Positions 1-64,000 of a stretch of 64,000 bases of DNA are shown piece after piece; positions within the stretch are counted from its first letter, which is position 1; each line of letters opens with the position of its first letter. The notes beneath the pieces are model-generated. The model did not search any database. It saw only the letters and a list, made by a program, of their open reading frames with translations, and had not been told where the DNA came from. This DNA comes from an uncultured Armatimonadetes bacterium. GTDB taxonomy: Bacteria > Armatimonadota > Hebobacteria > Hebobacterales > Hebobacteraceae. The position numbers and the translations under genes are program-made. The DNA is taken from contig OY970296.1 in the NCBI GenBank assembly GCA_963716175.1, positions 3,424,001 through 3,488,000 on the forward strand, given 5' to 3'.

Positions 1-1
1 C

Positions 2-2086
2 CCGCTCAACCTGCTGTTCTGGGTGCTGCCGGTGGCGTGGGCCTTTGGGCTTTCGGCCTGGCTGCATCTGGGGCTGGCCGGGTGGTTCGCTTACTTGTTC
101 CTGCGGCGGATAGGCGCGGGCCGCGCGGGCGGCGTCTGTGGTGGTATCGTGTGGCAGGTCAACAGCTTCTTCGTCGCCTGGCTGCACCTGCCGACCGTGA
201 TCTGCAGCGCGGCCTGGCTGCCGCTGATCCTACTGCTGGGCGATCGCGCCCTGACCACTGGCCGGGCGCGCTATGCGCTCGCAGGCGGGACGGCGCTGGC
301 GCTGTCTTACCTCGGCGGTAATCCACAGATCTTCCTGTTCGTAGGAATGATGACCGTGGCCTATGTCGTGGCGCGGGGGTTGAGTGCAGGCGGGGCAGGT
401 CGCGGACCTGCCCTACTGGGCGTGGGTCGGTTGCTGGTCGCCGGAGTGGTGATGGCGGTGACAGGGCTGGGGCTTGCCGCCGGCCAGATTCTTCCTACTC
501 TCGATCTCATGCGCATCGCGCACCGCGCCTTCACCCCTGGGCCGCAGGCCTATGCTGCGTTCCTTTCTCGCGCGCTCCCGGTGCCCATGCTCGCCAACCT
601 GGCGCTGCCTCATCCGCTCGGGCACCCGGGCCTCGGTACTTACGCGGGCCCTGAGAACTATGCCGAGTACTGCTGCTATGTCGGCATCGTGGCCCTGGCT
701 CTGGCGCTGTGGGGAGCATTCACTCATCGCTCATGGCATGCCCGCTTCTTCGCCCTCTCTGCCTTGGCGGCGGTCCTGATCGCGGCTGGAACTCCGCTGA
801 ACTGGCCGCTTTACCACTGGCTGCCGGGCATGGCCGGCGCGGGTGGGCCGGCGCGGATGGTGCTGCTGGCGGTGTTCTCCTTGAGCATCCTGGCCGGCCT
901 GGGATTTGACTCGTTGGGCAGGCCCGCCCTCGCCAGAGCCAAAGGGAGCTTGCCTCCTGCCCCTGCGATCAGGAGCTGGGGCCCTGCCCTTCTCCTGCTG
1001 CTGATCGGGGCCGCAGCCGCTTTCGCGGGCTGGTTCTTTGCCGGGCTATCTCCAGTTGCCGAGCCGGAGATCGCGCAAGAGGTCGCGGCTGAGGCAGAGC
1101 GCGGGGTCGGGTTTGTAGTGGCCGGCATCGTCCTGCTGTTCGTGCTTCGGATTCCCTCCTTGCGTCGGGTCGGGCAGGCTGGCCTGCTGGTGATCCTCGC
1201 CGCCGACTTGCTGCTCGCGGCCCAGCACCACGCCCACGTCGTGCCACAGGAATGGGTCTACTCTGAGCGGGCGAACCCCGGCCCGATGGGCGGCCGGGTG
1301 CTGGGGAACGCCGCCGATTGGCCCATCAACCGATTCCCTGCGGCGGTGCTGCCGCCGAACGCGGCCACGGTGTATCGCCTGCGGGATGCCTTCGGCTATG
1401 ACTCTCTCTACCTGGCGCAGTACCGCGATTTCGCCTCCCTCATCCAGGGCGGCAACCCCAGCCCGCCGCTCAATGGCAACCTCTTGCTTGCCCGGCTCGG
1501 CCCTACTCGCTATGGGCTGGACATGATGAGCCTGGCCGGGGTGAAGACAGTGCTCTCTCCTCTGTTCCTGCCCGGTCTGCGCCTGGAGCGAGCCGGGGGC
1601 TACGACACCCTCGGGAATCCCTATCCGCGGCCGCGGGCCTGGATCGCCCAGTCCGCAGTGGCCGTGCCCTCTCACCAGGAGGCAGTGGCGGCCTTGACCC
1701 GGCTGGGTGGCTATGAGGATTTCCTCGTCATCACCGGCGCGGATGAGCCTCCTGGCGAGATCGTGCGGGGCACGAACCCGACCGCGCAGGTGCGCGACGT
1801 ATCCCCCAATGAAGTGGTGGTTGACCTGCCGCAAGGCGGCGGAGGCTATCTCTTCCTGGCCGACAGCTTCGCACCCGGCTGGCACGCCTACAGCAACGGC
1901 CGGGGGCTGGTGATTCGCATCGCGGATGTCACTTTCCGCGCGGTGGCGCCGCCGCAAGAGACCAAGTCAGTCATCTTCCGATATCAGCCGGCGAGCTTCC
2001 GCGTTGGGCTCTTCATCTCGCTTCTGACGATCGCCGCGGCCCTGGCAATCGGGTTCGGCTTCGTGGTAACTAAGGCGCGGACATGA
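2..2086 (+). CDS. YfhO-family multi-TM membrane protein (GT-C-like), 5' truncated by window
   Basis: Frame open from window start; many TM helices; YVG, GYD motifs; C-terminal PRAW...DSFAPGWHA...FRAV...FRYQPASFRVG typical of YfhO; paralog at 6902-9280. Confidence 0.8.
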   Translation, partial: PLNLLFWVLPVAWAFGLSAWLHLGLAGWFAYLFLRRIGAGRAGGVCGGIVWQVNSFFVAWLHLPTVICSAAWLPLILLLGDRALTTGRARYALAGGTALALSYLGGNPQIFLFVGMMTVAYVVARGLSAGGAGRGPALLGVGRLLVAGVVMAVTGLGLAAGQILPTLDLMRIAHRAFTPGPQAYAAFLSRALPVPMLANLALPHPLGHPGLGTYAGPENYAEYCCYVGIVALALALWGAFTHRSWHARFFALSALAAVLIAAGTPLNWPLYHWLPGMAGAGGPARMVLLAVFSLSILAGLGFDSLGRPALARAKGSLPPAPAIRSWGPALLLLLIGAAAAFAGWFFAGLSPVAEPEIAQEVAAEAERGVGFVVAGIVLLFVLRIPSLRRVGQAGLLVILAADLLLAAQHHAHVVPQEWVYSERANPGPMGGRVLGNAADWPINRFPAAVLPPNAATVYRLRDAFGYDSLYLAQYRDFASLIQGGNPSPPLNGNLLLARLGPTRYGLDMMSLAGVKTVLSPLFLPGLRLERAGGYDTLGNPYPRPRAWIAQSAVAVPSHQEAVAALTRLGGYEDFLVITGADEPPGEIVRGTNPTAQVRDVSPNEVVVDLPQGGGGYLFLADSFAPGWHAYSNGRGLVIRIADVTFRAVAPPQETKSVIFRYQPASFRVGLFISLLTIAAALAIGFGFVVTKART
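392..416 (-). repeat. GTAG-type REP-like palindrome inside CDS
   Basis: GGGGCAGGTCGCGGACCTGCCCTAC, identical to 15785-15809 and (24 nt) reverse complement of 43926-43949. Confidence 0.85.
913..962 (+). repeat. REP-like hairpin with nested 24-nt repeat, inside CDS
   Basis: GTTGGGCAGG[CCCGCCCTCGCCAGAGCCAAAGGG]AGCTTGCCTCCTGCCC; uninterrupted relative at 15730-15755. Confidence 0.7.
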
Positions 2087-3693
2087 CCCAGGCCGAACAG
2101 CCGAGCAGAATCTATCGCCGCCTGCTGGCGCTCGCGGCCATCCTGATGGTCGCGAGCGCTCTCCGTTTGCTCGGCCTGGGATGGGGGCTGCCGAACTCCC
2201 AGCACTACTTCTCCTATCATCCCGACGAAATCTTCCTGCTGCTGCCTTCCTTCGGCTTGGCCCAGGGCGACTGGAACCCGCATTTCTTCAACTACGGCAC
2301 GCTCTACATCTATCTAGTTGGGCTCCCTGCCCTGCTGTTGCATGTCGTGCCGGAGGCCGCTCAGTTTCCCGAGAACCTGAGGGCTCTCTATGAGCTGGGC
2401 CGAGGGATCACCGTGGGGATGGGGATTGCCACCATCGCCCTGCTCTTCGCTGCCTGCGGGCCGAGGCAATGGAGGTTGGGACTGCTGGCGGCCGCGCTGC
2501 TGGCGGTCTGCCCACTCCATGCTGTCAACAGCGCCTATGCCACAGTGGACGTGCCCACAGCCTTCTGGCTTACCCTTGCCTTCCTGCTGGCAATCCGAGG
2601 CGCGGGCCAGCCCACCGGCAGGCAAGCCGCGCTGGTCGGCCTGGCCTCGGGCCTGGCCGGGGCCACCAAGTACAACGCAGGGCTCTTCATCATCCCGGCG
2701 ATTCTCGCGCCCGTGCTGGTGCGGCCGCGGACATGGCGGTGGTCCTGGGCCGCCGGCGTCATCGGTGGCGCGATCCTCGGCTTCGCCCTCGGCTGTCCCT
2801 TCTTCTGGACGGAGGAGTTCCGCCGGGGCCTGCTCTTCGAGGTGCGCCATGCCCAGGTGGGAGGCACGCTGGCCTTCGTGAACACCGGGAACGGTTGGAG
2901 CTACCATCTTCTGCGGGGGCTGCCCACGGGCCTGGGCTATCCCATGCTGGCGGCACTAGTCCTGGGCACTGTGGGCGCGGTGCGGCTGCGCTGGCTGCCG
3001 GGCCGGATTTCGCTGCTGTGGTGTGCGCTCTACCTGGTTGTCATTGGCTTCGGGAAAGAGCGGTTCATCCGCTATCTGGTGCTGCTCCTGCCCTTCGCGG
3101 CCGTGCTCGCGGCCGCGGGGCTGGGTTGGCTCGCCAGCCTGGCGCGCAGCGCGCGGTCGCTCCTTGGTGTGGGGGCGATCATGGCGGGGATAGTGGGGCT
3201 AACCGGCCTCTATGCTTTCGAGCAAACTGCTCCCTCCGCGCTGCTCGATCCCAGGGACTATGCCTGGTCACAGGCAGAGTCCGATGTGCTGGCTGCGCGT
3301 CCCCAGGCGCGGGTCGGCCTGCTGGAAGCTCCCTGGTATCGCGATCCTCCAGCCTCACCCTATAACGCAGGCCAGTTCTCCCGGGCCATGTTCGAGCACT
3401 GGAATCGCGCCAACGGCGGCCGCGTGGTGACCACGGGCTGGGACACCAGGGCACTGGAGGCCCAGAAGCCTGATGTCTTCTTTCTATCAGATTTGGAGTC
3501 TCAAGACCCGATGCGCCTGCGAAGGCCCGAGGCCATCGCCTTCGTCTCCGCACTGGATGGGATCTACAAGGACAAGATCGTCTTTGGGCGGCCCGACCAG
3601 GCCTTCTCCTGGCTGGCGCCCCCTCGCTCCTGGGCGCCGCCGGACTGGCTCTACCAATCCCCTATCATCACGATGTACTATAACCCGCGATGA
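2083..3693 (+). CDS. GT-C (family 39/ArnT-like) polyprenyl-phosphate-sugar-dependent glycosyltransferase
   Basis: YHPDE in first loop, NPHFFNYG, ATKYN, RYL motifs; multi-TM; ATGA overlap with upstream gene. Confidence 0.8.
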   Translation: MTQAEQPSRIYRRLLALAAILMVASALRLLGLGWGLPNSQHYFSYHPDEIFLLLPSFGLAQGDWNPHFFNYGTLYIYLVGLPALLLHVVPEAAQFPENLRALYELGRGITVGMGIATIALLFAACGPRQWRLGLLAAALLAVCPLHAVNSAYATVDVPTAFWLTLAFLLAIRGAGQPTGRQAALVGLASGLAGATKYNAGLFIIPAILAPVLVRPRTWRWSWAAGVIGGAILGFALGCPFFWTEEFRRGLLFEVRHAQVGGTLAFVNTGNGWSYHLLRGLPTGLGYPMLAALVLGTVGAVRLRWLPGRISLLWCALYLVVIGFGKERFIRYLVLLLPFAAVLAAAGLGWLASLARSARSLLGVGAIMAGIVGLTGLYAFEQTAPSALLDPRDYAWSQAESDVLAARPQARVGLLEAPWYRDPPASPYNAGQFSRAMFEHWNRANGGRVVTTGWDTRALEAQKPDVFFLSDLESQDPMRLRRPEAIAFVSALDGIYKDKIVFGRPDQAFSWLAPPRSWAPPDWLYQSPIITMYYNPR

Positions 3694-5429
3694 GAGCGCC
3701 TTCTCCAGACAAAGGGGGAAATGGCGGCGGGCACGCCGGAGTCTGCCCTGAGCCGAGTCGAAGGGGCATATCCGCCCTACAGTGGCCGCCGCGTTCCGAG
3801 ATGCGCTGGGCCGCCGTTCTCGCGGCGGTCTTCATGCTGCTCACCTGTCTACCCTATCTTTTCGGTCTCGCCATCCGGCCCTCCGGCTACTACTACTCGG
3901 GTCTGCTCGCCAACCCCGACGACCACAATGTCTACCTGTCGCTGATGCGGCAGGCGCACGACGGGCGTCTGCTTTTCACCGACCAGTTCACCACGGAGCC
4001 GCAGCGCGGCCTGATGCTCGACGTGTTCTGGCTCGCCCTGGGCCTGTTTGCCCGCGTCACCCACCTTCCACTGCCCATCGTCTACCATCTCGCGCGCGTG
4101 GTCGCGGGCTGGCTGCTGCTGATGGCGGTCTACTGGCTAGCCGCGCAGGCGATCACTAGCCCTGCCGGCCGGCGTGTGGCTCTGATACTCACGGCTACGG
4201 CCTCCGGTTTCGGGTGGCTCTTCCATCCGGGGCCGGGCCAGCCGCATCCCATAGACTACGGGCCCGGCCTGGTGATGCCGGAGGCGATCACTTTCCTCAC
4301 TCTCCTGCTGAATCCGCTGTTCGCTTTCTCGGTGTTCCTGATGGTGGCGGCGCTGGGCCTCGCGGCGCAGGCCTTCGCCTCCGGCCGGATGCGATGGGCC
4401 GCGCTCGCCGGGTTGGCGGGGCTGGTCCTCGGGAACATCCACAGCTACGATCTGATCCCCCTCGCGGTGGTGCTGCTGGCCTACCTGGTGTACCTGCTGG
4501 CTGCAAGGCGGGTCGGGGCGCGGGTGGTGGGGCTGACGCTGCTGATCGGGGTGATCGCCGCGCCCTCGGTGCTCTACCAGTACTGGCTGCTGCGCACCGG
4601 GGAAGCCGGGGTGCTGGCCAAGACCGTGGGACAGTGGGGATACTCGCGCGCCCCGGTCTATGTTGCTTTGGGGCTTGGACTGCCGCTGATGCTGGCCTTA
4701 GTGGGCGCGGCGCGCGCGGTGAGTAGACGCGCGGACGTCGGCCGACTGCTTGCCCTGTGGCTGGTGCTCGGATTTGCTCTGGTTTATGTGCCGGTTTCGT
4801 TCCAGCGCAAGCTGGTCGAGGGCCTCCACATTCCCGTGTGCGTGCTCGCGGTTTCCGCGCTGGAGCCGATCTGGAGGCACGCGCCGCGCCGCGCGGTGAT
4901 CGTGGGTGTGCTGCTGGTGCTGATCGCCGTCCCCTCCAACGCGCTTTATGTGAGGCGGGCGCTGGGCGACCTGGTGACCAACAACCAGGCTTACCTGGGC
5001 AATCTGATGCCACCCCTGTATCTGCGGCCCGACCAGTACCAGGCGCTGCAGTGGCTGAACGGAAAGAGAACGGAGTCCGATATCCTGCTGGCGAACACCT
5101 TCGTCTCCAACTACGCGCCCTCGCTGGCCGGGGTTCGTGTCTACGTCGGCCACTGGTCGGAAACTCTCGATTACCCGCGGAAGCTCAAGGAGCTCTCAGA
5201 GTTCCTTCAGGCAGGCACGCCCGATGCGGAGAGGGAAGCCTTCTGCCGCGGCCGGGGGATCAGCTACGTGCTGCGCGACCGTAGTGTCTACGATGACATC
5301 TTCCTGCCTCCGTCTCGGCAGAGCGGGGGAGGATACCAGCCGGATGCCTCGCCGTGGCTCTTCCCGCTTTTCATGCAGGATCGGGTCGCGCTCTACTGGA
5401 TGCTGAGGCCAGGCGAGTCCCCACCATGA
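3690..5429 (+). CDS. GT-C-like multi-TM membrane protein (alternative start 3801)
   Basis: NPDDHNVYLS loop motif, HSYD, multi-TM, soluble C-terminal domain; ATGA overlaps at both ends. Confidence 0.7.
   Translation: MRAPSPDKGGNGGGHAGVCPEPSRRGISALQWPPRSEMRWAAVLAAVFMLLTCLPYLFGLAIRPSGYYYSGLLANPDDHNVYLSLMRQAHDGRLLFTDQFTTEPQRGLMLDVFWLALGLFARVTHLPLPIVYHLARVVAGWLLLMAVYWLAAQAITSPAGRRVALILTATASGFGWLFHPGPGQPHPIDYGPGLVMPEAITFLTLLLNPLFAFSVFLMVAALGLAAQAFASGRMRWAALAGLAGLVLGNIHSYDLIPLAVVLLAYLVYLLAARRVGARVVGLTLLIGVIAAPSVLYQYWLLRTGEAGVLAKTVGQWGYSRAPVYVALGLGLPLMLALVGAARAVSRRADVGRLLALWLVLGFALVYVPVSFQRKLVEGLHIPVCVLAVSALEPIWRHAPRRAVIVGVLLVLIAVPSNALYVRRALGDLVTNNQAYLGNLMPPLYLRPDQYQALQWLNGKRTESDILLANTFVSNYAPSLAGVRVYVGHWSETLDYPRKLKELSEFLQAGTPDAEREAFCRGRGISYVLRDRSVYDDIFLPPSRQSGGGYQPDASPWLFPLFMQDRVALYWMLRPGESPP
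3727..3781 (-). repeat. REP-like element with nested 24-nt repeat
   Basis: GGCGGGCACGCCGGAG[TCTGCCCTGAGCCGAGTCGAAGGG]GCATATCCGCCCTACA; compare 31724-31754 and 43950-43980. Confidence 0.7.
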
Positions 5430-6896
5430 CGGAATGGCACGAGCGTTCCTCGCGGCGACTGCTGGTGACGGCCGCGCTGGTGACCGCGGCCTTTGGCCTG
5501 GCGCTGGCAGCGCGCGTGCCCATTGGCATCCCCGGCGAGTGGGTGTGGCGGCCGAACGAACTGCCAGTGGAGCTGTGGTGGGCAGCTTTGAGCGGCCTCG
5601 TCCTGGTTGCGGTTGCGTGGCTGGTCACTCGCCCTGGCTGGTGGGCGCATCTACGGCCCATGGGGCGGGCCGGGGCCCTCGCCTTCCTCATCCTCGCGGT
5701 CTTCGCGCTTCAGTGTAGCCTGCTCAACGCGGTTGGCGCGCCCTGGGCGGCCCCAGGAGCGGTGATCGCCAGCCCCGTGGCGACCACTTACTACTCGGTC
5801 TCTCTGGATATACGCGATCCATCGGCCTGGATCGCGTCCTATCCGGAGCGGATGAGCTCGCTGCCCTATCACGTCCGCACCCACCCGCCCGGATTCGTGC
5901 TGTTCTTCCTGCTGCTGCGCGGGGCTTGTGCGCGCCTCTTGCCTCACCCATCGCGCTCGGCTCGGGGAGGTGGCTGAGGCCTATCGCACCTTCGGGATCG
6001 GTCCCTCTCCGGTGGATGCCGCGGCCGCGATCGCGGGTGCGTTCATCATCTCGCTCATCGGCGCGCTCAGCCTGTGGCCATGCTACCTCCTCGGTCGGCG
6101 GCTGATGGGAGCGGAGGCGGCGCTGTGCTCAGCCGCGCTGATGGCGGCAATGCCAGGGCTGCTCGTGTTCGGGGGCTCAGCCGATGAGATGGTGCTGACC
6201 TTCACTGCGATCACGCTCTGGCTCAGCTACTCCGCCTGGCGCCAGAGCAGTCCGGTCCGCGCGTTCCTCGCTGGCCTCACCCTGGCGGTGGGCCTGTTCT
6301 GCACCCTCGGCATGCTGACCGCTGCCGCCTGGCTGGTGATCTGGCTAGCCGTCGGTATGGCGCGATCGAGCGATCGCGCTGGCGCCGCGCGGCGGGCCGT
6401 GTTGGGTGCTCTGGCCGGGGGGGCCGGGTTGGCGGTCTTCTACCTGGCGCTGTACTTCACCCTCGGTTACCGGCCGCTGGCGGTGGCGCGGGAGGCCTTG
6501 CTGGCGCACCGGGGCGTTACCACCGTCGAGGCCGCGCGCACCTACTGGAAATGGCTGCTGATGAACCCGGCAGAGATGGTTATCTTCGCGGGCCTGCCCC
6601 TGGTGATCGCTGCCCTGTGGTCGTGCCGAGGCACGGGACAAGAGGCAGGCCTGGGCCGATGGCGCGGCTTCCTGCTCTCCTGGCTGATCACCTGTGCGCT
6701 GCTGGACGTCTCCGGTACGGTGCGAGGCGAAGTGGGCCGCATCTGGCTCTTTCTGCTCTGGCCGACCGCGCTCGCCGCCGGGCCCTGGTTGGCGGCGAGG
6801 CCGCGCCGGGCGACTGTGATCGCACTGCTGGTGGCCCTCACCGCCTGGCAGACGATCTTGATGCGAGGCTATCTCACGATCTACGATATCTTCTGA
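5426..6896 (+). CDS. GT-C-like membrane glycosyltransferase, frameshifted near 5945-5960
   Basis: Two overlapping ORFs (5426-5977 with HVRTHPPG; 5928-6896 with GEVGRIWLF) join into one multi-TM protein. Confidence 0.65.
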
Positions 6897-6901
6897 CCGC
6901 C

Positions 6902-9280
6902 ATGCCTCAGCCGTCACCCACAACTCGGGCTGCCTGGTGGCCTGCGCTGACGATCTTCGGGGCGGCCTGTGCGTTCTGCTGGCCGGTGTTCCTGGGGCGC
7001 GTGATGCTGCCCGCGGACATGTGCCTGTGGATGATCCCGTGGAGCGCGCTGAGGGACCAGTTCCCGCCGCTGGACCGAATCTACAACCCGATGTTCGATC
7101 CCATCCAGCAGTACCTCCCGTGGCGCATCTACGCGGTAGACTCGCTGCGGGCCTGGTTCGTCCCGCTGTGGAATCCCTATGCCTTCTGCGGCACGCCCTT
7201 CCTCGCCAATCTCCAGTCCACACTGCTCTATCCCCCCAACCTGCTGTTCTTGCTCACTGGCGCGCGGCACGGGTTCGGCATCTCCGCTATCCTGCACCTC
7301 ACCCTGGGAGGCCTGTTCACCTACGGCTTTCTTCGCACGCTCGACCTGCGCCGGCCCGCGGCCGTCTTCGGGGCGCTGGTGGTGATGTGCAACGGGTACA
7401 CGGTCACCTGGCTCGAGTACCCTACCCTCTCACTGTGGGTGTTCATGTGGCTGCCCGCGATGCTGCTCTGCTACGAGCGGTCGCTCAGGCACCCTGGGTG
7501 GCGGTGGCCCGCGCTGACGGCCCTGGCCGTCGGACTGCAGTTCCTTGGGGGCCACTTGCAGGTATCCGGTTACGTGATGATTGCGTTCCTGATCTATGCT
7601 CTGGTCCGCGTTGCCAGCCCTGGCTCCGGCCAACTCGGCCGCAGCCGCGCGGTGGCCGCTTTCATAGTGCCCGTCGTCCTGGGGCTGGCGTTGGCCGCAG
7701 GGCAGATCCTGCCGACAGTGGAGCTGGCCGGCCATTCCGGCCGCGTCTCACATGGCGCTGCCCTGAGCACGGCCTTCCCGCTCACCCATCTCGTCCTCTA
7801 TCTCATCCCCAACTTCTTCGGCAATCCGGTGGACTACAATTACTGGGGCAACTACCGCGACCAGACCGGGTTCAACTACTTCGAGACGGCATGCTATGTC
7901 GGGATTCTGCCTCTGCTGCTCGCGGCCTGGTCGCTGCGGCGTTGGCGGGAGCGAAGCTTCTGGTTCTTCGCCGTACTCACTGGCTTCGCGGTGCTCGCCG
8001 CTGTCGGGTCGCCGGTTTACCTGCTGCTGTACTATCTAGGGCCGGGATTCCGGGAGCTGGCGGGCCTGGGGCGAGTGCTCTCGCTAGCGGGCTTCGGTCT
8101 GGCCGGCCTGGCCGGTGTGGGCCTGGATGATCTGCTGAGCGGTGCGGAACGCCGGCGGGTGCGAGGCCCGTTGCTGCTCGGTGCGGGACTGTTGGTGGCC
8201 GCGGCAGCAGCGATTGCGCTCTTCCAGCCCGTGATGGCGGCGCTCGACCCGGCCTGGGAGTTCCCTCGCTATCTGGCGCGCCAGATGGCTGCTCTGCTGT
8301 GTCTCACCGCGGCGGCGGTGACATTGATCTTGCTCCGCGCCCGACTCCGCATCGGCAGCGGGGCCTTCGCCGCGCTTTCCGTCGCTCTGGTGGGGGTTGA
8401 CCTCTTCTTCTTCGGCATCCGCTTCAACCCGTTCACCGATGCGAGGATGGCCTATCCGCAGACGGATTCCACGCGCTGGCTGCAGGAACACGCGGATCAC
8501 GAGCGATTCACCTCGCTCGCCTCCCATGGTCTGGACTGGATGCCCCACAATGCTCCGATGATCTTCGGCCTGCGAGATGTCCACGGTTCGGACTCGCTCC
8601 GGGTCCGCCGCTCCTTCGATCTGGTCTCCCCGCCGGGAACGGATCAGGCAAGCTATCCGGATCCGAGTTCGCCCCTGCTGGAGGCGCTCGGGGTGCGCTA
8701 CCTGATGACCAAGCGCCAGGTCCCGGAGCCGTGGAAGCTGGGGCACGATGGCGAGGCCCCGATCTACGAGAACCGGGGAGCCATGCCGCGCGCCTATCTG
8801 GTGCACGAGGTGGCTCCCGCGGAGGACGTGCAGGCGCTGGCGGCGCTCCGCGTGGACTGGCGCTGGCTGCAGGAGCGGGCGCTGGCGGAGCCCGGCGACG
8901 CGGCCAGGATGAAGGGCGCGATCGCCCCGGCGGCCAGCGGCGGGAAGGAGCGGGTTGACTTCCTCACGGACGGGGCGGACGCGATCACCCTGAAGGCCGC
9001 GGCCAGCAGCTCGGCGCTGCTGGTGCTAACTGACTCCTACTATCCGGGCTGGCGCGCCCGGGTGGATGGCAAGCCGGCCGCGATCCTGCGCGTGAACTAC
9101 GCGTTTCGGGGGGTTCCGGTGCCAGCGGGCGAGCACACAGTGGAGCTGCGTTACGAGCCTGCGAGCTTCAGGGTTGGGCTCTTCCTCTCGCTGCTGGCGC
9201 TGTGCTCGCTGGGCGCGGGCCTCGGGGCGCGCTGTTCGCGCAAGCGGCCCAGGGCGGCGGCCCCTGCGGCCCGGTCATAG
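6902..9280 (+). CDS. YfhO-family membrane protein
   Basis: DPIQQYLPW, PLWNPYAFCGTPFLAN, DSYYPGWRARVDG...NYAFRGV...YEPASFR motifs. Confidence 0.85.
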   Translation: MPQPSPTTRAAWWPALTIFGAACAFCWPVFLGRVMLPADMCLWMIPWSALRDQFPPLDRIYNPMFDPIQQYLPWRIYAVDSLRAWFVPLWNPYAFCGTPFLANLQSTLLYPPNLLFLLTGARHGFGISAILHLTLGGLFTYGFLRTLDLRRPAAVFGALVVMCNGYTVTWLEYPTLSLWVFMWLPAMLLCYERSLRHPGWRWPALTALAVGLQFLGGHLQVSGYVMIAFLIYALVRVASPGSGQLGRSRAVAAFIVPVVLGLALAAGQILPTVELAGHSGRVSHGAALSTAFPLTHLVLYLIPNFFGNPVDYNYWGNYRDQTGFNYFETACYVGILPLLLAAWSLRRWRERSFWFFAVLTGFAVLAAVGSPVYLLLYYLGPGFRELAGLGRVLSLAGFGLAGLAGVGLDDLLSGAERRRVRGPLLLGAGLLVAAAAAIALFQPVMAALDPAWEFPRYLARQMAALLCLTAAAVTLILLRARLRIGSGAFAALSVALVGVDLFFFGIRFNPFTDARMAYPQTDSTRWLQEHADHERFTSLASHGLDWMPHNAPMIFGLRDVHGSDSLRVRRSFDLVSPPGTDQASYPDPSSPLLEALGVRYLMTKRQVPEPWKLGHDGEAPIYENRGAMPRAYLVHEVAPAEDVQALAALRVDWRWLQERALAEPGDAARMKGAIAPAASGGKERVDFLTDGADAITLKAAASSSALLVLTDSYYPGWRARVDGKPAAILRVNYAFRGVPVPAGEHTVELRYEPASFRVGLFLSLLALCSLGAGLGARCSRKRPRAAAPAARS

Positions 9281-10827
9281 GCCACCAGCAGAGGCGTCCC
9301 GTCCAGCGTGACCGCGTAGGCGGGCCGGGCGTGACGGTAGAGCTGCCAGCACAGATCGGTGAAATCGCTCTGCATGCACTGGAAGATGACGTAGTCCACC
9401 GACCCGGCCTGTGACTCATCGGCAGTGAACTGCGCGTCTGGCCGCACCTGCTGAAGAGTGAAGAGGTAGATCACGCCCTTGGGGATGACGAGCAGCCGAG
9501 GGCGCGGCTGCTTCAGGGCGTTAACGAACTCGACTCCCTCCGCAAACACCTGACCCCAGTAGATGGTCTCGAACCCGCGCCGGGTGGCGCCCGACGTGCC
9601 CCCGACTAACGCGTTGTAGTAGGCGAGCTGGTAGGGATGGGTGTGCACGACCCCGGTCAGGCTCGGCGCCAGCAGCGCGACTGCGAGCAGAGTCGGCAGC
9701 AGCACCGCAAGGCGAACGTTCTCCGGCCGCAGCAGGGCCGGCAGCCGGAGGAGCTTGGCCCGGAGCCAGGCGTAGCCGCCGCCCGCCAGCGCGGCCAGGA
9801 ACGGGAAGGCCGGCAGGAAGAGGCGGACGCCGTTGTACTTGGGGCTGCTGGGGAGGGCGCTCGGCGCAAGGGTTACGATCAGGCCCCAGAGCAGGAGTAC
9901 GCGCCGGGGGTCAGCACCTCGCCGGGGCCAGCAGGCGACGATGCCGATGAGCGCTGCCAAGAGCAGCAGAGCAGGGGTGGTGACCGCGGTCATCACAAAC
10001 GGGTAATGCCAGGGCGCGTACTGGTAGAGCTTGCCCAGGTACCAGACGTTGTAGGCGGCGTGCTGGAAGTGGAAGTCGAGATATCCCCTGAGATGAGGCA
10101 GCGGTGCGATCCAGAGCCAGGGCCAGCCCAGGAAGAAGATGGCCGGGCCAGTGAGCATGACCGCGAGCAGCTTCGGCCAGTGCCGGCGGTGGCAGATCAG
10201 CCCCCAGGGAACCAGGAGCACGGGCAGGAAGAACGCGTTGACCTTGGCCAGCAGGGCGAGGCCGAAGGCGACCCCCGCCAGCGCGGCATACCACCAGGAG
10301 CCGCGGCGCATCGCCTCCGCGGTGAGCGCGGTGGTGATGAAGAACCAGGCCGTGATAACCATATCCAGCGCGTCGAAGTGAGCGTGCGCGACCACCCGCG
10401 GCATGGTGGCGAGGGCGAGCGCAGAGAAGATGGCCCCACCAAAACCCCAGATGCCGCGAGTGAAGAGAAAGAGCGCGCACACCGCGAGCGCGAACCACAA
10501 GGCGCTGGGCAGCCGCATCGCCATCAGGCCTGGAAGCAGCGCGCCGAACCAGCGGTAGCAGAAGCCCGAGGCGACCTTCTGCAAAGGCGGATGCTCGTGG
10601 TTGAGGTGCCAGGCCGCGGTGATCGCATCGCGCTGGAAGGCATCTCCTGGAGAGCGCCACGCAGAGGCCCACCAGGCCGCGTATCTGGCCCCGGCGGAGG
10701 CGTAGTGCGGCTCATCATAGGTGGCGCCGTAGTCGTTGCTGGTCAGCAGCACCGAGCAGAACGCGAGCAAGAAGAGTGCGGCCAGCACCGCCCACTCGGC
10801 CCGCCTGAGACGGGTCGCCGGGTTCAT
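9151..10827 (-). CDS. GT-C (family 39-like) glycosyltransferase
   Basis: TYDEPHY, EHPPL, RLPSAL, YQLAYYN motifs; multi-TM; start overlaps stop of upstream GT2. Confidence 0.8.
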   Translation of the reverse strand: MNPATRLRRAEWAVLAALFLLAFCSVLLTSNDYGATYDEPHYASAGARYAAWWASAWRSPGDAFQRDAITAAWHLNHEHPPLQKVASGFCYRWFGALLPGLMAMRLPSALWFALAVCALFLFTRGIWGFGGAIFSALALATMPRVVAHAHFDALDMVITAWFFITTALTAEAMRRGSWWYAALAGVAFGLALLAKVNAFFLPVLLVPWGLICHRRHWPKLLAVMLTGPAIFFLGWPWLWIAPLPHLRGYLDFHFQHAAYNVWYLGKLYQYAPWHYPFVMTAVTTPALLLLAALIGIVACWPRRGADPRRVLLLWGLIVTLAPSALPSSPKYNGVRLFLPAFPFLAALAGGGYAWLRAKLLRLPALLRPENVRLAVLLPTLLAVALLAPSLTGVVHTHPYQLAYYNALVGGTSGATRRGFETIYWGQVFAEGVEFVNALKQPRPRLLVIPKGVIYLFTLQQVRPDAQFTADESQAGSVDYVIFQCMQSDFTDLCWQLYRHARPAYAVTLDGTPLLVAYDRAAGAAALGRLREQRAPRPAPSEHSASSERKSPTLKLAGS

Positions 10828-11576
10828 CGCAGTCGCCGCAGCTTCCACGGCAGCAGCAAAGCCTCCGTGACAATGGAGCCGGACATCTTGGACTGGCCGG
10901 CGCGCCGCTCGGTGAAGCAGATAGGCACCTCCACCACCCGGCACCCGGCCTTGATGGTGCGGTAGGCCATCTCCACCTGGAAACCATAGCCGCGGGTCTT
11001 GACCGCGGCACGGTCAATCGCCTCCAGGGCACGGCGCCGCCAGCAGCGAAACCCGGCGGTAGCATCGCGCACCGCTATGCCCAAAGCCAGTCGCACGTAG
11101 GCGTTCCCCCACCGGCTGAGCAAGCGCCGACGCAGGTCCCAGCCCTCGGTCCGGCCCCCGGGCACCCACCGTGACCCGATCACCAGGTCGGCCTCCCGGG
11201 CCGCTTCCAGCAGGCGCGGCAGGTCAGCGGGATCGTGGGATAGGTCAGCATCCATTTCTATCACGAATTCCACGTCCGGCCGTTTGAGCGCTTCCTCAAA
11301 CGCGGCCAGGTAAGCCGGGCCTAACCCCTGCTTCTGGGGCCGGTGCAGGACACTCACGCGGCTCTCCTGCCGGGCGAGGTCGTCGGCCAGTTCGCCGGTG
11401 CCATCGGGGGAATTGTCGTCCACGATGAGCAGCCGCCAGCCGCCTGGCAGCGCAAGCACCGCGGCCGCGATCCGCGTCAGCATCTCCCGTTCGTTGTAGG
11501 TCGGGATCACGATCAGCGCGCGAGAGGGATCGGGGGGCGGGCGGCGCTCAGTTGTGGGCGCTCCTGACAAACACAT
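10824..11576 (-). CDS. Polyprenol monophosphomannose synthase (GT2, Ppm1/Dpm1-like)
   Basis: IIPTYNE, VDDNSPDGT, EMDADLSHDP, GSRWVPGG, GYGFQVEM, ERRAGQSKMS. Confidence 0.9.
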   Translation of the reverse strand: MCLSGAPTTERRPPPDPSRALIVIPTYNEREMLTRIAAAVLALPGGWRLLIVDDNSPDGTGELADDLARQESRVSVLHRPQKQGLGPAYLAAFEEALKRPDVEFVIEMDADLSHDPADLPRLLEAAREADLVIGSRWVPGGRTEGWDLRRRLLSRWGNAYVRLALGIAVRDATAGFRCWRRRALEAIDRAAVKTRGYGFQVEMAYRTIKAGCRVVEVPICFTERRAGQSKMSGSIVTEALLLPWKLRRLR

Positions 11577-11605
11577 CCTCCTCTGCTACAATACCCCAAC
11601 TCGCG

Positions 11606-12637
11606 ATGCGGATACTGATGATCACCCCCAGCTTTCATCCCTCCATCGGTGGGGTAGAGACCCACGTGCGCCGCGTCTCCGAATGCCTGAGCGGGCGCGG
11701 CCACCAGCTCACCATCCTCACCCATGCCGATCAGCCGTCAGAGGAGACGCTTGGGCCTCTGGCGATCCATCGCCTGCCGCGCAGCAACTGGTGGGCGGCC
11801 TGGCGGGGCGCTCGACCCCACATTGCGGGAGCCGACATCGTCCACTGCCACGATGCCTACAGCTTCCTGCATTTCTATCTTCCCTCCTGCTATCTGCCGC
11901 CCCGCCGCCCGGCCTTCATCACCTTCCACGGCTATGAGCGCTACCCCATACCCGGTGAGGCCCAGCGGTGGCGGCGGTTCGCCCGCCGGCGAGTGCGGGA
12001 TGCACTGTGCATGGGCGAGTTCATCTGTCGCTGGTACGGCACGCCGTGCTTTGGCGTGTCCTATGGCGGAGTGGACCCAGTGCCTGAGCCGCCTGCCCTG
12101 CCGCCGAAGCCGGCGGCGCTGTTCATCGGGCGGCTGGCGGAGGACACCTCCATCATGTTCTACCTGCACGCGCTCTCGCTGCTGAGAAGGGAGCACGGGC
12201 GCAGCTTTCCTATCACCGTGATTGGCGAGGGCCAGTTGCGCGGCCCGGCCGAGCGCTACGCGCAGGCGCAGGGCCTGGAGGCCAGATTCCTGGGAGAGGT
12301 GGCGGATGCGGCCGAGCATTTCGCTGCCGCGGATCTGGCTTTCGTGTCGGGCTATCTGGCGATCTGGCAGGCGCTTGCCGCCAGGCGGCTGGTGTTCTCG
12401 GTATACGAGAACGAGCTGAAGCGGGACTACCTGCGGTGCTTCCCGGAGGCGGAAGAGGTGATGCTGATGGCTGGCGAGCCGGAGGAATTGGCGCACCAGC
12501 TCCTGGACTACTTGGGTGATACCGCAGGGAGCGAAGCCAGGCGGGAGCGCGGCGCGCAACTGGCGTCGGCGCATTCATGGGAAGGTGTGGCCGACCTCTA
12601 TCTCTCGCTCTATCGGACCTATGGCCTCGGCTCATGA
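11606..12637 (+). CDS. Glycosyltransferase family 4
   Basis: MRILMITPSFHPSIGGVETHV, FIGRL; GT-B pattern. Confidence 0.8.
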   Translation: MRILMITPSFHPSIGGVETHVRRVSECLSGRGHQLTILTHADQPSEETLGPLAIHRLPRSNWWAAWRGARPHIAGADIVHCHDAYSFLHFYLPSCYLPPRRPAFITFHGYERYPIPGEAQRWRRFARRRVRDALCMGEFICRWYGTPCFGVSYGGVDPVPEPPALPPKPAALFIGRLAEDTSIMFYLHALSLLRREHGRSFPITVIGEGQLRGPAERYAQAQGLEARFLGEVADAAEHFAAADLAFVSGYLAIWQALAARRLVFSVYENELKRDYLRCFPEAEEVMLMAGEPEELAHQLLDYLGDTAGSEARRERGAQLASAHSWEGVADLYLSLYRTYGLGS

Positions 12638-14760
12638 CTAAGCGCGTCTCTGTCATCACCACCGTCTACAACGAAGAGAACAACATCGCCGCGCTGCTTG
12701 ACGCCCTCCTCGCTCAGACGCGCCAGCCAGATGAGATCGTGATCTGCGACGCGGGCTCGACCGATCGCACCACTGAGATCATCTCTCGCTATGTCGCCCG
12801 CGGACTCCCCGTCCGGCTGGCGGTTGCGCCTGGCGCCAACCGCGCGCGAGGCCGCAATCTCGCCATCAGGCAGGCTGCCGGCGAAGTGATAGCCTCCACC
12901 GACGGCGGCTGCATTCCCGACGCGGAGTGGCTGGCGAGGCTGGTCGCTCCGTTCGAGTCGGAGGAGCCGCCGGAGGTGGTGAGCGGTTACTATCGGCCGG
13001 CCGCGTCGTCGCTGGCGGAAGAAGCCGTGGCCGCGGCCACGGTCCCGGAGGTGGCGGAAGTGGACCCGGGGACGTTCCTTCCCTCCGGCCGGTCGGTGGC
13101 CTTCGCCCGGGAGGCCTGGGAGAGGCTAGGCGGCTATCCCGAGACCATTCCCTTCGCAGAGGATACTGCGTTCGATCTGCGGCTGCGAGCCGCGGGGTGC
13201 CGCTTTCAGTTCGCGCCGGACGCGATTGTGCGCTGGCGCATGCAGGGCTCGGCGCGGGCGGTGTTCCGCCAGTTCTTCCGCTATGCCGAGAGTGATGGCG
13301 AGCTGGGGCATTGGTTCGGGCACTACGCCAAGGCCCGCGCCGGCGCCGCGGCGGTCGCGCTCGCCGCCGCGCTCACCATCTGGGACTGGCGCGGGGCCCT
13401 GCTCTTCCCGTCGCTGGCCTTGCTCTACTGGGGGAGATATGCGGTGCGGGCCTGGGGCCGCGGCGCGCGCTGGCGGCCGGGCTTACTCGCGCCCGCGATC
13501 TCGCTGGTGGTGGACGCGGCCAACCTGACAGGCTATATGCGAGGCCGGCTGCGGCGGCGTCCCCGGCCCAGCGCGCTGCCGATGGACCGGCCGCTGTCAC
13601 TGGCCCAGGTCACCTATACGTACCAGCCGATCGCTGGAGGCGCGGATGTCTATGTCTCGCAGCTCGCCGAGCTGATCGCCTCCGCAGGGCACCACCACCT
13701 GGTCTATCAGCGCCGGACCGAAGGTGCGCCGGGTGATGTGCGCTTTGTCCCCAACCCCTGGCGGGGCCGGGCGCTCGAGTTCTGGACGCAGGCCTTCGGG
13801 CTGCTCGCCCTGCGCCGCGAGCTGCTGGGGCATGACCTGGTGATCTGCCATTACCCACACTACCTGCTCGCGCTCTACCTCATGAGCTGGGGGCGAGACT
13901 GGCCGACGCGGGTGGGCCTCTCGCATGGCGTGTTCTGGGATGACGCGCCGGGCTCATTCCGAAGCTTGCTGAAAGTCCTGCTGACGCGGCTGGCCTTTCG
14001 CCGGGCCCATCTCTATATCGCCAATGACAGCGAGTTTCTGCGCGCCATGGGCTTGCAGATCGCTCCCGGGCAAGGCATGCACTCGCAGGTGGCTCCGGGC
14101 GCATGGTTCATCCCAAATGGCGTAGATACCGAAAAGTTCCGGCCCTCTCCGCCGATCCCGGAGATCGCGGCCCTCAACCCGATCCTGGTGCCGCGCAATC
14201 TCTTCCGCAACCGGGGCATTCATCTCGCCATCGAGGCCTTCGAGCTGTTCATGAAAGACTTCCCGGAGACCAAGCTGCTGATCGTCGGTGGCGGTGGTCA
14301 GCCAGACTACGTGGCCGACATGCGCAAGCGCATCGAGCGGCGCGGCCTGACGGAGAGCGTTTTCTTTCACGGGCCGGTGTCGCATGACGAGCTTCCCGGC
14401 ATCTACTCCAGCTCCCATATGACTCTGATCCCGTCGCTCTGCGGGGAGGGCACATCGCTCGCCGCGTTGGAGAGCATGGCCTGCGGCATCGCCACCATCT
14501 GCACCGAGGTGGCGGGCCTCAAGGATCTGCCCGGCCCGCACTCGCGCCCCACGCCGGTGGGCCTGGCGGAGGTGATGCGGCAGGTCTATCCGGATCGGGC
14601 GCGGATAGGGGAGGAGCAGAGAGAAAAGGTCTTGTCGGGGTATACGATCGAGAAATGGCGGAAGGCCTGGGAGACCGCACTGAGCACCGTGGGCTACACG
14701 GCCCGTGTCAGCGGCGAAGCGCCGCCCCCGCCGCCCCTGGCGGCAACCTGGCCGCCCTAG
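12634..14760 (+). CDS. Fused GT2 + GT4 glycosyltransferase
   Basis: N-terminal GT2 (VITTVYNEE, DAGSTD, TDGG, AEDT), short TM segment, C-terminal GT4 (GGAD, IPNGVD, PSLCGEGTSLAALESMACG). Confidence 0.8.
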   Translation: MTKRVSVITTVYNEENNIAALLDALLAQTRQPDEIVICDAGSTDRTTEIISRYVARGLPVRLAVAPGANRARGRNLAIRQAAGEVIASTDGGCIPDAEWLARLVAPFESEEPPEVVSGYYRPAASSLAEEAVAAATVPEVAEVDPGTFLPSGRSVAFAREAWERLGGYPETIPFAEDTAFDLRLRAAGCRFQFAPDAIVRWRMQGSARAVFRQFFRYAESDGELGHWFGHYAKARAGAAAVALAAALTIWDWRGALLFPSLALLYWGRYAVRAWGRGARWRPGLLAPAISLVVDAANLTGYMRGRLRRRPRPSALPMDRPLSLAQVTYTYQPIAGGADVYVSQLAELIASAGHHHLVYQRRTEGAPGDVRFVPNPWRGRALEFWTQAFGLLALRRELLGHDLVICHYPHYLLALYLMSWGRDWPTRVGLSHGVFWDDAPGSFRSLLKVLLTRLAFRRAHLYIANDSEFLRAMGLQIAPGQGMHSQVAPGAWFIPNGVDTEKFRPSPPIPEIAALNPILVPRNLFRNRGIHLAIEAFELFMKDFPETKLLIVGGGGQPDYVADMRKRIERRGLTESVFFHGPVSHDELPGIYSSSHMTLIPSLCGEGTSLAALESMACGIATICTEVAGLKDLPGPHSRPTPVGLAEVMRQVYPDRARIGEEQREKVLSGYTIEKWRKAWETALSTVGYTARVSGEAPPPPPLAATWPP

Positions 14761-14774
14761 GGTTCCTCGAACCT

Positions 14775-14802
14775 GTTGGGCAGGGGCTTGCCCCTGCCCA
14801 AC
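14775..14802. terminator. Near-perfect hairpin between convergent genes (REP-related)
   Basis: GTTGGGCAGGGGC-TT-GCCCCTGCCCAAC. Confidence 0.6.
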
Positions 14803-14841
14803 GACAGACTCGGCCCCCGTTCCATCTGCGGAATCCGCGGA

Positions 14842-15693
14842 CTACATCTTCAATATCTTGTCCAGGGCCAGCGCGGTATTCGCCAACCGCGTCTCCGGGG
14901 CGTGGGTGTAGTATGGGATCATCTCCGCGATCAGGAAGTCGTTGTAGCCGACTTCCCGCAGGGCCTTCATCACCTCGGGCCAGTTGACATCGCCCTCCAA
15001 CAGATCCACGAAGCCGTTGATGGTGCCCACGCTCTTGCGAAAATCCTTGACATGCACCTTCTTGATGCGCTTGCCCAGGATGCGGATCCACTGCTCGGGG
15101 AAGCCGGTGAGCAGGATGTTGCCGACATCGAAGAACCAGCCCACATACTCGCTGCCGATGCGATCTACAAAATCGCGCGCCTCCAACGGGCTGAGAAAGA
15201 GCTTGTTCCACACGTTCTCGATGCCGATGGCAACCTTGTTCTTCTCCGCTACCTTGGCCAGCTCTTTGATCGCCTCCTCGACCCGCTTGATGGCAACCTC
15301 GTAGGGCACGATCTCGGCCGCCGGGTCGAAGAAGATCTCCACCGCGCCTGGCACCACCAGAATCCCCGTGGCGCCCAGACCTTTCGCCACCTCCAGGCAG
15401 CGCGTAACCGCGTGTTTCCCCTGCTCCCGCTTGGCAGCGTCGGCGGAGGTCAATGGCGTCGCCCACAGCAGGCCGGTGGTCACGGACGCAGCCTGCAAGC
15501 CCGCGCCCTCCAGGGTCTTGCGCACCTTCGCCACCTCCGCGTCGCTCATCCTGATGTTGAGCGGGCCCTCCGGGAAGAGACAGACCTCTATCCCCTCATA
15601 GCCGAGCCGCTTCGCCTCGGCCACTGCTTTGCCCAGGTCCATCTTGCCATCCAGCCCCCCCGGGAACGACCAGTAGTTGATGCCCTTTCTCAC
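14842..15693 (-). CDS. Sugar phosphate isomerase/epimerase (xylose-isomerase-like TIM barrel)
   Basis: GIENVWNKLFLSPLE, DVGN, HVKD; GGAGG RBS before GTG. Confidence 0.85.
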   Translation of the reverse strand: MRKGINYWSFPGGLDGKMDLGKAVAEAKRLGYEGIEVCLFPEGPLNIRMSDAEVAKVRKTLEGAGLQAASVTTGLLWATPLTSADAAKREQGKHAVTRCLEVAKGLGATGILVVPGAVEIFFDPAAEIVPYEVAIKRVEEAIKELAKVAEKNKVAIGIENVWNKLFLSPLEARDFVDRIGSEYVGWFFDVGNILLTGFPEQWIRILGKRIKKVHVKDFRKSVGTINGFVDLLEGDVNWPEVMKALREVGYNDFLIAEMIPYYTHAPETRLANTALALDKILKM

Positions 15694-15729
15694 GTGTTTG
15701 CCTCCTCGCCGTAGTGCTGCACAGGGTTC

Positions 15730-15809
15730 GTTGGGCAGGGCCTTGCCTCCTGCCCGTCGGAGGGCGGGCAAACCCCTGCCCTCCGGGGCAGGTCGCGGAC
15801 CTGCCCTAC
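15730..15809. repeat. Cluster of three REP-like hairpins in divergent intergenic region
   Basis: Hairpins at 15730-15755, 15758-15785 and 15785-15809. Confidence 0.7.
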
Positions 15810-15867
15810 CCGTTGACCGGGGGTAGGCGGCGCAGGTCTTGCCTCACGTCTGGTGAAGGAACCAGAC

Positions 15868-17217
15868 GTGCCCGAGCCCCTAGTCAACACAGGTGATCGC
15901 ATCCGTCTCCACCTCGACTCTCTCGCGGCCGGCGGGGAGGCCGTGGGGCGGCACGAGGGCCTCGCCGTGTTCGCTTTGTGGGGATGCCCGGGCGATGAGG
16001 CCGAGGTCGAGATCACAGAGGTGCAGCAGCGGTTCGCCCGGGGCGTGGTGCGGGAGGTGATCGCCCCGTCGCCCGATCGGGTGACCGCGCCCTGCCCGCA
16101 TTTTGGCTCTTGCGGCGGCTGCCAGATTCAGCACATCGCCTATGCCGCGCAGTTGCGCCATAAGACGTCCATCGTGCGCGACGCGCTGGCTCGCATCGGC
16201 GGTCTGTCTGAGGCTAAGATCGGGGAGACCTGGGGCATGGATGATCCCTGGCATTATCGGAATCGCGTCGAGTACCACGCGCAGCTCGATGAATCGGGCG
16301 ATCTCTACCTCGGCTTCACCCGACATCACAGCCACGACGTGTTCGCGCTGCGGGAGTGCGCGCTCCAGCATCCGCTCTCCGAGCAGGTCCGGCTGGCCTT
16401 GCTGGAGCTGATGCCGCGGCTGGCGCAGGGAGTGGAGGAAAGAGCCAGGCTGCTCGACGCGGAGAGCCTGGTATCCTTCGCCTCCGAGCAGGCGCTAGTC
16501 ACTCTGGTATGTGACGGGCGGCCGCCGTTCGTGCCGCAACTGGCCGATGAGCTGATGAAGGTAAAGGGCGTGGCGGGCGTGGCCGCGGCCCGTGCGCGGG
16601 GCCGGCTGGCCGGTCACCGCTCGCCCGCGGAGACCATCGCCGGCGACGGGCACCTGGTGGAGCGCCTCGATGGTGAGGGGTATCGCATCTCGCCTGACTC
16701 GTTCTTCCAGGTGAACCCGCGGCAGGCGGCGCGCATGGTTGAGCTGGTAAAGGAATGGTCGGCGGTGGGGCGTGGTGACGGGGTTCTGGACCTCTACACC
16801 GGAGTCGGCACATTTTTGCTGCCCCTGGCAAGACGGGCGCACCATGCGGCGGCGGTGGAGGAGTCGGAGGCCGCGCTGGCCGACGCGCGGGCGAACCTGC
16901 GGCGGTGGCGGCTGAGCAACGTGAGCCTTTACGAGGGCCGAGTGGAGCGGGCGCTGCCGCGCCTGGCCCAGCGCGGCTGGAGAAGCGATGTGATCGTGCT
17001 GGATCCGCCGCGCAAAGGCTGCGGCCCCATCGTCTGCGCCTCCGCCGCCAGGCTCACCCCGCGCCGCATCATCCTCGTCTCCTGCCACCCCGCCACCCTC
17101 GCCCGCGACCTCAAGTGCCTGGCCGAGCACGGCTACCTCGCGCGTAAAGTGCAGCCCGTGGATATGTTCCCGCAGACCTGGCACGTGGAGGCGGTGGCGC
17201 TCTGCGAGAAAGCCTAG
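15868..17217 (+). CDS. rlmD: 23S rRNA (uracil-C5)-methyltransferase
   Basis: TRAM domain, CPHFGSCGGC Fe-S motif, SFFQVN, LDPPRKG, DMFPQTWHVE. Confidence 0.9.
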   Translation: MPEPLVNTGDRIRLHLDSLAAGGEAVGRHEGLAVFALWGCPGDEAEVEITEVQQRFARGVVREVIAPSPDRVTAPCPHFGSCGGCQIQHIAYAAQLRHKTSIVRDALARIGGLSEAKIGETWGMDDPWHYRNRVEYHAQLDESGDLYLGFTRHHSHDVFALRECALQHPLSEQVRLALLELMPRLAQGVEERARLLDAESLVSFASEQALVTLVCDGRPPFVPQLADELMKVKGVAGVAAARARGRLAGHRSPAETIAGDGHLVERLDGEGYRISPDSFFQVNPRQAARMVELVKEWSAVGRGDGVLDLYTGVGTFLLPLARRAHHAAAVEESEAALADARANLRRWRLSNVSLYEGRVERALPRLAQRGWRSDVIVLDPPRKGCGPIVCASAARLTPRRIILVSCHPATLARDLKCLAEHGYLARKVQPVDMFPQTWHVEAVALCEKA

Positions 17218-17394
17218 TGGGACGGCGCGTTGGTCGCCCGGGCAACAGCGCGCGTCGCTGGCCCTCACAGACGTAGCTTCCCGAGCATTGACTCCCACGC
17301 TGGGGGACCCATAGAATGCCCGCGCTTGGGAGGATATAGCTCCAGGCTTGCTCCGGGTACGGAAGCGGTTGCGACTAGTCGAGCAAGGGAGGTC

Positions 17395-17955
17395 ATGATG
17401 AGAGTTGCGTCGAGGGCAGTGCTGTCAATCGCTTTTCTGTTCGGCTGCACCGCTGTCGCCAATGCGGCGCGAACGGTCGTTCCCAAGGGAACAGAGGTGA
17501 TGTTGGTGTTTGACCAGGCCGTGAGTTCGAAGACGGCCAAGCCTGGGCAGGCGGTCAAGCTTCACGTCAAGGACGACGTGATGGTGAACCGCACTGTGGT
17601 CGTGAAGGCTGGGACCGAGGTAAAAGGCGTCATCAGCAGGGTCGAGAAGCGCAAGAGGTACGGTGTCAACGCGACGCTGCGCATGGTCTTCAACCCCGTG
17701 AGCACGGTCTTCGGCACCGCTCTCCCCATTCAACCGCGCACCCAGGGAGGTGCCATCGGCAGGAAGACCGCAGGAGCGGCCGCAGCCACTGCCGGTGGCG
17801 CCGTGGTGCTCGGGCCGGTGGGGCTGGTCGGCGGCTACTTCATCTCTGGCAAGACCCTCAACGTGAAGCCGGGCGAAACCATTGCCACCGAGGTCTCGAA
17901 GCGGACCCTAGTGGGGCGGACCGAGGCCACCGCGCGGAAGCGCAAGTCGCGATAG
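17395..17955 (+). CDS. Secreted basic beta-rich hypothetical protein
   Basis: GGGAGG RBS, signal peptide ending ANA, VPKGTEV...VSSKTAKPG pattern, glycine-zipper-like C-terminus. Confidence 0.7.
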   Translation: MMRVASRAVLSIAFLFGCTAVANAARTVVPKGTEVMLVFDQAVSSKTAKPGQAVKLHVKDDVMVNRTVVVKAGTEVKGVISRVEKRKRYGVNATLRMVFNPVSTVFGTALPIQPRTQGGAIGRKTAGAAAATAGGAVVLGPVGLVGGYFISGKTLNVKPGETIATEVSKRTLVGRTEATARKRKSR

Positions 17956-18098
17956 AGGTGAGGCAGTCTGGGGGGTGAAGGCTCGGAGCGCCACGATGCC
18001 GTGAGCAATCGTGTGGGCGGCAGCGCGTGAGCGCTGCCGCCCGCGCTGGCCTCGAGGGCCCTCTGACTGCGGCTTGACTGGCGTGCTATAATGGCCAT

Positions 18099-18944
18099 GT
18101 GAAGCAAGTCCTGGCGGCAGAGATCAGCGCTCGGGTGGCCGAGCTGTGCATCCAGGCCTGCACCGTGCTTCCCCCTGATGTGATCGCGGCGCTGCAGATG
18201 GCGCGCGAGCAGGAGGAGTCGCCGGCGGGCCGCGACGTGCTGTCACGACTGCTGGACAACGCCGCCCTGGCAGCAGATCAACATCTCCCCATGTGCCAGG
18301 ACACCGGCCTGGCCGTGGTCTTTGTTAAGCTGGGGGAGGAGGTCAGGATCGCTGGAGGCAGCCTGGCGAGCGCGATCACGGCCGGGGTGCGGGAGGGCTA
18401 CGAGAGGGGGTATCTCAGGAAATCGGTGGTGATGAGTCCGCTGGACCGGCGCAACACGGGCGACAATACGCCCCCGGTGGTGCACGTCGAATTGGCGCCC
18501 GGGGATGGACTACAGATCACGGTGGCGGCGAAGGGCGCGGGGTCGGAGAACATGAGCCGTCTGCGCATGATGGCGCCGGCCGATGGCATCGAGGAGGTGA
18601 AGCGGCTGGTGGTGGAGACGGTGGAGGGAGCAGGTGCTAGCGCTTGCCCGCCCCTGGTGATCGGCGTGGGGTTGGGGGGCAGCTTCGAGCAGTGCGCTCT
18701 CATTGCCAAGCAGGCGCTGCTCCGCCCGCTCGATGAGCCGAACCCGAGCCCGGAGGAGGCGGCGCTGGAGGCGGAGCTGCTGGAGCTGGTGAACGCTACC
18801 GGGATCGGGCCCATGGGAGTGGGAGGGCGGATCACGGCGCTGGCGGTGAATGTCGCGACCCGCCCCTGCCACATCGCCAGCCTGCCGGCTGCGGTCAACT
18901 TGCAGTGCCACGCCGCGCGGCACGCGTCGTACGAGTGGAAGTGA
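18099..18944 (+). CDS. Class I fumarate hydratase / tartrate dehydratase alpha subunit
   Basis: PMCQDTG, KGAGSEN, ACPP, GIGPMGVGG, HIASLP, CHAARH. Confidence 0.92.
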   Translation: MKQVLAAEISARVAELCIQACTVLPPDVIAALQMAREQEESPAGRDVLSRLLDNAALAADQHLPMCQDTGLAVVFVKLGEEVRIAGGSLASAITAGVREGYERGYLRKSVVMSPLDRRNTGDNTPPVVHVELAPGDGLQITVAAKGAGSENMSRLRMMAPADGIEEVKRLVVETVEGAGASACPPLVIGVGLGGSFEQCALIAKQALLRPLDEPNPSPEEAALEAELLELVNATGIGPMGVGGRITALAVNVATRPCHIASLPAAVNLQCHAARHASYEWK

Positions 18945-19029
18945 GCATGCGCTCCTTTCAGACGTCGCCGTCTGATGTGAGTTGCCCACTATGCAGTTAG
19001 GCCTGACAGCAGAGAGGGATGGCCGTTCA

Positions 19030-19177
19030 TGTAGGGCGGCCATGCGCCCCGGAGCTCGGGCGGAGGGGCGCATAGCCGCCGAGAGTCCCCTCTCAGAGCC
19101 AACCCTCTGGGAGCGCGGCAGCGAGGCGGCGGCGATGCCTCGTGCTTCTGACAAGCACTCGGCATGGCCGCCCTACA
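19030..19177. repeat. Inverted REP pair (REPIN-like)
   Basis: 16-bp terminal inverted repeat TGTAGGGCGGCCATGC ... GCATGGCCGCCCTACA. Confidence 0.75.
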
Positions 19178-19194
19178 AGGCCAGCAGGTAAGCC

Positions 19195-19770
19195 ATGTGT
19201 GACTGCTGCCAACAGCATGAGCCAATCCGTCTCGCCACGCCGCTGACCGAGGCCGGTGTGCTCGATCTGCGCTCAGGCCAGCAAGTGCTGATCAATGGCG
19301 TGATCTACACCGCCCGCGATGCCGCGCACAAGCGCATGGTCGAGGGGCTGGGGCGCGGCGAGGAGCTGCCCTTCGATGTCAGGGGGCAGGTGATCTATTA
19401 CGTAGGTCCGACGGCCGCCCCGCCGGGACGGATCATTGGGGCCGCCGGCCCCACCACCGCCGGCCGCATGGACCGCTATACGCCGGCGCTGCTGGCGCAG
19501 GGCCTCAAGGGTATGATAGGGAAGGGGCCGCGCTCGGCCGAGGTGCGCCGGGCGCTTCAGGAGTACAAGGCGGTCTACTTCGGCGCCATTGGGGGGGCGG
19601 GGGCGCTGCTGGCCCAGTGCATCACCGGGGTGGAGCTGATCGCTTATGAGGACCTGGGGACGGAGGCGATTCGCCGGCTGGAGGTGCGGGATTTCCCGGC
19701 GCTGGTGATCAACGATTGCTATGGAGGAGATGCCTACGCCGAGGGGCGCGAGCGTTGGCGAAGCCGATGA
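19195..19770 (+). CDS. Class I fumarate hydratase beta subunit
   Basis: YTARDAAHKR, GPTTAGRMD, MIGKG, EDLGTEA. Confidence 0.92.
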   Translation: MCDCCQQHEPIRLATPLTEAGVLDLRSGQQVLINGVIYTARDAAHKRMVEGLGRGEELPFDVRGQVIYYVGPTAAPPGRIIGAAGPTTAGRMDRYTPALLAQGLKGMIGKGPRSAEVRRALQEYKAVYFGAIGGAGALLAQCITGVELIAYEDLGTEAIRRLEVRDFPALVINDCYGGDAYAEGRERWRSR

Positions 19771-20420
19771 AGCCGAGACTGGCCATCATTGACTATGGTA
19801 TGGGGAATCTGCGGAGCGTGCAGAAGGCCCTGGAGCGCGTCGGAGCGCAGGCCGACATCATCACCGCTCCCGCCGCGGCCGCGGGTGCGGCGGGCCTGGT
19901 GCTGCCGGGCGTGGGCGCGTTCGGGCAGGCGATGGAGCGGCTGTGCCGCGATGGGTTCGACACACTGGTGAAGGACTGGATCGCGGCCGGTCGGCCGTTC
20001 CTGGGCATCTGCCTCGGGCTCCAGCTTGTGTTCTCGGAGAGCGAGGAGTTCGGCCCGGTGGCCGGCCTGGGCATCGTGCCGGGGCGCGTGGTGCGCTTCT
20101 CGGGGCCGGCCTATGAGTCGCACGATGGAGAGCCAGGCCTGAAGGTGCCGCATATAGGATGGAACGGGCTGCGCGTAGTCAGGCCGCACCCGGTGGTGGC
20201 GGGCCTGCCCGACGGCGCCATGGCCTACTTCGTGCACTCCTACTTCTGCGTGCCCGATGACCCGGATTGGACTGCGATCACGACGGACCACGGGCTCGAT
20301 TTCACCTGCGCCATCGCCCGGGCGAATCTGTTCGCGTCGCAGTTCCACCCCGAGAAGAGCGGCGATGTCGGCCTGCGGATGCTGACCAACTTCGTGGGGC
20401 TGGTCGAGAGGGCGGGATGA
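19767..20420 (+). CDS. hisH: Imidazole glycerol phosphate synthase glutaminase subunit
   Basis: DYGMGNLRSV, PGVGAF, GICLG, FVHSY, QFHPEKS. Confidence 0.95.
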   Translation: MKPRLAIIDYGMGNLRSVQKALERVGAQADIITAPAAAAGAAGLVLPGVGAFGQAMERLCRDGFDTLVKDWIAAGRPFLGICLGLQLVFSESEEFGPVAGLGIVPGRVVRFSGPAYESHDGEPGLKVPHIGWNGLRVVRPHPVVAGLPDGAMAYFVHSYFCVPDDPDWTAITTDHGLDFTCAIARANLFASQFHPEKSGDVGLRMLTNFVGLVERAG

Positions 20421-21172
20421 TGGAGGTCATCCCTGCCATTGACCTGCGGGGCGGGAGATGCGTGCGGCTGGTGCAGGGGGACTATAATCGCGAGACCGTA
20501 TTCAGTGATGACCCTGCGGCGATGGCCAGGCATTGGGAGGAGCAAGGCGCGCGCCGGCTCCACATCGTGGATCTGGATGGCGCGCGGCAGGGTGAGCCGC
20601 GGAACCTGGAGGCGGTGGAGCAGATCGCGCGGGCGGTGAGCATCCCGGTGCAGCTTGGCGGCGGGATGCGAGATGAGGCGACCGCGCGCCGGGCGTTGGC
20701 GCTGGGCGTGGAGCGCGTGATCATCGGCACCGCGGCCCTCGACCGCACCGCGGCGCGGCGGATGATCGAGGTGCTGGGCGACGCCGTGGTGGCCGGGATA
20801 GATGCGCGGGAGGGCCGAGTGGCAGTGCGAGGATGGTTGGAGACAAGCGAGGTCACGGCGGTCGCGCTGGCGCGCGAGCTGACGGCCCTGGGAGTGCGCT
20901 GGATCGTGTTCACCGACATCGGCCGGGACGGGGTGCTGGAGGGGCCGAACGTGTCGGCCTTGCGGGAGATGGTGGAGAGCGTGACTGCCCGCGTGATCGC
21001 CTCTGGCGGCATCAGCAGCGTGGAGGATGTGAGAGCGGTGCGAGACGCGGGCGCGGCCGGGGCCATCATCGGCACCGCGCTCTACACCGGCCGCTTGCGC
21101 CTGAAAGAGGCGATGGAGGCGGTGGCTAGGCCCTTCAGGCCGCCATCCCGGCCCGCCGCCGGTGGGACCTAG
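20417..21172 (+). CDS. hisA: ProFAR isomerase (C-terminus extended by inserted hairpin element)
   Basis: [36 protein letters not shown]. Confidence 0.95.
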
Positions 21173-21175
21173 GGA
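21123..21175 (+). mobile_element. 53-nt double TA-bulged hairpin insertion (copy B)
   Basis: TGGC-TA-GGCC..GGCC-GCCA + TCCC-GG..CC-TA-GGGA; removing it restores GGAGG-CGGG-ATG and a hisA stop overlapping hisF. Confidence 0.7.
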
Positions 21176-21176
21176 G

Positions 21177-21965
21177 ATGCTAGCCAAGCGGATCATCTGC
21201 TGCCTGGACGTGGACCGAGGACGAGTGGTGAAGTGCATCAAGTTCCTCGACCCGCGGGACGCGGGCGACCCGGTGGAGATGGCGACCCGGTACAATGACG
21301 AGGGCGCGGATGAGGTGACCTTCCTGGACATCTCCGCTTCTCACGAGGGCCGGCAGACCATGATCGAGGTCGCCTCCCGCACCGCCGAACAGGTCTTCAT
21401 CCCCTTCACCGTGGGCGGGGGCATTCGGACGGTAGATGATTTCCGTGCCGTGCTCAGGACGGGCGCGGACAAGGTCGGGGTGAACACAGCCGCGATCAAG
21501 CGGCCCGAGCTGATCACGGAGGCCGCCGAGCGCTTCGGCGCGCAGTGCGTGGTGGTCTCCATTGATGCCAAGAGGCGGAGCGACGCGCCGGCCAGAAGCC
21601 CGCGGTGGGAGTGCTACGTGAACGGAGGCCGCACGCCGACGGGAGTGGACGCACTGGAGTGGGCGATCAGAGTTGAGGAACTGGGCGCGGGCGAGATTCT
21701 GCTGAACAGCATTGACGCCGACGGCACCATGCAGGGCTACGATATCGAGCTGTGCCGCACTATCGCGGATGCGGTGCGCATCCCCGTGATCGCCTCCGGT
21801 GGCGCCGGCACCCCGGAGCACATCTATCAGGCGCTCACCGAAGGGAGATGCGAAGCGGCCCTGATCGCCAGCATCGCTCACTATTCCACCCACCCCATCG
21901 CCGAGATCAAGCACTACCTGGCGGAGCGGGGGGTGCCGGTGAGGCCGATCGCGCAGGCCGCGTGA
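21177..21965 (+). CDS. hisF: Imidazole glycerol phosphate synthase cyclase subunit
   Basis: [39 protein letters not shown]. Confidence 0.95.
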
Positions 21966-21972
21966 TCGCAGA

Positions 21973-22056
21973 TGTAGGGGCGCGATTCCCGCCACGCGGC
22001 CGGCGGGCAAGCTCTGCGCCCCGCAGGACGTGGGCGGGATGAATCCCGCCCCTACG
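21973..22056. repeat. Inverted REP pair
   Basis: TGTAGGGGCG... and GGGCGGGATGAATCCCGCCCCTAC. Confidence 0.65.
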
Positions 22057-22100
22057 AGAGAACCGCGTCTTGCGAGGGGCCTTCGGCATGGCAACAGGGC

Positions 22101-24044
22101 ATGAAGTCTGACCGGGGCATCAGCGCGCGCAGTGTGCTCCTCGGCTTCGTCCTCGCAGCCGGCCTCGCTGCTCTTACTCCCTATAACGACTACGTAGTCG
22201 GCAACACCTACATCGCCGGCAACCATTTCCCGGTGGGCGCGGTGGCGGTGCTGCTGCTGCTGTCCCTGCTCAATCTGCTGGCTCACCGGGTTCGGCGAAA
22301 GACGCTGTTTTCCACCCGCGAGCTGGCGGTGATCTACATCATCATCATGGTCACCTCTGGTATCCCCTCCTCCGGCCTGCTGCGCTACCTGGTGCCGGTG
22401 GTGACCGCGCCCTTCTACTTCGCCACCCCCGGCAACCAGTGGGCCAAGCTGTTCTGGGATTACATCCCGCCCTGGCTGGGTGTCAGCAATAGAGAGGCGG
22501 CGAACTGGTTCTGGGAGGGGCTGCCGGCCGGCTCGTCCATCCCCTGGGGCGAGTGGTGGTTCACGCTCTCCCGCTGGTTCGTGTTCGTGGGCGCGGTGTG
22601 GCTGATGATGTTCGCGCTGGCCGCGCTGGTCCGCAAGCAGTGGGCGGATAGAGAGCGGTTGACCTTCCCCCTGGTCCAGTTCCCGCTGGAGGTGCTGCGG
22701 GGCGATGAGCGAGGGCCCTCGGCAGCGTTTTTCAGCAACCGGCTGGTGTGGATCGGGGCGGGCACGGTGTTCCTGATCCACATCATCAACGGGCTGCACC
22801 GGCACTTCCCCGCGATTCCGGAGATTCCCACGTTCTGGACCCTGGACCAGTATCTGCCGGACCGGCCGTGGGATGCCGCGGTGCCCGTCTACATCGGGCT
22901 CTTCTTCTCCGCGGTCGGGTTCGGGTATCTGCTCTCACTGGAGGTGGCGGCCGGGTTCTGGTTCTCCGTCATCTTCATCAAGATCCAGGGCGTTCTCCTG
23001 AGCCTACTGGGCTATGAAGGGTCGAGCGCGTGGGGTGGGGTGATCTCCGAGATCGGGCAGCGGGAGCAGATGGGCGGGCTGCTGGTGCTCGCCGCGATGC
23101 TGCTGTGGTTTCTCCGCGGGACGCTGGCCGACGCGTTCAAGAGGGCCTTCACCCGCTCGCCCCAGGTAGATGACGCCGGCGAGCCACTGAGCTACCGGTT
23201 CGCAGTGTTCGGCCTGCTGGGGAGCCTGGGCCTGGGCTATTGCTGGCTGGTGGCCGCGGGCATGACTCCGCCGTTCGCGGTTCTCTTCCTGGTGGCCTTC
23301 GTCTCCATCTGCCTGGTGTTGACCCGGATCATCGCGGAGGCCGGGATGCTGATGATCCACCTCAGCTACTGGCCCGTGGATTACCTGCTGATGTTCGGCG
23401 GGACCAATGCGTTGGGGCCGGGCAATCTCACGGCGCTCACATTCGTGGACTGCGCCCTCACTTTCGACCTGCGCGAGTTCCTGATGCCCTCTTTGCTGAA
23501 TGGCTTTCGCATGTCGGAGCAGTCCGGGGTGAGCACTCGCAAGCTCAGCCGGCTGCTGGCGGTGGCCCTCGTGTTCGTGCTGCTGGTGAGTCTGCCGGCA
23601 TTCCTCATCACGTTCTACCGGCCGGGGGCAATCCAGGTGGCGAATGTGGATCAGATCATGTACCACCCCCGGTACTTCTTCGATATGCTTGCCAGCCGGC
23701 TGCAGAACCCGGCCGAACACCCGACAGGCGTGGCCTACCTGTCCCTGGCGGTCGGCGGGGCGATGGTGGCGGCGCTGGCCTGGCTGCGGCTGAACTTCGT
23801 GTGGTGGCCGATCCACCCTCTGGGGTTCGTGATGGCAACCTCGTGGGCGAGCCTGAACCTCTGGTTCTCGCTCTTCCTGGGATGGTTTTTCAAGCTGCTC
23901 ACCATCCGCTATACTGGGCTGCGGGGCTACGTGCAGTTTCGGCCCTTGTTCCTGGGCATCATCATGGGAGATGTGCTGGGCGCGGTGCTCTGGATCATCG
24001 TGGGTTTCTTCACCGGGGTGGGGATCATGGTGACGGTGAACTGA
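22101..24044 (+). CDS. DUF6785/DUF6784-like multi-TM protein (putative transporter)
   Basis: QWADRERLTFPLVQFP, RIIAEAG, WWPIHPLGF, RPLFLG motifs; many TM segments. Confidence 0.75.
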   Translation: MKSDRGISARSVLLGFVLAAGLAALTPYNDYVVGNTYIAGNHFPVGAVAVLLLLSLLNLLAHRVRRKTLFSTRELAVIYIIIMVTSGIPSSGLLRYLVPVVTAPFYFATPGNQWAKLFWDYIPPWLGVSNREAANWFWEGLPAGSSIPWGEWWFTLSRWFVFVGAVWLMMFALAALVRKQWADRERLTFPLVQFPLEVLRGDERGPSAAFFSNRLVWIGAGTVFLIHIINGLHRHFPAIPEIPTFWTLDQYLPDRPWDAAVPVYIGLFFSAVGFGYLLSLEVAAGFWFSVIFIKIQGVLLSLLGYEGSSAWGGVISEIGQREQMGGLLVLAAMLLWFLRGTLADAFKRAFTRSPQVDDAGEPLSYRFAVFGLLGSLGLGYCWLVAAGMTPPFAVLFLVAFVSICLVLTRIIAEAGMLMIHLSYWPVDYLLMFGGTNALGPGNLTALTFVDCALTFDLREFLMPSLLNGFRMSEQSGVSTRKLSRLLAVALVFVLLVSLPAFLITFYRPGAIQVANVDQIMYHPRYFFDMLASRLQNPAEHPTGVAYLSLAVGGAMVAALAWLRLNFVWWPIHPLGFVMATSWASLNLWFSLFLGWFFKLLTIRYTGLRGYVQFRPLFLGIIMGDVLGAVLWIIVGFFTGVGIMVTVN

Positions 24045-24085
24045 CCAGTTCACCGCAGAGACGCGGAGAGCGCGGAGAGGAATCT

Positions 24086-24466
24086 ATGGATCTCGAGACG
24101 CTGAAATGGGATGAGAAAGGGCTGGTCTCGGTGGTGTTCCAGGACCACCAGACGGGCGAGGTGCTGACGCTGGGGTACATGAACCGGGAGGCGCTCGCGC
24201 GCACCCTGGAGACGAAACGGGTGCACGTCTACCGGCGCTCGCACGGCCGGGTGATGGAGAAGGGTGAGAGGTCAGGCAACTACCAGCTCGTGAAACAAGT
24301 CTGGGTGGACTGCGACGCCGACGCCCTGGTGATGAAGATCGAGCAGATGGGAGGCGCGGCCTGCCACACCGGCCATCGGTCGTGCTTCTACCGAAACCTG
24401 GAGGGCGGGGAGCTGGTCACGGTCGGCGAGCGCGTGTTCGACCCGAAGGAGGTCTATGGGCAGTGA
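24086..24466 (+). CDS. hisI: Phosphoribosyl-AMP cyclohydrolase
   Basis: KGERSGN, DCDADAL, ACHTGHRSCF. Confidence 0.93.
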   Translation: MDLETLKWDEKGLVSVVFQDHQTGEVLTLGYMNREALARTLETKRVHVYRRSHGRVMEKGERSGNYQLVKQVWVDCDADALVMKIEQMGGAACHTGHRSCFYRNLEGGELVTVGERVFDPKEVYGQ

Positions 24467-25143
24467 GGCGGCGGCCCTGCATCGCCATTGATGGCCCGGT
24501 GGGCGCAGGCAAGAGCACCATCGCCCGGCTGGTGGCCGGCGCTCTCGGCTACCGGTATGTTGACTCCGGGGCGATGTATCGGGCGCTGGCCTGGGCGGCG
24601 CAGCAGCAGGGCATCGCCGCCGGCGACACGCCGCGGGTGCTGGCCCTGCTGCATCACCTCCACCTGCGCCTCGCGCCACAGGCCGAAGGCAGGGACCGGG
24701 TGTTCGTGGATGACCGGGAGATCACTGAAGAGATCCGCACGCAGCAGGTAGGAGAGCTGGCTTCCCGGTTGTCGGAGATCCCGGAGGTGCGGCGGCAGAT
24801 GGTCGCGCTCCAGCAGGAGATGGCGCGGGAGGGGGGGGTGGTGATGGAGGGCCGCGACATCCAGACCGTGGTGCTGCCGGAGGCGGAAGTCAAGATCTTC
24901 CTCACCGCGCCCGCCGAGGAGCGGGCCCAGCGGCGGATGTTGGAGCTGCGGGAGCGAGGCGATGCTGCGGATTTCGCGAGCGTGCTGGCCGAGATCGAAG
25001 CGCGGGACGAAAGGGACACCAGCCGAGCGCACTCGCCGCTGCGGGCGGCCGCCGACGCAGTGTATGTGGACACCGGAGGCCTGACCATCGAGCAGGTGGT
25101 GGAGCGGGTGCTGAAGGTGGTGCGCGCCCGGGAGAAGACCTGA
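24463..25143 (+). CDS. cmk: Cytidylate kinase
   Basis: IAIDGPVGAGKST, DSGAMYR, MEGRDI, RDERD. Confidence 0.93.
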   Translation: MRRRPCIAIDGPVGAGKSTIARLVAGALGYRYVDSGAMYRALAWAAQQQGIAAGDTPRVLALLHHLHLRLAPQAEGRDRVFVDDREITEEIRTQQVGELASRLSEIPEVRRQMVALQQEMAREGGVVMEGRDIQTVVLPEAEVKIFLTAPAEERAQRRMLELRERGDAADFASVLAEIEARDERDTSRAHSPLRAAADAVYVDTGGLTIEQVVERVLKVVRAREKT

Positions 25144-25171
25144 GAGAGAAGAGGTCACGAGGAGACGAGTC

Positions 25172-26170
25172 ATGCATACCATCCCCCGCGAGGAGGAGAG
25201 GATCAACGATCGCCGGACTCCGATCATGCTGATCGTGGACGATCCGGCGCCGATCGTGCATGTCTATCGTTGTCACCATCCTCCCTATGTGACAGACGAT
25301 GGGCGGCCTCTGCTGAAGGAGATCCCGGCGGAGTTCGCGGCGCGCTTCGCCGCCGTGGTGGAGCGCTGGGGGATGCGGGGGAAGTTCTCCATCGTGCCCG
25401 GGATGGGAGGGCGCGGCAACCTGGCGAACGGCATTGACGGGGGCCGGCGGGAGGAAATCCGGGAATGGCTGGACCTGGTGCGGGCACGCCTGGCGCCGCA
25501 CATGGATCTGTGCCCGGAGATGATCACGCACCACCTGGCCGTGGACCTGGCGACCGGGCAGTTTCTACCAATGAATGAGGCCACCTGGTCGGAGACGCAG
25601 ACGGAGGAGACGCTGACCCCCTATGTCACGCGGGCCCTGGAGATGCTGCGAGGGGCCGGCATTGACGCCACCGGGGTCACTTCTCCGTGGGATTTCGGGA
25701 TCAAGGTCGAGCCCGCTTACCAGAGAGCCCTCGTAGCTGCGCAGCGCGCGGTCTACGGCCGGGAGGTGAGCTGGTACTTCCTGCACATGCGGCACGAGCA
25801 GCCGGAGTCCCGGCCCTGGTTAGCGGTGGATGAGCCGCCGACGAAGCTCGTCAGCATTCCCTCCACCACCGACGACTGGTGCTGGCAGACCATCCACTCG
25901 CCCCAGAGGGACCGCGCCTACATCTCCGCGGTGGCGGATCGGTTTCTCAGCGAGGACGGCACGAAGGGGGACATCGCCGGGGTGCTGGCGGCCGGAGGAT
26001 GGCCTATCCTGGTGACCCATTGGCAGTCGGTATTCTCGAACGGGCTCGAGACAGGGCTGGCCGCGCTGGACGAGGTGGGGAGGCGGGTGGAGCAGCGGCT
26101 GCGAGACCGCGTGGTGTGGTGCAGCGCCTCCGAGGTGATGGAGCGCACCATCCGCGCGGCCAATCCGTAG
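25172..26170 (+). CDS. Hypothetical protein, possibly polysaccharide-deacetylase-like fold
   Basis: LIVDD, GKFSIVP, EMITH, GVTSP, THW; coding-like composition. Confidence 0.6.
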   Translation: MHTIPREEERINDRRTPIMLIVDDPAPIVHVYRCHHPPYVTDDGRPLLKEIPAEFAARFAAVVERWGMRGKFSIVPGMGGRGNLANGIDGGRREEIREWLDLVRARLAPHMDLCPEMITHHLAVDLATGQFLPMNEATWSETQTEETLTPYVTRALEMLRGAGIDATGVTSPWDFGIKVEPAYQRALVAAQRAVYGREVSWYFLHMRHEQPESRPWLAVDEPPTKLVSIPSTTDDWCWQTIHSPQRDRAYISAVADRFLSEDGTKGDIAGVLAAGGWPILVTHWQSVFSNGLETGLAALDEVGRRVEQRLRDRVVWCSASEVMERTIRAANP

Positions 26171-26271
26171 CTACTGAGCTTCGCCCAAAGAAGTAACGGG
26201 GCAAAGCTCAGGCAACTGCTCAGACGGGCCCAGAGCGGCGTTCGCACATTACTTGTTTGTCCGAACACCAC
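26171..26271 (-). repeat. ~100-bp two-hairpin dispersed repeat, copy 1
   Basis: Reverse-complement match to 49741-49840 and 53370-53469. Confidence 0.85.
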
Positions 26272-26289
26272 TAGATGCGGGAGAAGACG

Positions 26290-27060
26290 ATGAGTGAAGC
26301 GGGGGATTATCTGCGACGGGTGCGCTCCACGAAGCCGCTGGTTCACCATATCACGAATGTGGTGACGGTGAGCGACTGCGCCAATGCTACTCTCTACCTG
26401 GGCGGGCTGCCGGTGATGGCGAACAGCCCGCTGGAGGCGGAGGAGATGGTGAGTCTGGCGCAGGCCCTGGTGCTCAACATCGGGACTCTCCATACGGAGC
26501 AGGTGGAGGCGATGGTGCTGGCGGGAAAGCGGGCGAACCAGCGGGGCATCCCGATCGTGCTGGACGCGGTGGGGGCCGGGGCCACCAGCTATCGTACGCA
26601 GACCGCGCTGCGCCTGGTCGAGGAGCTGAGGATCGCGGTGGTGAAGGGCAACGCCGGGGAGATCGCCACCCTGGCGGGGGAGCAAGCGGAGGTGCGCGGG
26701 GTGGAGAGCGGCCAGGTGGAGGAGATCGCCCGGCCCGCGCGAGCGCTCTCGGAGGCGACCGGGGCAGTGGTGGCGGTGACCGGCGAGCGCGACCTGGTGG
26801 TGCAGGGCCAGCGCATGGCGTGGGTGGAGGGCGGCTCGCCCCGCATGAAGACATTCGTCGGCAGCGGGTGCGTGGCCGCCTCCGTGATCGGCTGCTTCGT
26901 GGGTGCCAGCCCTGAGCGGCCCTACGAGGCCACGCGGGCGGCGCTCACGTGCTACCGCAAGGCGGCGGAGCGGGCGGCGGCGCAGGACCCGCCGGGTCCG
27001 GTGGCCTACCGGGACCTGGTGTACGCCGAGCTGGGCCGCATCGCGCCGGAGGACCTGTAG
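26290..27060 (+). CDS. thiM: Hydroxyethylthiazole kinase
   Basis: PLVHHITNVV, LNIGT, KGNAGEI, VGSGC. Confidence 0.92.
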   Translation: MSEAGDYLRRVRSTKPLVHHITNVVTVSDCANATLYLGGLPVMANSPLEAEEMVSLAQALVLNIGTLHTEQVEAMVLAGKRANQRGIPIVLDAVGAGATSYRTQTALRLVEELRIAVVKGNAGEIATLAGEQAEVRGVESGQVEEIARPARALSEATGAVVAVTGERDLVVQGQRMAWVEGGSPRMKTFVGSGCVAASVIGCFVGASPERPYEATRAALTCYRKAAERAAAQDPPGPVAYRDLVYAELGRIAPEDL

Positions 27061-27084
27061 GAGAGGGGGGCCCGCCCTACAGGC

Positions 27085-27852
27085 TCAGGAGCAGAGGTTG
27101 GCCTTGATGTAGTCGAAGCTGATGCGCAGGGAGTCGAAGGGATCTCCCGGGCAGGTGTCTTGCTCCACGACATACCACTTGCAGCCAGAGGCCTGGGCTC
27201 CGGCCACGATCGGCTTCCAGTTCAGGTTGCCCCGGCCGATCTCAGCGAAGGTAGGCCTGCTCTCCGTGGTCATCATGTAATCCTTGAGATGGAGCAGGGG
27301 CAGCCGGCCCTTGAGGCGTCGGCACCAATCCTCCGGGTCGCCGCCGCCGTGCTGTACCCAGTAGGTGTCGACCTCGCCCTGGAGGTAGCGAGGATCCGTC
27401 TCGCCGTAGATGACCTCGAGCATGAGATGGCCGTCAAAGCGGCGGAACTCGATGCTGTGGTTATGATAGGCGAAGACGATGCCGGCCTCGTGGAGGGCTT
27501 TCCCCGCGGTGTTCAGGCTGGCGGCAAGGGACCGAACGTCGGCGATGCTGTCCAGCTTCACCCCACCCGGGTAGGGATAGGAGACAGTGGGACAGCCCAG
27601 CTTGTGGAGGCGGGCGGCCACGGCCGCTGGGTCGGAGAAGAGCCTCGCCCCACCTTCATGGGCGCCGCAGGGAGTGAGGCCTGCGTCATCCAGCATCTTC
27701 TTCAGCTCGTCGTCGGCGACGGGCAGCCCGACGAGCTGCACCACGCGATAGCCGATCTTTGCGATCTTCTTCAGCGAGGCCGCGATGTCAGACGGCGTCT
27801 TCAGATGCTCGCGGACCGTGTAGATCTGTGCGGCAACCTGACCGATCTCCAT
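27085..27852 (-). CDS. Sugar phosphate isomerase/epimerase (TIM barrel)
   Basis: QIYTVRE, YHNHSIEF, DTYW, LHLKD, VVEQD. Confidence 0.88.
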   Translation of the reverse strand: MEIGQVAAQIYTVREHLKTPSDIAASLKKIAKIGYRVVQLVGLPVADDELKKMLDDAGLTPCGAHEGGARLFSDPAAVAARLHKLGCPTVSYPYPGGVKLDSIADVRSLAASLNTAGKALHEAGIVFAYHNHSIEFRRFDGHLMLEVIYGETDPRYLQGEVDTYWVQHGGGDPEDWCRRLKGRLPLLHLKDYMMTTESRPTFAEIGRGNLNWKPIVAGAQASGCKWYVVEQDTCPGDPFDSLRISFDYIKANLCS

Positions 27853-27997
27853 TCTCTGCTCTCCTTCAGTTCCTGGGTGGCCCCGCGCTACCGGGGCAGA
27901 TCGGCTTCCACTGTTCCGAGATGCCGGGTCAGATTCCTTCTGTAAGAAGCCCCAGTGGCAACCGCGTGCAGAGAGCAGAGGCCTGCTGGCGTCAGTT

Positions 27998-28936
27998 TCA
28001 CCGCCCCTGAACGTTGACGCGGATGCGGGCTGCGATCCCGCCGCTCTTCTCCTGGTCTCCCGCTTTCGCGGAGATCTGGGTGGAGAAGGCGAGATCGTAG
28101 TCGCCGCGCAGCAGGCGGCCGCTGGTGGTGTTGAAGTACTCGGTGGAGGTGATGGTCTGGCGGAGCTCGGATATGCCGATGCTGACATCCTGGGCGGGTA
28201 TGATCGGCGCGCCGGAGCCCTGATAGCGAGCTTCAGCGAATCCGACGATCTTGGCCAGGCCGAAGCCGCCCTTGTCCTCGTACGATTCCAGGGTGCGAGA
28301 CATGCTGAGACTGAGGGGAAGCGCCGGGCCCATGGGGGAGAGCTGCACACTGCTGCGCCACGTCTCTCCCACGCTCACGGGCCGGCCGGGGAAGGTGGGC
28401 TCTCCCGTGGCGGATATGCGGCTGAGGTCGAAGCCGGGCAGCGACTTGGCCACCTCGGCCATCACCCGCGGGTCGGCAAAGGCGATATCGCTGACTCGGC
28501 CGTCAGGGAACATGGTGTAAGCCAGCGGCGTCCCGAACAGGGGCAGCTTCGCCAGATCGGCCTGCGGGGGAGAGAACTCCTTGCCGTTGGCAAACCAGCG
28601 AAAGGTGCCATTGGCATAGGAGAAGCGGACCTGATCCTGGCCAAACCGGATGCTCACCTCTCCACTGGGGATGCGGGACTCTATCCGGCCGCTGCCGTCG
28701 GGGAGGATCTTGGTGACAGTCTGCACCAGAGAGCAGGTTCCCTGGATGTCCACAGGGGTGGCTTTGGCATCAGCGGCCGTCAGGCCCCCGGAGCCGGAAA
28801 TGGTAATGTCGTACTGCAGCACATCGCCGGGGGCGAACTTGAATGTAAGCGGAACGGCCTGCTGGGCGAAGCTCGTGGTGCCGAATCCCAGAAAGACGCA
28901 AGCTGCAATGGCATAGATCGCGGCAAGGCCACGCAT
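27998..28936 (-). CDS. Secreted hypothetical protein
   Basis: AGGAG RBS, signal peptide ending SFA, beta-rich body. Confidence 0.65.
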   Translation of the reverse strand: MRGLAAIYAIAACVFLGFGTTSFAQQAVPLTFKFAPGDVLQYDITISGSGGLTAADAKATPVDIQGTCSLVQTVTKILPDGSGRIESRIPSGEVSIRFGQDQVRFSYANGTFRWFANGKEFSPPQADLAKLPLFGTPLAYTMFPDGRVSDIAFADPRVMAEVAKSLPGFDLSRISATGEPTFPGRPVSVGETWRSSVQLSPMGPALPLSLSMSRTLESYEDKGGFGLAKIVGFAEARYQGSGAPIIPAQDVSIGISELRQTITSTEYFNTTSGRLLRGDYDLAFSTQISAKAGDQEKSGGIAARIRVNVQGR

Positions 28937-29178
28937 GGTGACAGTTCTCCTGAATGGGCTGGGTTTTGCTGGGACTATACCACATTGGCCTGCGGCCATT
29001 CCTGTGCCGTGAGAGATGACAAAAGGTGGGCCGCGTCGGGCGGTCAGTACAGAAGGCCAAGCGTAAGCCAAAGCTGCCCGTGGCGGAGTCCCTGCTCCTG
29101 TGATATAATGCGGCGAGTGCAACCAGACGGGGCCCGCGCGGCAAGCGTGGGAGATGCGGTGGGGAAGGGGAGGGACGC

Positions 29179-29559
29179 ATGGCGCACAAAGTGCTGGTAG
29201 TTGACGATCATCCGCCGACAGTGCAGTTGATCAGGACCGCGCTGGAGGGCCTGGGGATGGAGGTGAGGGCCGCCAGCAACGGCGCGGAGAGCTTGATCGC
29301 AGTCAACGACGAGCGGCCCGACCTCATCATTCTGGATGTGATGATGCCGGTGATGGACGGTTTCCAGACCCTCCAGGTGCTGCAGCAGAGCAAGGAGACC
29401 GAGGATGTGCCGGTGATCATGCTCACCGCGCGATCCTCCGACCGGGATGTCGCTTACGGGTGGCGGTCGGGCGTCACCTCCTATCTCACGAAGCCGTTCT
29501 CGATTGACCAGCTGGTGACTCTGGTGCAGAGGGTGCTGGAGGGCATCGCGCTAACCTGA
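29179..29559 (+). CDS. Single-domain response regulator (receiver)
   Basis: VLVVDD, LDVMMP, MLTA, TKPF. Confidence 0.92.
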   Translation: MAHKVLVVDDHPPTVQLIRTALEGLGMEVRAASNGAESLIAVNDERPDLIILDVMMPVMDGFQTLQVLQQSKETEDVPVIMLTARSSDRDVAYGWRSGVTSYLTKPFSIDQLVTLVQRVLEGIALT

Positions 29560-29641
29560 CCGCAGCAGAGAGTTCGGAGGGAGCGGCGGTCGGCCGCTGG
29601 GTCTGGCGGCGAGGGTGCTTTGGCGGGGAGGCGTGGTCGGC

Positions 29642-29929
29642 ATGGAGATGATGAAGTGCCCTCATTGCGGGGCTCAGAACTCCACGCGGCGCGAGTACTG
29701 CTTCCAGTGTGAGGGGGCGCTGCGCGGGGAGGCGAAGAAACAAAGCCGGGATTCCGTCGCCACCTGCGCGGAATGCGCCGGCGCCGCCATCTACCCGCCG
29801 CCGGGCCGGCGGATCACACCGGACCAGGTATGGTGCACGAAGAAGGAAGAGGCGGTCCCTTCCGCCAAGGTCGCTGACGATTGCTTTTCCCAGGCATTCG
29901 GCTGGCATCGCGCGGAGATTCTGGATTAG
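29642..29929 (+). CDS. Small zinc-ribbon protein
   Basis: CPHC, CFQC, CAEC plus two further Cys. Confidence 0.6.
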   Translation: MEMMKCPHCGAQNSTRREYCFQCEGALRGEAKKQSRDSVATCAECAGAAIYPPPGRRITPDQVWCTKKEEAVPSAKVADDCFSQAFGWHRAEILD

Positions 29930-31035
29930 TTCGCCGCCTTGGGCTGCTGGCGGCTGCGGTCTTCGTCATAGCTGCGACTTGTCACCCGGCGCCGGCCGGC
30001 CCGCTGTGCTATGCCCAGCGGGTGGCGGCGGGGGTCGCCCTTCACGTCGTTGATGTAGACCTCCAGGACCCTCGTGTGGTGGTGTCGCCGGCCGTGGCCG
30101 CCAGAGGCATCGGCCACTGTGAGACGTTCGGCCGCTTCATCGCCCGGCTGCGGCCCGCGGCCGCGGTGAACGGGACCTTCTTCAGCAAGCGCAGCCTCCG
30201 CCCGGTGGGTGACATTGTGGTGGGCGGCAAAGTAGCCCACTTCGGCGGGATGGGGACTGCATTCGCGTTCGCCAAGGAGGGGGTGGACGTGGTGCGGCTG
30301 CCCAAGAGCCGGCGCGTGGATTGGTCGGAACACCGGGCGGCGCTGGCCGGGGGGCCTCTGCTGGTGTGGGACGGCTTCGCCAAGCCGATGCCGGGAGGGG
30401 AGGGATTCGGCGACCCCCACGTGTTCGCGCGGTCGGCCCCGCGGACGGCGATGGGCATCACCAATGACAACCACCTGCTGCTGGTGACCACGGTGCGAGG
30501 AAGCTCGCTGGGGGCGCTGGCCCGGGCGCTCCGCAGTCTGGGGGCAAGGTATGCCATCAACCTGGACGGCGGGTCCTCCACCGGTATGTACTACCAGGGC
30601 CGCATGGTCCAGGGAGCGAAGCGGGCGCTGACCAATGTGCTGGCGGTGTACGTGAAGCCGGAGGCGCCCAAGCGGGGCCCGCTCCGGCCTCCCCGAGGGC
30701 TGGACTGGCGCAGTGGACACCCGGCGCGACCGGTGCTCAGGTTCTCAGCGCGAGAGCTGCGCATCTCGGTGCGGTTGCCCCGCACCTGGGAACAGCAGAC
30801 CAGCATCTACCTGAAGGCGAGCCGGCCCCTGCCCGAGGGTTGGGCGCTGCGGGTGCAGGTTGACCAGAAGAGGGCGGCCACTGCGAATGCGCTGCCAACC
30901 GAAGTGGCGCTCGATCTCGCCAGCCTGGACCCGAAGGCCGAGCACGAGATCCGGATCAATGCCGTGAACGCGGACGGCAGGATCATGGGGCACGGCGAGC
31001 GGCTCTTTCGCATGGCCAAGGCGGCCGCGAGTTGA
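29881..31035 (+). CDS. Phosphodiester glycosidase (NAGPA/DUF2233) family protein; start uncertain
   Basis: AAVNGTFF, GGPLLV, PRTAMG, AINLDGGSST. Confidence 0.8.
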   Translation: MLFPGIRLASRGDSGLVRRLGLLAAAVFVIAATCHPAPAGPLCYAQRVAAGVALHVVDVDLQDPRVVVSPAVAARGIGHCETFGRFIARLRPAAAVNGTFFSKRSLRPVGDIVVGGKVAHFGGMGTAFAFAKEGVDVVRLPKSRRVDWSEHRAALAGGPLLVWDGFAKPMPGGEGFGDPHVFARSAPRTAMGITNDNHLLLVTTVRGSSLGALARALRSLGARYAINLDGGSSTGMYYQGRMVQGAKRALTNVLAVYVKPEAPKRGPLRPPRGLDWRSGHPARPVLRFSARELRISVRLPRTWEQQTSIYLKASRPLPEGWALRVQVDQKRAATANALPTEVALDLASLDPKAEHEIRINAVNADGRIMGHGERLFRMAKAAAS

Positions 31036-31088
31036 CCTGCCAGGCGGAGGGGCGGCTGCCCGTGCACGGTGCCGCGACGGCGTCCACG

Positions 31089-32442
31089 ATGACCTACCAC
31101 ATCACCACCTTCGGCTGCCAGATGAACGAGGCCGACTCCGACCTGATGGGCGCGCTGCTGGAGGAGGCGGGTTGGAAGCGAGCCGCCTCTCGCGAGGGGG
31201 CCGACCTGATCATTCTCAACACCTGCTCGGTGCGCGAGAAGCCGGAGCACAAAGTCTACAGCCTGCTGGGTGAGCTGCGGGAGCAGAAGCAGGAGAGGCC
31301 GGGGATGGTGATCGCGGTCACTGGCTGTATGGCCCAGGGGGAGGGCAAGCGGCTGCTGGCGCGTGCCGGCTATGTGGATCTGGTGGTGGGAACGCGGTCG
31401 TTCCACCGGATTCCAGAGTTGCTGGCCCGCGCTGGCGGGGGAGCGGCCGCTCATCGCTGTGGAGATGGAGGGGGATCCCTCTTCTCTTCGCTGCCGGCCG
31501 GCGGCGGAGGAACGTGCGGCCCCGCTGCGCGCTTTCGTGCCCATCATCCGCGGGTGCAGCAACTTCTGCAGCTACTGCATTGTGCCTTTCGTGCGCGGCC
31601 CCGAGAGCAGCCGGCCGCAGAGCGAGATCGTGAGCGAAGTGCGCAGCCTGGTGTCACGCGGGACGCGAGAGGTGACGTTGCTGGGGCAGAACGTGTTGGC
31701 GTGGGGCAGCGACCTGGGCGAGCGGCGGGCATGCCGAGACATGCCCGCCCTACAGGACGACGGGTTGCCCGACCTGCTCCGGGAGCTGAACGACGTCGAG
31801 GGGCTGTGGCGGGTGCGATTCCTGACCTGCCATCCCAGGGATGTCACAGACGACCTGATCGCGGCCATGGCGGACTCGGCGAAGGTGTGCGAGCACATTC
31901 ACCTGCCCATTCAGGCCGGCACCGATCGCTTGCTGACAGAGATGAACCGCGGGTACACGGTGGAGCAGTACCTGGATGTGGTCGCCCGGCTGAGGACTGC
32001 GATTCCCGGGCTCGCGATCACGACCGACATGATAGTCGGTTATCCGGGCGAGACCGAGGACGAGTTCGAGGAAAGCCTGTCCGTCTACCAAGCGATTGGC
32101 TTCGACGCGGCCTTCATGGTCGCGTACTCCCCGCGGCCGGGCACGGCCGCGGCCGCGATGGGCGACCAAGTCCCGCGCAAGCTTGCGCGGGCGCGCCTGC
32201 AGAAGCTGATCGCGCGGCAGACTGCGATCACGGTGCAGAGAAACACGGCCGAGTTGGGCCGCGTGGTCGAGGTGCTGGTGGAGGGGCCGGCGGCGAAGGG
32301 TGAGGGCCTGCTGGCCGGCAAGACCCGCACCAACAAGCAGGTGGTCTTCGCGGGGGATGAGAAGCTGACCGGCTCACTGGTCAGCGTGCGGCTGAGCGAA
32401 GCGAACCTGTGGGGGTTTCGGGGGAACGTGGCGGCCCGATAG
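31089..32442 (+). CDS. miaB: tRNA methylthiotransferase, frameshifted near 31425-31441
   Basis: [30 protein letters not shown] radical SAM motif, C-terminal TRAM domain. Confidence 0.9.
31724..31754 (-). repeat. REP-like palindrome in-frame within miaB
   Basis: GGCGGGCATGCCGAGACATGCCCGCCCTACA, near-identical to intergenic 43950-43980. Confidence 0.85.
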
Positions 32443-34143
<1,701 letters not shown>

Positions 34144-34218
34144 GGCAATCTTGGGGGAGTGGGGGAACGTAAGGCAAAAGCGTGCTTCTCCCCTGCCGGC
34201 TGGCCCAGGAGCAATCAC

Positions 34219-34527
34219 ATGAGAAGGAACAGACGACGCGCGAAACTGCAGGTTGAACTGGCCGACGGGGAGATTGTCACGTGCCACATTGTGCAGCAAG
34301 GCACCCGGCGTACTACTACGTTGATAGACGGTGAATGGCCGCATCAGCTCGATAAAGACCGCACGTACGACCTTGAAGCGTTTGTATTCTACGCCGAGCT
34401 GTACAGCCCTCAGTTGCGCGTCCGACGGAGCAGGAGTGCCGTAAGAGCGCGGCTCATCTATGAGGGCGAGTATGAGCACAGCGTGCCCTGGCGGACACTT
34501 CGCACTGCTGATGCCAATCCCATGTGA
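34219..34527 (+). CDS. Hypothetical protein
   Basis: AGGAG upstream of ATG; atypical lower-GC codon usage; no recognised motif. Confidence 0.4.
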   Translation: MRRNRRRAKLQVELADGEIVTCHIVQQGTRRTTTLIDGEWPHQLDKDRTYDLEAFVFYAELYSPQLRVRRSRSAVRARLIYEGEYEHSVPWRTLRTADANPM

Positions 34528-34710
34528 GTTCGTGGGCCGCGAGCGCGTGAGGCCGGAGGACGTTCGTTGGGCAGGACTAGTGCTCCTGCTATGGAGCGAC
34601 CAGTTCCGTCCAGAATCAGGGGCCATTCCCAAGCGGAGCACGCGACACGCGATCTGCGGCTTGACAATGCTCCGCTGCAGCCCTATCCTGCCAATCAGGG
34701 AGGTACCGCG

Positions 34711-34926
34711 ATGACCAGCCAAGACCATAATGACGACAAGCCTGCAGAACCTTCACAGGAACCAGCCGCTCCAGCCGAGCCTCCTCCGGCCCCGGCGAGT
34801 GACAGCGAGCCCGCTACAGTGCCCCTCGAATACCACACGGCAGCCGATGACGGGCCTCAGGCCAACACTGCGCTACCGACCGAACAGGGGCAGCAACGCG
34901 AGGCCGACGAGGGGAAGAAGAAGTAG
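34711..34926 (+). CDS. Small acidic Pro-rich hypothetical protein
   Basis: TTGACA-17-TATCCT promoter (34661-34689) and GGGAGG RBS. Confidence 0.55.
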   Translation: MTSQDHNDDKPAEPSQEPAAPAEPPPAPASDSEPATVPLEYHTAADDGPQANTALPTEQGQQREADEGKKK

Positions 34927-35496
34927 GACCAGCGCCCACACGATTCGCCTACCAGCGGCCTTAAGTCGTTCACCGCGAACGCGCGTGACGACCCGCATGG
35001 CGGCCGCCGCCTCGGACAACCAGGCCGCGGCCTTCGCCTTCGCTTCTTCGGGGGTCTTCTCGTGGTCTGCAAATTTCAACGTGTGCCTGCCTGCGGGAGG
35101 GGAAGGCGTATCCTCGGGTCCCCGGGCACTCAGTGATGCCTTGAAGGCGAACACCGCCAGAAGGAAGCTTGGAATGCTCAGCAGGGCAAGCCACCAGCTC
35201 TTGCCCGCCGCGAAACCGCCGGCAATAGCTAGGACTCCAGACATGCCACCGATGTACTGAGCTACGCTGTCGGCCTTTGACTCCAGAATTCTGACTGCTT
35301 CTGCTACTGTTTCATACTCGCTCCTCGCGTACTCGTAGACCCAGTTGTAGTCCACACCGGCCTTGCCTTCATATGAGTCCGCGAATTTCTTCGCCTTCTT
35401 GTAGGCCTCGTCGTCCTTGATCCGCTCCTTCATCGACCCCTGACGAGCCGCCGCGCTTCGCCGACCTCCCTTCGACTCCTGCTGGTTCGCCTTCAT
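34873..35496 (-). CDS. 3-TM membrane protein, Pycsar-effector-like topology
   Basis: Helical N-terminus, ESKAD then two TMs, loop, basic helix then C-terminal TM; G-rich RBS. Confidence 0.55.
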   Translation of the reverse strand: MKANQQESKGGRRSAAARQGSMKERIKDDEAYKKAKKFADSYEGKAGVDYNWVYEYARSEYETVAEAVRILESKADSVAQYIGGMSGVLAIAGGFAAGKSWWLALLSIPSFLLAVFAFKASLSARGPEDTPSPPAGRHTLKFADHEKTPEEAKAKAAAWLSEAAAAMRVVTRVRGERLKAAGRRIVWALVLLLLPLVGLALLPLFGR

Positions 35497-35678
35497 CTGT
35501 CCCCCCTTCCCCTTTCGCATGCCTATCGCGACATTCCCCCTGTTCGTGGGGAACCGAGCCTTGCCTTCTGCCCGTTAATCGGGACGCCCCGCGGCGCTCT
35601 AACCCTATCCGAATCGCCAGCCGCGATCCTGCGCTCAGTGAGAGTAGGCAAGCTCCTGCCCACGCACCGCCCCAAGTT

Positions 35679-35789
35679 GTCATCCTCAGGCGAAGCCGAA
35701 GAGCCTGCCCTGAGCGAAGCCGAAGGGATCACGCCGTTGCGGTCACGAGGTGTGAACAACGGGGTCCTTCGCTCCGCTCAGGATGACAC
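35679..35789. repeat. GTCATCCT..AGGATGAC-type inverted repeat with nested 24-nt repeat
   Basis: TGTCATCCT...CGAAG / CCTTCGCTCCGCTCAGGATGACA; nested CCTGCCCTGAGCGAAGCCGAAGGG at 35704-35727. Confidence 0.75.
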
Positions 35790-35820
35790 CGAGGGGCGGT
35801 CGCACCTTTGCTTTTGCCAG

Positions 35821-35934
35821 TTGACTATCACACTTCTGTTTGCTATTATAGCCGGGCCGCCTTTCGCGCCTTCAGGAGTATTGACATACTATATATAGTG
35901 TGGTATGCATAAGTGGAGGTACGGTATCTAGTGA
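35821..35934 (+). promoter_or_regulatory. Tandem sigma70 promoters with NrdR boxes
   Basis: TTGACT-17-TATTAT (35821-35849); TTGACA-17-TATGCA (35881-35909); NrdR box ATACTATATATAGTGT 35886-35901; weaker box 35919-35934. Confidence 0.8.
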
Positions 35935-35944
35935 GAGCGCGGCC

Positions 35945-36457
35945 ATGAAGTGCCCCTTTTGCCAGTACGAAGACAGCCGGGTGGTGGATTCCCGGACGGG
36001 TGATGACGGCAGCGTGGTGCGGCGGAGGCGGGAGTGCCCGGAGTGCCACCGGCGGTTCACCACGTACGAGCGGCCGGGCGAGGTGCGCGTGTTCGTGATC
36101 AAGAAGGACGGCCGGCGGGAGCCCTTCGACCGGGCGAAGGTGATCCTGGGGATGACCAAGGCCTGCGAGAAGCGGCCCATCGGCCGGGATGTGATCGAGC
36201 AGGCGGCGGACGAGGTGGAGCGGCGCATCAGGGACGAGCTGGCGGAGGAGGTGTCCAGCAGCGAGATCGGCGCGCTGGTGATGGAGAAGCTGCGCGCGAT
36301 AGACGAGGTGGCCTATGTGAGGTTCGCCTCGGTGTACAAGGAGTTCCGCGACGCCGACTCGTTCCTGAAGGAGGTGGAGGGCCTGGTACGGAAGTCGCGG
36401 ACCCCGGCCCCGACGGCCACCGTATCGAAGTCGGATGATGATGCTGGTCAGCACTAA
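35945..36457 (+). CDS. nrdR: Transcriptional repressor NrdR
   Basis: MKCPFC..SRVVDSR..RRRRECPEC..RFTTYE, ATP cone, VAYVRFASVY. Confidence 0.96.
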   Translation: MKCPFCQYEDSRVVDSRTGDDGSVVRRRRECPECHRRFTTYERPGEVRVFVIKKDGRREPFDRAKVILGMTKACEKRPIGRDVIEQAADEVERRIRDELAEEVSSSEIGALVMEKLRAIDEVAYVRFASVYKEFRDADSFLKEVEGLVRKSRTPAPTATVSKSDDDAGQH

Positions 36458-36486
36458 TCGCTGCATTCATGGAGAGCAACTAGACT

Positions 36487-38775
36487 ATGGCTAGCTTACC
36501 CTCAGATCTACCCCTGCCGCGATTCTCGGAGAACGCCCTCACGGTATTGCAGAAGCGTTACCTCCGCAAGAACGAAGACGGAATACCGATGGAGGAGCCC
36601 TGGGAGATGTTCTGGCGCGTGGCCCACGATGTGGCCATGGCCAGCCGGCGCTATGACCCGGCGGCGGACGTGGAGGCCGAGGCGCGGGAGTTCTACGAGG
36701 CGATGGCGAGGCTGGAGTTCCTGCCCAACTCGCCCACCCTGATGAACGCGGGGCGGGAGCTGCAGCAGTTGTCGGCCTGCTTCGTGCTCCCGGTGGAAGA
36801 CTCCATGGAGTCCATCTTCGACGCCATCAAGAGCACCGCCCTCATCCACCAGTCCGGCGGCGGCACCGGTTTCTCTTTCTCCCGCCTGCGCCCGAAGGGC
36901 GATATCGTGCAGAAGACGGGCGGCATCGCCTCGGGGCCGGTGTCGTTCATGAAGGTGTTCAACGCCGCGACGGAGGCGGTGAAGCAGGGCGGGACCCGGC
37001 GGGGCGCGAACATGGCCATCCTGCGGGCCGATCACCCGGACATCATCGAGTTCATCACCGCGAAGCGCGATACCTCGGTGCTGACGAACTTCAACATCTC
37101 GGTGGGGCTCACCGAAGAGTTCATGAGGGCGGTTCAGGCCGGGGCGGACTACGACCTGATCAACCCTCGGACCAAGAAGGTGGTGCGCCGGCTGTCGGCG
37201 CGGGAAGTGTTCGATCTGATTGTTGAGAGCGCGTGGGCGACGGGGGAGCCGGGCATCATCTTCCTGGATCGCATCAACCAGTCCAACCCCACCCCCGAGC
37301 TGGGGGCGATCGAATCCACCAACCCCTGCGGCGAGCAGCCTCTGCTGCCCTATGAGGCCTGCAACCTGGGCTCGATCGACCTCGCCCGTTTCCTGACCCC
37401 CGGACCCAGGCCGGAGATAGACTGGGAGCGCCTGGGGCGGATGGTGCGGCTGGGGGTGCGGTTCCTGGACAATGTGATTGATGTCAACAAGTACCCGCTG
37501 CCTGCGATTGATGAGCTGGCGCGGGGCAACCGGAAGATCGGCCTGGGGGTGATGGGGTTTGCGGATATGCTGATCCGGCTGGGCATCCCGTACAACTCAG
37601 AGGCCGGACTCGAGACCGCGGAGCGGGTGACGGGGTTCATCCGGGAGCGCGGCTGGGAGGCCTCGGCGGAGATGGCGCGGGAGCGGGGCGTGTTTCCGAA
37701 TTTCGACCGCAGCCGATTCGCCGAGAGCGGGCCCCGCTTGCGCAATGCCACGGTGACTACCATTGCACCCACCGGTACCCTCTCCATCATCGCCGGGTGC
37801 TCGTCCGGGATCGAGCCCCTGTTCGCAATCGTCTTCACCCGCCGCATCCTGGACGGGCAGGAGCTGGTCGAGGTGCATCCGCTGTTCGAGCAGGTGGCGC
37901 GGGAGCGGGGGTTCTACTCGCAGGAGCTGATGCACGAGATCAGTCAGCACAAGTCGCTGGTGGACGTGGAGGAGGTGCCGGTGGAGGTGCGGCGTCTGTT
38001 CGTGAACGCCTATGACATCCCGCCCGAGTGGCACATCCGGATGCAGGCCCAGGTCCAGAAGCACACGGACAACGCGGTTTCCAAGACCGTCAACTTCCGC
38101 AATGAGGCCACGCAGGAGGACATCCGCCGCGTCTATCTGCTGGCCCATGAGCTGGGGTGCAAGGGGGTGACCGTATACCGGGACGGCTCGCGGGAGGCGC
38201 AGGTGCTGACCACCGGGCAGCGGGCCCCGGTGAAGGTGGAAGGCGCGGCAGTGGTGATGAAGGCCGCCTCCATCGTGCCCCGTCCGCGGCCGGTTCTCAC
38301 CAAGGGCACCACCGAAAAGCTGAGGACGGGCTGCGGGAACCTCTATATCACCATCAACCAGGACGAGGAAGGCCTGTGCGAGGTTTTCACCACCATCGGC
38401 AAGTCCGGCGGGTGCACCGCTTCCCAGTCCGAGGCCACCAGCAGGATGATCTCGCTGGCGCTGCGCTCCGGCGTGGATCCGAACTCGGTGGTGGAGCAGC
38501 TAAAGGGGATTCGTTGTCCCATGCCCTCCTGGGACCAGGGCGCAGTGACTCTGTCCTGCGCGGACGCGATCGGGAAGGCGATCGAGCGCTACCTATCCAG
38601 CAACGGCGGAGGAGGAGACCAGGGCAACCCAGTGGGAGCAAACCCGAAGCCCCTCCCGCAGAGCAATGTAGCGAGCGCGGGCTACAACCCGGAGTGCCCG
38701 GAATGCGGGACGATGCTGGAGCTGCTGGAGGGATGCGTGGTGTGCCGGGCCTGCGGATACTCTCGCTGCGCCTAG
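36487..38775 (+). CDS. nrdJ: Vitamin B12-dependent (class II) ribonucleotide reductase with TSCPD and zinc-ribbon tail
   Basis: PNSPTLMNAG, LSACF, TNPCGEQ, TIAPTGT, TVYRDGSR, CPECG..CRACGYSRC. Confidence 0.93.
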   Translation: MASLPSDLPLPRFSENALTVLQKRYLRKNEDGIPMEEPWEMFWRVAHDVAMASRRYDPAADVEAEAREFYEAMARLEFLPNSPTLMNAGRELQQLSACFVLPVEDSMESIFDAIKSTALIHQSGGGTGFSFSRLRPKGDIVQKTGGIASGPVSFMKVFNAATEAVKQGGTRRGANMAILRADHPDIIEFITAKRDTSVLTNFNISVGLTEEFMRAVQAGADYDLINPRTKKVVRRLSAREVFDLIVESAWATGEPGIIFLDRINQSNPTPELGAIESTNPCGEQPLLPYEACNLGSIDLARFLTPGPRPEIDWERLGRMVRLGVRFLDNVIDVNKYPLPAIDELARGNRKIGLGVMGFADMLIRLGIPYNSEAGLETAERVTGFIRERGWEASAEMARERGVFPNFDRSRFAESGPRLRNATVTTIAPTGTLSIIAGCSSGIEPLFAIVFTRRILDGQELVEVHPLFEQVARERGFYSQELMHEISQHKSLVDVEEVPVEVRRLFVNAYDIPPEWHIRMQAQVQKHTDNAVSKTVNFRNEATQEDIRRVYLLAHELGCKGVTVYRDGSREAQVLTTGQRAPVKVEGAAVVMKAASIVPRPRPVLTKGTTEKLRTGCGNLYITINQDEEGLCEVFTTIGKSGGCTASQSEATSRMISLALRSGVDPNSVVEQLKGIRCPMPSWDQGAVTLSCADAIGKAIERYLSSNGGGGDQGNPVGANPKPLPQSNVASAGYNPECPECGTMLELLEGCVVCRACGYSRCA

Positions 38776-38819
38776 CCCAAGCTTGTCCCGAGACCTGAAC
38801 AAGGCGGACCCGGGAGGGC

Positions 38820-38934
38820 TTGACCAGCCGGTAGCCAGACAGTATGCTGTGGTCGCATCCTCGTGATGGATTTGAGGATAGCAGTCGGGCCCTGAAAGCC
38901 ACCTCGACGAAAGCGTCGAGGCGGCTTTTTCTTT
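38820..38934 (+). ncRNA. Candidate small RNA: promoter + ~80 nt + intrinsic terminator
   Basis: TTGACC-17-TATGCT (38820-38848); hairpin ATCCTC..GAGGAT; terminator AAAGCCACCTCGACG-AAAG-CGTCGAGGCGGCTTTTTCTTT. Confidence 0.45.
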
Positions 38935-39012
38935 GGGAGAAGCGCCACGAGTGCGCGGCCGGGGCATCGCCCCGGTACAGGTATCGGCACGATCCTGCCG
39001 GCTTCACCTCCT

Positions 39013-39365
39013 TTGTGCCAGATAACAGCCACGAGCGCTAGCCTGTGTCGCCGCAACAGACAGAGCCGAAGTCGCAAGGAAGGGGCAGTGATCGTGAGGC
39101 CCTCGCGGCGGGGAACCGCCGCGAGGGTCCCGACGGCAAGATGCGGGCGGGCCAGAGGCCGAGCTAACCCCGCCGAGTTCGGCCCCTCCGTCCGCTTAGA
39201 GCGAAGATAGCACGCGAGATCCCAGGGTTGGGGCTGGGGGGGGTGACGCCGAGGGCATCCCAGAACCCGGTCGGTCGTCGGGGCCGGTCCCGCATGAGCC
39301 CGCGGACCAGGGGCAGCAGAGGGCCGGCGTGATGGGCAGCCCAGCACGAGCTGCCTTCAGTAGAG
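39013..39365 (+). mobile_element. Probable 5' fragment (domain I region) of a group II intron, no RT ORF
   Basis: Colinear motifs recalled from bacterial group II introns: TGTGCCAGATAAC, GAGCCGAAG..AAGG, GCTAACC, CGCTTAGAGCGAAG, GGGGTGACGCCG, GAGGGCCGGCGTGATGGGC; no domain V seen. Confidence 0.5.
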
Positions 39366-39445
39366 CCAGACGGACCACAGCGATGCCACTCGGCGCTGCG
39401 AACAGGGCGACTCTTGCCTCCGAGTCGCCCTGTTTCGCGTCTCCA

Positions 39446-39576
39446 GTGGTGTTCGCACAGAGAAGCAGTGTGCGAACACCATCGCAAGCGTTTCTGGCGC
39501 GGTCTCTGAGCTTCGCCTCGGGACTCGATCAGGCGAAGCTCACCAGTCGTGTTCGCACACAGAAGTAATGAACGCC
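39446..39576 (+). repeat. Diverged copy of ~100-bp two-hairpin repeat
   Basis: GTTCGCACA..TGTGCGAAC and CTGAGCTTCGCC..GGCGAAGCTCA hairpins. Confidence 0.7.
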
Positions 39577-39641
39577 GGGCTTCTCAGCGCCCTGGGAAGC
39601 GCCCTGAGGGGTCTCGCCATCACTTCGTTTGGTGAAACCCG

Positions 39642-40259
39642 TTAGTGGGACTGCTCAGGACCGCTCTCGCCGGCCATCGCCACCGCGGGGCCGGCCGGGG
39701 CGGGCGGCCAGAGGCTGAACAGGTGGGGCACGATGACACGCCCTCGAATGGCGGCGACCGAGAGCATGCCGAAGCGACGGCTGTCGTAGGAGTTCGCCCC
39801 CGCATCGCCGAGCACGAAGACGCAGCCTGGCGGCACGCGGAGGCGAACCAGGTGGCCCAGGCTGGGATAGCGGCGGAGCAGATCGCGCGCCTGGGGGGCG
39901 CGATCGGGCGACAGCACCCAGGAGAGCTGCCCCTCCTCAGCCGGGGCCGCTACCCCCCACACCTCATCTCCTGCTACCGCGTAGACGCGCTTGAGGTAGG
40001 TCTGTCCATTGAAGCCGAACAGGACCACGTCGCCCCGTCCGACAGTCGCGTCACGGCTCAGTAGGGAGAGCAGAAAGACCTGTCCACTTCGGAAAGTCGG
40101 GGCCATGGACTCGCCCAGGACAACTCCTGGGCGCAACGGGGATGCAGCCAGGCCTATGGTCAAGCACATGCCGAGGAAGACCAGAGTGCGAATGCGCTCC
40201 GCCCTATCCGGCGGCGCCGGAGTCCCACTTCTCGCTACCTGCCATCGCCCGCGGAGCAT
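39642..40259 (-). CDS. lepB: Signal peptidase I
   Basis: GESMAPT (catalytic Ser), YLKRV (catalytic Lys), FVLGD..NSYDSRRFG. Confidence 0.85.
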   Translation of the reverse strand: MLRGRWQVARSGTPAPPDRAERIRTLVFLGMCLTIGLAASPLRPGVVLGESMAPTFRSGQVFLLSLLSRDATVGRGDVVLFGFNGQTYLKRVYAVAGDEVWGVAAPAEEGQLSWVLSPDRAPQARDLLRRYPSLGHLVRLRVPPGCVFVLGDAGANSYDSRRFGMLSVAAIRGRVIVPHLFSLWPPAPAGPAVAMAGESGPEQSH

Positions 40260-40308
40260 CTGGTATGCCTGCCGTTAGCAGTATTCCACGGCCTCGGTCT
40301 CTCGAACC

Positions 40309-40707
40309 TCACCCGCTGGCGATAACCTGCACCAGGACCCGCCGGCTTCTGGGGCCGTCGAACTCGCAGAAGTAGATCCCCTGCCAGGTGCCGAGTACAA
40401 GGCGCCCCTTCTCTACCGGGAGGGTCGCGGACAGCCCCACCAGGCTGGCCTTGACGTGGGCATCGGAGTTGCCCTCTCCATGGTCATACGGACCGTGCCG
40501 AGGCACCAGTCGGGAGAGCGTGGCCAAGACATCGGCCATCACATCCGGGTCTGCATTCTCATTGACCGTGATGCCACCGGTAGTATGCGTGCTGCACACG
40601 ACAGCAACGCCCCGGTCAACGTTTGTTTTTGCTACAGCGGACTGGACCTGTGCGGTAATATCAACATATTCACACCTAGCCTTGGTCCCAATATCTATTA
40701 TCTGCAC
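40309..40707 (-). CDS. yjbQ: YjbQ/UPF0047 family protein
   Basis: HTTGGITVNENADPDV, NSDAHVK, LGTWQGIYFCEFDGPR. Confidence 0.92.
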   Translation of the reverse strand: MQIIDIGTKARCEYVDITAQVQSAVAKTNVDRGVAVVCSTHTTGGITVNENADPDVMADVLATLSRLVPRHGPYDHGEGNSDAHVKASLVGLSATLPVEKGRLVLGTWQGIYFCEFDGPRSRRVLVQVIASG

Positions 40708-40717
40708 CAGAATCCTC

Positions 40718-42685
40718 TCAAGATAGGTCCTCGACGCCAGCGCGTAGGAGTTCAGCTACGCTCCAGGCCTGGGCGATGCAGCCACGCGGGCGGTGAGGCG
40801 GGTCACCGTCGAAGATCTCCGAAACCTGCCCCAGCCCGGCATCCCGCAGGTGAGTCCAGAGTGACTGCAGCCAGTCACGGGCTTTGGCTTGCGCCTTGCT
40901 CCTGTCGTCGCTCACGCTGACGTAGGCGGTGATGAACGGGCCCAGCAGCCAGGGCCACACGGTACCCTGGTGGTAAGCGCCGTCCCGGGAGCGCTGGTCG
41001 CCAGAGCACTGCCCCCGATAGCGTGGGTCGTGAGGGGAAAGGGTCCGCAATCCGTAGGGAGTGAGCAGGTCTCGGCGCACCGCGGCCACGACCTGTCGGC
41101 CGCGCTCACGCGGCAGGATGGGGTAGGGGAGGCTGACCGCGAGGATCTGATTGGGCCGAAGGGAGCTGTCCTCGGCCGCATCTCCGTCCACCACATCGTT
41201 GAGGTAGCCCGCCCGCTGGTTCCAGAAGCGCGCTTGGAAGCTGGCGGCGACTCGAGCGGCAGGCGGCCCCGCGCGCTGGGCGCCCAGGTCGTCGAGGAAG
41301 CGAAGGGCGTGGTACCAGAGGGCATTCACTTCCACCGCCTTGCCGTGGCGGGGGGTCACCACCCAGTCATCCACCTTGGCATCCATCCACGTGAGCTGCG
41401 TACCGCGCTCACCGGCCCGCAGCAAGCCGTCGGAATCCATCCCGATGCCGTAGCGGGTTCCGCGCACATGCCAGGCGACAGCATCCAACAGCACCGGGAG
41501 CAGCTCGTCGGTGATGAAGGCGCGGTCGCCGCTGTAGTCGAGGTACTTGTGGGCGGCCCAGAACATCCAGAGGGTGGCGTCCACGCTGTTGTAGTCAGGC
41601 GGGTGAGAGAGATCCGGGATGCGGTTGGGGATCATGCCCTGCGAGCAGTGGCTGGCGAAGGTGCGAAGCACCGCCCTGGCGATGTCGTAGCGTCCGGTGA
41701 CGAGGGTCAGCCCAGGCAGACTGATCATGGCATCGCGGCCCCACTCCTCGAACCAGTGGTAGCCGGCGATGATGCCGCGGGAGGCGGGGGAGGTTTCAGG
41801 GCCGGCGCGGCCGACGATGAAGGTGTCGGCCGCGCTGACCAGTGACTGCATCGGCGCAGGCTCGTCCTGCCAGGTGGCGAGCAGGGAAGCGCGGCGCGCC
41901 CGCTCTGCTTCCATCAGCTCGCCCGGGTCGAGATCCTCTGGGGGTCGTGTGGAGGCGACCAGATAGTGAGTCTCGCCCTGGTCGAAGTTGCAGGTGAAGA
42001 AGCCCGGGCTGTAGAGGTCCTCGCGGAAGTCGAGCCCGCGCGCGGCCTCCTGAGCGTACTCGAAGTTGCGGTACCAGTCGCCCCAGGGCTCGAAGTAGGC
42101 GTGCGGGAAGTGGAGGTGGAGTTCAGGCCCCGCGGGGTAGGGATGCACCGTCACCACGTCTCGGGCGCCCGAGATCTTCGCATTGGTGTCGAACTGGGGG
42201 TTCTCCTGCATCAGGTCGTGGTGATCGCGGCAGTTGACCAGAGGCCGAACGATCAGGCTCACCGTGCCGGGCGCCGAGAGTAGGCGATAGCGCACGATCA
42301 CCTCGGGCCGCCCCTGGCACATGGCCACGGTCTTCTCGATCCGGGTGGGGATTCCGTCGCCGACTTCGTAGACGAATGTGGGGAAGGGATCGAGGCGGAA
42401 CTCGAGCAGATGGCGGTGGCCCTGGGGATGGATCACGCCCGGGTATTGGTTGCAGGAGAGATCGTACTCGACCTCGCGCACGGCAAGGGTTTCCTCCAGC
42501 TTCGAGAGCAGAACGGTGCGCTGAGTCGGAGGCTGGAGGGCGGTGACCAGCAAGGCATGGTAGCGGCGAGCGTTGGCTCCGACGATGGTGGAGGAGGCGT
42601 AACCACCAAGGCCATTGGTCTCGAGCCACTCCTTGGTTATGCCGGCGCCGAAGTCCCTGCAGATCTCGGGCCCGAAGGCGATCAC
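40718..42685 (-). CDS. Glycogen debranching enzyme (amylo-alpha-1,6-glucosidase family)
   Basis: EWLETNGLGGYAS, IAGYHWF..WGRD, LTWMDA, YHQGTVWPWL, QAWSVAE. Confidence 0.92.
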   Translation of the reverse strand: MIAFGPEICRDFGAGITKEWLETNGLGGYASSTIVGANARRYHALLVTALQPPTQRTVLLSKLEETLAVREVEYDLSCNQYPGVIHPQGHRHLLEFRLDPFPTFVYEVGDGIPTRIEKTVAMCQGRPEVIVRYRLLSAPGTVSLIVRPLVNCRDHHDLMQENPQFDTNAKISGARDVVTVHPYPAGPELHLHFPHAYFEPWGDWYRNFEYAQEAARGLDFREDLYSPGFFTCNFDQGETHYLVASTRPPEDLDPGELMEAERARRASLLATWQDEPAPMQSLVSAADTFIVGRAGPETSPASRGIIAGYHWFEEWGRDAMISLPGLTLVTGRYDIARAVLRTFASHCSQGMIPNRIPDLSHPPDYNSVDATLWMFWAAHKYLDYSGDRAFITDELLPVLLDAVAWHVRGTRYGIGMDSDGLLRAGERGTQLTWMDAKVDDWVVTPRHGKAVEVNALWYHALRFLDDLGAQRAGPPAARVAASFQARFWNQRAGYLNDVVDGDAAEDSSLRPNQILAVSLPYPILPRERGRQVVAAVRRDLLTPYGLRTLSPHDPRYRGQCSGDQRSRDGAYHQGTVWPWLLGPFITAYVSVSDDRSKAQAKARDWLQSLWTHLRDAGLGQVSEIFDGDPPHRPRGCIAQAWSVAELLRAGVEDLS

Positions 42686-42809
42686 GGTAGGTCACCCCGA
42701 GCTATGGTTTAGCCCAGTTCAGCGGCAGTCCTGCCGCAGGGATGACCGAACGGGCCCGAGCCCGAGGCCACTGGAACTCTTCCCCGGCGGAAGAGTAGGT
42801 CGCTGTTCT

Positions 42810-42914
42810 GTAGGGCGGGCACGCCTGTGCGCGCCGAGGCAGGTCGCGTGGCTAGGCCTGCTTTGCAGGCCGCCACCCCGGCCGCCGCAGGCGGCCTAGG
42901 GGGACCTGCCCTAC
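42810..42914. repeat. Inverted REP pair; right REP interrupted by hairpin element
   Basis: GTAGGGCGGGCAC... and GGCAGGTCGCG[54 nt]GACCTGCCCTAC; the REP supplies the kdgK stop codon. Confidence 0.75.
42849..42902 (+). mobile_element. 54-nt double TA-bulged hairpin insertion (copy C)
   Basis: TGGC-TA-GGCCTGC-TTT-GCAGGCC-GCCA + CCCC-GGCCGCC-GCA-GGCGGCC-TA-GGGG; flanks rejoin into the REP seen intact at 392, 15785 and 43926. Confidence 0.8.
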
Positions 42915-43903
42915 CTTTGGATGCGCAGGCCCGCGCCCTTGATCAGGGCCTCGACTTCGTCCAGGGTGCCCCAGTGGAAGTCGCCGGGGATGGAGTGCTT
43001 GAGCGCGGAGAAGGCGGTGCCGTAGGCTACCCCTTTGGCCATATCGTCCTGCAGGTAGCCCCACAGGAAGCCGGCGGTGAAGGAGTCGCCCGCGCCCAGG
43101 CGGTCCACAATCTCGACCTCGTAGCTCGGGGCCTCGTAGATCCGGTCTCCGGCCAGGGCGAAGGCGGACCAGGTGTTGCGGAGCACGCTGGGGGTTTCCC
43201 GCAAGGTGATGGCGACGGCCTTGAGAGAGAACCGGCGCTGCAGCTCGCGGGCGACCTCGCGGTAGTCCGCGGCCTCGATCTGGTAGACCTTCTTGGTATC
43301 TTCCTCGGTTGTGATGAGAATATCGGCGTGGGCCATGAGCGCGGTCATGACCCGGTTCGCCTCCGCCTCCGACCACAGCTTGGCGCGGTAGTTGACGTCT
43401 ACGCTCACAACGCAGCCGGCCTCCTTCGCAGCCTTCGCCGCCGCCAGGGTGGCCTCCGCACACGAGGAGCTGAGGGCGGGCGTGATGCCGGAGACGTGGA
43501 ACAGGCGCGTCTGCGAGAAGATGGCGAGCCAGTCGAAGTCGCCTGGCCGCAGGGAAGCGATGGCCGCACCGGCGCGGTCGTAGAGCACGGATGAAGCGCG
43601 GGGCTGGGCGCCGAACTCCACGAAATAGAGGCCCATCCTCTCGCCCTTCGTCCAGATCACGCGCGACACGTCCACCCCCTGCTCGCGGGCCTTGTTCGCG
43701 GTCATGCGACCGAGCGGGTTGTCCGGGAGCTTGGAGAGCCAGGCCGTCTTCAAGCCCAGACGCGCCGCAGCCACCGCGACGTTCAGCTCCGCGCCGCCAA
43801 TCCGCAGGTCCAGGGTGGTGGTCTGCTCAAGGCGCTGGAAGCTGGGCGGCGAGAGCCGGATCATGGCTTCGCCGAGGGTGATGAGGTCGAAGGGTCGGGG
43901 CAT
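42911..43903 (-). CDS. kdgK: PfkB-family sugar kinase, probable 2-keto-3-deoxygluconate kinase
   Basis: GGAELNVA, HVSGITPAL, DVNYRAKLW, DRLGAGDSF, KHSIPGD. Confidence 0.85.
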   Translation of the reverse strand: MPRPFDLITLGEAMIRLSPPSFQRLEQTTTLDLRIGGAELNVAVAAARLGLKTAWLSKLPDNPLGRMTANKAREQGVDVSRVIWTKGERMGLYFVEFGAQPRASSVLYDRAGAAIASLRPGDFDWLAIFSQTRLFHVSGITPALSSSCAEATLAAAKAAKEAGCVVSVDVNYRAKLWSEAEANRVMTALMAHADILITTEEDTKKVYQIEAADYREVARELQRRFSLKAVAITLRETPSVLRNTWSAFALAGDRIYEAPSYEVEIVDRLGAGDSFTAGFLWGYLQDDMAKGVAYGTAFSALKHSIPGDFHWGTLDEVEALIKGAGLRIQR

Positions 43904-43925
43904 GGGGGGCGTCCTCCTGAAGGGA

Positions 43926-43980
43926 GTAGGGCAGGTCCGCGACCTGCCCGGCGGGCATGCAGAGACGTGCCCGCCCTACA
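43926..43980. repeat. Inverted REP doublet
   Basis: GTAGGGCAGGTCCGCGACCTGCCC + GGCGGGCATGCAGAGACGTGCCCGCCCTACA. Confidence 0.85.
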
Positions 43981-43982
43981 AG

Positions 43983-44900
43983 CTACGCCAGCAGGCCGTA
44001 CTTCTCGATGTTCTCGTCGGCGAGTTCCTGGATGCGCGCGATCTGGGCCTTACCGGCTTCCCCCCGGAAGAGGTGGCGGAAGCGGCGCTGCACCTTCAGG
44101 TAGTCCTCCACCGGAACCTGCTTGATCTTGCGCACCCGCACCACTTTACCCAGCTCCCACTCCACTAGCGGGTAGATCCCGGTCTCCACGGCCAACCGGC
44201 CCACCTCGATGCTGGCATTCTCGTCATAGCCCCAGCCGGGAGGGCAGGGGACGTGAATCTGGATGTACTTGGGCCCCCGGGTGTCGAGCGCCCGCTTCAC
44301 CTTGCGCCTGATATCGGCGAAGTAGGACATAGAGGTGGTGGCGACATAAGGGATACCGTGGGCGGCGGCGATGGCGGGCAGATCCTTCTTCGGGCGATCC
44401 TCGCCAAAGGACCGCTTGCCGGCCGGGCTGGTAGTGGTGGAGGCGGCGAACGGGGTGGAGCCGGAGCGCTGCACTCCGGTGTTCATATAGGCCTCATTGT
44501 CCATGCAGACATAGAGCACATCATGGCCCCGCTCGAACATGCCAGAAAGCGCGCCGAAACCGATGTCCAGGGTGGCGCCATCGCCGCCGAAGGCGAGCAC
44601 ACGGATCTGGTCCAACTTGCCCTGCTTGCGCAGGGCGGCCTCGATGCCCGAGGCCACCGCGGGGTGGTTCTCGAACAAAGAGTGAATCCACGGCACTCCC
44701 CAGGCCGACTCCGGGTAGGGGGTGCTGAAGACCTCGAGGCAGCCGGTGGCATTGGCCACGATGCACTGGGGCCCGACGGTCTCCATCACCAGGCGGACAG
44801 CGGAGGCCTGGCCGCAACCGGCGCAGGCGCGATGGCCCGGTAAGAATCCTCTCGCAATGTCGTAATCGAACTCAGCAGCCTGAGCCGTGGTCTCGGCCAT
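43983..44900 (-). CDS. porB: Pyruvate:ferredoxin oxidoreductase beta subunit
   Basis: [24 protein letters not shown] motif, [15 protein letters not shown]. Confidence 0.92.
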
Positions 44901-44901
44901 G

Positions 44902-46071
44902 TCAGCTCTCCTCCAGCATCTCGGCGCGCAGGCCGGCGAAGAAGTCAGTCTCGCCGTCCCTGGCGCGCCGCAGCATTTCGTCAATGGTACCCATGGTAAT
45001 GTCACGGCCCCCCAGCCCTGTCACTGCGCAGACCACCGCCGGGGTAATCGCCTGCCCGTAGAGCGCGGCCCGCACCTCGGCCGGGACAATGCCGTAGCCG
45101 CCCATGCTCACCGCTTTCTCCAGCACGATCACATGTCTGGCTTTGGCCAGCGCCTCTCGCAGCTCGTCCTGCGGGAAGGGCCGGTAGCAGCGCAGCTTCA
45201 GCACGCCCACCTTTTCGCCCCGGTCGCGGGCGACATCGGCCCAGTCCTTCAGCGTGCCGACGACTGAGCCCAGGCCGATGAAGATGGTCTCGGCGTCCTC
45301 GCAGCGATAGGCCTCGAGGACGTCTCCCGACCAGCGGCCGAAGGCCTGCTGGAAGCCGCGCGCCACCTCTTTCACCACTTCCTTGGCGGCCAGGCAGTCC
45401 CGCTGCATGGTATAGCGGATCTCGTGATAGAGCTCGGGCCCGGCATAGGCGCCCAGGGTGATAGGGTCGGCCGGGTCGAGCTGGTAGAGCGGGTTATAGC
45501 GGGGCAGGAAAGCATCCACCTGCTCCTGGGTGGGAACGTCCACAGTCTCATAGGTGTGGGTCAAGATGAACCCATCCATGCACACCATCACCGGCAGCAA
45601 CACCCGGTCGTCCTCGGCGATCTTGTAGGCCTGGATGTGCATATCCAGGCACTCCTGGCTGCTCTCGGCATAGAGCTGAATCCAGCCGGTGTCGCGCAGG
45701 GCCAGCGTGTCCTGTTGATCGTTCCAGATGCTGAGGGGGGCGGAGACAGCGCGGTTGACACCGGTGATCACCATGGGCAGGCGCATGCCGGCGATGTTGT
45801 AGAGCACCTCCACCATCAGCAGCATGCCCTGGGAGGTGGTGGCGGAATAAGCGCGGCTGCCCGCGGCCACCGCGCCCAGGCAGACGGAGGCGGCGGAGTG
45901 CTCGCTCTCCACTCGCACGTACTCGGCGTCAATGTCCCCGTCCGCCACCATCTGGGAGAGCTCCTCGACGATATGGGTCTGAGGGGTGATGGGATAGGCG
46001 GAGATCACGTCCGGCCGGCACAGGCCGACGGCTTCGGCGACGGCGCGGGAGCCTTCGATCATCTTGCGCAT
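44902..46071 (-). CDS. porA: Pyruvate:ferredoxin oxidoreductase alpha subunit
   Basis: [31 protein letters not shown]. Confidence 0.93.
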
Positions 46072-46126
46072 TGGTGATGGTCCTCGCTGTAACTCGTGCT
46101 TGCGGCGGTCCAGTGGTTCCGCCGCA

Positions 46127-46411
46127 CTATCGGTGCTCCTCGACCATGGTGATGGCATGGGCCGGACAGACCGCGGCGCAGAGGCCACAGCCCTTGCAGA
46201 ACTCCATGTCGGCCTCGTACTGCTTCTTCTCGAGGTGACGGATGCAGCCCTCGGGGCAGATGGTTTCGCAGGTGTTGCAGCCGGTGCATTTGGCGCAGTC
46301 GAAGACCGGGGTGAGAATGCCCCAGGAACCGGTCTTGTTGCGGAGAGAGGAGCCGGGGCGAGTGACGATGCCCAGGGGCGGCTTCCTCCGTGGCTTGCTC
46401 GGTGCGCTCAT
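46127..46411 (-). CDS. porD: Pyruvate:ferredoxin oxidoreductase delta subunit (2x4Fe-4S)
   Basis: KTGSW, two CxxCxxCxxxCP motifs. Confidence 0.9.
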   Translation of the reverse strand: MSAPSKPRRKPPLGIVTRPGSSLRNKTGSWGILTPVFDCAKCTGCNTCETICPEGCIRHLEKKQYEADMEFCKGCGLCAAVCPAHAITMVEEHR

Positions 46412-46956
46412 TTAGTCTGCTCCTTGATGGCCTCATAGGCACGCCGGGCGGCCTTGATATTCCTGTCCCCCAGCTCACCGGGGAAGCGATGGCGAATGCT
46501 GCGCTCGATGGCCTCGAAGCTGATCATGCCCGAGAGCCCGGAGAAGGCGCCCAGGATGGCGGTGTTCATGATGGGCCGGCCCAGCTCCTCCATGGCGATC
46601 TTGGTGGCCGGGAAGGTGATGACACGGGCGGAGGTGTCGAGGTTGAGGTCGGCAGCGGGATGCTCGGAGTTGATGAGCACGGTCCCATCGGGCTTCAGCC
46701 CGGAGAGCACATCTACAGCTTCAAGCAAGGTCGGGTCTTGCACCACCACGTAATCGGGCTGGTAGATCTGGCTGCGGATGCGGACGGGCTGGTCGCTGAT
46801 ACGGCAGAATGCCACCACCGGGGCCCCGCGGCGCTCGACCCCGAAGGCGGGGAAGGCCTGGGCCTCCCGGCCGTCGTCGAAGGCGGCAACCGCGAGCAGC
46901 TCGGCCGCTGTCACCGTCCCTTGCCCTCCTCGTCCGTGCAGTCTAATCTCGATCAT
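46408..46956 (-). CDS. porC: Pyruvate:ferredoxin oxidoreductase gamma subunit
   Basis: EIRLHGRGGQG, FGVERRGAPV, NTAILGA. Confidence 0.92.
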   Translation of the reverse strand: MIEIRLHGRGGQGTVTAAELLAVAAFDDGREAQAFPAFGVERRGAPVVAFCRISDQPVRIRSQIYQPDYVVVQDPTLLEAVDVLSGLKPDGTVLINSEHPAADLNLDTSARVITFPATKIAMEELGRPIMNTAILGAFSGLSGMISFEAIERSIRHRFPGELGDRNIKAARRAYEAIKEQTK

Positions 46957-46988
46957 GTAGTTCTCCTGATCTCGCCCTGACCAACTAG

Positions 46989-47071
46989 CCGCCGATGAAC
47001 GCCGATAAACGCAGATAGTTTCCTAGCCCGCCTCCGGCGGGTAATCGGTGTTCATCTGCGTTCATCCGCGG
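46989..47071. repeat. Inverted repeat built from ~9-nt units
   Basis: CCGCCGATGAACGCCGATAAACGCAGAT ... ATCGGTGTTCATCTGCGTTCATCCGCGG; related half at 14824-14841. Confidence 0.65.
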
Positions 47072-47304
47072 ATAGTGTGCCTAGCGATGTCCCTCCCCTA
47101 CACGCGCCCACAGGCGGGGATAGGGACCCCGCCCGCGGGGGCACACGCAACCCCAACGATCTACCCAAGCCTGCAAGGCCAGGCCCAGCCGTGACAGTTC
47201 CACTGGCCGGCCCGAAGTCCCTCTTGGGGATCGTCCCGAGGACGGGGCTCCCACGCGTGCCCAGAGCGCGGCGGGACTATGGGGGAGGAGACTTCGCTCC
47301 TGCA

Positions 47305-48735
47305 CTACGGACTCTTCTGCTGCAGATACGCGTGTATCGCCCGTGCCGCGCGCTTGGCGTCGCCCATGGCGGCGATCACGGTGCCGGCGTCATTGGCGAT
47401 GTCGCCGCCGGCGAAGACGCCCGGCAGGCTGGTCGCGCCGGTCTCCGGGTCCACGATGAACTTCCCCCACTGGTTCGTCTTCAGCCGCGGCTCGCGCCGC
47501 GCCAGCAGCGGGTTGGGGGCCTGGCTGACCGCCACCACCACGGTGTCGGCTGGGATCACGAACTCGCTGTGGGGCACCGGCACGGGCCGGCGGCGCCCGC
47601 TCTCGTCCGGCTCACCCAGCTCGGAGCGCTGGCATTCCAGCCCGGTCACGTGGCCCTTCTCGTCCCCGAGCATGCGCAGGGGGATGGTCAGCTCCATCAG
47701 GGCCACCCCTTCGTCGAGCGCGTTCTCCACCTCCTCTTTGCGGGCCGGCATCTCGGCGCGGGTGCGCCGATAGACCAGCGTGGACTGCGCCCCCAGGCGG
47801 AGCGCGCTGCGGGCCGAGTCCATGGCGACATTCCCGCCGCCGATGACGATGGCTTTCCTGCCGACCTTGATGGGCGTGCGGTACTCCGGGAACTTGTAGG
47901 CCTTCATCAGGTTGATGCGGGTCAGGAACTCATTGGCGGAATAGACGCCGCCCAGGTTCTCGCCGGGGATGTGAAGGAAGTAGGGGAGGCCGGCGCCGGC
48001 CGCCACGAACACGGCCTCGAACCCCTCTTCGTGGAACAGCTCGTCGAGGGTGATGGTATTGCCCACCAGCACGTTGGTCTCGATCTCCACCCCGAGCCGT
48101 CTCACGTACTCCACCTCGCGGTCGAGGATGGCGCGGGGCAGACGGAACTCGGGAATCCCGTAGCGCAGCACGCCTCCGGGAGCGTGCAGTGACTCGAACA
48201 GCGTGACCCGGTAGCCGAAGCGGGCGAGGTCGGCGGCGGCAGTGAGCCCACCGGGGCCGGACCCGATGACCGCTACTTTGGGTGCGCGGGGCTCCGGCAC
48301 GTGAGGCGGCGGAAGGGGGAGATGGCCTATCTCCCAATCGGCGACGAATCGCTCCAGGGCGCCGATGGCGACCGGCTCGCCCTTTCGCCCCAGGACGCAG
48401 GCGGCCTCGCACTGGGTCTCCTGGGGGCACACCCGGCCGCAGATGGCGGGAAGCGCGTTCTTCTCCTTCAGCACCCGCACCGCCTCCTCGAACCGCTCCT
48501 CGGCCAGGGCGTTGATGAAACCAGGGATGTCAATCTCCACCGGGCAGCCGGGCACACAGCTGGGCCGCTTGCACTGGAGGCAGCGCCTGGCCTCCGACAG
48601 CGCCGCGTCCAGCGCGAACCCCAGCGCGACTTCCTCGAAGTCCCGGGCGCGCGTGCCCGGGTCGCGGCGAGGCAAGGGCTGGCGCGGTGCCTTCGTCGGC
48701 TTCTTGCGAGTGGGGGTTTCGCGGCTCGCGGTCAT
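47305..48735 (-). CDS. nfnB: NfnB/SudA-like GltD-family NADPH-dependent oxidoreductase
   Basis: RCLQC..C..GCP, CGRVCPQETQC, GSGPGG, GGGNVAMD; paired with NfnA-like gene. Confidence 0.85.
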   Translation of the reverse strand: MTASRETPTRKKPTKAPRQPLPRRDPGTRARDFEEVALGFALDAALSEARRCLQCKRPSCVPGCPVEIDIPGFINALAEERFEEAVRVLKEKNALPAICGRVCPQETQCEAACVLGRKGEPVAIGALERFVADWEIGHLPLPPPHVPEPRAPKVAVIGSGPGGLTAAADLARFGYRVTLFESLHAPGGVLRYGIPEFRLPRAILDREVEYVRRLGVEIETNVLVGNTITLDELFHEEGFEAVFVAAGAGLPYFLHIPGENLGGVYSANEFLTRINLMKAYKFPEYRTPIKVGRKAIVIGGGNVAMDSARSALRLGAQSTLVYRRTRAEMPARKEEVENALDEGVALMELTIPLRMLGDEKGHVTGLECQRSELGEPDESGRRRPVPVPHSEFVIPADTVVVAVSQAPNPLLARREPRLKTNQWGKFIVDPETGATSLPGVFAGGDIANDAGTVIAAMGDAKRAARAIHAYLQQKSP

Positions 48736-49598
48736 GGCTTCTCGGGCTTCCCTCCACTCGCCTCCTGCTTGAGGGCCGCGAGCTGCGGGTCCAGCAGGCA
48801 CTGCTCCTCGTCGAAGAAGGCGCGCTTGCGCTTGGCGAGTTCGTCGAAGTCAACCAGGTGGCCATCGAACTCCGGGCCATCCACACAGGCGAACTTGACC
48901 TCCCCCCCGACGGTGACGCGGCAGCCTCCGCACATCCCCGTGCCGTCCACCATGATGGGATCCAGACTCACCAGGGTGGGCAGCCTGTACTCCTTGGTGA
49001 GGGCGCTGGTGGCTCGCATCATGGGGAGAGGGCCGATGGCGATGCAGTAGTCGAGATGCTCTCCCCGTTCGAGCAGGCCCCGCAGCACATCGGTCACCAG
49101 GCCGTGATGCCCGAGAGAGCCGTCGTCGGTGGCGATGTGTAGCTGGCTGCTCAGCGCGCGGATCTCCTCCACGAAGAAGAGCAGATCCCGGCTGCGCGCG
49201 CCGAGGATGGAGATGATCTCGTTCCCGGCCTCCCTGAAGGCCTTGACCTCGGGGTAGATGAGCGCGATCCCCACCCCGCCGGCGACGCAGGCGACGCGGC
49301 CGTATCGCCTCACCTCCGTCGCCTGGCCCAAAGGCCCAAGGATGTCGGTGACGGTCTGACCGACCTCCATCTCAGCCAGGCGACGCGTGGAGTAGCCGGC
49401 GGCCTGAATGACGGTGGTGATCGTGCCCCGCTCGGGGTCATGGTCAGCGACCGTGAGCGGCATCCGCTCGTCTTCTTCCCCGATGCGGAGGATGATGAAC
49501 TGGCCGGCTCTGACCTTGCGGGCCACGCGCGGCGCTCGCATCTCCAACAGCGTCACCGTGGGCGCCAATGCGCGCTTGGATACGATCTCGAAAGCCAT
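48732..49598 (-). CDS. nfnA: NfnA/SudB-like FAD/NAD-binding [2Fe-2S] subunit
   Basis: GQFIILR..ERMPLT, GPLG, MVDGTGMCGGCRV..CVDGPEF. Confidence 0.88.
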   Translation of the reverse strand: MAFEIVSKRALAPTVTLLEMRAPRVARKVRAGQFIILRIGEEDERMPLTVADHDPERGTITTVIQAAGYSTRRLAEMEVGQTVTDILGPLGQATEVRRYGRVACVAGGVGIALIYPEVKAFREAGNEIISILGARSRDLLFFVEEIRALSSQLHIATDDGSLGHHGLVTDVLRGLLERGEHLDYCIAIGPLPMMRATSALTKEYRLPTLVSLDPIMVDGTGMCGGCRVTVGGEVKFACVDGPEFDGHLVDFDELAKRKRAFFDEEQCLLDPQLAALKQEASGGKPEKP

Positions 49599-49740
49599 GG
49601 GCTGCTGCGACCCTCTGGTTTATGATACCCAGTCCCGGCCGGTGCGCGAACCCACTCGGGAGCCCCATCGGGGCTCCCCGGCGGAACGCAAGGCCAGTGA
49701 ATTCGCAGCAGAAAGGCGAGTCTCCTTCTTCCACTCCCGA

Positions 49741-49840
49741 TGGCGTTCGCACGAGGAAGTAATGTGCGAACGCCGCTCTCGGCCCGTCTGAGCAGTTGCC
49801 CGAGCTTCGCCCCGTTACTTCCTTGAGCGAAGCTCAGTAG
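49741..49840 (+). repeat. ~100-bp two-hairpin dispersed repeat, copy 3
   Basis: Aligns with 53370-53469 and the reverse complement of 26171-26271. Confidence 0.85.
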
Positions 49841-49847
49841 TGCGCAG

Positions 49848-50858
49848 CTAGCGCCAGCGCGCGGCCAGGCTCAGGCCGTAGAGAGACTGGGCCACCAGGT
49901 TCTCACCGATCTCCACGGCAACGTGTTCGCCACACATGTTGTGCCCGGCCGCCTGGCCGTGCGCGCTGGCCCGGATCCAGCCATAGCCGTGCGCTCGCTG
50001 TTCGGTGCCGCTGGCCTGAATCTCGGCCACGTCGCCCGCCGCCCAGATCATCTCATCGGTGGTGCGCAGGTGCTCATCGGTGACGACGCCGGCTTCCACG
50101 GCGATTCCCGATCCACTCAGCAGGTTCGTCTCTCCGCGCTGGCCACCCGCGAAGCCGACGATCTCGGCCGGCAGCTCATGGCCCTCCCGCGTCTTGACGG
50201 CCCGCACCCGCCCGGCTCGCCCCACCAGCTCGACGGCCCTGTCCAGCACTAGCACTTTCACACCGTGCTCGGCCAGGATCCGCTCCATGGTCTGCTCGTC
50301 GGTCTGGAAGAGGGGGAGGAACCAAGGGGTGTCATCGGGCACCACGAGCGTTACTTCCAGCCCGCGCAGGCGCAATGCTCGGACCAGCTCGAGCGCTTGC
50401 AGGCCCTGGCCGACGACCACGGCCCGCTTTGCCTGCTCAGCCCAGGCCTTGACCTTCACCGCGTCGGCATAGGCGCTGAAGGTTGTCACCCCCTCCAAGT
50501 CGGCGCCCGGGATCTCCGGCAGCACCGGCCTGGCCCCGGTGGCGATGAGCAGCAGATCATAGGGCACCTCTTCTCTGCTGCTCAGCGAGACAGTTCGTTC
50601 TCGACGGTAGTTCAGCCCCACGGCCTGGCGGCCGAGCATGAGGCTGATGTTCTTGGCGGCGGCCGTGGCTTCGAACTCCAGCCATATGTCCTGATCCTGG
50701 ATGCGGCCGGCCACGAGATCGGCAAGCAAGGGCCGCAGGTAGAAAGGCCGATCTTCCTCGGCGATGAGAGTGATGGGGTCGTCGCGGCGGAGGCCGCGAA
50801 TGGTTTCGGCGGCCTGCATGGCGGCAATGCCGCCCCCGACTATCAGGTAGCGCTGCAT
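49848..50858 (-). CDS. FAD-dependent pyridine nucleotide oxidoreductase (rubredoxin reductase-like)
   Basis: IVGGGIAA, LLIATGA, WAAGDVAE; GGAGG RBS. Confidence 0.85.
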   Translation of the reverse strand: MQRYLIVGGGIAAMQAAETIRGLRRDDPITLIAEEDRPFYLRPLLADLVAGRIQDQDIWLEFEATAAAKNISLMLGRQAVGLNYRRERTVSLSSREEVPYDLLLIATGARPVLPEIPGADLEGVTTFSAYADAVKVKAWAEQAKRAVVVGQGLQALELVRALRLRGLEVTLVVPDDTPWFLPLFQTDEQTMERILAEHGVKVLVLDRAVELVGRAGRVRAVKTREGHELPAEIVGFAGGQRGETNLLSGSGIAVEAGVVTDEHLRTTDEMIWAAGDVAEIQASGTEQRAHGYGWIRASAHGQAAGHNMCGEHVAVEIGENLVAQSLYGLSLAARWR

Positions 50859-51150
50859 CGAGTTCCCTCCCTTGGCCCCCTGGGCCTGATGGGCATCAGG
50901 TCGCCTGATTCGGGCCCTGCCCAGCCCCTCCTGCTGGGCGCGCGTTGGCGATGGTGCGACAGCCGCACGCGTGGTGCGATGAGCGTCCCATGGCAGGCAG
51001 AAATGACGTCCAGGGGCACTCTTCTGGGCCGCCATTCCTAGGCCGGCCCCGTATGTGCCACCGCTGGCACTGCCGGTGGGCAGGAGACGGGACCGGTAGT
51101 GAGAAGGTTTAGGGCGATAGGCTCAGAGGGTAGCGGGAGGGTAGCACTCA

Positions 51151-51887
51151 ATGAGTCCATCGTCTGCCAGACACTTCTCGCGCGCGGCCCTGATGGTCGC
51201 GCTCAGCGGGCTATTTACGTCGGCCTACGCCGGCGCGCCGGATTTCGGGCGGGAACGGGCGGCTCTGGTGCGCCGGCTGCAGAGGCCACACGCCGGCAAT
51301 CCGCGGATCACCAATCAGCGCGTGCTGAGCGCGATCAGCAGGGTGCCCCGGCACCTGTTCGTGGAGCCAGAGCTGCGGGGCGCGCGTATAACGATGAGGA
51401 CATCCCGGTGGGCTCGGGCCAGGTGATGTGCAGCCCCTATGCGGTGGCGCTGATGGCGCAGATGCTCGACCCACACCCAGGGGCGAGGCTGCTCGAGGTG
51501 GGGACAGGGCCGGGGTACTTGACCGCGGTGCTGGCGAGCATCACCCCCCAGGTCTACAGCATTGACCTGAGGCCGGAGCTGGCCAAGGCGGCGGAGGCGC
51601 GGCTGCGCGCCCTGCATTACTCCTCTGTTCGCACCCGGATCGGCAAGGGATGCCAGGGCTGGGCGGAAAACGGGCCCTTCGATGGCATCGTGGTCACCTG
51701 CGCCGCGCAAGAGGTGCCTGAAGCGTTGATCGCGCAGCTCCGGGAGGGAGGCCGCCTGGTGATCCCGATCGGTCACGGGCCGGAGCAGACGCTGAGCTGT
51801 CTGCGCAAGAGCGGCGGGAAGCTGCACGCCTCCGGGACCGTGATGAGGCTTCGGGTGAGCCCCATGCTGTGCCAGGGCGGGCGATGA
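51151..51887 (+). CDS. pcm: Protein-L-isoaspartate O-methyltransferase, frameshifted near 51375-51390, with signal-like N-terminus
   Basis: VPRHLFV in first frame; LEVGTGPGY, GPFDGIVVT, GGRLVIPIG in second frame. Confidence 0.8.
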
Positions 51888-51912
51888 GGGTGCCGGGGGG
51901 CGGCTGCCGCCA

Positions 51913-52791
51913 ATGAACCAGGTTGATCTGTTCGTGTTCGCGGTGGTGGCTGCGTTCTCCCTCTCCGGATACCGTCGTGGGCTGATCTCCTCGGCCGGTG
52001 ACATCATCGCCATCGGGCTGGCGCTGGCCGTGGGATCGGTCGCCTATCCGCCGGCGGCGACAGCCCTGGGCCGGCTCTTCGGTCTGCCCGCGAATGTCTC
52101 AGGGCCCCTGGGGTATCTGGCGGTGGCGGTGGCGGTCGCGCTGGCGACGAGCTGGGGGTGTTCGGCGCTGGCCGCGCGCTTCGAGCCGCCCCGGCGCGTG
52201 AGCCGTGCCGGCGGGGCGGCCTTCGGGGCCGTGCTGGGAATGGTCCTGGCCGGGGTGCTGGTGATGGCCTCCGGCATGGTCCCAAGCCTCGCGGCGCCGG
52301 TGGAGCGATCGGCGCTGGGTCGCAGCCTGGTGCAAGTGGTGCCGCGGCTGCACGAGGGGATGGAATCCATCGGCCTGCCTCTTCCCAAGCTGGTTCAGTT
52401 GCCTACCGACTACCGGGAAGAGGTGCAGGGGATGCGTCAGGGCCTCCAGTTCATGCGGATCAACTTCACGCGTCTGGACGGCGCCACCTGCATCCACTGC
52501 CGTACGCCGGTGGTTTTCGAGGGCTATCGCTTCTCCCGCGGCACGCTGATGTCTCCCAAGTTCCGCTGTCCCAAGTGCGGCCGCACGAGTGATGGCTGCC
52601 AGACCTTTGAGGGGTTCCACGCCATCTACGGCAAGTGCCCGGTGGAGCTGGCCGAGCAGGGGGTCGAGTTCGACTGCGGGGTCTGGACTAACGGGTGGCT
52701 GACCGTGCCCCATGGCCGGTGCCCGGTCTGCGGCCGGGAGCTCAAAGGCGCGGAGGCGGCCCAGACCCACCCTACCGCCGGCTTGCGATGA
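51913..52791 (+). CDS. CvpA-family membrane protein with Cys-rich C-terminal domain
   Basis: GYRRGLI and four TMs; tail with CIHC, CPKC, CPVC and three more Cys. Confidence 0.7.
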   Translation: MNQVDLFVFAVVAAFSLSGYRRGLISSAGDIIAIGLALAVGSVAYPPAATALGRLFGLPANVSGPLGYLAVAVAVALATSWGCSALAARFEPPRRVSRAGGAAFGAVLGMVLAGVLVMASGMVPSLAAPVERSALGRSLVQVVPRLHEGMESIGLPLPKLVQLPTDYREEVQGMRQGLQFMRINFTRLDGATCIHCRTPVVFEGYRFSRGTLMSPKFRCPKCGRTSDGCQTFEGFHAIYGKCPVELAEQGVEFDCGVWTNGWLTVPHGRCPVCGRELKGAEAAQTHPTAGLR

Positions 52792-53245
52792 GCTGTCGCC
52801 AGTCGAAGATCCCGGTGGCGGTGCACCACTCTGGAAAGGTAGCGCGCTTCTCCCTGGCATAGGCCTGGATCAGCTCCAGTCCACCCCGGAGCTGCTCCAA
52901 GGAACGACCAATAGGGCAAGGCAGCCATTCCACCCGGCCGAAGAGCCGGCAGATGAGGGGCCGCACCGGGTAGATGAGGCATCCGCGGCGGGAAACATCA
53001 TGGAAGAGACAGGCCTCGGCCTGGATCTCCTCGAACCAGAAGATAGTCTTCTCCTGCTCCAGTATCCGAACCACCTGGTCTCGATTGGCCTTCCCCAGGT
53101 AGGCGACGATGCTCTCGAACTCGCGCTGGCACATTTGAACCCCTGCGGTGCACCGCAGCCCGCACTCGTGGCAGCCATCGCAAGGGTTCGTGCCCTCGCC
53201 GGGGTGCGCCCGTGGTCCCGGATCGGTCCAGTCGGCCATGATCAT
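52772..53245 (-). CDS. YkgJ-family cysteine cluster protein
   Basis: CDGCHECGLRC, CLF...CLIYPVRPLICRLF. Confidence 0.8.
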   Translation of the reverse strand: MIMADWTDPGPRAHPGEGTNPCDGCHECGLRCTAGVQMCQREFESIVAYLGKANRDQVVRILEQEKTIFWFEEIQAEACLFHDVSRRGCLIYPVRPLICRLFGRVEWLPCPIGRSLEQLRGGLELIQAYAREKRATFPEWCTATGIFDWRQLIASRR

Positions 53246-53369
53246 CGCCACTCCAATATATACCCCCTTGGGGGAGGGAGCAAGGGGAGTGGGATGAAGG
53301 TGGGATGCCTGGCGCATTCGAGGGGGGAAAGAGGACCCTCCCCCCTCGAATCTTCCCCCACCCCTCTAA

Positions 53370-53469
53370 TGATGTTCGCACAACGAAGTAATGTGCGAAC
53401 ATCGCTCTGGGCCCGTCTGAGCAGTTGCCTGAGCTTCGCCCCCTTGTTTCTTTGGGCGAAGCTCAGTAG
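53370..53469 (+). repeat. ~100-bp two-hairpin dispersed repeat, copy 4
   Basis: Aligns with 49741-49840. Confidence 0.85.
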
Positions 53470-53534
53470 ACGGATGGGAGCTCAGACGCGAGGGCCCTGT
53501 TGGCTCTTGTCGCGGAGGGAGGGCTTATGCTAGA

Positions 53535-53801
53535 ATGGCCGCGGTTGGAGACCGGCGAATGCTAATAGTGCTGGTAGTGCTGCAGGTGATCTGTGCCGTC
53601 GGGCTGATCGCGCTCACCGCCGTGACTACTACCAAGAGCGAGCAGGGGGGCTCCGGGCTGGGCGGCTGGGGCACCATCGGGGGCAAGAGCTCGTCCACCA
53701 TCGCGGGCCTGGAGGATCAGCTAGGCCGTCTGACCATGTATGTGGCCATCGCCTTTCTCATCGTCTCTACGCTGGTGGGGATGGTGGCGATGCGGTCCTA
53801 G
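53535..53801 (+). CDS. secG: Preprotein translocase subunit SecG (start may be 53559)
   Basis: Two TMs with Gly-rich linker, followed by tRNA-Leu(GAG), the conserved synteny. Confidence 0.8.
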   Translation: MAAVGDRRMLIVLVVLQVICAVGLIALTAVTTTKSEQGGSGLGGWGTIGGKSSSTIAGLEDQLGRLTMYVAIAFLIVSTLVGMVAMRS

Positions 53802-53832
53802 CTTCGCTCCGGGTTGACCGCTAAGGTCGTGT

Positions 53833-53919
53833 GCCCAGGTGGCGGAATTGGTAGACGCGCTGGCTTGAGGGGCCAGTGGCCGCAAGGCCATGCTGGTTCA
53901 AATCCAGTCCTGGGCACCA
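53833..53919 (+). tRNA. tRNA-Leu(GAG)
   Basis: GCCCAGG/CCTGGGC acceptor, CTGGC-TTGAGGG-GCCAG anticodon arm, long variable arm, TTCAAAT, encoded CCA. Confidence 0.97.
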
Positions 53920-54035
53920 CAGAGTGCGCGGCGGTAGGCTTGGTGCATTCGAAGGGGAAGGCAATCCTTCCCCTTCGATGTCTCACCTGACCCCCCTGCA
54001 ATGTGTCGGGCAGGCCAGGACACATGGTGGGTGGT

Positions 54036-54064
54036 TTGACACCGACAGGCCATTTTGCTAACAT
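54036..54064 (+). promoter_or_regulatory. sigma70 promoter of rplU operon
   Basis: TTGACA-17-TAACAT with extended -10 TG. Confidence 0.6.
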
Positions 54065-54087
54065 AGAGACCCCGGAGAATCATTGCC

Positions 54088-54420
54088 ATGTATGCTGTCG
54101 TGGAGACTGGCGGGAAGCAGTATCGGGTGGCGCCGGATGAGTTGGTGGCGGTGGAGAAGCTCCCTGCGGAGGCCGGGGAGGTGATCGAGCTCGACCGGGT
54201 GGCCCTGCTGGAGGTGGACGGGCGAGTGCAGGTGGGAACGCCGTGGGTGGAGGGAGCGAAGGTGACCTGCCGCGTGGTCTCTCACGGCCGGGGCCGCAAG
54301 GTGGACGTGTTCACCTACAAGGCGAAGAAGAACTACAAGCGGAAGCTGGGCCATCGCCAGCCCTACACCCAGCTCATGGTAGAGAAGATCTCGGTAGGCG
54401 CGGTGGAGAAGGAGGCTTGA
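54088..54420 (+). CDS. rplU: 50S ribosomal protein L21
   Basis: [21 protein letters not shown]. Confidence 0.97.
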
Positions 54421-54421
54421 G

Positions 54422-54679
54422 ATGGCACATAAGAAGGGAGTTGGCAGCTCACGCAACGGTCGGGACAGCCAGCCTAAGCGATTGGGCGTGAAGGTTTTCG
54501 CAGGCAGCCTGGTGCCGGCGGGCAGCATCATCGTGCGCCAGCGGGGGACGCCCATTCGGCCCGGCCGGAATGTGGGCCTGGGCCGCGACGACACCTTGTT
54601 CGCCAAGGTGGAGGGGGTGGTGGAGTTCGGCGGCAGCGCCGGCCGACGCCAAGTTCACGTGATCCCGGTCGCGCCCTAG
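54422..54679 (+). CDS. rpmA: 50S ribosomal protein L27
   Basis: [24 protein letters not shown]. Confidence 0.97.
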
Positions 54680-54689
54680 GAGCCCCGGC

Positions 54690-55984
54690 GTGACGGCCTC
54701 TGCGGGCCGCGCGGTCTTTGTTGACGAAGCCGAGATTGAGGTGAAGGCTGGCGGCGGCGGTGACGGCATCGTCAGCCTTCGGCACGAGAAGCACGTTCCC
54801 AAGGGTGGGCCGGATGGCGGCGATGGCGGCCGGGGTGGAGATGTGGTGGCGGCCGCTGACCCGCACCTGCGCACTCTCGTCGATCTTGCCCATCGGCGCC
54901 ACTACCGCGCGGAGGATGGCGGCCGGGGGGGCCCAACCGCCGTCGCGGCAAGAACGGCGCCAACCTCGAGATCCACCTGCCTGTTGGCACGGTCATCCGC
55001 CGGGTATCGGACGGCGTGGCCGTCGCCGATCTTGTCCGGCCAGGCGAGCACGTGGTATTAGCTCGCGGCGGGCGCGGCGGGCGGGGCAACGCGCACTTCG
55101 CCAGCGCCATCCGGCCCACTCCGCGGTTCGCGGAGAAGGCCGAGCCCGGCCAGGAACTGCGGCTCTTTCTCGAGCTGAAGCTGCTGGCTGATGTGGGCGT
55201 CATCGGGCTGCCGAATGTCGGCAAGTCCAGCCTGATCGCGCGGGTCTCGGCGGCCCGGCCCAAGATCGCGGACTATCCCTTCACCACCCTGGTGCCGAAC
55301 CTGGGGGTGGTCAAGCTGGAGGAGGGGTCGAGTTTCGTGATCGCAGACTTGCCCGGCCTGGTGGAGGGGGCGCACTCGGGGGCCGGGAGAGGGCACGATT
55401 TCCTGCGCCATGTGGAGCGCACCAGAGTGCTGATCCACATGCTCGACGTGACTGCGCCGGACCGCGATCCGCGCCACGATTTCGAGGTGGTCAACACCGA
55501 GCTGGCGCTGTACGATACGGAGCTGGCAGGGCGGCCGCAGCTGGTCGCGCTCAACAAGATGGACTTGCGGCCGGACCCGGAGAAGCTGGCGGAGCTGGAG
55601 TCTTCGCTGCAGGCGGAGGGCTACTTCGTGTTCCGCATCTCCGCCCTCACCGGGGAGGGGTTGAGACCACTGATGGGGGCCGCCTCCCGGCTGCTGCCCG
55701 AGATGTCGGCACCGGCCCCGGCCGAGCCCGCGGTCGCGGCCCGGGCTGCGCCGACCAGGCCCGAGCGGCCAAGAGTGAACCAGGTGAGTCCGGGGCGCTT
55801 CGAGGTGCTGGGCGAGGCGGTCGAGCGCGCCGTCATTATGACCGACCTCGACAATCAGGAGGCGGTGCGCCACCTGCACCGGCGCCTTTCCGCCATGGGA
55901 GTGATCCGCCGCCTGCGGGAGCTGGGGGCGAAACAGGGCGACCGGGTGCGGATCGGAACGGTGGAGCTGAACTTCGAGGAGTGA
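54690..55984 (+). CDS. obgE: GTPase ObgE, frameshifted in G run 54925-54931
   Basis: [39 protein letters not shown]-terminal OCT domain. Confidence 0.93.
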
Positions 55985-55993
55985 GGAGGCAGG

Positions 55994-57256
55994 ATGGCCA
56001 CCGGAGTCATTGCCGAGGTGGTGGAGAAGGCAAAGCGGGCCCGCCAGGCGGCGGCGCGGCTGGCCGCGTTCTCTCGCGCCCAGAAGGATGCGGTGCTGCT
56101 GGCCATGGCCGATGTGCTCGAGCGCAACGCGGCTGCTATCCTGGAGGCGAACGCACGGGATGTGACGCAGGCTCAGGAGCGGGGGATGTCGGCGGCCCCG
56201 ATTGACCGGCTGATTCTGAATGAGAAGCGGATCGGGGAAATGGCCGAGGGGCTGCGCACGGCGGCCCGCCTCACTGACCCGGTCGGGGAGATTATCGGCG
56301 GCTGGCGCCTGGCCAACGGGCTGGAGATCACGAAGGTGCGCGTGCCTCTGGGCGTGGTCGGGATTATCTACGAATCGCGCCCCAATGTCACCGTGGATGC
56401 GGCCGGACTCTGCCTGAAGTCGGGCAATGCGGTGGTGCTCCGCGGGGGCTCGGATGCCATTCACTCCAATGTCGCCCTGGCCAACTTGCTGAACGAAGCG
56501 GGCCTCCCTGCAGGGCTGCCGGAGGGTGCGCTCTCGATCATCGAGAGCACCGACCGGGAGGCGGTGGGACAGCTCATGCGGCTGGACCGGTATCTGGATG
56601 TGCTGATCCCGCGGGGCGGAGGCGACCTGATCCGCCGGGTGAAGCAGGAGTCCACCATCCCCGTGATCGAGACCGGGGAGGGGGTCTGTCACGTCTACCT
56701 CGACGCCTCGGCCGACGTGGCCCAGGCCGAGGCCATCGTGGTCAATGCCAAGTGCCAGCGCCCCGGGGTCTGCAACGCGGCGGAGACGCTGCTGGTACAC
56801 CAGCGGGTGGCCGCCGATCTGCTGCCCAGGATCGGCCACCGGCTCACCGAGCTGGGGGTTGAGCTGCGAGCCTGCGAGCGCTCTCTTCCCTATCTGGAGG
56901 GCGCGAAGGCGGCGGAGGAGGAGGACTGGTCAACCGAGTACCTGGCCCTGATCCTGGCGGTCAAAGTTGTGGACAGCCTGCAGGAGGCGATCGCACACAT
57001 CAACTACTATGGCACCCATCATTCCGACGCCATCGTCACCCGCGATCTGGAGAGCGCGCGCCGCTTCGGCCAGGAGGTGGACTCGGCCGTAGTCTATGTG
57101 AACGCCTCCACCCGGTTCACGGATGGCGGCGAGTTCGGCTTTGGCGCCGAGATCGGGATCAGCAACCAGAAGCTGCACGCCCGCGGCCCCATGGGGCTGG
57201 CGGAGCTCACCAGCTACAAGTACGTGGTCTATGGCGAGGGGCAGGTGAGGGCATAG
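55994..57256 (+). CDS. proA: Gamma-glutamyl phosphate reductase
   Basis: IYESRPNVT, GVCNAAETLL, NASTRFTDG, KLHARGPMG. Confidence 0.96.
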   Translation: MATGVIAEVVEKAKRARQAAARLAAFSRAQKDAVLLAMADVLERNAAAILEANARDVTQAQERGMSAAPIDRLILNEKRIGEMAEGLRTAARLTDPVGEIIGGWRLANGLEITKVRVPLGVVGIIYESRPNVTVDAAGLCLKSGNAVVLRGGSDAIHSNVALANLLNEAGLPAGLPEGALSIIESTDREAVGQLMRLDRYLDVLIPRGGGDLIRRVKQESTIPVIETGEGVCHVYLDASADVAQAEAIVVNAKCQRPGVCNAAETLLVHQRVAADLLPRIGHRLTELGVELRACERSLPYLEGAKAAEEEDWSTEYLALILAVKVVDSLQEAIAHINYYGTHHSDAIVTRDLESARRFGQEVDSAVVYVNASTRFTDGGEFGFGAEIGISNQKLHARGPMGLAELTSYKYVVYGEGQVRA

Positions 57257-57284
57257 CAGCAGCTCGTCGAGCCCGGATGAGGCG

Positions 57285-57920
57285 ATGACAGAAGCTGTCG
57301 GGATCATGGGAGGAACCTTCGACCCCGTCCACTTCGGCCACCTGGTGGCCGCGGAGGAGGCGCGGGTGCGATTCTCTCTGGGCCGGATCGTCTTCGTGCC
57401 CAATGCCGACCCGCCGCACAAGAAGGCGTACCCGGTGACCCCGGCCGAGCGCAGACACGAGATGGTGGTGCTCGCCACCGCCTCCAACTGCCACTTCGAG
57501 GCCTCTCGCATCGAGCTCGATCGCTCCGGCCCCTCCTACAGCGCTGACACCATGCGCTCTTTCCGGGAGCAACTGGGCAGCCAGACCAAGCTCTATTTCA
57601 TCACCGGGGTGGACGCGATTCTGGAGATATTGAACTGGCACCAGCCCGAGCAACTGGCACAGCTCTGCGAGTTCATCGCGGTCACCCGCCCGGGGTATCA
57701 ACCCCAGCGCCTGGAGGCGGTGTTGAGCAGGCAGTTCCTGGCCCGCACTCACCTGCTCCACATCCCGGGCCTGGCCATCTCCTCCACGGAGCTGCGTCAG
57801 CGGGCCGGGGCGGGGGAATCGCTGCGCTATCTGACTCCGCTGCCGGTGGTGCGCTACATCGCGGCTCATCAGCTCTATCAGCGGCAGGGCGCAGCCGAGC
57901 GAGCCGCGTGCGGCGGGTGA
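57285..57920 (+). CDS. nadD: Nicotinate-nucleotide adenylyltransferase
   Basis: GGTFDPVHFGH, PPHK, ISSTELR. Confidence 0.95.
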   Translation: MTEAVGIMGGTFDPVHFGHLVAAEEARVRFSLGRIVFVPNADPPHKKAYPVTPAERRHEMVVLATASNCHFEASRIELDRSGPSYSADTMRSFREQLGSQTKLYFITGVDAILEILNWHQPEQLAQLCEFIAVTRPGYQPQRLEAVLSRQFLARTHLLHIPGLAISSTELRQRAGAGESLRYLTPLPVVRYIAAHQLYQRQGAAERAACGG

Positions 57921-57935
57921 GCCGAGGGAGAGACC

Positions 57936-59141
57936 GTGTCCGTTATCGCCCGAAGAAGAAGCGCGGGGAGCGGCCATGCCATCGTCTTCAAGTGGTGGTG
58001 GCTGATCTGGGCGGCTGCCGGGGCCTGCACCTTCCTCTGCGGGGCCGCCCTGGGCGTTGTCTCGTCCGGGGGGGCCGGGGGCGGGGGTGGGTGGTTCAGC
58101 CAGCTCTTGAGTCCACCCTTTGGGGGCCGCGACCGAGTCACCATCCTCATGGTGGGCGCAGACAGCTCTACCGGGCTGGGGCTTGCCGACACCATCATCG
58201 TGGTCGTGGTCAGCCCGCGTACGGGTGAGATCTCTGCGCTCTCCATTCCCCGAGACTGCCGGGTCGAGGTGCCGGGGGTGGGGGTGCGCCGGGTGAACGC
58301 CTCCCACTCGCTGGGCGGCATGCCACTCACCATCCAGACGGTGGAGCTGCTGCTGGGCCTTCCCATTGACCATTACATCGAGGTGAACGTACCAGGCATC
58401 GTGCACCTGGTGGACGCCATTGGCGGCGTGGACATAGACGTGGAGAAACGGATGTACTACCGCGACCGCTCGCAGGATCTGCTCATTGACCTTCAGCCCG
58501 GCCTGCAGCACCTGACTGGTATGCAGGCCATGGGCTATGTCCGCTTCCGCCACGACGCCACCGGAGATATTGGCCGGATGGAGCGCCAGCAGCATTTCCT
58601 GCGGGCCGTGATCCGCCAGCTGATGGCTCCCAGCAACGTGGCGCGCCTGCCCAAGCTGGCGCAGGCTTTCGTCGAGATGGTCAACACGGATCTGAGCGTG
58701 CGCGATCTGCTGTCCTTCAAGAAGCTGGTAGAGCAGAACGGGCCGGAGGCGATCCGCGCTGAAGCCCTGCCGGGCGAGCCCAAGATGATCCACGGGCAGA
58801 GCATGATCGAGCTCGACCCGGTGCAGGTGAAGCAGGCCGTGGACCGGGTGCTGCGAGGTCAGGGGTTGGCGGTGCAGGTGCTGAATGGCACCAGTGTCAG
58901 CGGCCTTGGGGCGAAGGTGGCGTCCGTGCTGGAGGAGGCCGGGTGTGAGATCACGGAGGTGGGGAATGCGGCCGAGCAGAGCGAGACCACGGTGATCGTA
59001 GATCATCGGGGGCGGGCTCGCCGGGCGGAGCGGGTGGCGGATTGGCTGGGTAAAGGGGTGATCTCGGTGCAGCCGGATGGGCAGAATCCGGCGGATGTCA
59101 CCGTGATCGTCGGGCGCGACCTGGTGGGCCGAGAGCGATGA
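57936..59141 (+). CDS. LCP family protein with LytR C-terminal domain
   Basis: DTI, LSIPRD, VRFRHD..DIGRMERQ, VQVLNGT. Confidence 0.9.
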   Translation: MSVIARRRSAGSGHAIVFKWWWLIWAAAGACTFLCGAALGVVSSGGAGGGGGWFSQLLSPPFGGRDRVTILMVGADSSTGLGLADTIIVVVVSPRTGEISALSIPRDCRVEVPGVGVRRVNASHSLGGMPLTIQTVELLLGLPIDHYIEVNVPGIVHLVDAIGGVDIDVEKRMYYRDRSQDLLIDLQPGLQHLTGMQAMGYVRFRHDATGDIGRMERQQHFLRAVIRQLMAPSNVARLPKLAQAFVEMVNTDLSVRDLLSFKKLVEQNGPEAIRAEALPGEPKMIHGQSMIELDPVQVKQAVDRVLRGQGLAVQVLNGTSVSGLGAKVASVLEEAGCEITEVGNAAEQSETTVIVDHRGRARRAERVADWLGKGVISVQPDGQNPADVTVIVGRDLVGRER

Positions 59142-59536
59142 GGTCGCGCGCGCGCCGAGTGGTTCCCGAGGCCAAGCCGCTGGCGACTGAGGAGAAGCTG
59201 GCCGTGGCCGAGAGCGCGCTGGTGGACCATCGCGCGGTGGACCCGGTGCGGCTCGACATGAGAGCGGTGACCTTGATCACCGATTACTTCGTGATCTGCC
59301 ACGGCACCTCGAGCGTGCATATCCGGGGGTTAGCCGACGCGGTGGTGGAGGCCCTGGAGCAGTTGGGCCTGCGTGCCAGCGGGGTGGAGGGACATCGGGA
59401 GGCGCGGTGGATTCTGCTCGACTACGGCGATGTGGTGATCCACATCTTTGCGGAGGAGGAGCGCAGCTTCTACGACCTGGAGCGGCTCTGGAGTGATGCT
59501 CCTCAGGTCGCCATTGCCGCGCCGGAGCAGCAATGA
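59138..59536 (+). CDS. rsfS: Ribosome silencing factor
   Basis: DYFVIC, WILLDYGDVVIHIF..R.FYDLERLW. Confidence 0.95.
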   Translation: MRSRARRVVPEAKPLATEEKLAVAESALVDHRAVDPVRLDMRAVTLITDYFVICHGTSSVHIRGLADAVVEALEQLGLRASGVEGHREARWILLDYGDVVIHIFAEEERSFYDLERLWSDAPQVAIAAPEQQ

Positions 59537-60234
59537 CCACACCCGAGCAGCCATCGCATATGGAGATCCAGAGCAAGCTGCGCGAGCTGTTGGGGCGCGC
59601 TACCCTGGCCCGCACGCGGCGGCAATGGGAGCAAGCGCTCAAGCTGGTGCAGGAGGCGATCGCGCTCGATGAGAGCAGCGCCGAGGCGCATGAGCTGCAG
59701 GGCGATCTGCTGCTGGAGCTGAAGCGAGGCGCGGAAGCCATGGGGAGCTTCCGCCGCGCCCGGGAGCTGCGGCCCAGCCGCGCCCTGCTGGAGGAAAAGA
59801 TCGCCCGCGCCGCGCTGCAGCAGGCGGCCCGGCAGCAGCGCATCGAGCTCTCTCAGGCCATCCTGGAAGGACGGGTCAAGCCCGCGTCAAAACGCAGCCC
59901 GGGCTACGCGGCGGTGCTGTCACTCATGTTGCCCGGCCTGGGCCAGTTCTACAATGGTGAGGTGGTGAAAGGGCTGGTCATGCTCACGGCCTACGTATTC
60001 CTGCTCGCCCTCGCCCTGCTGGCCGTGCTGCGCGGGATCGCCACCAGCCCCTCGGCGGCCGGGGGCGGCCTGTTCGGACAGGAGATAAACGTGGGCGCCA
60101 TCTTCTCGGGTCTCTCGTCCGGAGGCACCACGCTGGTCAGCGTTCTGCTGGTGGTGCTCTGGCTCTACGGGATTGGCGACGCGGCCTGGCGCGCCAGCAA
60201 GACTCTGACCTCGGATGAGACCGGCCTGGTGTGA
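59533..60234 (+). CDS. TPR-containing membrane protein
   Basis: N-terminal TPR-like helices; LSLMLPGLGQFYNG then TMs. Confidence 0.7.
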   Translation: MTTPEQPSHMEIQSKLRELLGRATLARTRRQWEQALKLVQEAIALDESSAEAHELQGDLLLELKRGAEAMGSFRRARELRPSRALLEEKIARAALQQAARQQRIELSQAILEGRVKPASKRSPGYAAVLSLMLPGLGQFYNGEVVKGLVMLTAYVFLLALALLAVLRGIATSPSAAGGGLFGQEINVGAIFSGLSSGGTTLVSVLLVVLWLYGIGDAAWRASKTLTSDETGLV

Positions 60235-60244
60235 GGTGGGAGAG

Positions 60245-60868
60245 ATGAGCGAGGCGATGGATGAGCTGCGGGAAGTGCCTCTGGGCAAAGCAGTCATTCT
60301 GCCGGAGCCGCGCGTGAGAGGGACGATGTCAGTGGAGGAAGCGATCCAGCGCCGACGCAGCACGCGCGGCTTCACCTCCGATCCGCTCGACCTGGCTGCT
60401 ATCTCTCAGCTCCTGTGGTCAGCCCAGGGTCTCACCTCGCCCGAGGGGCTGAGGGCTGCGCCCTCGGCCGGCGCACGCTATCCGCTGGAGGTGTATCTGG
60501 CGTGCGCGGCCGGGCTGTTTCGCTATCAGGGTCGCGATCACTCTCTGTTGAAGGTGCGGGGGGCCGATCTGCGCGGTCAGCTTGCGGAGGCCGCACTGGG
60601 CCAGAGCTTCGTGGCGGAGGCCCCGATCGCGCTGGTGTTCGTGGCCATCTACGAGCGCACTACCAGCCGTTATCGCGACCGAGGCATTCGCTACGTGCAT
60701 ATTGACGTGGGGCATGCCGCGGAGAACGTGCATTTGCAGGCCGAGGCCCTGGGCCTGGGGTCCTGTGCGGTGGGGGCGTTTGACGATGCCGCGGCGGCCC
60801 GGGTCCTGCACTTGCCAGACGACCAGAAGCCGCTCTACCTCATCCCGGTAGGCCGGCCGAGCGGTTGA
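60245..60868 (+). CDS. SagB/ThcOx-type nitroreductase family protein
   Basis: RRSTR, LSQLLW-like segment, APSAGARYPLE, GHAAENV. Confidence 0.88.
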   Translation: MSEAMDELREVPLGKAVILPEPRVRGTMSVEEAIQRRRSTRGFTSDPLDLAAISQLLWSAQGLTSPEGLRAAPSAGARYPLEVYLACAAGLFRYQGRDHSLLKVRGADLRGQLAEAALGQSFVAEAPIALVFVAIYERTTSRYRDRGIRYVHIDVGHAAENVHLQAEALGLGSCAVGAFDDAAAARVLHLPDDQKPLYLIPVGRPSG

Positions 60869-60956
60869 CCGGCCCTCCCTGCAAAGCTACAATTAGGGGC
60901 GGCGCCCCTGTGGCCAAGTGGATAAGGCGCAGGCCTCCGGAGCCTGAACCGCAGGT
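60861..60956 (+). repeat. 96-bp direct repeat copy 1 (promoter + tRNA-Arg 5' part)
   Basis: Matches 61317-61412 with one mismatch; contains TTGACC-17-TACAAT. Confidence 0.95.
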
Positions 60957-61034
60957 GGCTAGGCCCGAAGGGCCGCCATGGCGGTCCCCGCGAGCGGGGA
61001 CCTAGCCATTCGCATCCCGCCAGGGGGCCAGCCA
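60904..61034 (+). pseudogene. tRNA-Arg(CCG) copy interrupted in the T-arm, with divergent 3' end
   Basis: First 52 nt identical to intact tRNA; 53-nt insertion after GCAGG; then TTCGCATCCCGCCAGGGGGCCAGCCA vs TTCGAATCCTGCCAGGGGTACCA. Confidence 0.85.
60956..61008 (+). mobile_element. 53-nt double TA-bulged hairpin insertion (copy A)
   Basis: TGGC-TA-GGCCC-GAA-GGGCC-GCCA + TGGC-GGTCCCCGC-GA-GCGGGGACC-TA-GCCA. Confidence 0.8.
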
Positions 61035-61047
61035 CGTGGGGGGAAGC

Positions 61048-61296
61048 GTGTACTACGTCTACATTCTGCGGAGTGTGCCGCGAGGAACACTGTACGTAGG
61101 CACAACGCAGGATGTGGACAAGCGCCTTCGCGATCACAATGCGGGCCGAAGCAAGTCTACCCGCCCCCACCGGCCCTTCGAGCTGGTGCACGTGGAGCAG
61201 TTCCCGAGCCTAGGTGAGGCGCGGCGGCGGGAGTGGCAGCTCAAGTGCAGCCCCGCTGGAGGCAAGGAGAAGAAGCAGCTGGTCGGGGGCGAGTAG
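61048..61296 (+). CDS. Small stand-alone GIY-YIG nuclease
   Basis: YYVYILRS..LYVGTT..RLRDHN.G...T...RPFELV..E....AR.RE..LK; Tyr/Arg/His/Glu catalytic pattern intact. Confidence 0.92.
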   Translation: MYYVYILRSVPRGTLYVGTTQDVDKRLRDHNAGRSKSTRPHRPFELVHVEQFPSLGEARRREWQLKCSPAGGKEKKQLVGGE

Positions 61297-61359
61297 ACCC
61301 ATTCTATGTCTGAGCCGCGGTTGACCGGCCCTCCTTGCAAAGCTACAATTAGGGGCGGC

Positions 61360-61434
61360 GCCCCTGTGGCCAAGTGGATAAGGCGCAGGCCTCCGGAGCC
61401 TGAACCGCAGGTTCGAATCCTGCCAGGGGTACCA
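61360..61434 (+). tRNA. tRNA-Arg(CCG)
   Basis: GCCCCTG/CAGGGGT acceptor, CAGGC-CTCCGGA-GCCTG anticodon arm, TTCGAAT, encoded CCA. Confidence 0.96.
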
Positions 61435-61574
61435 CAGAGTGCGAATGCGATAGGCCTGGTGCATGTCGGAGGGGGAGGGAGGACCCTCCCCCTCTCGAAT
61501 CTCACCCCTCCTCTTCGCCTGCTGCGATTGGTGTATAATAGGGAGCGGTTCTCTCTGTTGTCAGGAGCGTCCAG

Positions 61575-62427
61575 ATGAACTCTGTCAAGACTATCGGCCT
61601 GATGATCGGGCTGACGGCATTGCTGGTGCTGATCGGCGGCTATCTGGGCGGGCGCCACGGGATGATCGTGGCCCTCGCCTTCGCCACCATCATGAACCTG
61701 TTCAGCTACTGGTTCTCAGATAAGATCGTGCTCGCCATGTACCGCGCGCAGGAGGTAGATGAGGCCACCGCGCCGACGCTTTTCCGCGTAGTGCGTGGAT
61801 TGGCCGAGAAGGCCGGGATGCCCATGCCGCGGGTCTACATCATCCCGCAGGCCCAGCCCAATGCGTTCGCTACCGGGCGCGACCCCAAGCACGCGGCGGT
61901 GGCGGCCACTCAGGGGTTACTGCAGTTGATGGATGAACAGGAGTTGGAGGGCGTGATCGCCCACGAGCTTTCGCACGTCAGGAACCGGGATATCCTCATC
62001 GGCACCATCGCCGCCACCCTCGCCGGGGCGGTGATGATCCTGGCCCGGATGGCCCAGTTCGCCGCCATCTTCGGGGGCGGAGGCCGGGACCGGGACGAGG
62101 AGCGCGGCGGCGGACTCGGCCTGATCTTCGTCGCCATCTTCGGCGCCATCGCGGCCGCCCTGATCCAGCTCGCCATCTCGCGGGTCGCGGGAATACCAGG
62201 CCGACGCCTCGGGGGCCAGGCTTTCCGGCGATCCGCACGGGCTGGCGCGGGCGCCATCGGCCCTGGAGCGGGCCACTCAGCGCGTACCCATGGAGGCCAA
62301 TCCCGCCACTTCTCACATGTTCATCGTGAACCCCTTCGGCGGCGGGGGATTGGTGCGCCTGTTCAGCACTCACCCGCCCATAGAAGATCGCATCGCCCGT
62401 CTGGAGCGGATGGCGGCCGATACCTGA
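61575..62427 (+). CDS. htpX: Zinc metalloprotease HtpX, frameshifted near 62182
   Basis: [13 protein letters not shown]; removing one G gives ISRSREYQAD...[12 protein letters not shown]. Confidence 0.92.
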
Positions 62428-62615
62428 GTCCGGCGTGCGTGGTCGTTCCCGCCGGGTCTTGAGCATCCGATTCCGCTAGCGGGCCTGGCGCTGCTCTGCC
62501 TGCCAGATTTGGTTGACCGCGATCTATTCGCGGCCTTCCTCCATGTCAATGGACGCGAGGTGACGGGAGAGACAGTCTCTGCTTCGAGGGTAATGTCGGA
62601 TCGGTTTACTGTGAA

Positions 62616-63710
62616 GTGACATCAGTCGGACGGGAGGGAGAGTTGAGAGCACGCAGGGTGGCACAGATGGCATTGGTTGTCGCGGCGGTGATGGCCTTCG
62701 TGCAGTGGGCGCCCCAGGCGCGGGCGGCTGCGCTGCCAGGGCCCTTTGACCCCAGGCCGCTGATGGACGCGGCAGCGAAGCGGCTGACCGGCGACCGCTA
62801 CACCTTCGCAGTTTTCGGGGACTCGTATGCTCGGCCTCCGCTTCGGACCTTGCTGGAGCTGGTGGACTCCTGCTCTCCGGACTTTGTGGTGCTGCTGGGC
62901 GACATGGTGGAGGACGGGGCTGGCAAGGAAGGCCCGAAGAACTGGGAGATGCTGAGCGAGCGGGTCGGCTGGTTCCTCCGGTCCCGGCCCACCTGGCCCG
63001 TGGTCGGCAATCACGAGGTGGACACGGATTTCCAGCAGGGGCTGAGCAGCTTCCTTCGCTTCTTCGGCATGAAGGATCAGAACTACAGCTTCACCTTTGG
63101 CAACGCCAAGTTCATCGTGCTGGGCATTGACCCGGAAGGGCGGCTGGTGGCGCCCGACCAGTTGGCGTTTCTCCAACGCGAGCTCGCCGATCGCGGCAAG
63201 TACAAGCACGTCTTCGTGCTCCGACACGTGCCCTTCTACACCATCGGCATGAAGGAGAAAGACGAGGTGCCCAACACCGAGACGGACTTGGTCAAGGTGC
63301 TGGAGCAGAGCCGGGTCACCGCTACCTTCAGCGGGCACGACCACTACTACTACCGCACTCGGCGACAGGGTGTGACCCACGTGATCGCGGGGGTGTCGGG
63401 GGCGGGTGTCTATGACCTTCAGAGGCTGGCCGAGCAGGCGCCCGGGGACGCCTATATGGGGGTCTCTGCGGCCGAGGATCAGATCATGCGGCATGTGCCG
63501 GGCCGGGTTGACAAGTCAGTGCCGTACCAAGGGTACTACGAGTCCGGCGACCAGTGCCTTTTTGCCGTCTTCGTGCACGTCAACGGCGATCGCGTCACCG
63601 CGGAGACCGTCTCCATGAACGGCGAGGTGTGGGACAGCTTCGTGCTCAGCGGCGATGATTTCGGTGCTGTCAGCGCCCCCGCGGAGGCCCCCGCCGCGCC
63701 TGGGCCATGA
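62616..63710 (+). CDS. Secreted calcineurin-like metallophosphoesterase (start may be 62667)
   Basis: FGD, LGDMV, GNHE, H.P, SGHDH; signal peptide. Confidence 0.85.
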
Positions 63711-64000
63711 GCGATCCTGTCAGGTCAGTTGACGTCGGTCGTGTCCGCATCGGCGGCGGCGCGCCCATCACGGTACAGGCGATGACCGACACCGATACCC
63801 GGGATGTCGCCGCCACCGTGGCCCAGATCCGCGCGCTGGAGGAGGCCGGATGCGACCTGGTGCGTGTGGCGGTGCCGGATATGGAGGCGGCGCAGGCGCT
63901 GGGGCGCATCAAGTCACAGACCAATCTCCCCCTGATCGCTGATATCCACTTCGACCACCGGCTCGCCCTGGAGGCGATCGCTCAGGGGGTGGACAAGGTG
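63707..64000 (+). CDS. ispG: HMBPP synthase, 3' truncated by window
   Basis: [36 protein letters not shown]. Confidence 0.93.

Follow-up and report, generated by a model that had tools for sequence, protein, structure and literature searches.

Short double hairpins, here called doublets, very probably make up a real family of mobile elements, as judged from comparison of their sequences. Each doublet is 42-60 nt long and consists of two GC-rich hairpins standing back to back, TGGC-TA-GGYC..GRCC-GCCA followed by N4-GG..CC-TA-n4, where N4 is TGGC, TCCC, or CCCC. Every hairpin has a basal stem of 4 bp, a two-base bulge (TA) in the outer strand, and an upper stem that varies, and since the second hairpin inverts the first, a doublet reads nearly identically on either strand. 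No description of the family was found in the literature. An earlier note on this DNA had called these sequences non-autonomous mini-elements, which our analysis supports, together with a conserved two-hairpin architecture, covarying stems, and precise insertion.

Architecture and copy number

Three copies lie in the window, by which we mean the whole 64,000-nt stretch of DNA that was analyzed. They have the architecture first described for them, with lengths of 53, 54, and 53 nt and a G before each. The features discussed below are as follows (CM, covariance model; ^, insertion point).

21123..21175, + strand: doublet copy 1, TGGC / TCCC type, 53 nt, within the final codons of hisA; CM 54.4 bits
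42838..42914, - strand: host REP of copy 2, with arms GGCAGGTC (within 42838-42848) and GACCTGCC then CTAC (42903-42914); GTAG tag on the minus strand
42849..42902, + strand: doublet copy 2, TGGC / CCCC type, 54 nt, in the REP loop; CM 69.5 bits
60904..61028, + strand: interrupted tRNA-Arg(CCG) copy, with its promoter-like upstream region duplicated and its 3' part degenerate (TTCGCATCCCGCC)
60956..61008, + strand: doublet copy 3, TGGC / TGGC type, 53 nt, two-fold symmetric, between T-stem and T-loop of the duplicated tRNA-Arg copy; CM 61 bits
61036..61296, + strand: small GIY-YIG gene, 86 aa, an open reading frame with a Pfam GIY-YIG match of 60.2 bits
61360..61434, + strand: intact tRNA-Arg(CCG), called by ARAGORN; Rfam 65.8 bits; paralogous empty site GCAGG^TTCGAATCCTGC

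Many further copies exist elsewhere in the genome. The unit-1 pattern TGGCTAGGCC-N3-14-GGCCGCCA has 57 exact genome matches versus 0 for a reversed control, while the 10-mer by itself shows no significant excess in the window (7 matches with at most 1 mismatch versus 6.9 expected). A tolerant regular expression gave 123 strand matches in the 4.56 Mb genome, corresponding to 101 distinct doublets once 3 plainly spurious rows had been removed. The covariance-model scan proposed in the earlier note returned at least 144 strand matches at E<=0.01 in the same 4.56 Mb, at about 113 places, with 150 of 11,660 candidates scored and the places counted from the match table. Apparent solo hairpins turned out to be doublets whose partner had decayed.

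The stem covariation first claimed from three copies persists in a larger sample. Three complementary classes of the unit-2 basal stem are seen among the 101 doublets: TCCC/GGGA (35), TGGC/GCCA (27), and CCCC/GGGG (24). In an alignment of 30 copies, including 7 from other phyla, pairing was seen in 97.7% of stem cells versus 86.8% after shuffling, and two-sided changes occupied 58 cells versus 15.5 expected; 0 of 500 shuffles reached either value. Slid controls paired in only 24-52% of cells. The upper-stem arms, of which 25-28 are distinct, have a mean paired length of 4.3-4.5 versus 2.7-3.0 in chimeric controls. Paired changes can also be read directly between the tRNA-Arg doublets of the source genome (G000) and the relative G011, where TGGC/GCCA has become CGGC/GCCG and CCCCGC/GCGGGG has become CTCCGC/GCGGAG. 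Folded as single strands, copies 2 and 3 form both bulged hairpins (z -3.1 and -2.0), and copy 2 together with its host REP stem folds as a three-way junction (z -3.1). Copy 1, whose second hairpin has decayed, folds no better than its shuffles (z +0.55). No Rfam family matches the doublets, the best scores on the elements having E>=0.2 except at the interrupted tRNA, and the only sequences in the window that pass an Rfam gathering score are two tRNAs.

Insertion sites

Insertion without target duplication had been proposed from the three window copies, and it is borne out wherever a filled site can be compared with an empty one, namely at hisA-hisF, at tRNA-Arg, and in four REP families; at the tRNA-Arg site a single shared T may still be a duplication. 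The empty targets first named for the three copies are all real. The hisA-hisF junction has no doublet in 10 of 10 relatives of the same family, which read ggcggCATG where the window minus the element reads ggcggGATG, a difference of one base beside the insertion. The hisA frame (20267..21172) reads through copy 1 and ends at the second CTAG of the copy, gaining 16 codons. At tRNA-Arg, the interrupted copy is a direct repeat of 61318-61410, and GCAGG^TTCGAATCC is uninterrupted in the intact gene 400 bp downstream. The interrupted copy is not called by ARAGORN and scores 25 bits with the Rfam tRNA model (threshold 29), in a match that spans the insert. The relatives G010 and G011 carry a doublet at the same junction, as does G007 for the left junction only, after which its contig ends. 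The REP that hosts copy 2, GGCAGGTCGCGGACCTGCC when empty, is found empty in 37 exact copies (82 if any 3-nt loop is allowed) and filled in 6. The earlier note had called for a count of filled and empty alleles, and in the other three REP families the empty and filled sites number 15 and 9, 10 and 3, and 162 and 6; empty sites are many and filled ones few in all four.

Beyond these sites, 16 of the 101 doublets are nested in another doublet, every one at GC^CA in the basal stem of the host copy, and such nesting is also found in two records from other lineages. Complementary flanks surround 40 of the 101 copies versus 323 of 5000 random positions. One copy forms the center of a perfect 18+18 palindrome in a record of 44% GC. 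Doublets occupy the junction of T-stem and T-loop in 5 tandem remnants of tRNA-His as well as in the remnant of tRNA-Arg; a tRNA-Thr remnant without the 5' T-stem has no doublet. In sets of 50 and 87 distinct sites, the sequence 5' of the insertion has no fixed target word of 4-5 nt; all that the flanks share is G or another purine at -1 and C or another pyrimidine at +1, and R^Y steps account for 55 of the 87 sites versus a background of 0.247. From these sequences, the preferred targets are positions predicted to be single-stranded in folded DNA: REP loops, the T-arms of tRNA remnants, a palindrome center, and one fixed position, GC^CA, in another copy. The ends of the doublet are identical to the base at every site, and about 29 copies, that in hisA among them, lie in unique sequence with arms common to no donor. 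Neither excision nor an empty/filled polymorphism was seen directly among the genomes compared.

Distribution

Of 17 genomes from three related families, 15 carry doublets; among 23 other genomes of the phylum the count is 0. Near-identical single copies occur in low-GC records of Patescibacteria, Omnitrophota, and Acidobacteriota; in the Patescibacteria sample 1 of 401 has a copy. Some copies sit within genes of low-GC genomes, and a 48-nt copy lies in frame inside a holB-like gene whose homologs, just 30% identical, are too distant to establish an empty allele. This exact conservation of sequence across phyla suggests a specific protein partner.

How the doublets may move

The explanation that we lean towards as a whole is that the doublets are tiny non-autonomous mobile elements moved in trans, partly by hitch-hiking in REPs. 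A trans-acting enzyme would carry out the primary insertion on folded single-stranded DNA, recognizing, as a dimer, the 4-bp stem and the TA bulge in each of the two hairpins. Many copies lie inside REPs of four families that also occur empty, and RAYT-type enzymes that multiply REPs would carry along the doublets within them, which could account for part of the copy number. A contribution of this kind is probable.

The enzyme would most likely be an HUH Y1 transposase (RAYT or IS200-like), which we name as a candidate only. The window encodes no HUH enzyme, as had been stated, and the source genome has 5 Y1_Tnp (RAYT-like) genes elsewhere. These are flanked by classical GTAG/GGCAGGAG REPs and none by doublets themselves. 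Where repeats are present at these 5 loci and at 20 Y1 loci of relatives, they are GTAGGG or GGCAGGAG REPs, and 1 of the 20 has a family hairpin nearby, in G010, where a doublet lies inside the loop of a Y1-flanking REP. No cognate RAYT gene flanked by doublet hairpins was found among the 5 genes and 20 loci, nor was there a doublet split around a gene, as expected of an autonomous relative with tnpA between doublet ends, in this genome or at the 20 loci.

The earlier note had called for a test of co-occurrence with Y1/RAYT transposases. Y1 matches are found in 10 of 12 CM-positive relatives within the family and 0 of 2 CM-negative ones, and in all 5 Patescibacteria genomes that carry a copy. 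Against this, Y1 genes occur in 12 of 12 f3 genomes with the element in none, Y1 matches are common in controls too (6 of 14), and two element-bearing relatives have no Y1 match: G001, a single contig of 3.1 Mb with 6 CM matches, and G009, 74% complete with 20 matches. Because the relatives are kin and not independent, the counts overstate the association. We regard a Y1/HUH enzyme as a tentative assignment for the mover.

It is also conceivable, though on balance rather unlikely, that the doublets are a new kind of mobile DNA: a two-fold symmetric double hairpin, orphaned of a transposase and recognized purely by the shape of its 4-bp stem and TA bulge. It would enter the single-stranded tips of other hairpins without duplication, REPs included, and so be a parasite of another selfish repeat, and it would cross phyla nearly unchanged (low-GC Patescibacteria, Omnitrophota, Acidobacteriota). 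The enzyme responsible would either belong to a class so far without a link to transposition or be a host enzyme of wide occurrence.

Alternative explanations

Movement might need no dedicated transposase. Host nucleases would break hairpin tips or palindrome centers, and repair would then copy in, or capture, a doublet from another copy; gene conversion between REPs with common arms is one such route, and end joining with an excised doublet a second. Several observations fit: the subtype tracks the REP family (CCCC in GGCAGGTC and GGCAGGAG REPs, TGGC in GGGCGGGCATG REPs, TCCC in GGCGGGG REPs), upper hairpins appear exchanged as whole modules among otherwise similar copies, G001 retains its copies with no Y1 match, and doublet-like ends were not found on the insertion sequences of this genome, the ends read being those of IS110 copies. 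Yet the roughly 29 copies in unique sequence, including those in hisA and in genes of low-GC genomes, have no donor-matching arms, ends are the same to the base everywhere, the nested site is always GC^CA, and exact conservation across phyla speaks for a specific protein partner. We therefore consider repair by host enzymes an unlikely origin.

The doublets might instead be classical double-strand MITEs, bounded by terminal inverted repeats 5'-TGGCTAGG ... CCTAGCCA-3' and moved by a DDE transposase leaving no or a very short duplication. This would fit the TG...CA ends, which many DDE transposons share, and the near-perfect inverted repeat that the TGGC/TGGC subtype forms from end to end; the genome also has rve-type, IS256-type, and IS110-type transposases. 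The ends are mutually complementary, however, in only 27 of 101 copies, and in 59 of 101 the outermost four bases at one end are not complementary to those at the other (TGGC versus GGGA/GGGG), yet each set pairs within its own hairpin. With no duplication at sites that have an empty allele, and with the ends of the IS110 copies read being unrelated to the doublet, this explanation is improbable.

The earlier note had suggested mobilization by the GIY-YIG protein encoded just after copy 3, which would cut the hairpin targets. GIY-YIG domains include structure-specific nucleases, and gene and doublet stand together at tRNA-Arg in four genera, with close homologs adjoining tRNA-Arg in G010, G011, and G007; in G010 the GIY-YIG reading frame ends in the TAG of the doublet, and the unit of gene plus doublet is tandemly duplicated. 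The claim is nevertheless not supported. Homologs occur in 27 of 41 related genomes, including the element-free G003 and G004 and 7 of 12 element-free f3 genomes; the two do not consistently occur together across genomes. The gene's close orthologs are linked to tRNA-Arg in every case. This genome has two further small GIY-YIG genes, each directly after a tRNA gene (tRNA-Thr and tRNA-Ala) with no doublet nearby, doublets occupy the same T-arm position in tRNA-His remnants where the gene is absent, more than 100 doublet sites have no GIY-YIG gene, and the protein, at 86 aa, is a bare catalytic domain. The gene is a separate tRNA-targeting cassette outside the element, and the two meet at tRNA-Arg because the cassette leaves a tRNA T-arm remnant that is a hairpin target. 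A role for this protein in moving the doublets is very unlikely.

We give equally little weight to RNA-mediated spread, in which a transcribed master, the promoter-bearing interrupted tRNA-Arg, would be reverse transcribed and inserted. The interrupted tRNA-Arg recurs in four genera, with a duplicated promoter-like region in G000 and TTGACC...TATAAT upstream in G011, but no poly-A-like or priming signature was found, nor any strand bias in the near-symmetric element. That the copies are immobile, with a structure conserved for its function (as terminator, protein binding site, or small RNA) and brought to many loci by descent, would suit the covarying structure and the many intergenic copies near gene ends, but is hardly credible given the site in hisA, whose emptiness in 10 of 10 relatives largely refutes it, the copies inside coding frames, tRNA remnants, and other copies, the patchy occurrence across phyla, and the lack of an Rfam match.

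Comparison with known systems

Like the REPs and REPINs of RAYT systems, the doublets are short, GC-rich, imperfect bulged palindromes in two inverted units, high in copy number, non-coding, mostly between genes, and kept within a lineage; two inverted units able to form hairpins, which define a REPIN, are present. REPs carry a GTAG/CGTC tag as their signature. The foot of the doublet, in contrast, is TGGC, TCCC, or CCCC followed by the TA bulge, with no such tag, and the GTAG tags observed belong to the host REPs; GTAG/CGTC is linked to REPs in the title of PMC3733652. Doublets sit in REP loops as a second layer, and none of the 5 Y1 genes here or the 20 Y1 loci of relatives is flanked by their hairpins themselves. 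REPINs are described as vertically inherited (bioRxiv 10.1101/2022.05.22.493013), whereas doublets occur nearly unchanged in other phyla. The source genome holds classical REPs as well.

Elements of the IS200/IS605 group insert without target duplication, have bulged subterminal hairpins that are read as folded single strands, and prefer single-stranded DNA. The doublets resemble them and their hairpin-ended miniatures in duplication-free insertion, in their bulged hairpins, and in the preference for targets that become single-stranded on folding, but have no conserved 5' target word, and their two hairpins, which form the outermost ends, mirror each other instead of having the same sense. No autonomous copy of this type, with tnpA between doublet ends, was found in this genome or at the 20 Y1 loci of relatives.

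The double-hairpin elements or GC clusters of fungal mitochondria are tiny, GC-rich, found between and within genes, and regarded as mobile, no responsible enzyme being known. Doublets are likewise tiny and GC-rich, with two hairpins, and are both intergenic and inside genes, while the fungal elements are organellar, eukaryotic, and unrelated in sequence; to our knowledge neither a TA-bulge rule nor hairpin-loop targeting has been described for them. Rickettsia palindromic elements, of about 100-150 nt, and other in-frame palindromic insertions are small repeats tolerated in coding genes, as doublets are in hisA and the holB-like gene, but those of Rickettsia are longer, confined to one genus, and without the two-hairpin bulge architecture. 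What is recognized in integron attC sites is shape, a folded single strand bearing extrahelical bases, and not sequence. Unlike doublets, attC sites have GTTRRRY core sites and delimit gene cassettes, neither of which was seen with doublets, nor was an integron integrase context.

Implications

Small hairpin repeats such as REPs and REPINs are among the commonest non-coding features of bacteria, and their movement is only partly understood. The doublets offer unusually clean material for studying it, with exact boundaries, empty and filled alleles in one genome, a fixed nesting position, and a clear structural target in hairpin loops, T-arms of tRNA gene remnants among them. Their base-level consensus across phyla argues for a specific protein partner that could be retrieved with hairpin oligonucleotides. 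If that partner is RAYT-like, the doublets would show directly that enzymes of this kind put DNA into folded targets; any other partner would imply a new transposition chemistry. For their hosts, doublets add codons and supply stop codons to genes, as in hisA here. Metagenome assemblies break at their copies, and the family marks a clade of Armatimonadota-like genomes.

Architecture and size of the family

The window contains three copies of a doublet, a 42-60 nt pair of TA-bulged hairpins, each hairpin standing on a 4-bp basal stem, the foot.

Copies of the doublet in the window
Copy 1: 21123-21175, 53 nt, second-hairpin foot TCCC/GGGA
Copy 2: 42849-42902, 54 nt, second-hairpin foot CCCC/GGGG
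Copy 3: 60956-61008, 53 nt, second-hairpin foot TGGC/GCCA

All three follow the scheme TGGC-TA-GGCC[loop]GGCC-GCCA and then N4-GG[hairpin]CC-TA-n4, and the sequence bears out the positions, lengths, and architecture given for them in the earlier note. Hairpin 2 is hairpin 1 turned round, its bulge lying 3' instead of 5', and both strands of the element therefore read almost alike. Folded as single strands, copy 2 (z -3.1) and copy 3 (z -2.0) form exactly two bulged hairpins, and copy 2 folded with its flanks gives a three-way junction. In copy 1, the second hairpin has decayed and folding is no better than that of shuffles.

The source of the window is one 4.56 Mb contig with 66% G+C, in which the pattern of the first hairpin has 57 matches versus 0 for a reversed control. 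A census of perfect hairpins with a two-base bulge in this genome, comparing eight dinucleotides, gave 193 with TA per 75,261 dinucleotides and 178 with AT per 162,200; feet among the TA-bulged hairpins were TGGC (75), CCCC (23), and TCCC (15). With a tolerant regular expression, 123 strand hits were obtained, corresponding to 101 distinct doublets of 42-60 nt once 3 spurious rows had been removed. The genome scan with a covariance model proposed in the earlier note, trained on 30 copies and run at E<=0.01, returned 144 strand matches in about 113 places (150 of 11,660 first-look candidates scored).

Covariation of the basal stems, first noticed in the three window copies, holds in this larger sample. 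In an alignment of 30 sequences, which takes in 7 copies from other phyla and in which related copies are not independent, 97.7% of cells are paired versus 86.8% after shuffling (0/500 shuffles reach the observed value), and 58 cells carry changes on both sides versus 15.5 expected (0/500). Sliding the partners of this alignment by 1-3 columns lowers pairing to 24-52%. Feet and bulges are conserved to the base: among the 101 copies, the first foot is TGGC/GCCA in 88, the second falls into three complementary classes (TCCC/GGGA 35, TGGC/GCCA 27, CCCC/GGGG 24), and the TA bulge is kept in 94 and 95 copies for the two units. The upper stems vary freely with pairing kept, with 25-28 distinct arm sequences and a mean of 4.3-4.5 bp versus 2.7-3.0 in chimeras joining arms of different copies. 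Doublet lengths favour multiples of three (remainder 0 in 62, 2 in 29, and 1 in 10 of the 101), which may reflect selection on intragenic copies or the increments by which stems change.

Evidence for insertion

Doublets are insertions, on four lines of evidence: the hisA-hisF junction, a tRNA-Arg locus, REPs (short GTAG-tagged palindromes), and nesting. The empty targets seen in the earlier note (a tRNA T-arm, a REP, and hisA-hisF) are indeed restored by deleting the element and are matched in relatives or paralogues. In 10/10 same-family relatives that retain the junction, hisA directly meets the start of hisF (...ggaggcggcATG), whereas 53 nt intervene between ggaggcgg and gATG in the genome of the window. 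Beside the insert the relatives have C and this genome has G, which leaves the ancestral base uncertain. Within window 20267-21179, the frame of hisA crosses the element, gaining 16 codons and stopping at its second CTAG, which lies 4 nt ahead of the hisF ATG; the hisA TAG of the relatives overlaps the hisF start.

The intact tRNA-Arg(CCG) gene at 61360-61434 supplies the second empty site, between GCAGG and TTCGAATCC, and its upstream duplicate carries a doublet precisely at the T-stem/T-loop boundary. At that site alone, a one-base duplication (T) is possible. The doublets at this locus in the window genome and in the relative G011 differ by paired changes in one foot and one upper stem and are clearly the same insertion. 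Four REP families occur both empty and filled, the fill always being at one fixed loop position.

REP families found empty and filled
GGCAGGTC-GCG-GACCTGCC: empty 37 (82 with any 3-nt loop), filled 6
GGGCGGGCATG type: empty 15, filled 9
GGCGGGG type: empty 10, filled 3
GGCAGGAG type: empty 162, filled 6

Nesting is the fourth line. Sixteen of the 101 doublets lie within another doublet, always at GC/CA of the 3' foot of hairpin 1, and a normal outer doublet is left once the inner copy is taken out. The same nesting is found in one record titled Solibacteraceae and one titled Hebobacterum. Three-hairpin arrays could be derived from four-hairpin arrays via deletion between short direct repeats.

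Contigs of four sequencing runs were compared with window 42300-61700. Those listed start or end at copy 2, and among the matches shown none has a joint skipping 42849-42902 or 60956-61008, a pattern that is neutral with respect to polymorphism. Depth in public metagenome contigs is far above that of the flanks at the elements (e.g., 854 versus about 5-50 at 60968 in one run). Contigs end within copies, so in these sediment and wetland communities the family is repeated many times over and interrupts assembly. The 20 listed sequencing-run matches that contain the stretch include no RNA data set.

Target sites

What the targets have in common is a position that is unpaired in folded DNA.

Surroundings of the 101 doublets
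Loops of tagged REPs: 33
Nested within another doublet: 16
Adjoining other family hairpins: 10
Between other complementary flanks: 7
Without a long flank stem: 35

At random positions, flank stems occur in 323/5000 cases. The class without a long flank stem comprises the tRNA-Arg copy, five tRNA-His copies, and about 29 copies in unique sequence. Downstream of tRNA-His(GTG) (genome 1774620-1775533) lie five tandem 162-nt repeats with five identical doublets, each repeat consisting of a 3' tRNA remnant with the doublet in its T-arm and about 70 nt of downstream sequence. The junction in these remnants falls between GGGGG and TTCAAATCC, at the T-stem/T-loop position also used in tRNA-Arg. In a record titled Yanofskybacteria (44% G+C), the element occupies the very midpoint of a perfect palindrome of 18+18 nt. 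No fixed word precedes the element in the left flanks of distinct sites. The step across the junction is purine to pyrimidine in 55/87 distinct flank pairs (G to C alone in 35) against a background of 0.247, a figure inflated by related copies. A spanning-ORF test for intragenic copies has no discriminating power in this 66% GC genome, since it also flagged copy 2, which is plainly intergenic.

The doublet at genome 3737899-3737953 splits a recurring motif between ATCTGCGCAA and TCTGCGGAT, and this motif is intact near 1263304 and 1652900. In at least 4 places (genome about 1763100, 1765950, 4078140, and 3356750), the CTAG of a family hairpin carries an inserted short element whose ends resemble AAGCTGTTTCATAACCTTCCCAGG, and doublets are thus themselves targets of another small element.

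Distribution across genomes

Presence in relatives was scored with the covariance model at E<=1e-4, related genomes not being independent. Besides the window genome, G018, G007, G008, G012, and G002 are rich in the element.

Genomes with a match, by family of the phylum (f1, the family of the window genome, counted without it)
f1: 12/14 (none in G003 and G004)
f2: 1/1
f5: 2/2 (126 strand matches in G018)
f3: 0/12
f4: 0/1
Ten other families: 0/10

An exact 25-base pattern, searched in one genome per species, gave 51 stretches, titled mostly Armatimonadota or Candidatus Hebobacteria and in some cases under other labels. The same consensus appears in records titled Saccharibacteria (3), Harrisonbacteria (1), Yanofskybacteria (1), Omnitrophota (1), and in one Solibacteraceae genome, and every one of these cross-phylum copies is from a metagenome bin. 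About four loci were counted in the Solibacteraceae genome and one copy in each of the five Patescibacteria genomes, and in an even sample of 401 Patescibacteria genomes the query genome alone had a true copy. Viral contigs gave 1 match.

Two low-GC copies are intragenic, a 48-nt in-frame copy in a holB-like gene, whose homologues found are just 30% identical, and another towards the end of the gene for a 562-aa ATPase. The small low-GC genome with the holB copy, G044 (loci L039 and L139), has two holB-like genes that are only 30% identical, so the 4.4 kb element-bearing contig may come from another organism than the rest of the bin.

Candidate movers

Five Y1_Tnp genes (HUH-type transposases; open frames of 177-198 codons) are present in the window genome, four of one type (VVMPDHVHFF) and one of another (VVMPHHYHLL). 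Each adjoins GTAG-type or GGCAGGAG REPs, and they are therefore RAYT-like, that is, REP-associated. Classical REPs number several hundred in the genome, with an example at window 42810-42830, and fall into at least 4 families; 363 have GTAGGGC[AG]GG heads, and one family, with GGCAGGAG arms, has a GTTGGG head. Doublets flank 0/5 of the Y1 genes. At 20 Y1 loci from relatives, many with a GTAGGG pair around the gene, a family hairpin was found at one, within the loop of a flanking REP. In f1, a Y1 hit was obtained in 10/12 element-bearing relatives and 0/2 element-free ones; the element is present without a Y1 hit in G001 (one contig) and G009, and in f3 all 12/12 genomes have Y1 genes and are element-free. 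The Y1 proteins of Patescibacteria are of a different type (LMPNHYHLL...YIHLNP versus VVMPDHVHFF in four proteins here) and thus provide no shared clade. These data fit RAYTs multiplying REPs that happen to carry a doublet.

The earlier note proposed the neighbouring GIY-YIG protein as a possible mover, which the comparisons do not support. The gene (61036-61296, 86 aa) encodes a bare GIY-YIG domain, and in G010, G011, and G007 its close homologues always adjoin tRNA-Arg(CCG) and a partial tRNA duplication, with the order of parts varying between genomes. G010 and G011 carry a doublet between GCAGG and TTCGAATCC, and G007 has the left junction of GCAGG and doublet, after which the contig sequence ends. 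A tandem duplication in G010 (locus L087, 1417-2190), with a period of 346 nt, takes in the gene, the doublet, and the tRNA 3' part. GIY-YIG homologues also occur in element-free genomes. Two further small GIY-YIG genes of the window genome (1709080-1709307 and 1652087-1652284), directly behind tRNA-Thr (TGT) and tRNA-Ala (CGC), have no doublet beside them. Behind the GIY-YIG gene at tRNA-Thr comes a 21-nt repeat of the 3' end of the tRNA; because this remnant begins inside the T-loop, no T-arm hairpin can form from it. In our reading, the GIY-YIG gene is an independent cassette that targets tRNA genes and looks selfish in its own right, and the doublet has entered the T-arm hairpin of a tRNA remnant left by it.

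The insertion sequences of the genome (rve/IS481-like, IS110, IS256-like, and an integrase) were considered as a source of the doublet ends, and the two IS110-type ends read are both unlike them. A 1.7 kb IS110-family element has four copies (genome 782976, 815733, 2787951, and 4047527), each adjoining CATCTC-like sequence at apparent gene starts.

A model for insertion and relation to known elements

These comparisons demonstrate, at the level of sequence, that the two-hairpin unit inserts precisely and without duplication at unpaired positions. A dimeric protein might read both foot-plus-TA-bulge modules on folded single-stranded DNA, cut where each foot ends on its outer side, and join the cut ends to target DNA that is itself single-stranded, for example the loop of a hairpin exposed at a replication fork or in a cruciform. 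This proposed cut-and-join logic is that of HUH Y1 transposases, and such an enzyme is a candidate mover that we put forward tentatively, because none of the links that define the family was found. Copy number would then rise, quite plausibly, by hitch-hiking in REPs.

No Rfam family matches the elements, and the open-access portion of the literature yielded no description of the doublet family; the motif TGGCTAGGCC occurs in 48 papers, and the 10 listed mostly concern humans or other eukaryotes, several of them dealing with mitochondrial DNA. The doublet comes closest to REP/REPIN-RAYT systems, IS200/IS605-type hairpin elements, the double-hairpin elements known from fungal mitochondria, and in-frame palindromic repeats such as those of Rickettsia. 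For each of these, either a defining feature was looked for and not found, or host and sequence are unrelated. The doublet is a small non-autonomous hairpin element. It is unusual in its TA-bulge doublet architecture and in its targeting of hairpin loops, including those of other selfish repeats and tRNA remnants, as well as in its self-nesting at a fixed site and its near-identical copies in distant phyla.

Follow-up and report, generated by a model that had tools for sequence, protein, structure and literature searches.

The question raised by this locus is why the same tRNA-Arg gene should stand on both sides of a tiny nuclease gene, once interrupted by a hairpin and once intact. The locus lies in a window of 64,000 nt taken from contig OY970296.1 of an uncultured Armatimonadetes bacterium (assembly GCA_963716175.1), and all features described below are on its + strand. 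We regard the locus as a resident minimal nuclease cassette of tRNA/tmRNA genes, a reading to which we give a probability of roughly 60%, with a homing mechanism that we infer. The cassette looks like a minimal selfish element without a description in the literature searched. It would comprise a gene for a GIY-YIG protein of ~82 aa, a GC-rich hairpin module between standard tRNA positions 53 and 54, and a duplicated piece of the host tRNA; the duplication would ensure that a working tRNA is never lost. The cassette of this bacterial family would reside at tRNA-Arg(CCG), with the hairpin element H as its module.

The framework of the locus is a direct repeat of 96 nt (60861-60956 and 61317-61412), found in a repeat search of the window. 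Its copies are 99% identical at a spacing of 456 nt, and their sole mismatch, C at 60879 versus T at 61335, falls within the promoter spacer; a repeat of this kind cannot be a product of chance. Copy 1 consists of a gene end, a promoter and tRNA-Arg positions 1-53, and copy 2 of the copied gene end, the promoter and the same tRNA positions. The promoter-like site P1 (60865-60893, TTGACC-17-TACAAT) has 10/12 matches, compared with a mean of 0.1 sites in shuffled sequence, and the same scan found P2 (61321-61349), with hexamers identical to those of P1. The repeat and promoter searches thus bear out what an earlier sequence-only reading had reported here. That reading had also proposed that the cassette takes over the tRNA promoter to express its nuclease. 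P1 likely serves the nuclease gene as well as the interrupted tRNA copy, and since P1 and P2, the two tRNA promoters, are the sole promoter-like sites on the + strand, the proposed takeover is plausible.

The upstream gene (60215-60868 in the ORF list; PF00881, E 1.5e-32) is of the nitroreductase family, its TGA stop codon lies inside the -35 hexamer, and its final 8 nt belong to repeat copy 1; orthologs occupy the equivalent position in the related genomes G001, G010 and G014. The downstream gene (61575-62462), assigned from PF01435, synteny and frame analysis, encodes an M48 (HtpX-like) peptidase and is apparently frameshifted near 62182. A Pfam scan of five neighbouring ORFs returned TPR, nitroreductase, GIY-YIG, M48 peptidase and metallophosphatase, and there was no integrase or transposase among these five, in agreement with the sequence-only reading.

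The two tRNA copies are in very different states. The downstream copy (61360-61434) is identified by ARAGORN and scores 65.8 bits against the Rfam tRNA model; it is the only intact tRNA-Arg(CCG) that ARAGORN finds in the genome, and the proposal of a tRNA rebuilt downstream is supported. The upstream copy (60904-61030) has an intact 5' part, the hairpin insert and a decayed 3' end; ARAGORN does not call it, and its Rfam tRNA score over 60904-61028, 25.0 bits, falls short of the gathering score (29). The Rfam alignment places 59 nt where the T-loop would be, with mismatches in the T-stem and in acceptor pair 1-72. Direct comparison of its 3' end, B' (61008-61030), with the intact copy confirmed the divergence that had been claimed, with 3 substitutions and 1 deletion over 23 nt. 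The two ends have diverged unevenly (1/96 in the 5' repeat versus 4/23 in the 3' end; Fisher test, p = 0.0048). The predicted RNA fold of 60904-61036 is unremarkable (z = -1.96). A tRNA intron, either group I or archaeal-type, was considered for the insert and rejected: a permissive Rfam scan of 60500-61800 gave tRNA matches only and no family for the hairpin, and the decayed pairs in the 3' half and the occurrence of the insert as a genomic repeat also contradict an intron.

Could the duplication be a mis-join of repeats in the assembly? Spanning support, to which the sequence-only reading had looked for confirmation, is partial. A contig from run X1 bridges 60955-61385, which takes in H, the nuclease gene and the second promoter with the tRNA 5' part (the left 810 nt of this contig are not on the window), whereas among the contigs listed from 4 runs none spans the whole stretch or the junction between the first tRNA 5' part and the hairpin. 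A mis-join would also suit a region with at least one probable 1-nt indel nearby, at 62182. It would have to account, however, for copies that differ at one base and have distinct flanks on both sides, and for the same pair of interrupted and intact tRNAs in the independent genomes G011 and G002. We consider an artefact extremely improbable. A contig joint at 60948>61383 was discarded, as it came from one 56-nt contig and was out of register with the 456-nt repeat.

Between the tRNA copies lies the nuclease gene (61048-61296), intact as described from the sequence, with a match to PF01541 at E 2.5e-16 (60.2 bits versus a cut-off of 22.6). The ORF starts at GTG 61048, which has a G-rich Shine-Dalgarno-like run just 5' of it, or at GTG 61036, and ends at TAG 61296, for a protein of 82-86 aa. 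Y9, Y20, G22, R30, H34 and E66 are invariant across 22 aligned homologs, the window protein included. The catalytic signature, which we take to be two Tyr, Arg, His/Asn and Glu, is therefore intact. In a search of the PDB with the family profile, the UPF0213 proteins BH0048 (1zg2, E 2.1e-20) and EF2693 (1ywl, E 4.7e-18) matched over the whole profile, and SLX1 matched at E 1e-7 to 3e-10; the PDB titles state no function for 1zg2 and 1ywl. NCBIfam gave weak sub-threshold matches only, such as one to a group I intron endonuclease (20 bits, cut-off 56). By its sequence, the window protein is a member of the UPF0213/SLX1-like single-domain branch and has no additional domain. SLX1 has further domains and a partner, SLX4, and the phage enzyme SegB, discussed below, is presumably larger than the window protein and equipped with a DNA-binding part.

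The hairpin element H (60956-61008) was delimited by direct reading of the sequence and has the form T-GGCTAGG / arm 1 / CCGCCATGGCGG / arm 2 / CCTAGCC-A. It is a compound element of 53 nt with three stems. H sits between standard tRNA positions 53 and 54, a placement that follows from the complete 7-nt loop after it, and the earlier description of a hairpin exactly before the T-loop is therefore correct. The suggestion that the hairpin is a part specific to the cassette did not hold, since H belongs to a dispersed family. A strict search found 13 copies in the genome (control, 0) and a loose search 51 matches, of which ~3 are apparently spurious, leaving ~48, for a genome total of about 40-48. 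Pairing of the arms is kept although they come in 67 distinct sequences, with 70/80 pairing end to end. Most flanks read T...A, and there is neither a clear target-site duplication nor a linked transposase. The 57 empty copies of GGCTAGCC, searched for as possible pre-insertion targets of H, lie in ordinary contexts and give no information on this point. In its numerous copies and conserved ends, H fits a MITE/REP-type dispersed repeat. REP/RAYT and IS200/IS605 are hairpin-directed systems with small palindromic repeats across the genome, and H resembles their repeats in being dispersed, palindromic and located at stem-loop junctions but differs in that no HUH transposase is linked to it.

H is found in the loops of REPs and in many other places, with a preferred polarity at stem-loop junctions (REPs and T-arms), and most copies in the genome are distant from any GIY-YIG gene. 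Copies embedded in other hairpins may be copies of one composite repeat and not separate insertions. Site 53/54 of tRNAs recurs among its positions. H holds this site, always in one polarity, in G011, G002, G010 (twice) and G007 (first half only, after tRNA-Arg-GIY), at a tRNA-Thr remnant of G007, and at the genome's own tRNA-His (5 tandem units). Other lineages bear another small hairpin there. Across several genomes, H or another hairpin at 53/54 is found in leftover copies of Arg, His, Thr, Asn, Ala and Ser tRNAs. H also occurs in G018 (6 copies) and G012 (9 copies), where the Arg-clade nuclease was not found.

The position of H relative to the gene differs among carriers, and this bears on the history of the window copy. 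H lies 40 nt upstream of the nuclease gene in the window and directly after the gene in G010 and G007, where the nuclease ORF terminates inside H. Alignment with these two genomes places the window gene's TAG on the TAG inside GGCTAGG of the hairpin 3' of the gene, so that the corresponding stop codon has been kept. The stop codon lies in what is left of a second, now degenerate hairpin/T-loop junction (61291-61312), in which similarity is weak beyond the first 10 nt. The presence of this relic 3' of the gene indicates that the window unit is a rearranged older cassette, and the simple insertion unit of ~0.45 kb envisaged in the sequence-only reading has to be given up.

Alleles with and without the cassette occur among relatives. 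Each of the five nearest homologs, at 62-75% identity, lies behind a tRNA-Arg(CCG); the next best homolog is at 48%. G010, G011, G007 and G008 carry the nuclease gene at tRNA-Arg(CCG), and G001, G014, G005 and G013 have this tRNA with no nuclease gene. In G001 and G014 the surrounding genes are the same as well. An empty single-tRNA allele thus exists in the same gene neighbourhood, as had been anticipated: in G001 the order is TPR, nitroreductase, promoter, tRNA-Arg, 186 nt and the same M48 gene. G014 and G005 likewise have a single tRNA and no cassette, and each is congeneric with a carrier (G010 and G011, respectively), such that presence and absence alternate within genera (G010 versus G013 and G014; G011 versus G005). 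The tRNA-Arg nucleases are 62-75% identical and the flanking proteins 46-80%, a range for which ancient vertical inheritance with losses would suffice and recent mobility need not be invoked.

How far the association extends was assessed in a family survey of 43 loci, 3 of them in this genome, 28 in relatives and 12 in other phyla. A tRNA or tmRNA gene lies on the same strand within 350 nt of the nuclease gene at 32/43 loci, an association far beyond chance, and 11/43 have no tRNA nearby. The tRNA is upstream of the gene at 29 of the linked loci and downstream at 3, and at 15/32 an exact partial tRNA copy (at least 13 nt) lies across the gene from the tRNA. In 7 loci that partial copy begins at tRNA position 53-57 or its equivalent. 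Each of this genome's three family members adjoins a tRNA, namely Arg, Thr and Ala. The expectation that homologs would be associated with a tRNA and a duplicated tRNA is therefore supported. The commoner layout is intact tRNA, nuclease gene, tRNA 3' remnant; the order in the window is a minority form, also found elsewhere at tRNA-Asn and tRNA-Ser. G010, G003 and the genome's own tRNA-His locus each show tandem arrays. For the proposal of a unit that targets tRNA T-arms, the link to tRNA/tmRNA genes, the breakpoints within or beside the T-loop and the rebuilt tRNA all hold up, whereas the layout on which it was based is not the typical one.

The common layout invites comparison with integrase islands, which target the 3' part of a tRNA or tmRNA gene, restore the tRNA and leave a partial tRNA copy at the far end. 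The cassette might in principle be all that is left of a larger element, integrated at a tRNA, after loss of its integrase; tRNA 3'-end direct repeats flank the gene in the common layout, and the genome has other small tRNA-flanked cassettes. We find this very unlikely, given that one small gene only lies between the tRNA and its partial copy wherever flanks were read, that no integrase was among the Pfam-scanned neighbours, that a hairpin is inserted at the repeat breakpoints, and that the long repeat here is the 5' part with its promoter. The element also differs from such islands in its size (0.3-0.5 kb), and its family includes 5'-part duplications.

Another explanation is that three unconnected events met at one place. 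Recombination with incoming related DNA would have duplicated the promoter and tRNA, H as an independent MITE/REP-like element with a preference for hairpin loops would have entered the spare T-arm, and the GIY-YIG gene would be an old neighbour. In G013 the gene end, promoter and tRNA-Arg are duplicated around an unrelated insert of 2.7 kb, which implies that such duplications need no GIY-YIG gene in cis, and the spread of H to REP loops, many other places and genomes without the Arg-clade nuclease would also fit. Coincidence becomes unlikely, however, in view of the recurrence of a hairpin at 53/54 beside this gene family for six tRNA types, the ORF that ends inside H in two genomes and keeps its stop codon in the window, and the 32/43 loci linked to tRNA or tmRNA genes.

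Known systems that resemble a resident nuclease cassette in part can be found in three settings. According to passages of Chenal et al. (Nat Commun 2025, PMC11893778), the ssDNA cuts of Ssn nucleases fall next to their flanking hairpin repeats, and the authors note the likeness of these nuclease/repeat pairs to IS and REP/RAYT systems. The same passages describe a GIY-YIG protein of ~90 aa with no extra domain and a flanking hairpin repeat that is dispersed genome-wide with a polarity (PMC11893778), and the window has the corresponding features in a single-domain GIY-YIG protein of similar size and its own dispersed hairpin repeat, H, beside the gene. There are differences too, in that the main text of that paper has 0 occurrences of tRNA (PMC11893778), H is a three-stem compound whereas the Ssn repeat is a single hairpin, and the closest solved structures to the window protein are of UPF0213. 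The degenerate published SRM pattern had 0 matches in window positions 60000-62500 and one chance-like match near 16 family loci, and it is not enriched in the genome (60 matches versus 50-68 in shuffles).

In fungal mitochondria, mobile ORFs (mORFs) encode endonucleases and carry a duplicated gene terminus, with examples in Allomyces atp6 and in Glomus atp6, atp9, cox2 and nad3 (PMC3630166). The relevant passages describe an endonuclease ORF in an essential gene that brings a replacement gene end, the displaced native end persisting as a remnant, and the atp9 case has a GIY-YIG enzyme (PMC3630166). The window similarly has an ORF between functional and remnant copies of its host gene, here with the 5' part duplicated. 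The mORFs differ in their organellar protein-coding hosts, their larger size and their mostly LAGLIDADG enzymes, and the passages describe no hairpin module (PMC3630166); the hosts of the window family are bacterial tRNA genes, either end of which can be duplicated. The third analogue, SegB of phages T4 and T6, is a free-standing GIY-YIG homing endonuclease in a tRNA gene cluster (PMC2330249). In passages on its action, SegB cuts tRNA-containing DNA, and its breaks together with homologous recombination lead to tandem amplification of the tRNA-nuclease segment (PMC13096335). Like the window gene, it is a GIY-YIG gene among tRNA genes, but it is a phage protein encoded between complete tRNA genes, and the passages on it report no hairpin module. 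In a full-text literature search (main texts, few subscription journals), no paper turned up on small GIY-YIG cassettes within chromosomal tRNA genes of bacteria. Ssn pairs, fungal mORFs and SegB come nearest among published systems, and none of them is a match.

The likeness to Ssn pairs raises an alternative in which the nuclease serves its host. A domesticated Ssn-like enzyme could act on the dispersed H copies, for example by limiting recombination with incoming ssDNA or by shaping the repeats, with the tRNA gene merely lending a strong constitutive promoter and the duplications as side effects. The gene and its catalytic residues have been kept across five genera with identities near those of neighbouring genes, the arms of the dispersed H copies (about 40-48) still pair while their sequence varies, and the behaviour of H agrees with the account of NTS/SRM repeats and their nuclease in passages of the Ssn paper (PMC11893778). 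A host function would sit less easily with the presence and absence of the cassette within genera, with the many different tRNAs and the tmRNA that have been visited, always with copies of that tRNA, or with the tandem arrays and the SRM, which is absent near the genes and unenriched in the genome. We consider domestication rather unlikely.

Returning to a resident cassette that homes, its order in the window would be read as the native promoter, the H-interrupted tRNA, the nuclease gene, the second-junction relic, and the duplicated promoter with the intact tRNA. With the native promoter ahead of the interrupted tRNA and the gene, the nuclease is probably transcribed from the tRNA promoter. 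The enzyme may cut DNA at the hairpin or T-arm or beside them, possibly in single-stranded form like the Ssn nucleases. Recombinational repair between tRNA copies would then copy the cassette into empty alleles, and the same repair could produce local duplications, tandem arrays and precise losses and hold the long 5' segments of the tRNA copies identical. Conversion is proposed to miss the 3' remnant, which at 23 nt would be too short, so that it decays. Because the sequence of the rebuilt tRNA is that of an empty target, self-cutting would be expected of a simple double-strand homing enzyme unless it depends on the flank or hairpin. Several routes from the common layout fit the present arrangement, either a single crossover within the 96-nt segment or deletion and duplication of units in a G010-like tandem.

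A tentative and bolder version, which we think improbable as it stands, is that nuclease and junction hairpin make up a mobile element of a new kind, directed at DNA hairpins and lacking a transposase. The enzyme would recognise the hairpin module and cleave structured ssDNA at its 5' stem-loop junctions, and repair by the host would place a copy of the module there, with the gene or without it; the chief targets would be the conserved T-arm of tRNA/tmRNA genes and, in this genome, REP stems too. If true, this would explain the tie to tRNA/tmRNA genes across phyla, the gene-less arrays behind tRNAs and the presence of H at ~45 sites.

If the resident cassette is real, the tRNA genes of numerous bacteria host a tiny selfish element made of one 80-aa nuclease, a hairpin and a borrowed tRNA piece, which would need no recombinase to spread and would preserve its host gene through duplication. 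It would be a bacterial counterpart, in a non-coding gene, of the fungal mitochondrial mobile ORFs, and would connect tRNA genes with the recently described Ssn nuclease/hairpin pairs. A cause would also be at hand for pseudo-tRNA copies, tandem arrays of tRNA ends and local tRNA duplications, which are sources of confusion in annotation. Enzymes of the family may yield compact nucleases specific for DNA structure or ssDNA.

Other tRNA genes of this genome carry cassettes that are flanked by partial duplicates and have no nuclease; by eye, these resemble HicAB pairs.

The T-loop junction between standard tRNA positions 53 and 54 is marked, always in the same polarity, by one hairpin element (H) at several loci in the genome from which the window comes and in its relatives, and we regard this as the most important finding of the analysis. 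In the window, the near-identical duplicate described in the sequence-only reading was confirmed, with two copies of 96 nt at 60861-60956 and 61317-61412 that are spaced 456 nt apart and share 99% identity, the sole mismatch being a C at 60879 versus a T at 61335 within the promoter spacer. Each copy contains the final 8 nt of the nitroreductase gene, a promoter-like site (TTGACC-17-TACAAT; mean of 0.1 sites in shuffled sequence) and nt 1-53 of tRNA-Arg(CCG). Repeat copy 1 continues into H (60956-61008; 53 nt of the form T-GGCTAGG...CCTAGCC-A), downstream of which are a complete 7-nt T-loop and a decayed tRNA 3' end. Since the T-loop is complete, the insert lies exactly between positions 53 and 54. 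The interrupted tRNA copy, with pairs broken in the T-stem and at 1-72, scores 25 bits in Rfam, under the gathering score of 29. An intact GIY-YIG ORF of 82 aa follows, from the GTG at 61048 to the TAG at 61296 (Pfam E 2.5e-16), and repeat copy 2 then continues into an intact tRNA-Arg(CCG) at 61360-61434 (ARAGORN; Rfam 65.8 bits), giving the order interrupted tRNA copy, nuclease gene, intact tRNA. This 4.56-Mb single-contig genome has 58 tRNA genes, including a tRNA-Arg(TCG), and no second tRNA-Arg(CCG) is found among them.

Among the relatives, H occupies the 53/54 junction twice in G010, where the TAG within GGCTAGG serves as the stop of the nuclease ORF, and once after the tRNA-Arg-GIY locus of G007, where the first half of H is present before the contig degrades. 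It also lies in an interrupted tRNA-Arg copy of G011, 40 nt upstream of the intact tRNA and gene, and in a full tRNA-Arg copy of G002 that is 2.8 kb from the intact copy and has no adjoining nuclease gene. Gene-less forms occur at other tRNAs. At a contig start in G007, an H unit follows a tRNA-Thr gene at its 3' end, and outside the window in its own genome (G000:C1:1774620-1775500), an intact tRNA-His(GTG) precedes a tandem array of five near-identical, gene-less 162-nt units, each consisting of a spacer, the T-stem 5' strand, H and the tRNA 3' end. When 401 genomes of the phylum were searched with a pattern of H plus T-loop, T-loop-like matches were confined to the window's genome (6), G010 (2), G002, G011 and G007; ten other single matches had unrelated sequence after the motif and occurred at a rate like that of the control. 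The H elements of the window's genome and G011 have an identical arm 1, and in arm 2 they are distinguished by one loop base and a compensatory change from C-G to T-A, which suggests common descent with the structure kept. Other small hairpins are found at the same place in other lineages of the family, of a TGCGCC...GGCGCA type at tRNA-Ala, tRNA-Ser and tRNA-Asn and of a TCCGCC...GGCGGA type in the gene-less tandem array that follows tRNA-Arg in G003. Given these different small GC hairpins at the same site, a T-loop-junction hairpin is part of the design, with H being the version of this bacterial family. The window itself contributes the compound, dispersed H and evidence that a single hairpin is placed at 53/54 in three different tRNAs.

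Two further features of the gene-less arrays were observed. The end of the tRNA-His spacer, in frame with a TAA of H, resembles the C-terminus of the nucleases found at tRNA-Arg(CCG) (GGK...GG*), as after an internal ORF deletion. In G003 (locus L060, contig C4), tRNA-Arg is followed by at least two tandem gene-less 56-nt units, each a small hairpin plus the tRNA 3' end, that run up to the contig end, and a similar unit is present in a contig of sequencing run X3.

H is one member of a dispersed repeat family with approximately 40-48 sites in its own genome, one further of which is in the window at 21124-21185. A strict pattern matched 13 times in the own genome (reversed control, 0) and was present in six of 40 relatives (9, 6, 3, 2, 1 and 1 copies), and a looser pattern gave 51 matches in the own genome, about three of which are apparently spurious. 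The constant parts are the ends, GGCTAGG and CCTAGCC, and the centre, CCGCCATGGCGG. The arms are variable, with 67 distinct sequences among 80 arms; 70 of the 80 pair end to end, and stems of at least 4 pairs form in 62% versus 5% of shuffled arms. GTAG-headed REP hairpins carry about eleven H copies in their loops, and in ten cases H comes immediately after the 5' strand of the REP stem, in a single polarity. Since a single composite repeat may have been copied to all of these sites, they were not counted as independent insertions. Longer nested forms of H, approximately 72 nt, were also found.

The sequence-only reading proposed checking how often homologs of the nuclease lie between an interrupted tRNA and a duplicated one. 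The tie to tRNA genes held across the family, and the order seen in the window proved to be a minority layout. Family matches were present in 26 of 40 related genomes, and our set of 43 loci comprised 3 from the own genome (window gene included), 28 from relatives and 12 from other phyla that were retrieved with a single-protein query, the last including MAGs of Deltaproteobacteria, Verrucomicrobiota, Saccharibacteria, Bacteroidota and Alphaproteobacteria. A same-strand tRNA or tmRNA was located within 350 nt in 32 of the 43 loci, upstream in 29 and downstream, as in the window, in 3. The remaining 11 had no such gene within that distance; 2 of these are at a contig end and 4 are the weakest matches. 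In 15 of the 32 tRNA-linked loci, the far side of the gene carries an exact partial copy (at least 13 nt) of the same tRNA, which starts at tRNA position 53-57 or the equivalent (T-loop) in 7 loci. The usual layout is an intact tRNA, a short spacer, the nuclease ORF, a copy of the T-stem 5' strand overlapping the ORF end, an inserted hairpin and an exact repeat of the tRNA 3' end, as exemplified by the own-genome tRNA-Thr locus. Of the other two own-genome members, one follows tRNA-Thr(TGT) at a distance of 187 nt and the other follows tRNA-Ala(CGC) at 221 nt, each on the strand of its tRNA. The catalytic residues (Y9, Y20, G22, R30, H34 and E66) are invariant in 22 sequences, and the family is nearest in sequence to the UPF0213 structures 1zg2 (E 2e-20) and 1ywl (E 5e-18), followed by SLX1. 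The spacer between tRNA-Thr and its GIY-YIG gene in the own genome (L002) has three direct repeats of a GACCCCGAGC...GTCGAGGGGCCA motif, of which G013 has one copy at the same place (L018).

The five closest homologs all follow tRNA-Arg(CCG): two in G010 (68 and 65% identity) and one each in G011 (71%), G007 (62%) and G008 (75% over 40 aa, at a contig end). Beyond this clade, identity drops to 48% for the best remaining homolog. An empty single-tRNA allele, which the sequence-only reading proposed to look for, was found in G001, where TPR, nitroreductase, promoter, tRNA-Arg, 186 nt and M48 follow one another with the same neighbours and no cassette. The gene is also absent at tRNA-Arg(CCG) in G014 and G013 (both with the genus label of G010) and in G005 (genus label of G011). 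As the nuclease identities fall among those of the flanking proteins (TPR, 46-65%; nitroreductase, 56-65%; M48, 69-80%), old vertical descent with repeated loss is enough to account for the distribution within this bacterial family, and precise loss would be easy since direct repeats bound the cassette.

The tRNA-downstream layout recurs at tRNA-Asn (G008 and G012), with the gene placed after a full pseudo-tRNA whose three loops all contain hairpins, and at a tRNA-Ser of a Bacteroidota MAG. In a gene-end alignment, the window stop codon and the TAG within the post-gene hairpin of G010 and G007 occupy homologous positions, and approximately 10 nt at the window gene end resemble the start of H (7/10 identical), followed by a weak T-loop likeness. 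Together these indicate that the window formerly also had a hairpin/T-loop junction downstream of the gene. Divergence is uneven, at 1/96 nt in the 5' repeat versus 4/23 in the 3' end (Fisher p = 0.0048). One possibility is that the 96-nt duplication is much younger than the hairpin and 3'-end segment; an alternative that also fits is homogenization of the long segment by gene conversion, to which the 23-nt piece would not be subject. Formally, the locus is an empty site with a 456-nt segment inserted at 53/54, which is equivalent to a single crossover within the 96-nt segment, and we favor no single route over the others.

Whether the duplication might be an assembly artefact was assessed with short-read contigs. 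One 1240-nt contig of run X1 covers 60955-61385, which includes the hairpin, the gene and the start of repeat copy 2; its first 810 nt are off the window. It has six other letters and one gap, and it reads C at 61335, which would make the repeat copies identical at that position. The same interrupted plus intact arrangement recurs in G011 and G002, so an artefact is unlikely. An X1 contig is without one G of a G-run at 61285, four codons before the nuclease stop, a loss that would extend the ORF to a TGA in the -35 box of the second promoter. In the interval 62170-62200, the M48/HtpX-like gene has a frame shift near 62182, with the conserved C-terminal part going on in the +1 frame; one base is absent at 62182 in contigs of runs X1 and X3, and the shift is thus probably an assembly indel or a strain difference.

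Beyond the observed anatomy, family-wide tRNA tie, empty alleles, common junction, tandem arrays and intact catalytic residues, a mechanism can be proposed. The nuclease may be transcribed from the tRNA promoter; no further plus-strand promoter-like site and no terminator-like site was found in 60700-61700. The enzyme would cut at or beside the hairpin or T-arm, and recombinational repair between the tRNA copies could spread, amplify or delete the unit. Simple homing is difficult to reconcile with the identity of the empty target and the restored tRNA. Parts of this mechanism are supported by three published systems. In the Ssn system, a GIY-YIG protein with a single domain cuts ssDNA adjacent to hairpin repeats of its own, which flank the gene and are dispersed across the genome (PMC11893778, the main text of which never mentions tRNA). 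Breaks made by SegB, followed by homologous recombination, lead to tandem amplification of the tRNA-segB segment, in trans as well (PMC13096335), and in fungal mitochondrial mORFs a replacement gene end arrives with the endonuclease ORF (PMC3630166). The window pair may be likened to the Ssn/hairpin pair in its working, although the published SRM motif test was negative for the window nuclease family. We do not class the protein family as an Ssn member. Our search of full-length main texts, largely from outside subscription journals, yielded no account of small GIY-YIG cassettes that reside in tRNA genes of bacterial chromosomes.

Related duplications occur around other cargo. In G013 (L067, G013:C129:1300-5100), duplication of the gene end, promoter and tRNA-Arg flanks an unrelated 2.7-kb cargo of two opposite-strand genes, which encode a TPR protein and a 680-aa membrane protein; the decayed tRNA-Arg copy is beside the nitroreductase gene and the intact copy is 2.7 kb downstream, each with its own copy of the gene end and promoter. 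In the window's genome, a further, partial tRNA copy lies within 1.5 kb of 8 of the 58 tRNA genes. Cassettes bounded by partial tRNA copies at tRNA-Phe (981231-981306), tRNA-Ala(TGC) (2327715-2327790) and tRNA-Arg(TCT) (1772341-1772417) showed neither a GIY-YIG gene nor an integrase over the approximately 0.7-1.0 kb read at each; two contain HicB/HicA-like pairs, recognized by eye, and one contains two unnamed ORFs. The G013 duplication and these nuclease-less cassettes weaken the claim that such duplications need a nuclease in cis. Directly upstream of tRNA-Phe (789636 and 981231) and tRNA-Gly(GCC) (1468501) are one or two tandem units of approximately 70 nt, each of which begins with a copy of the first ~25 nt of the tRNA.
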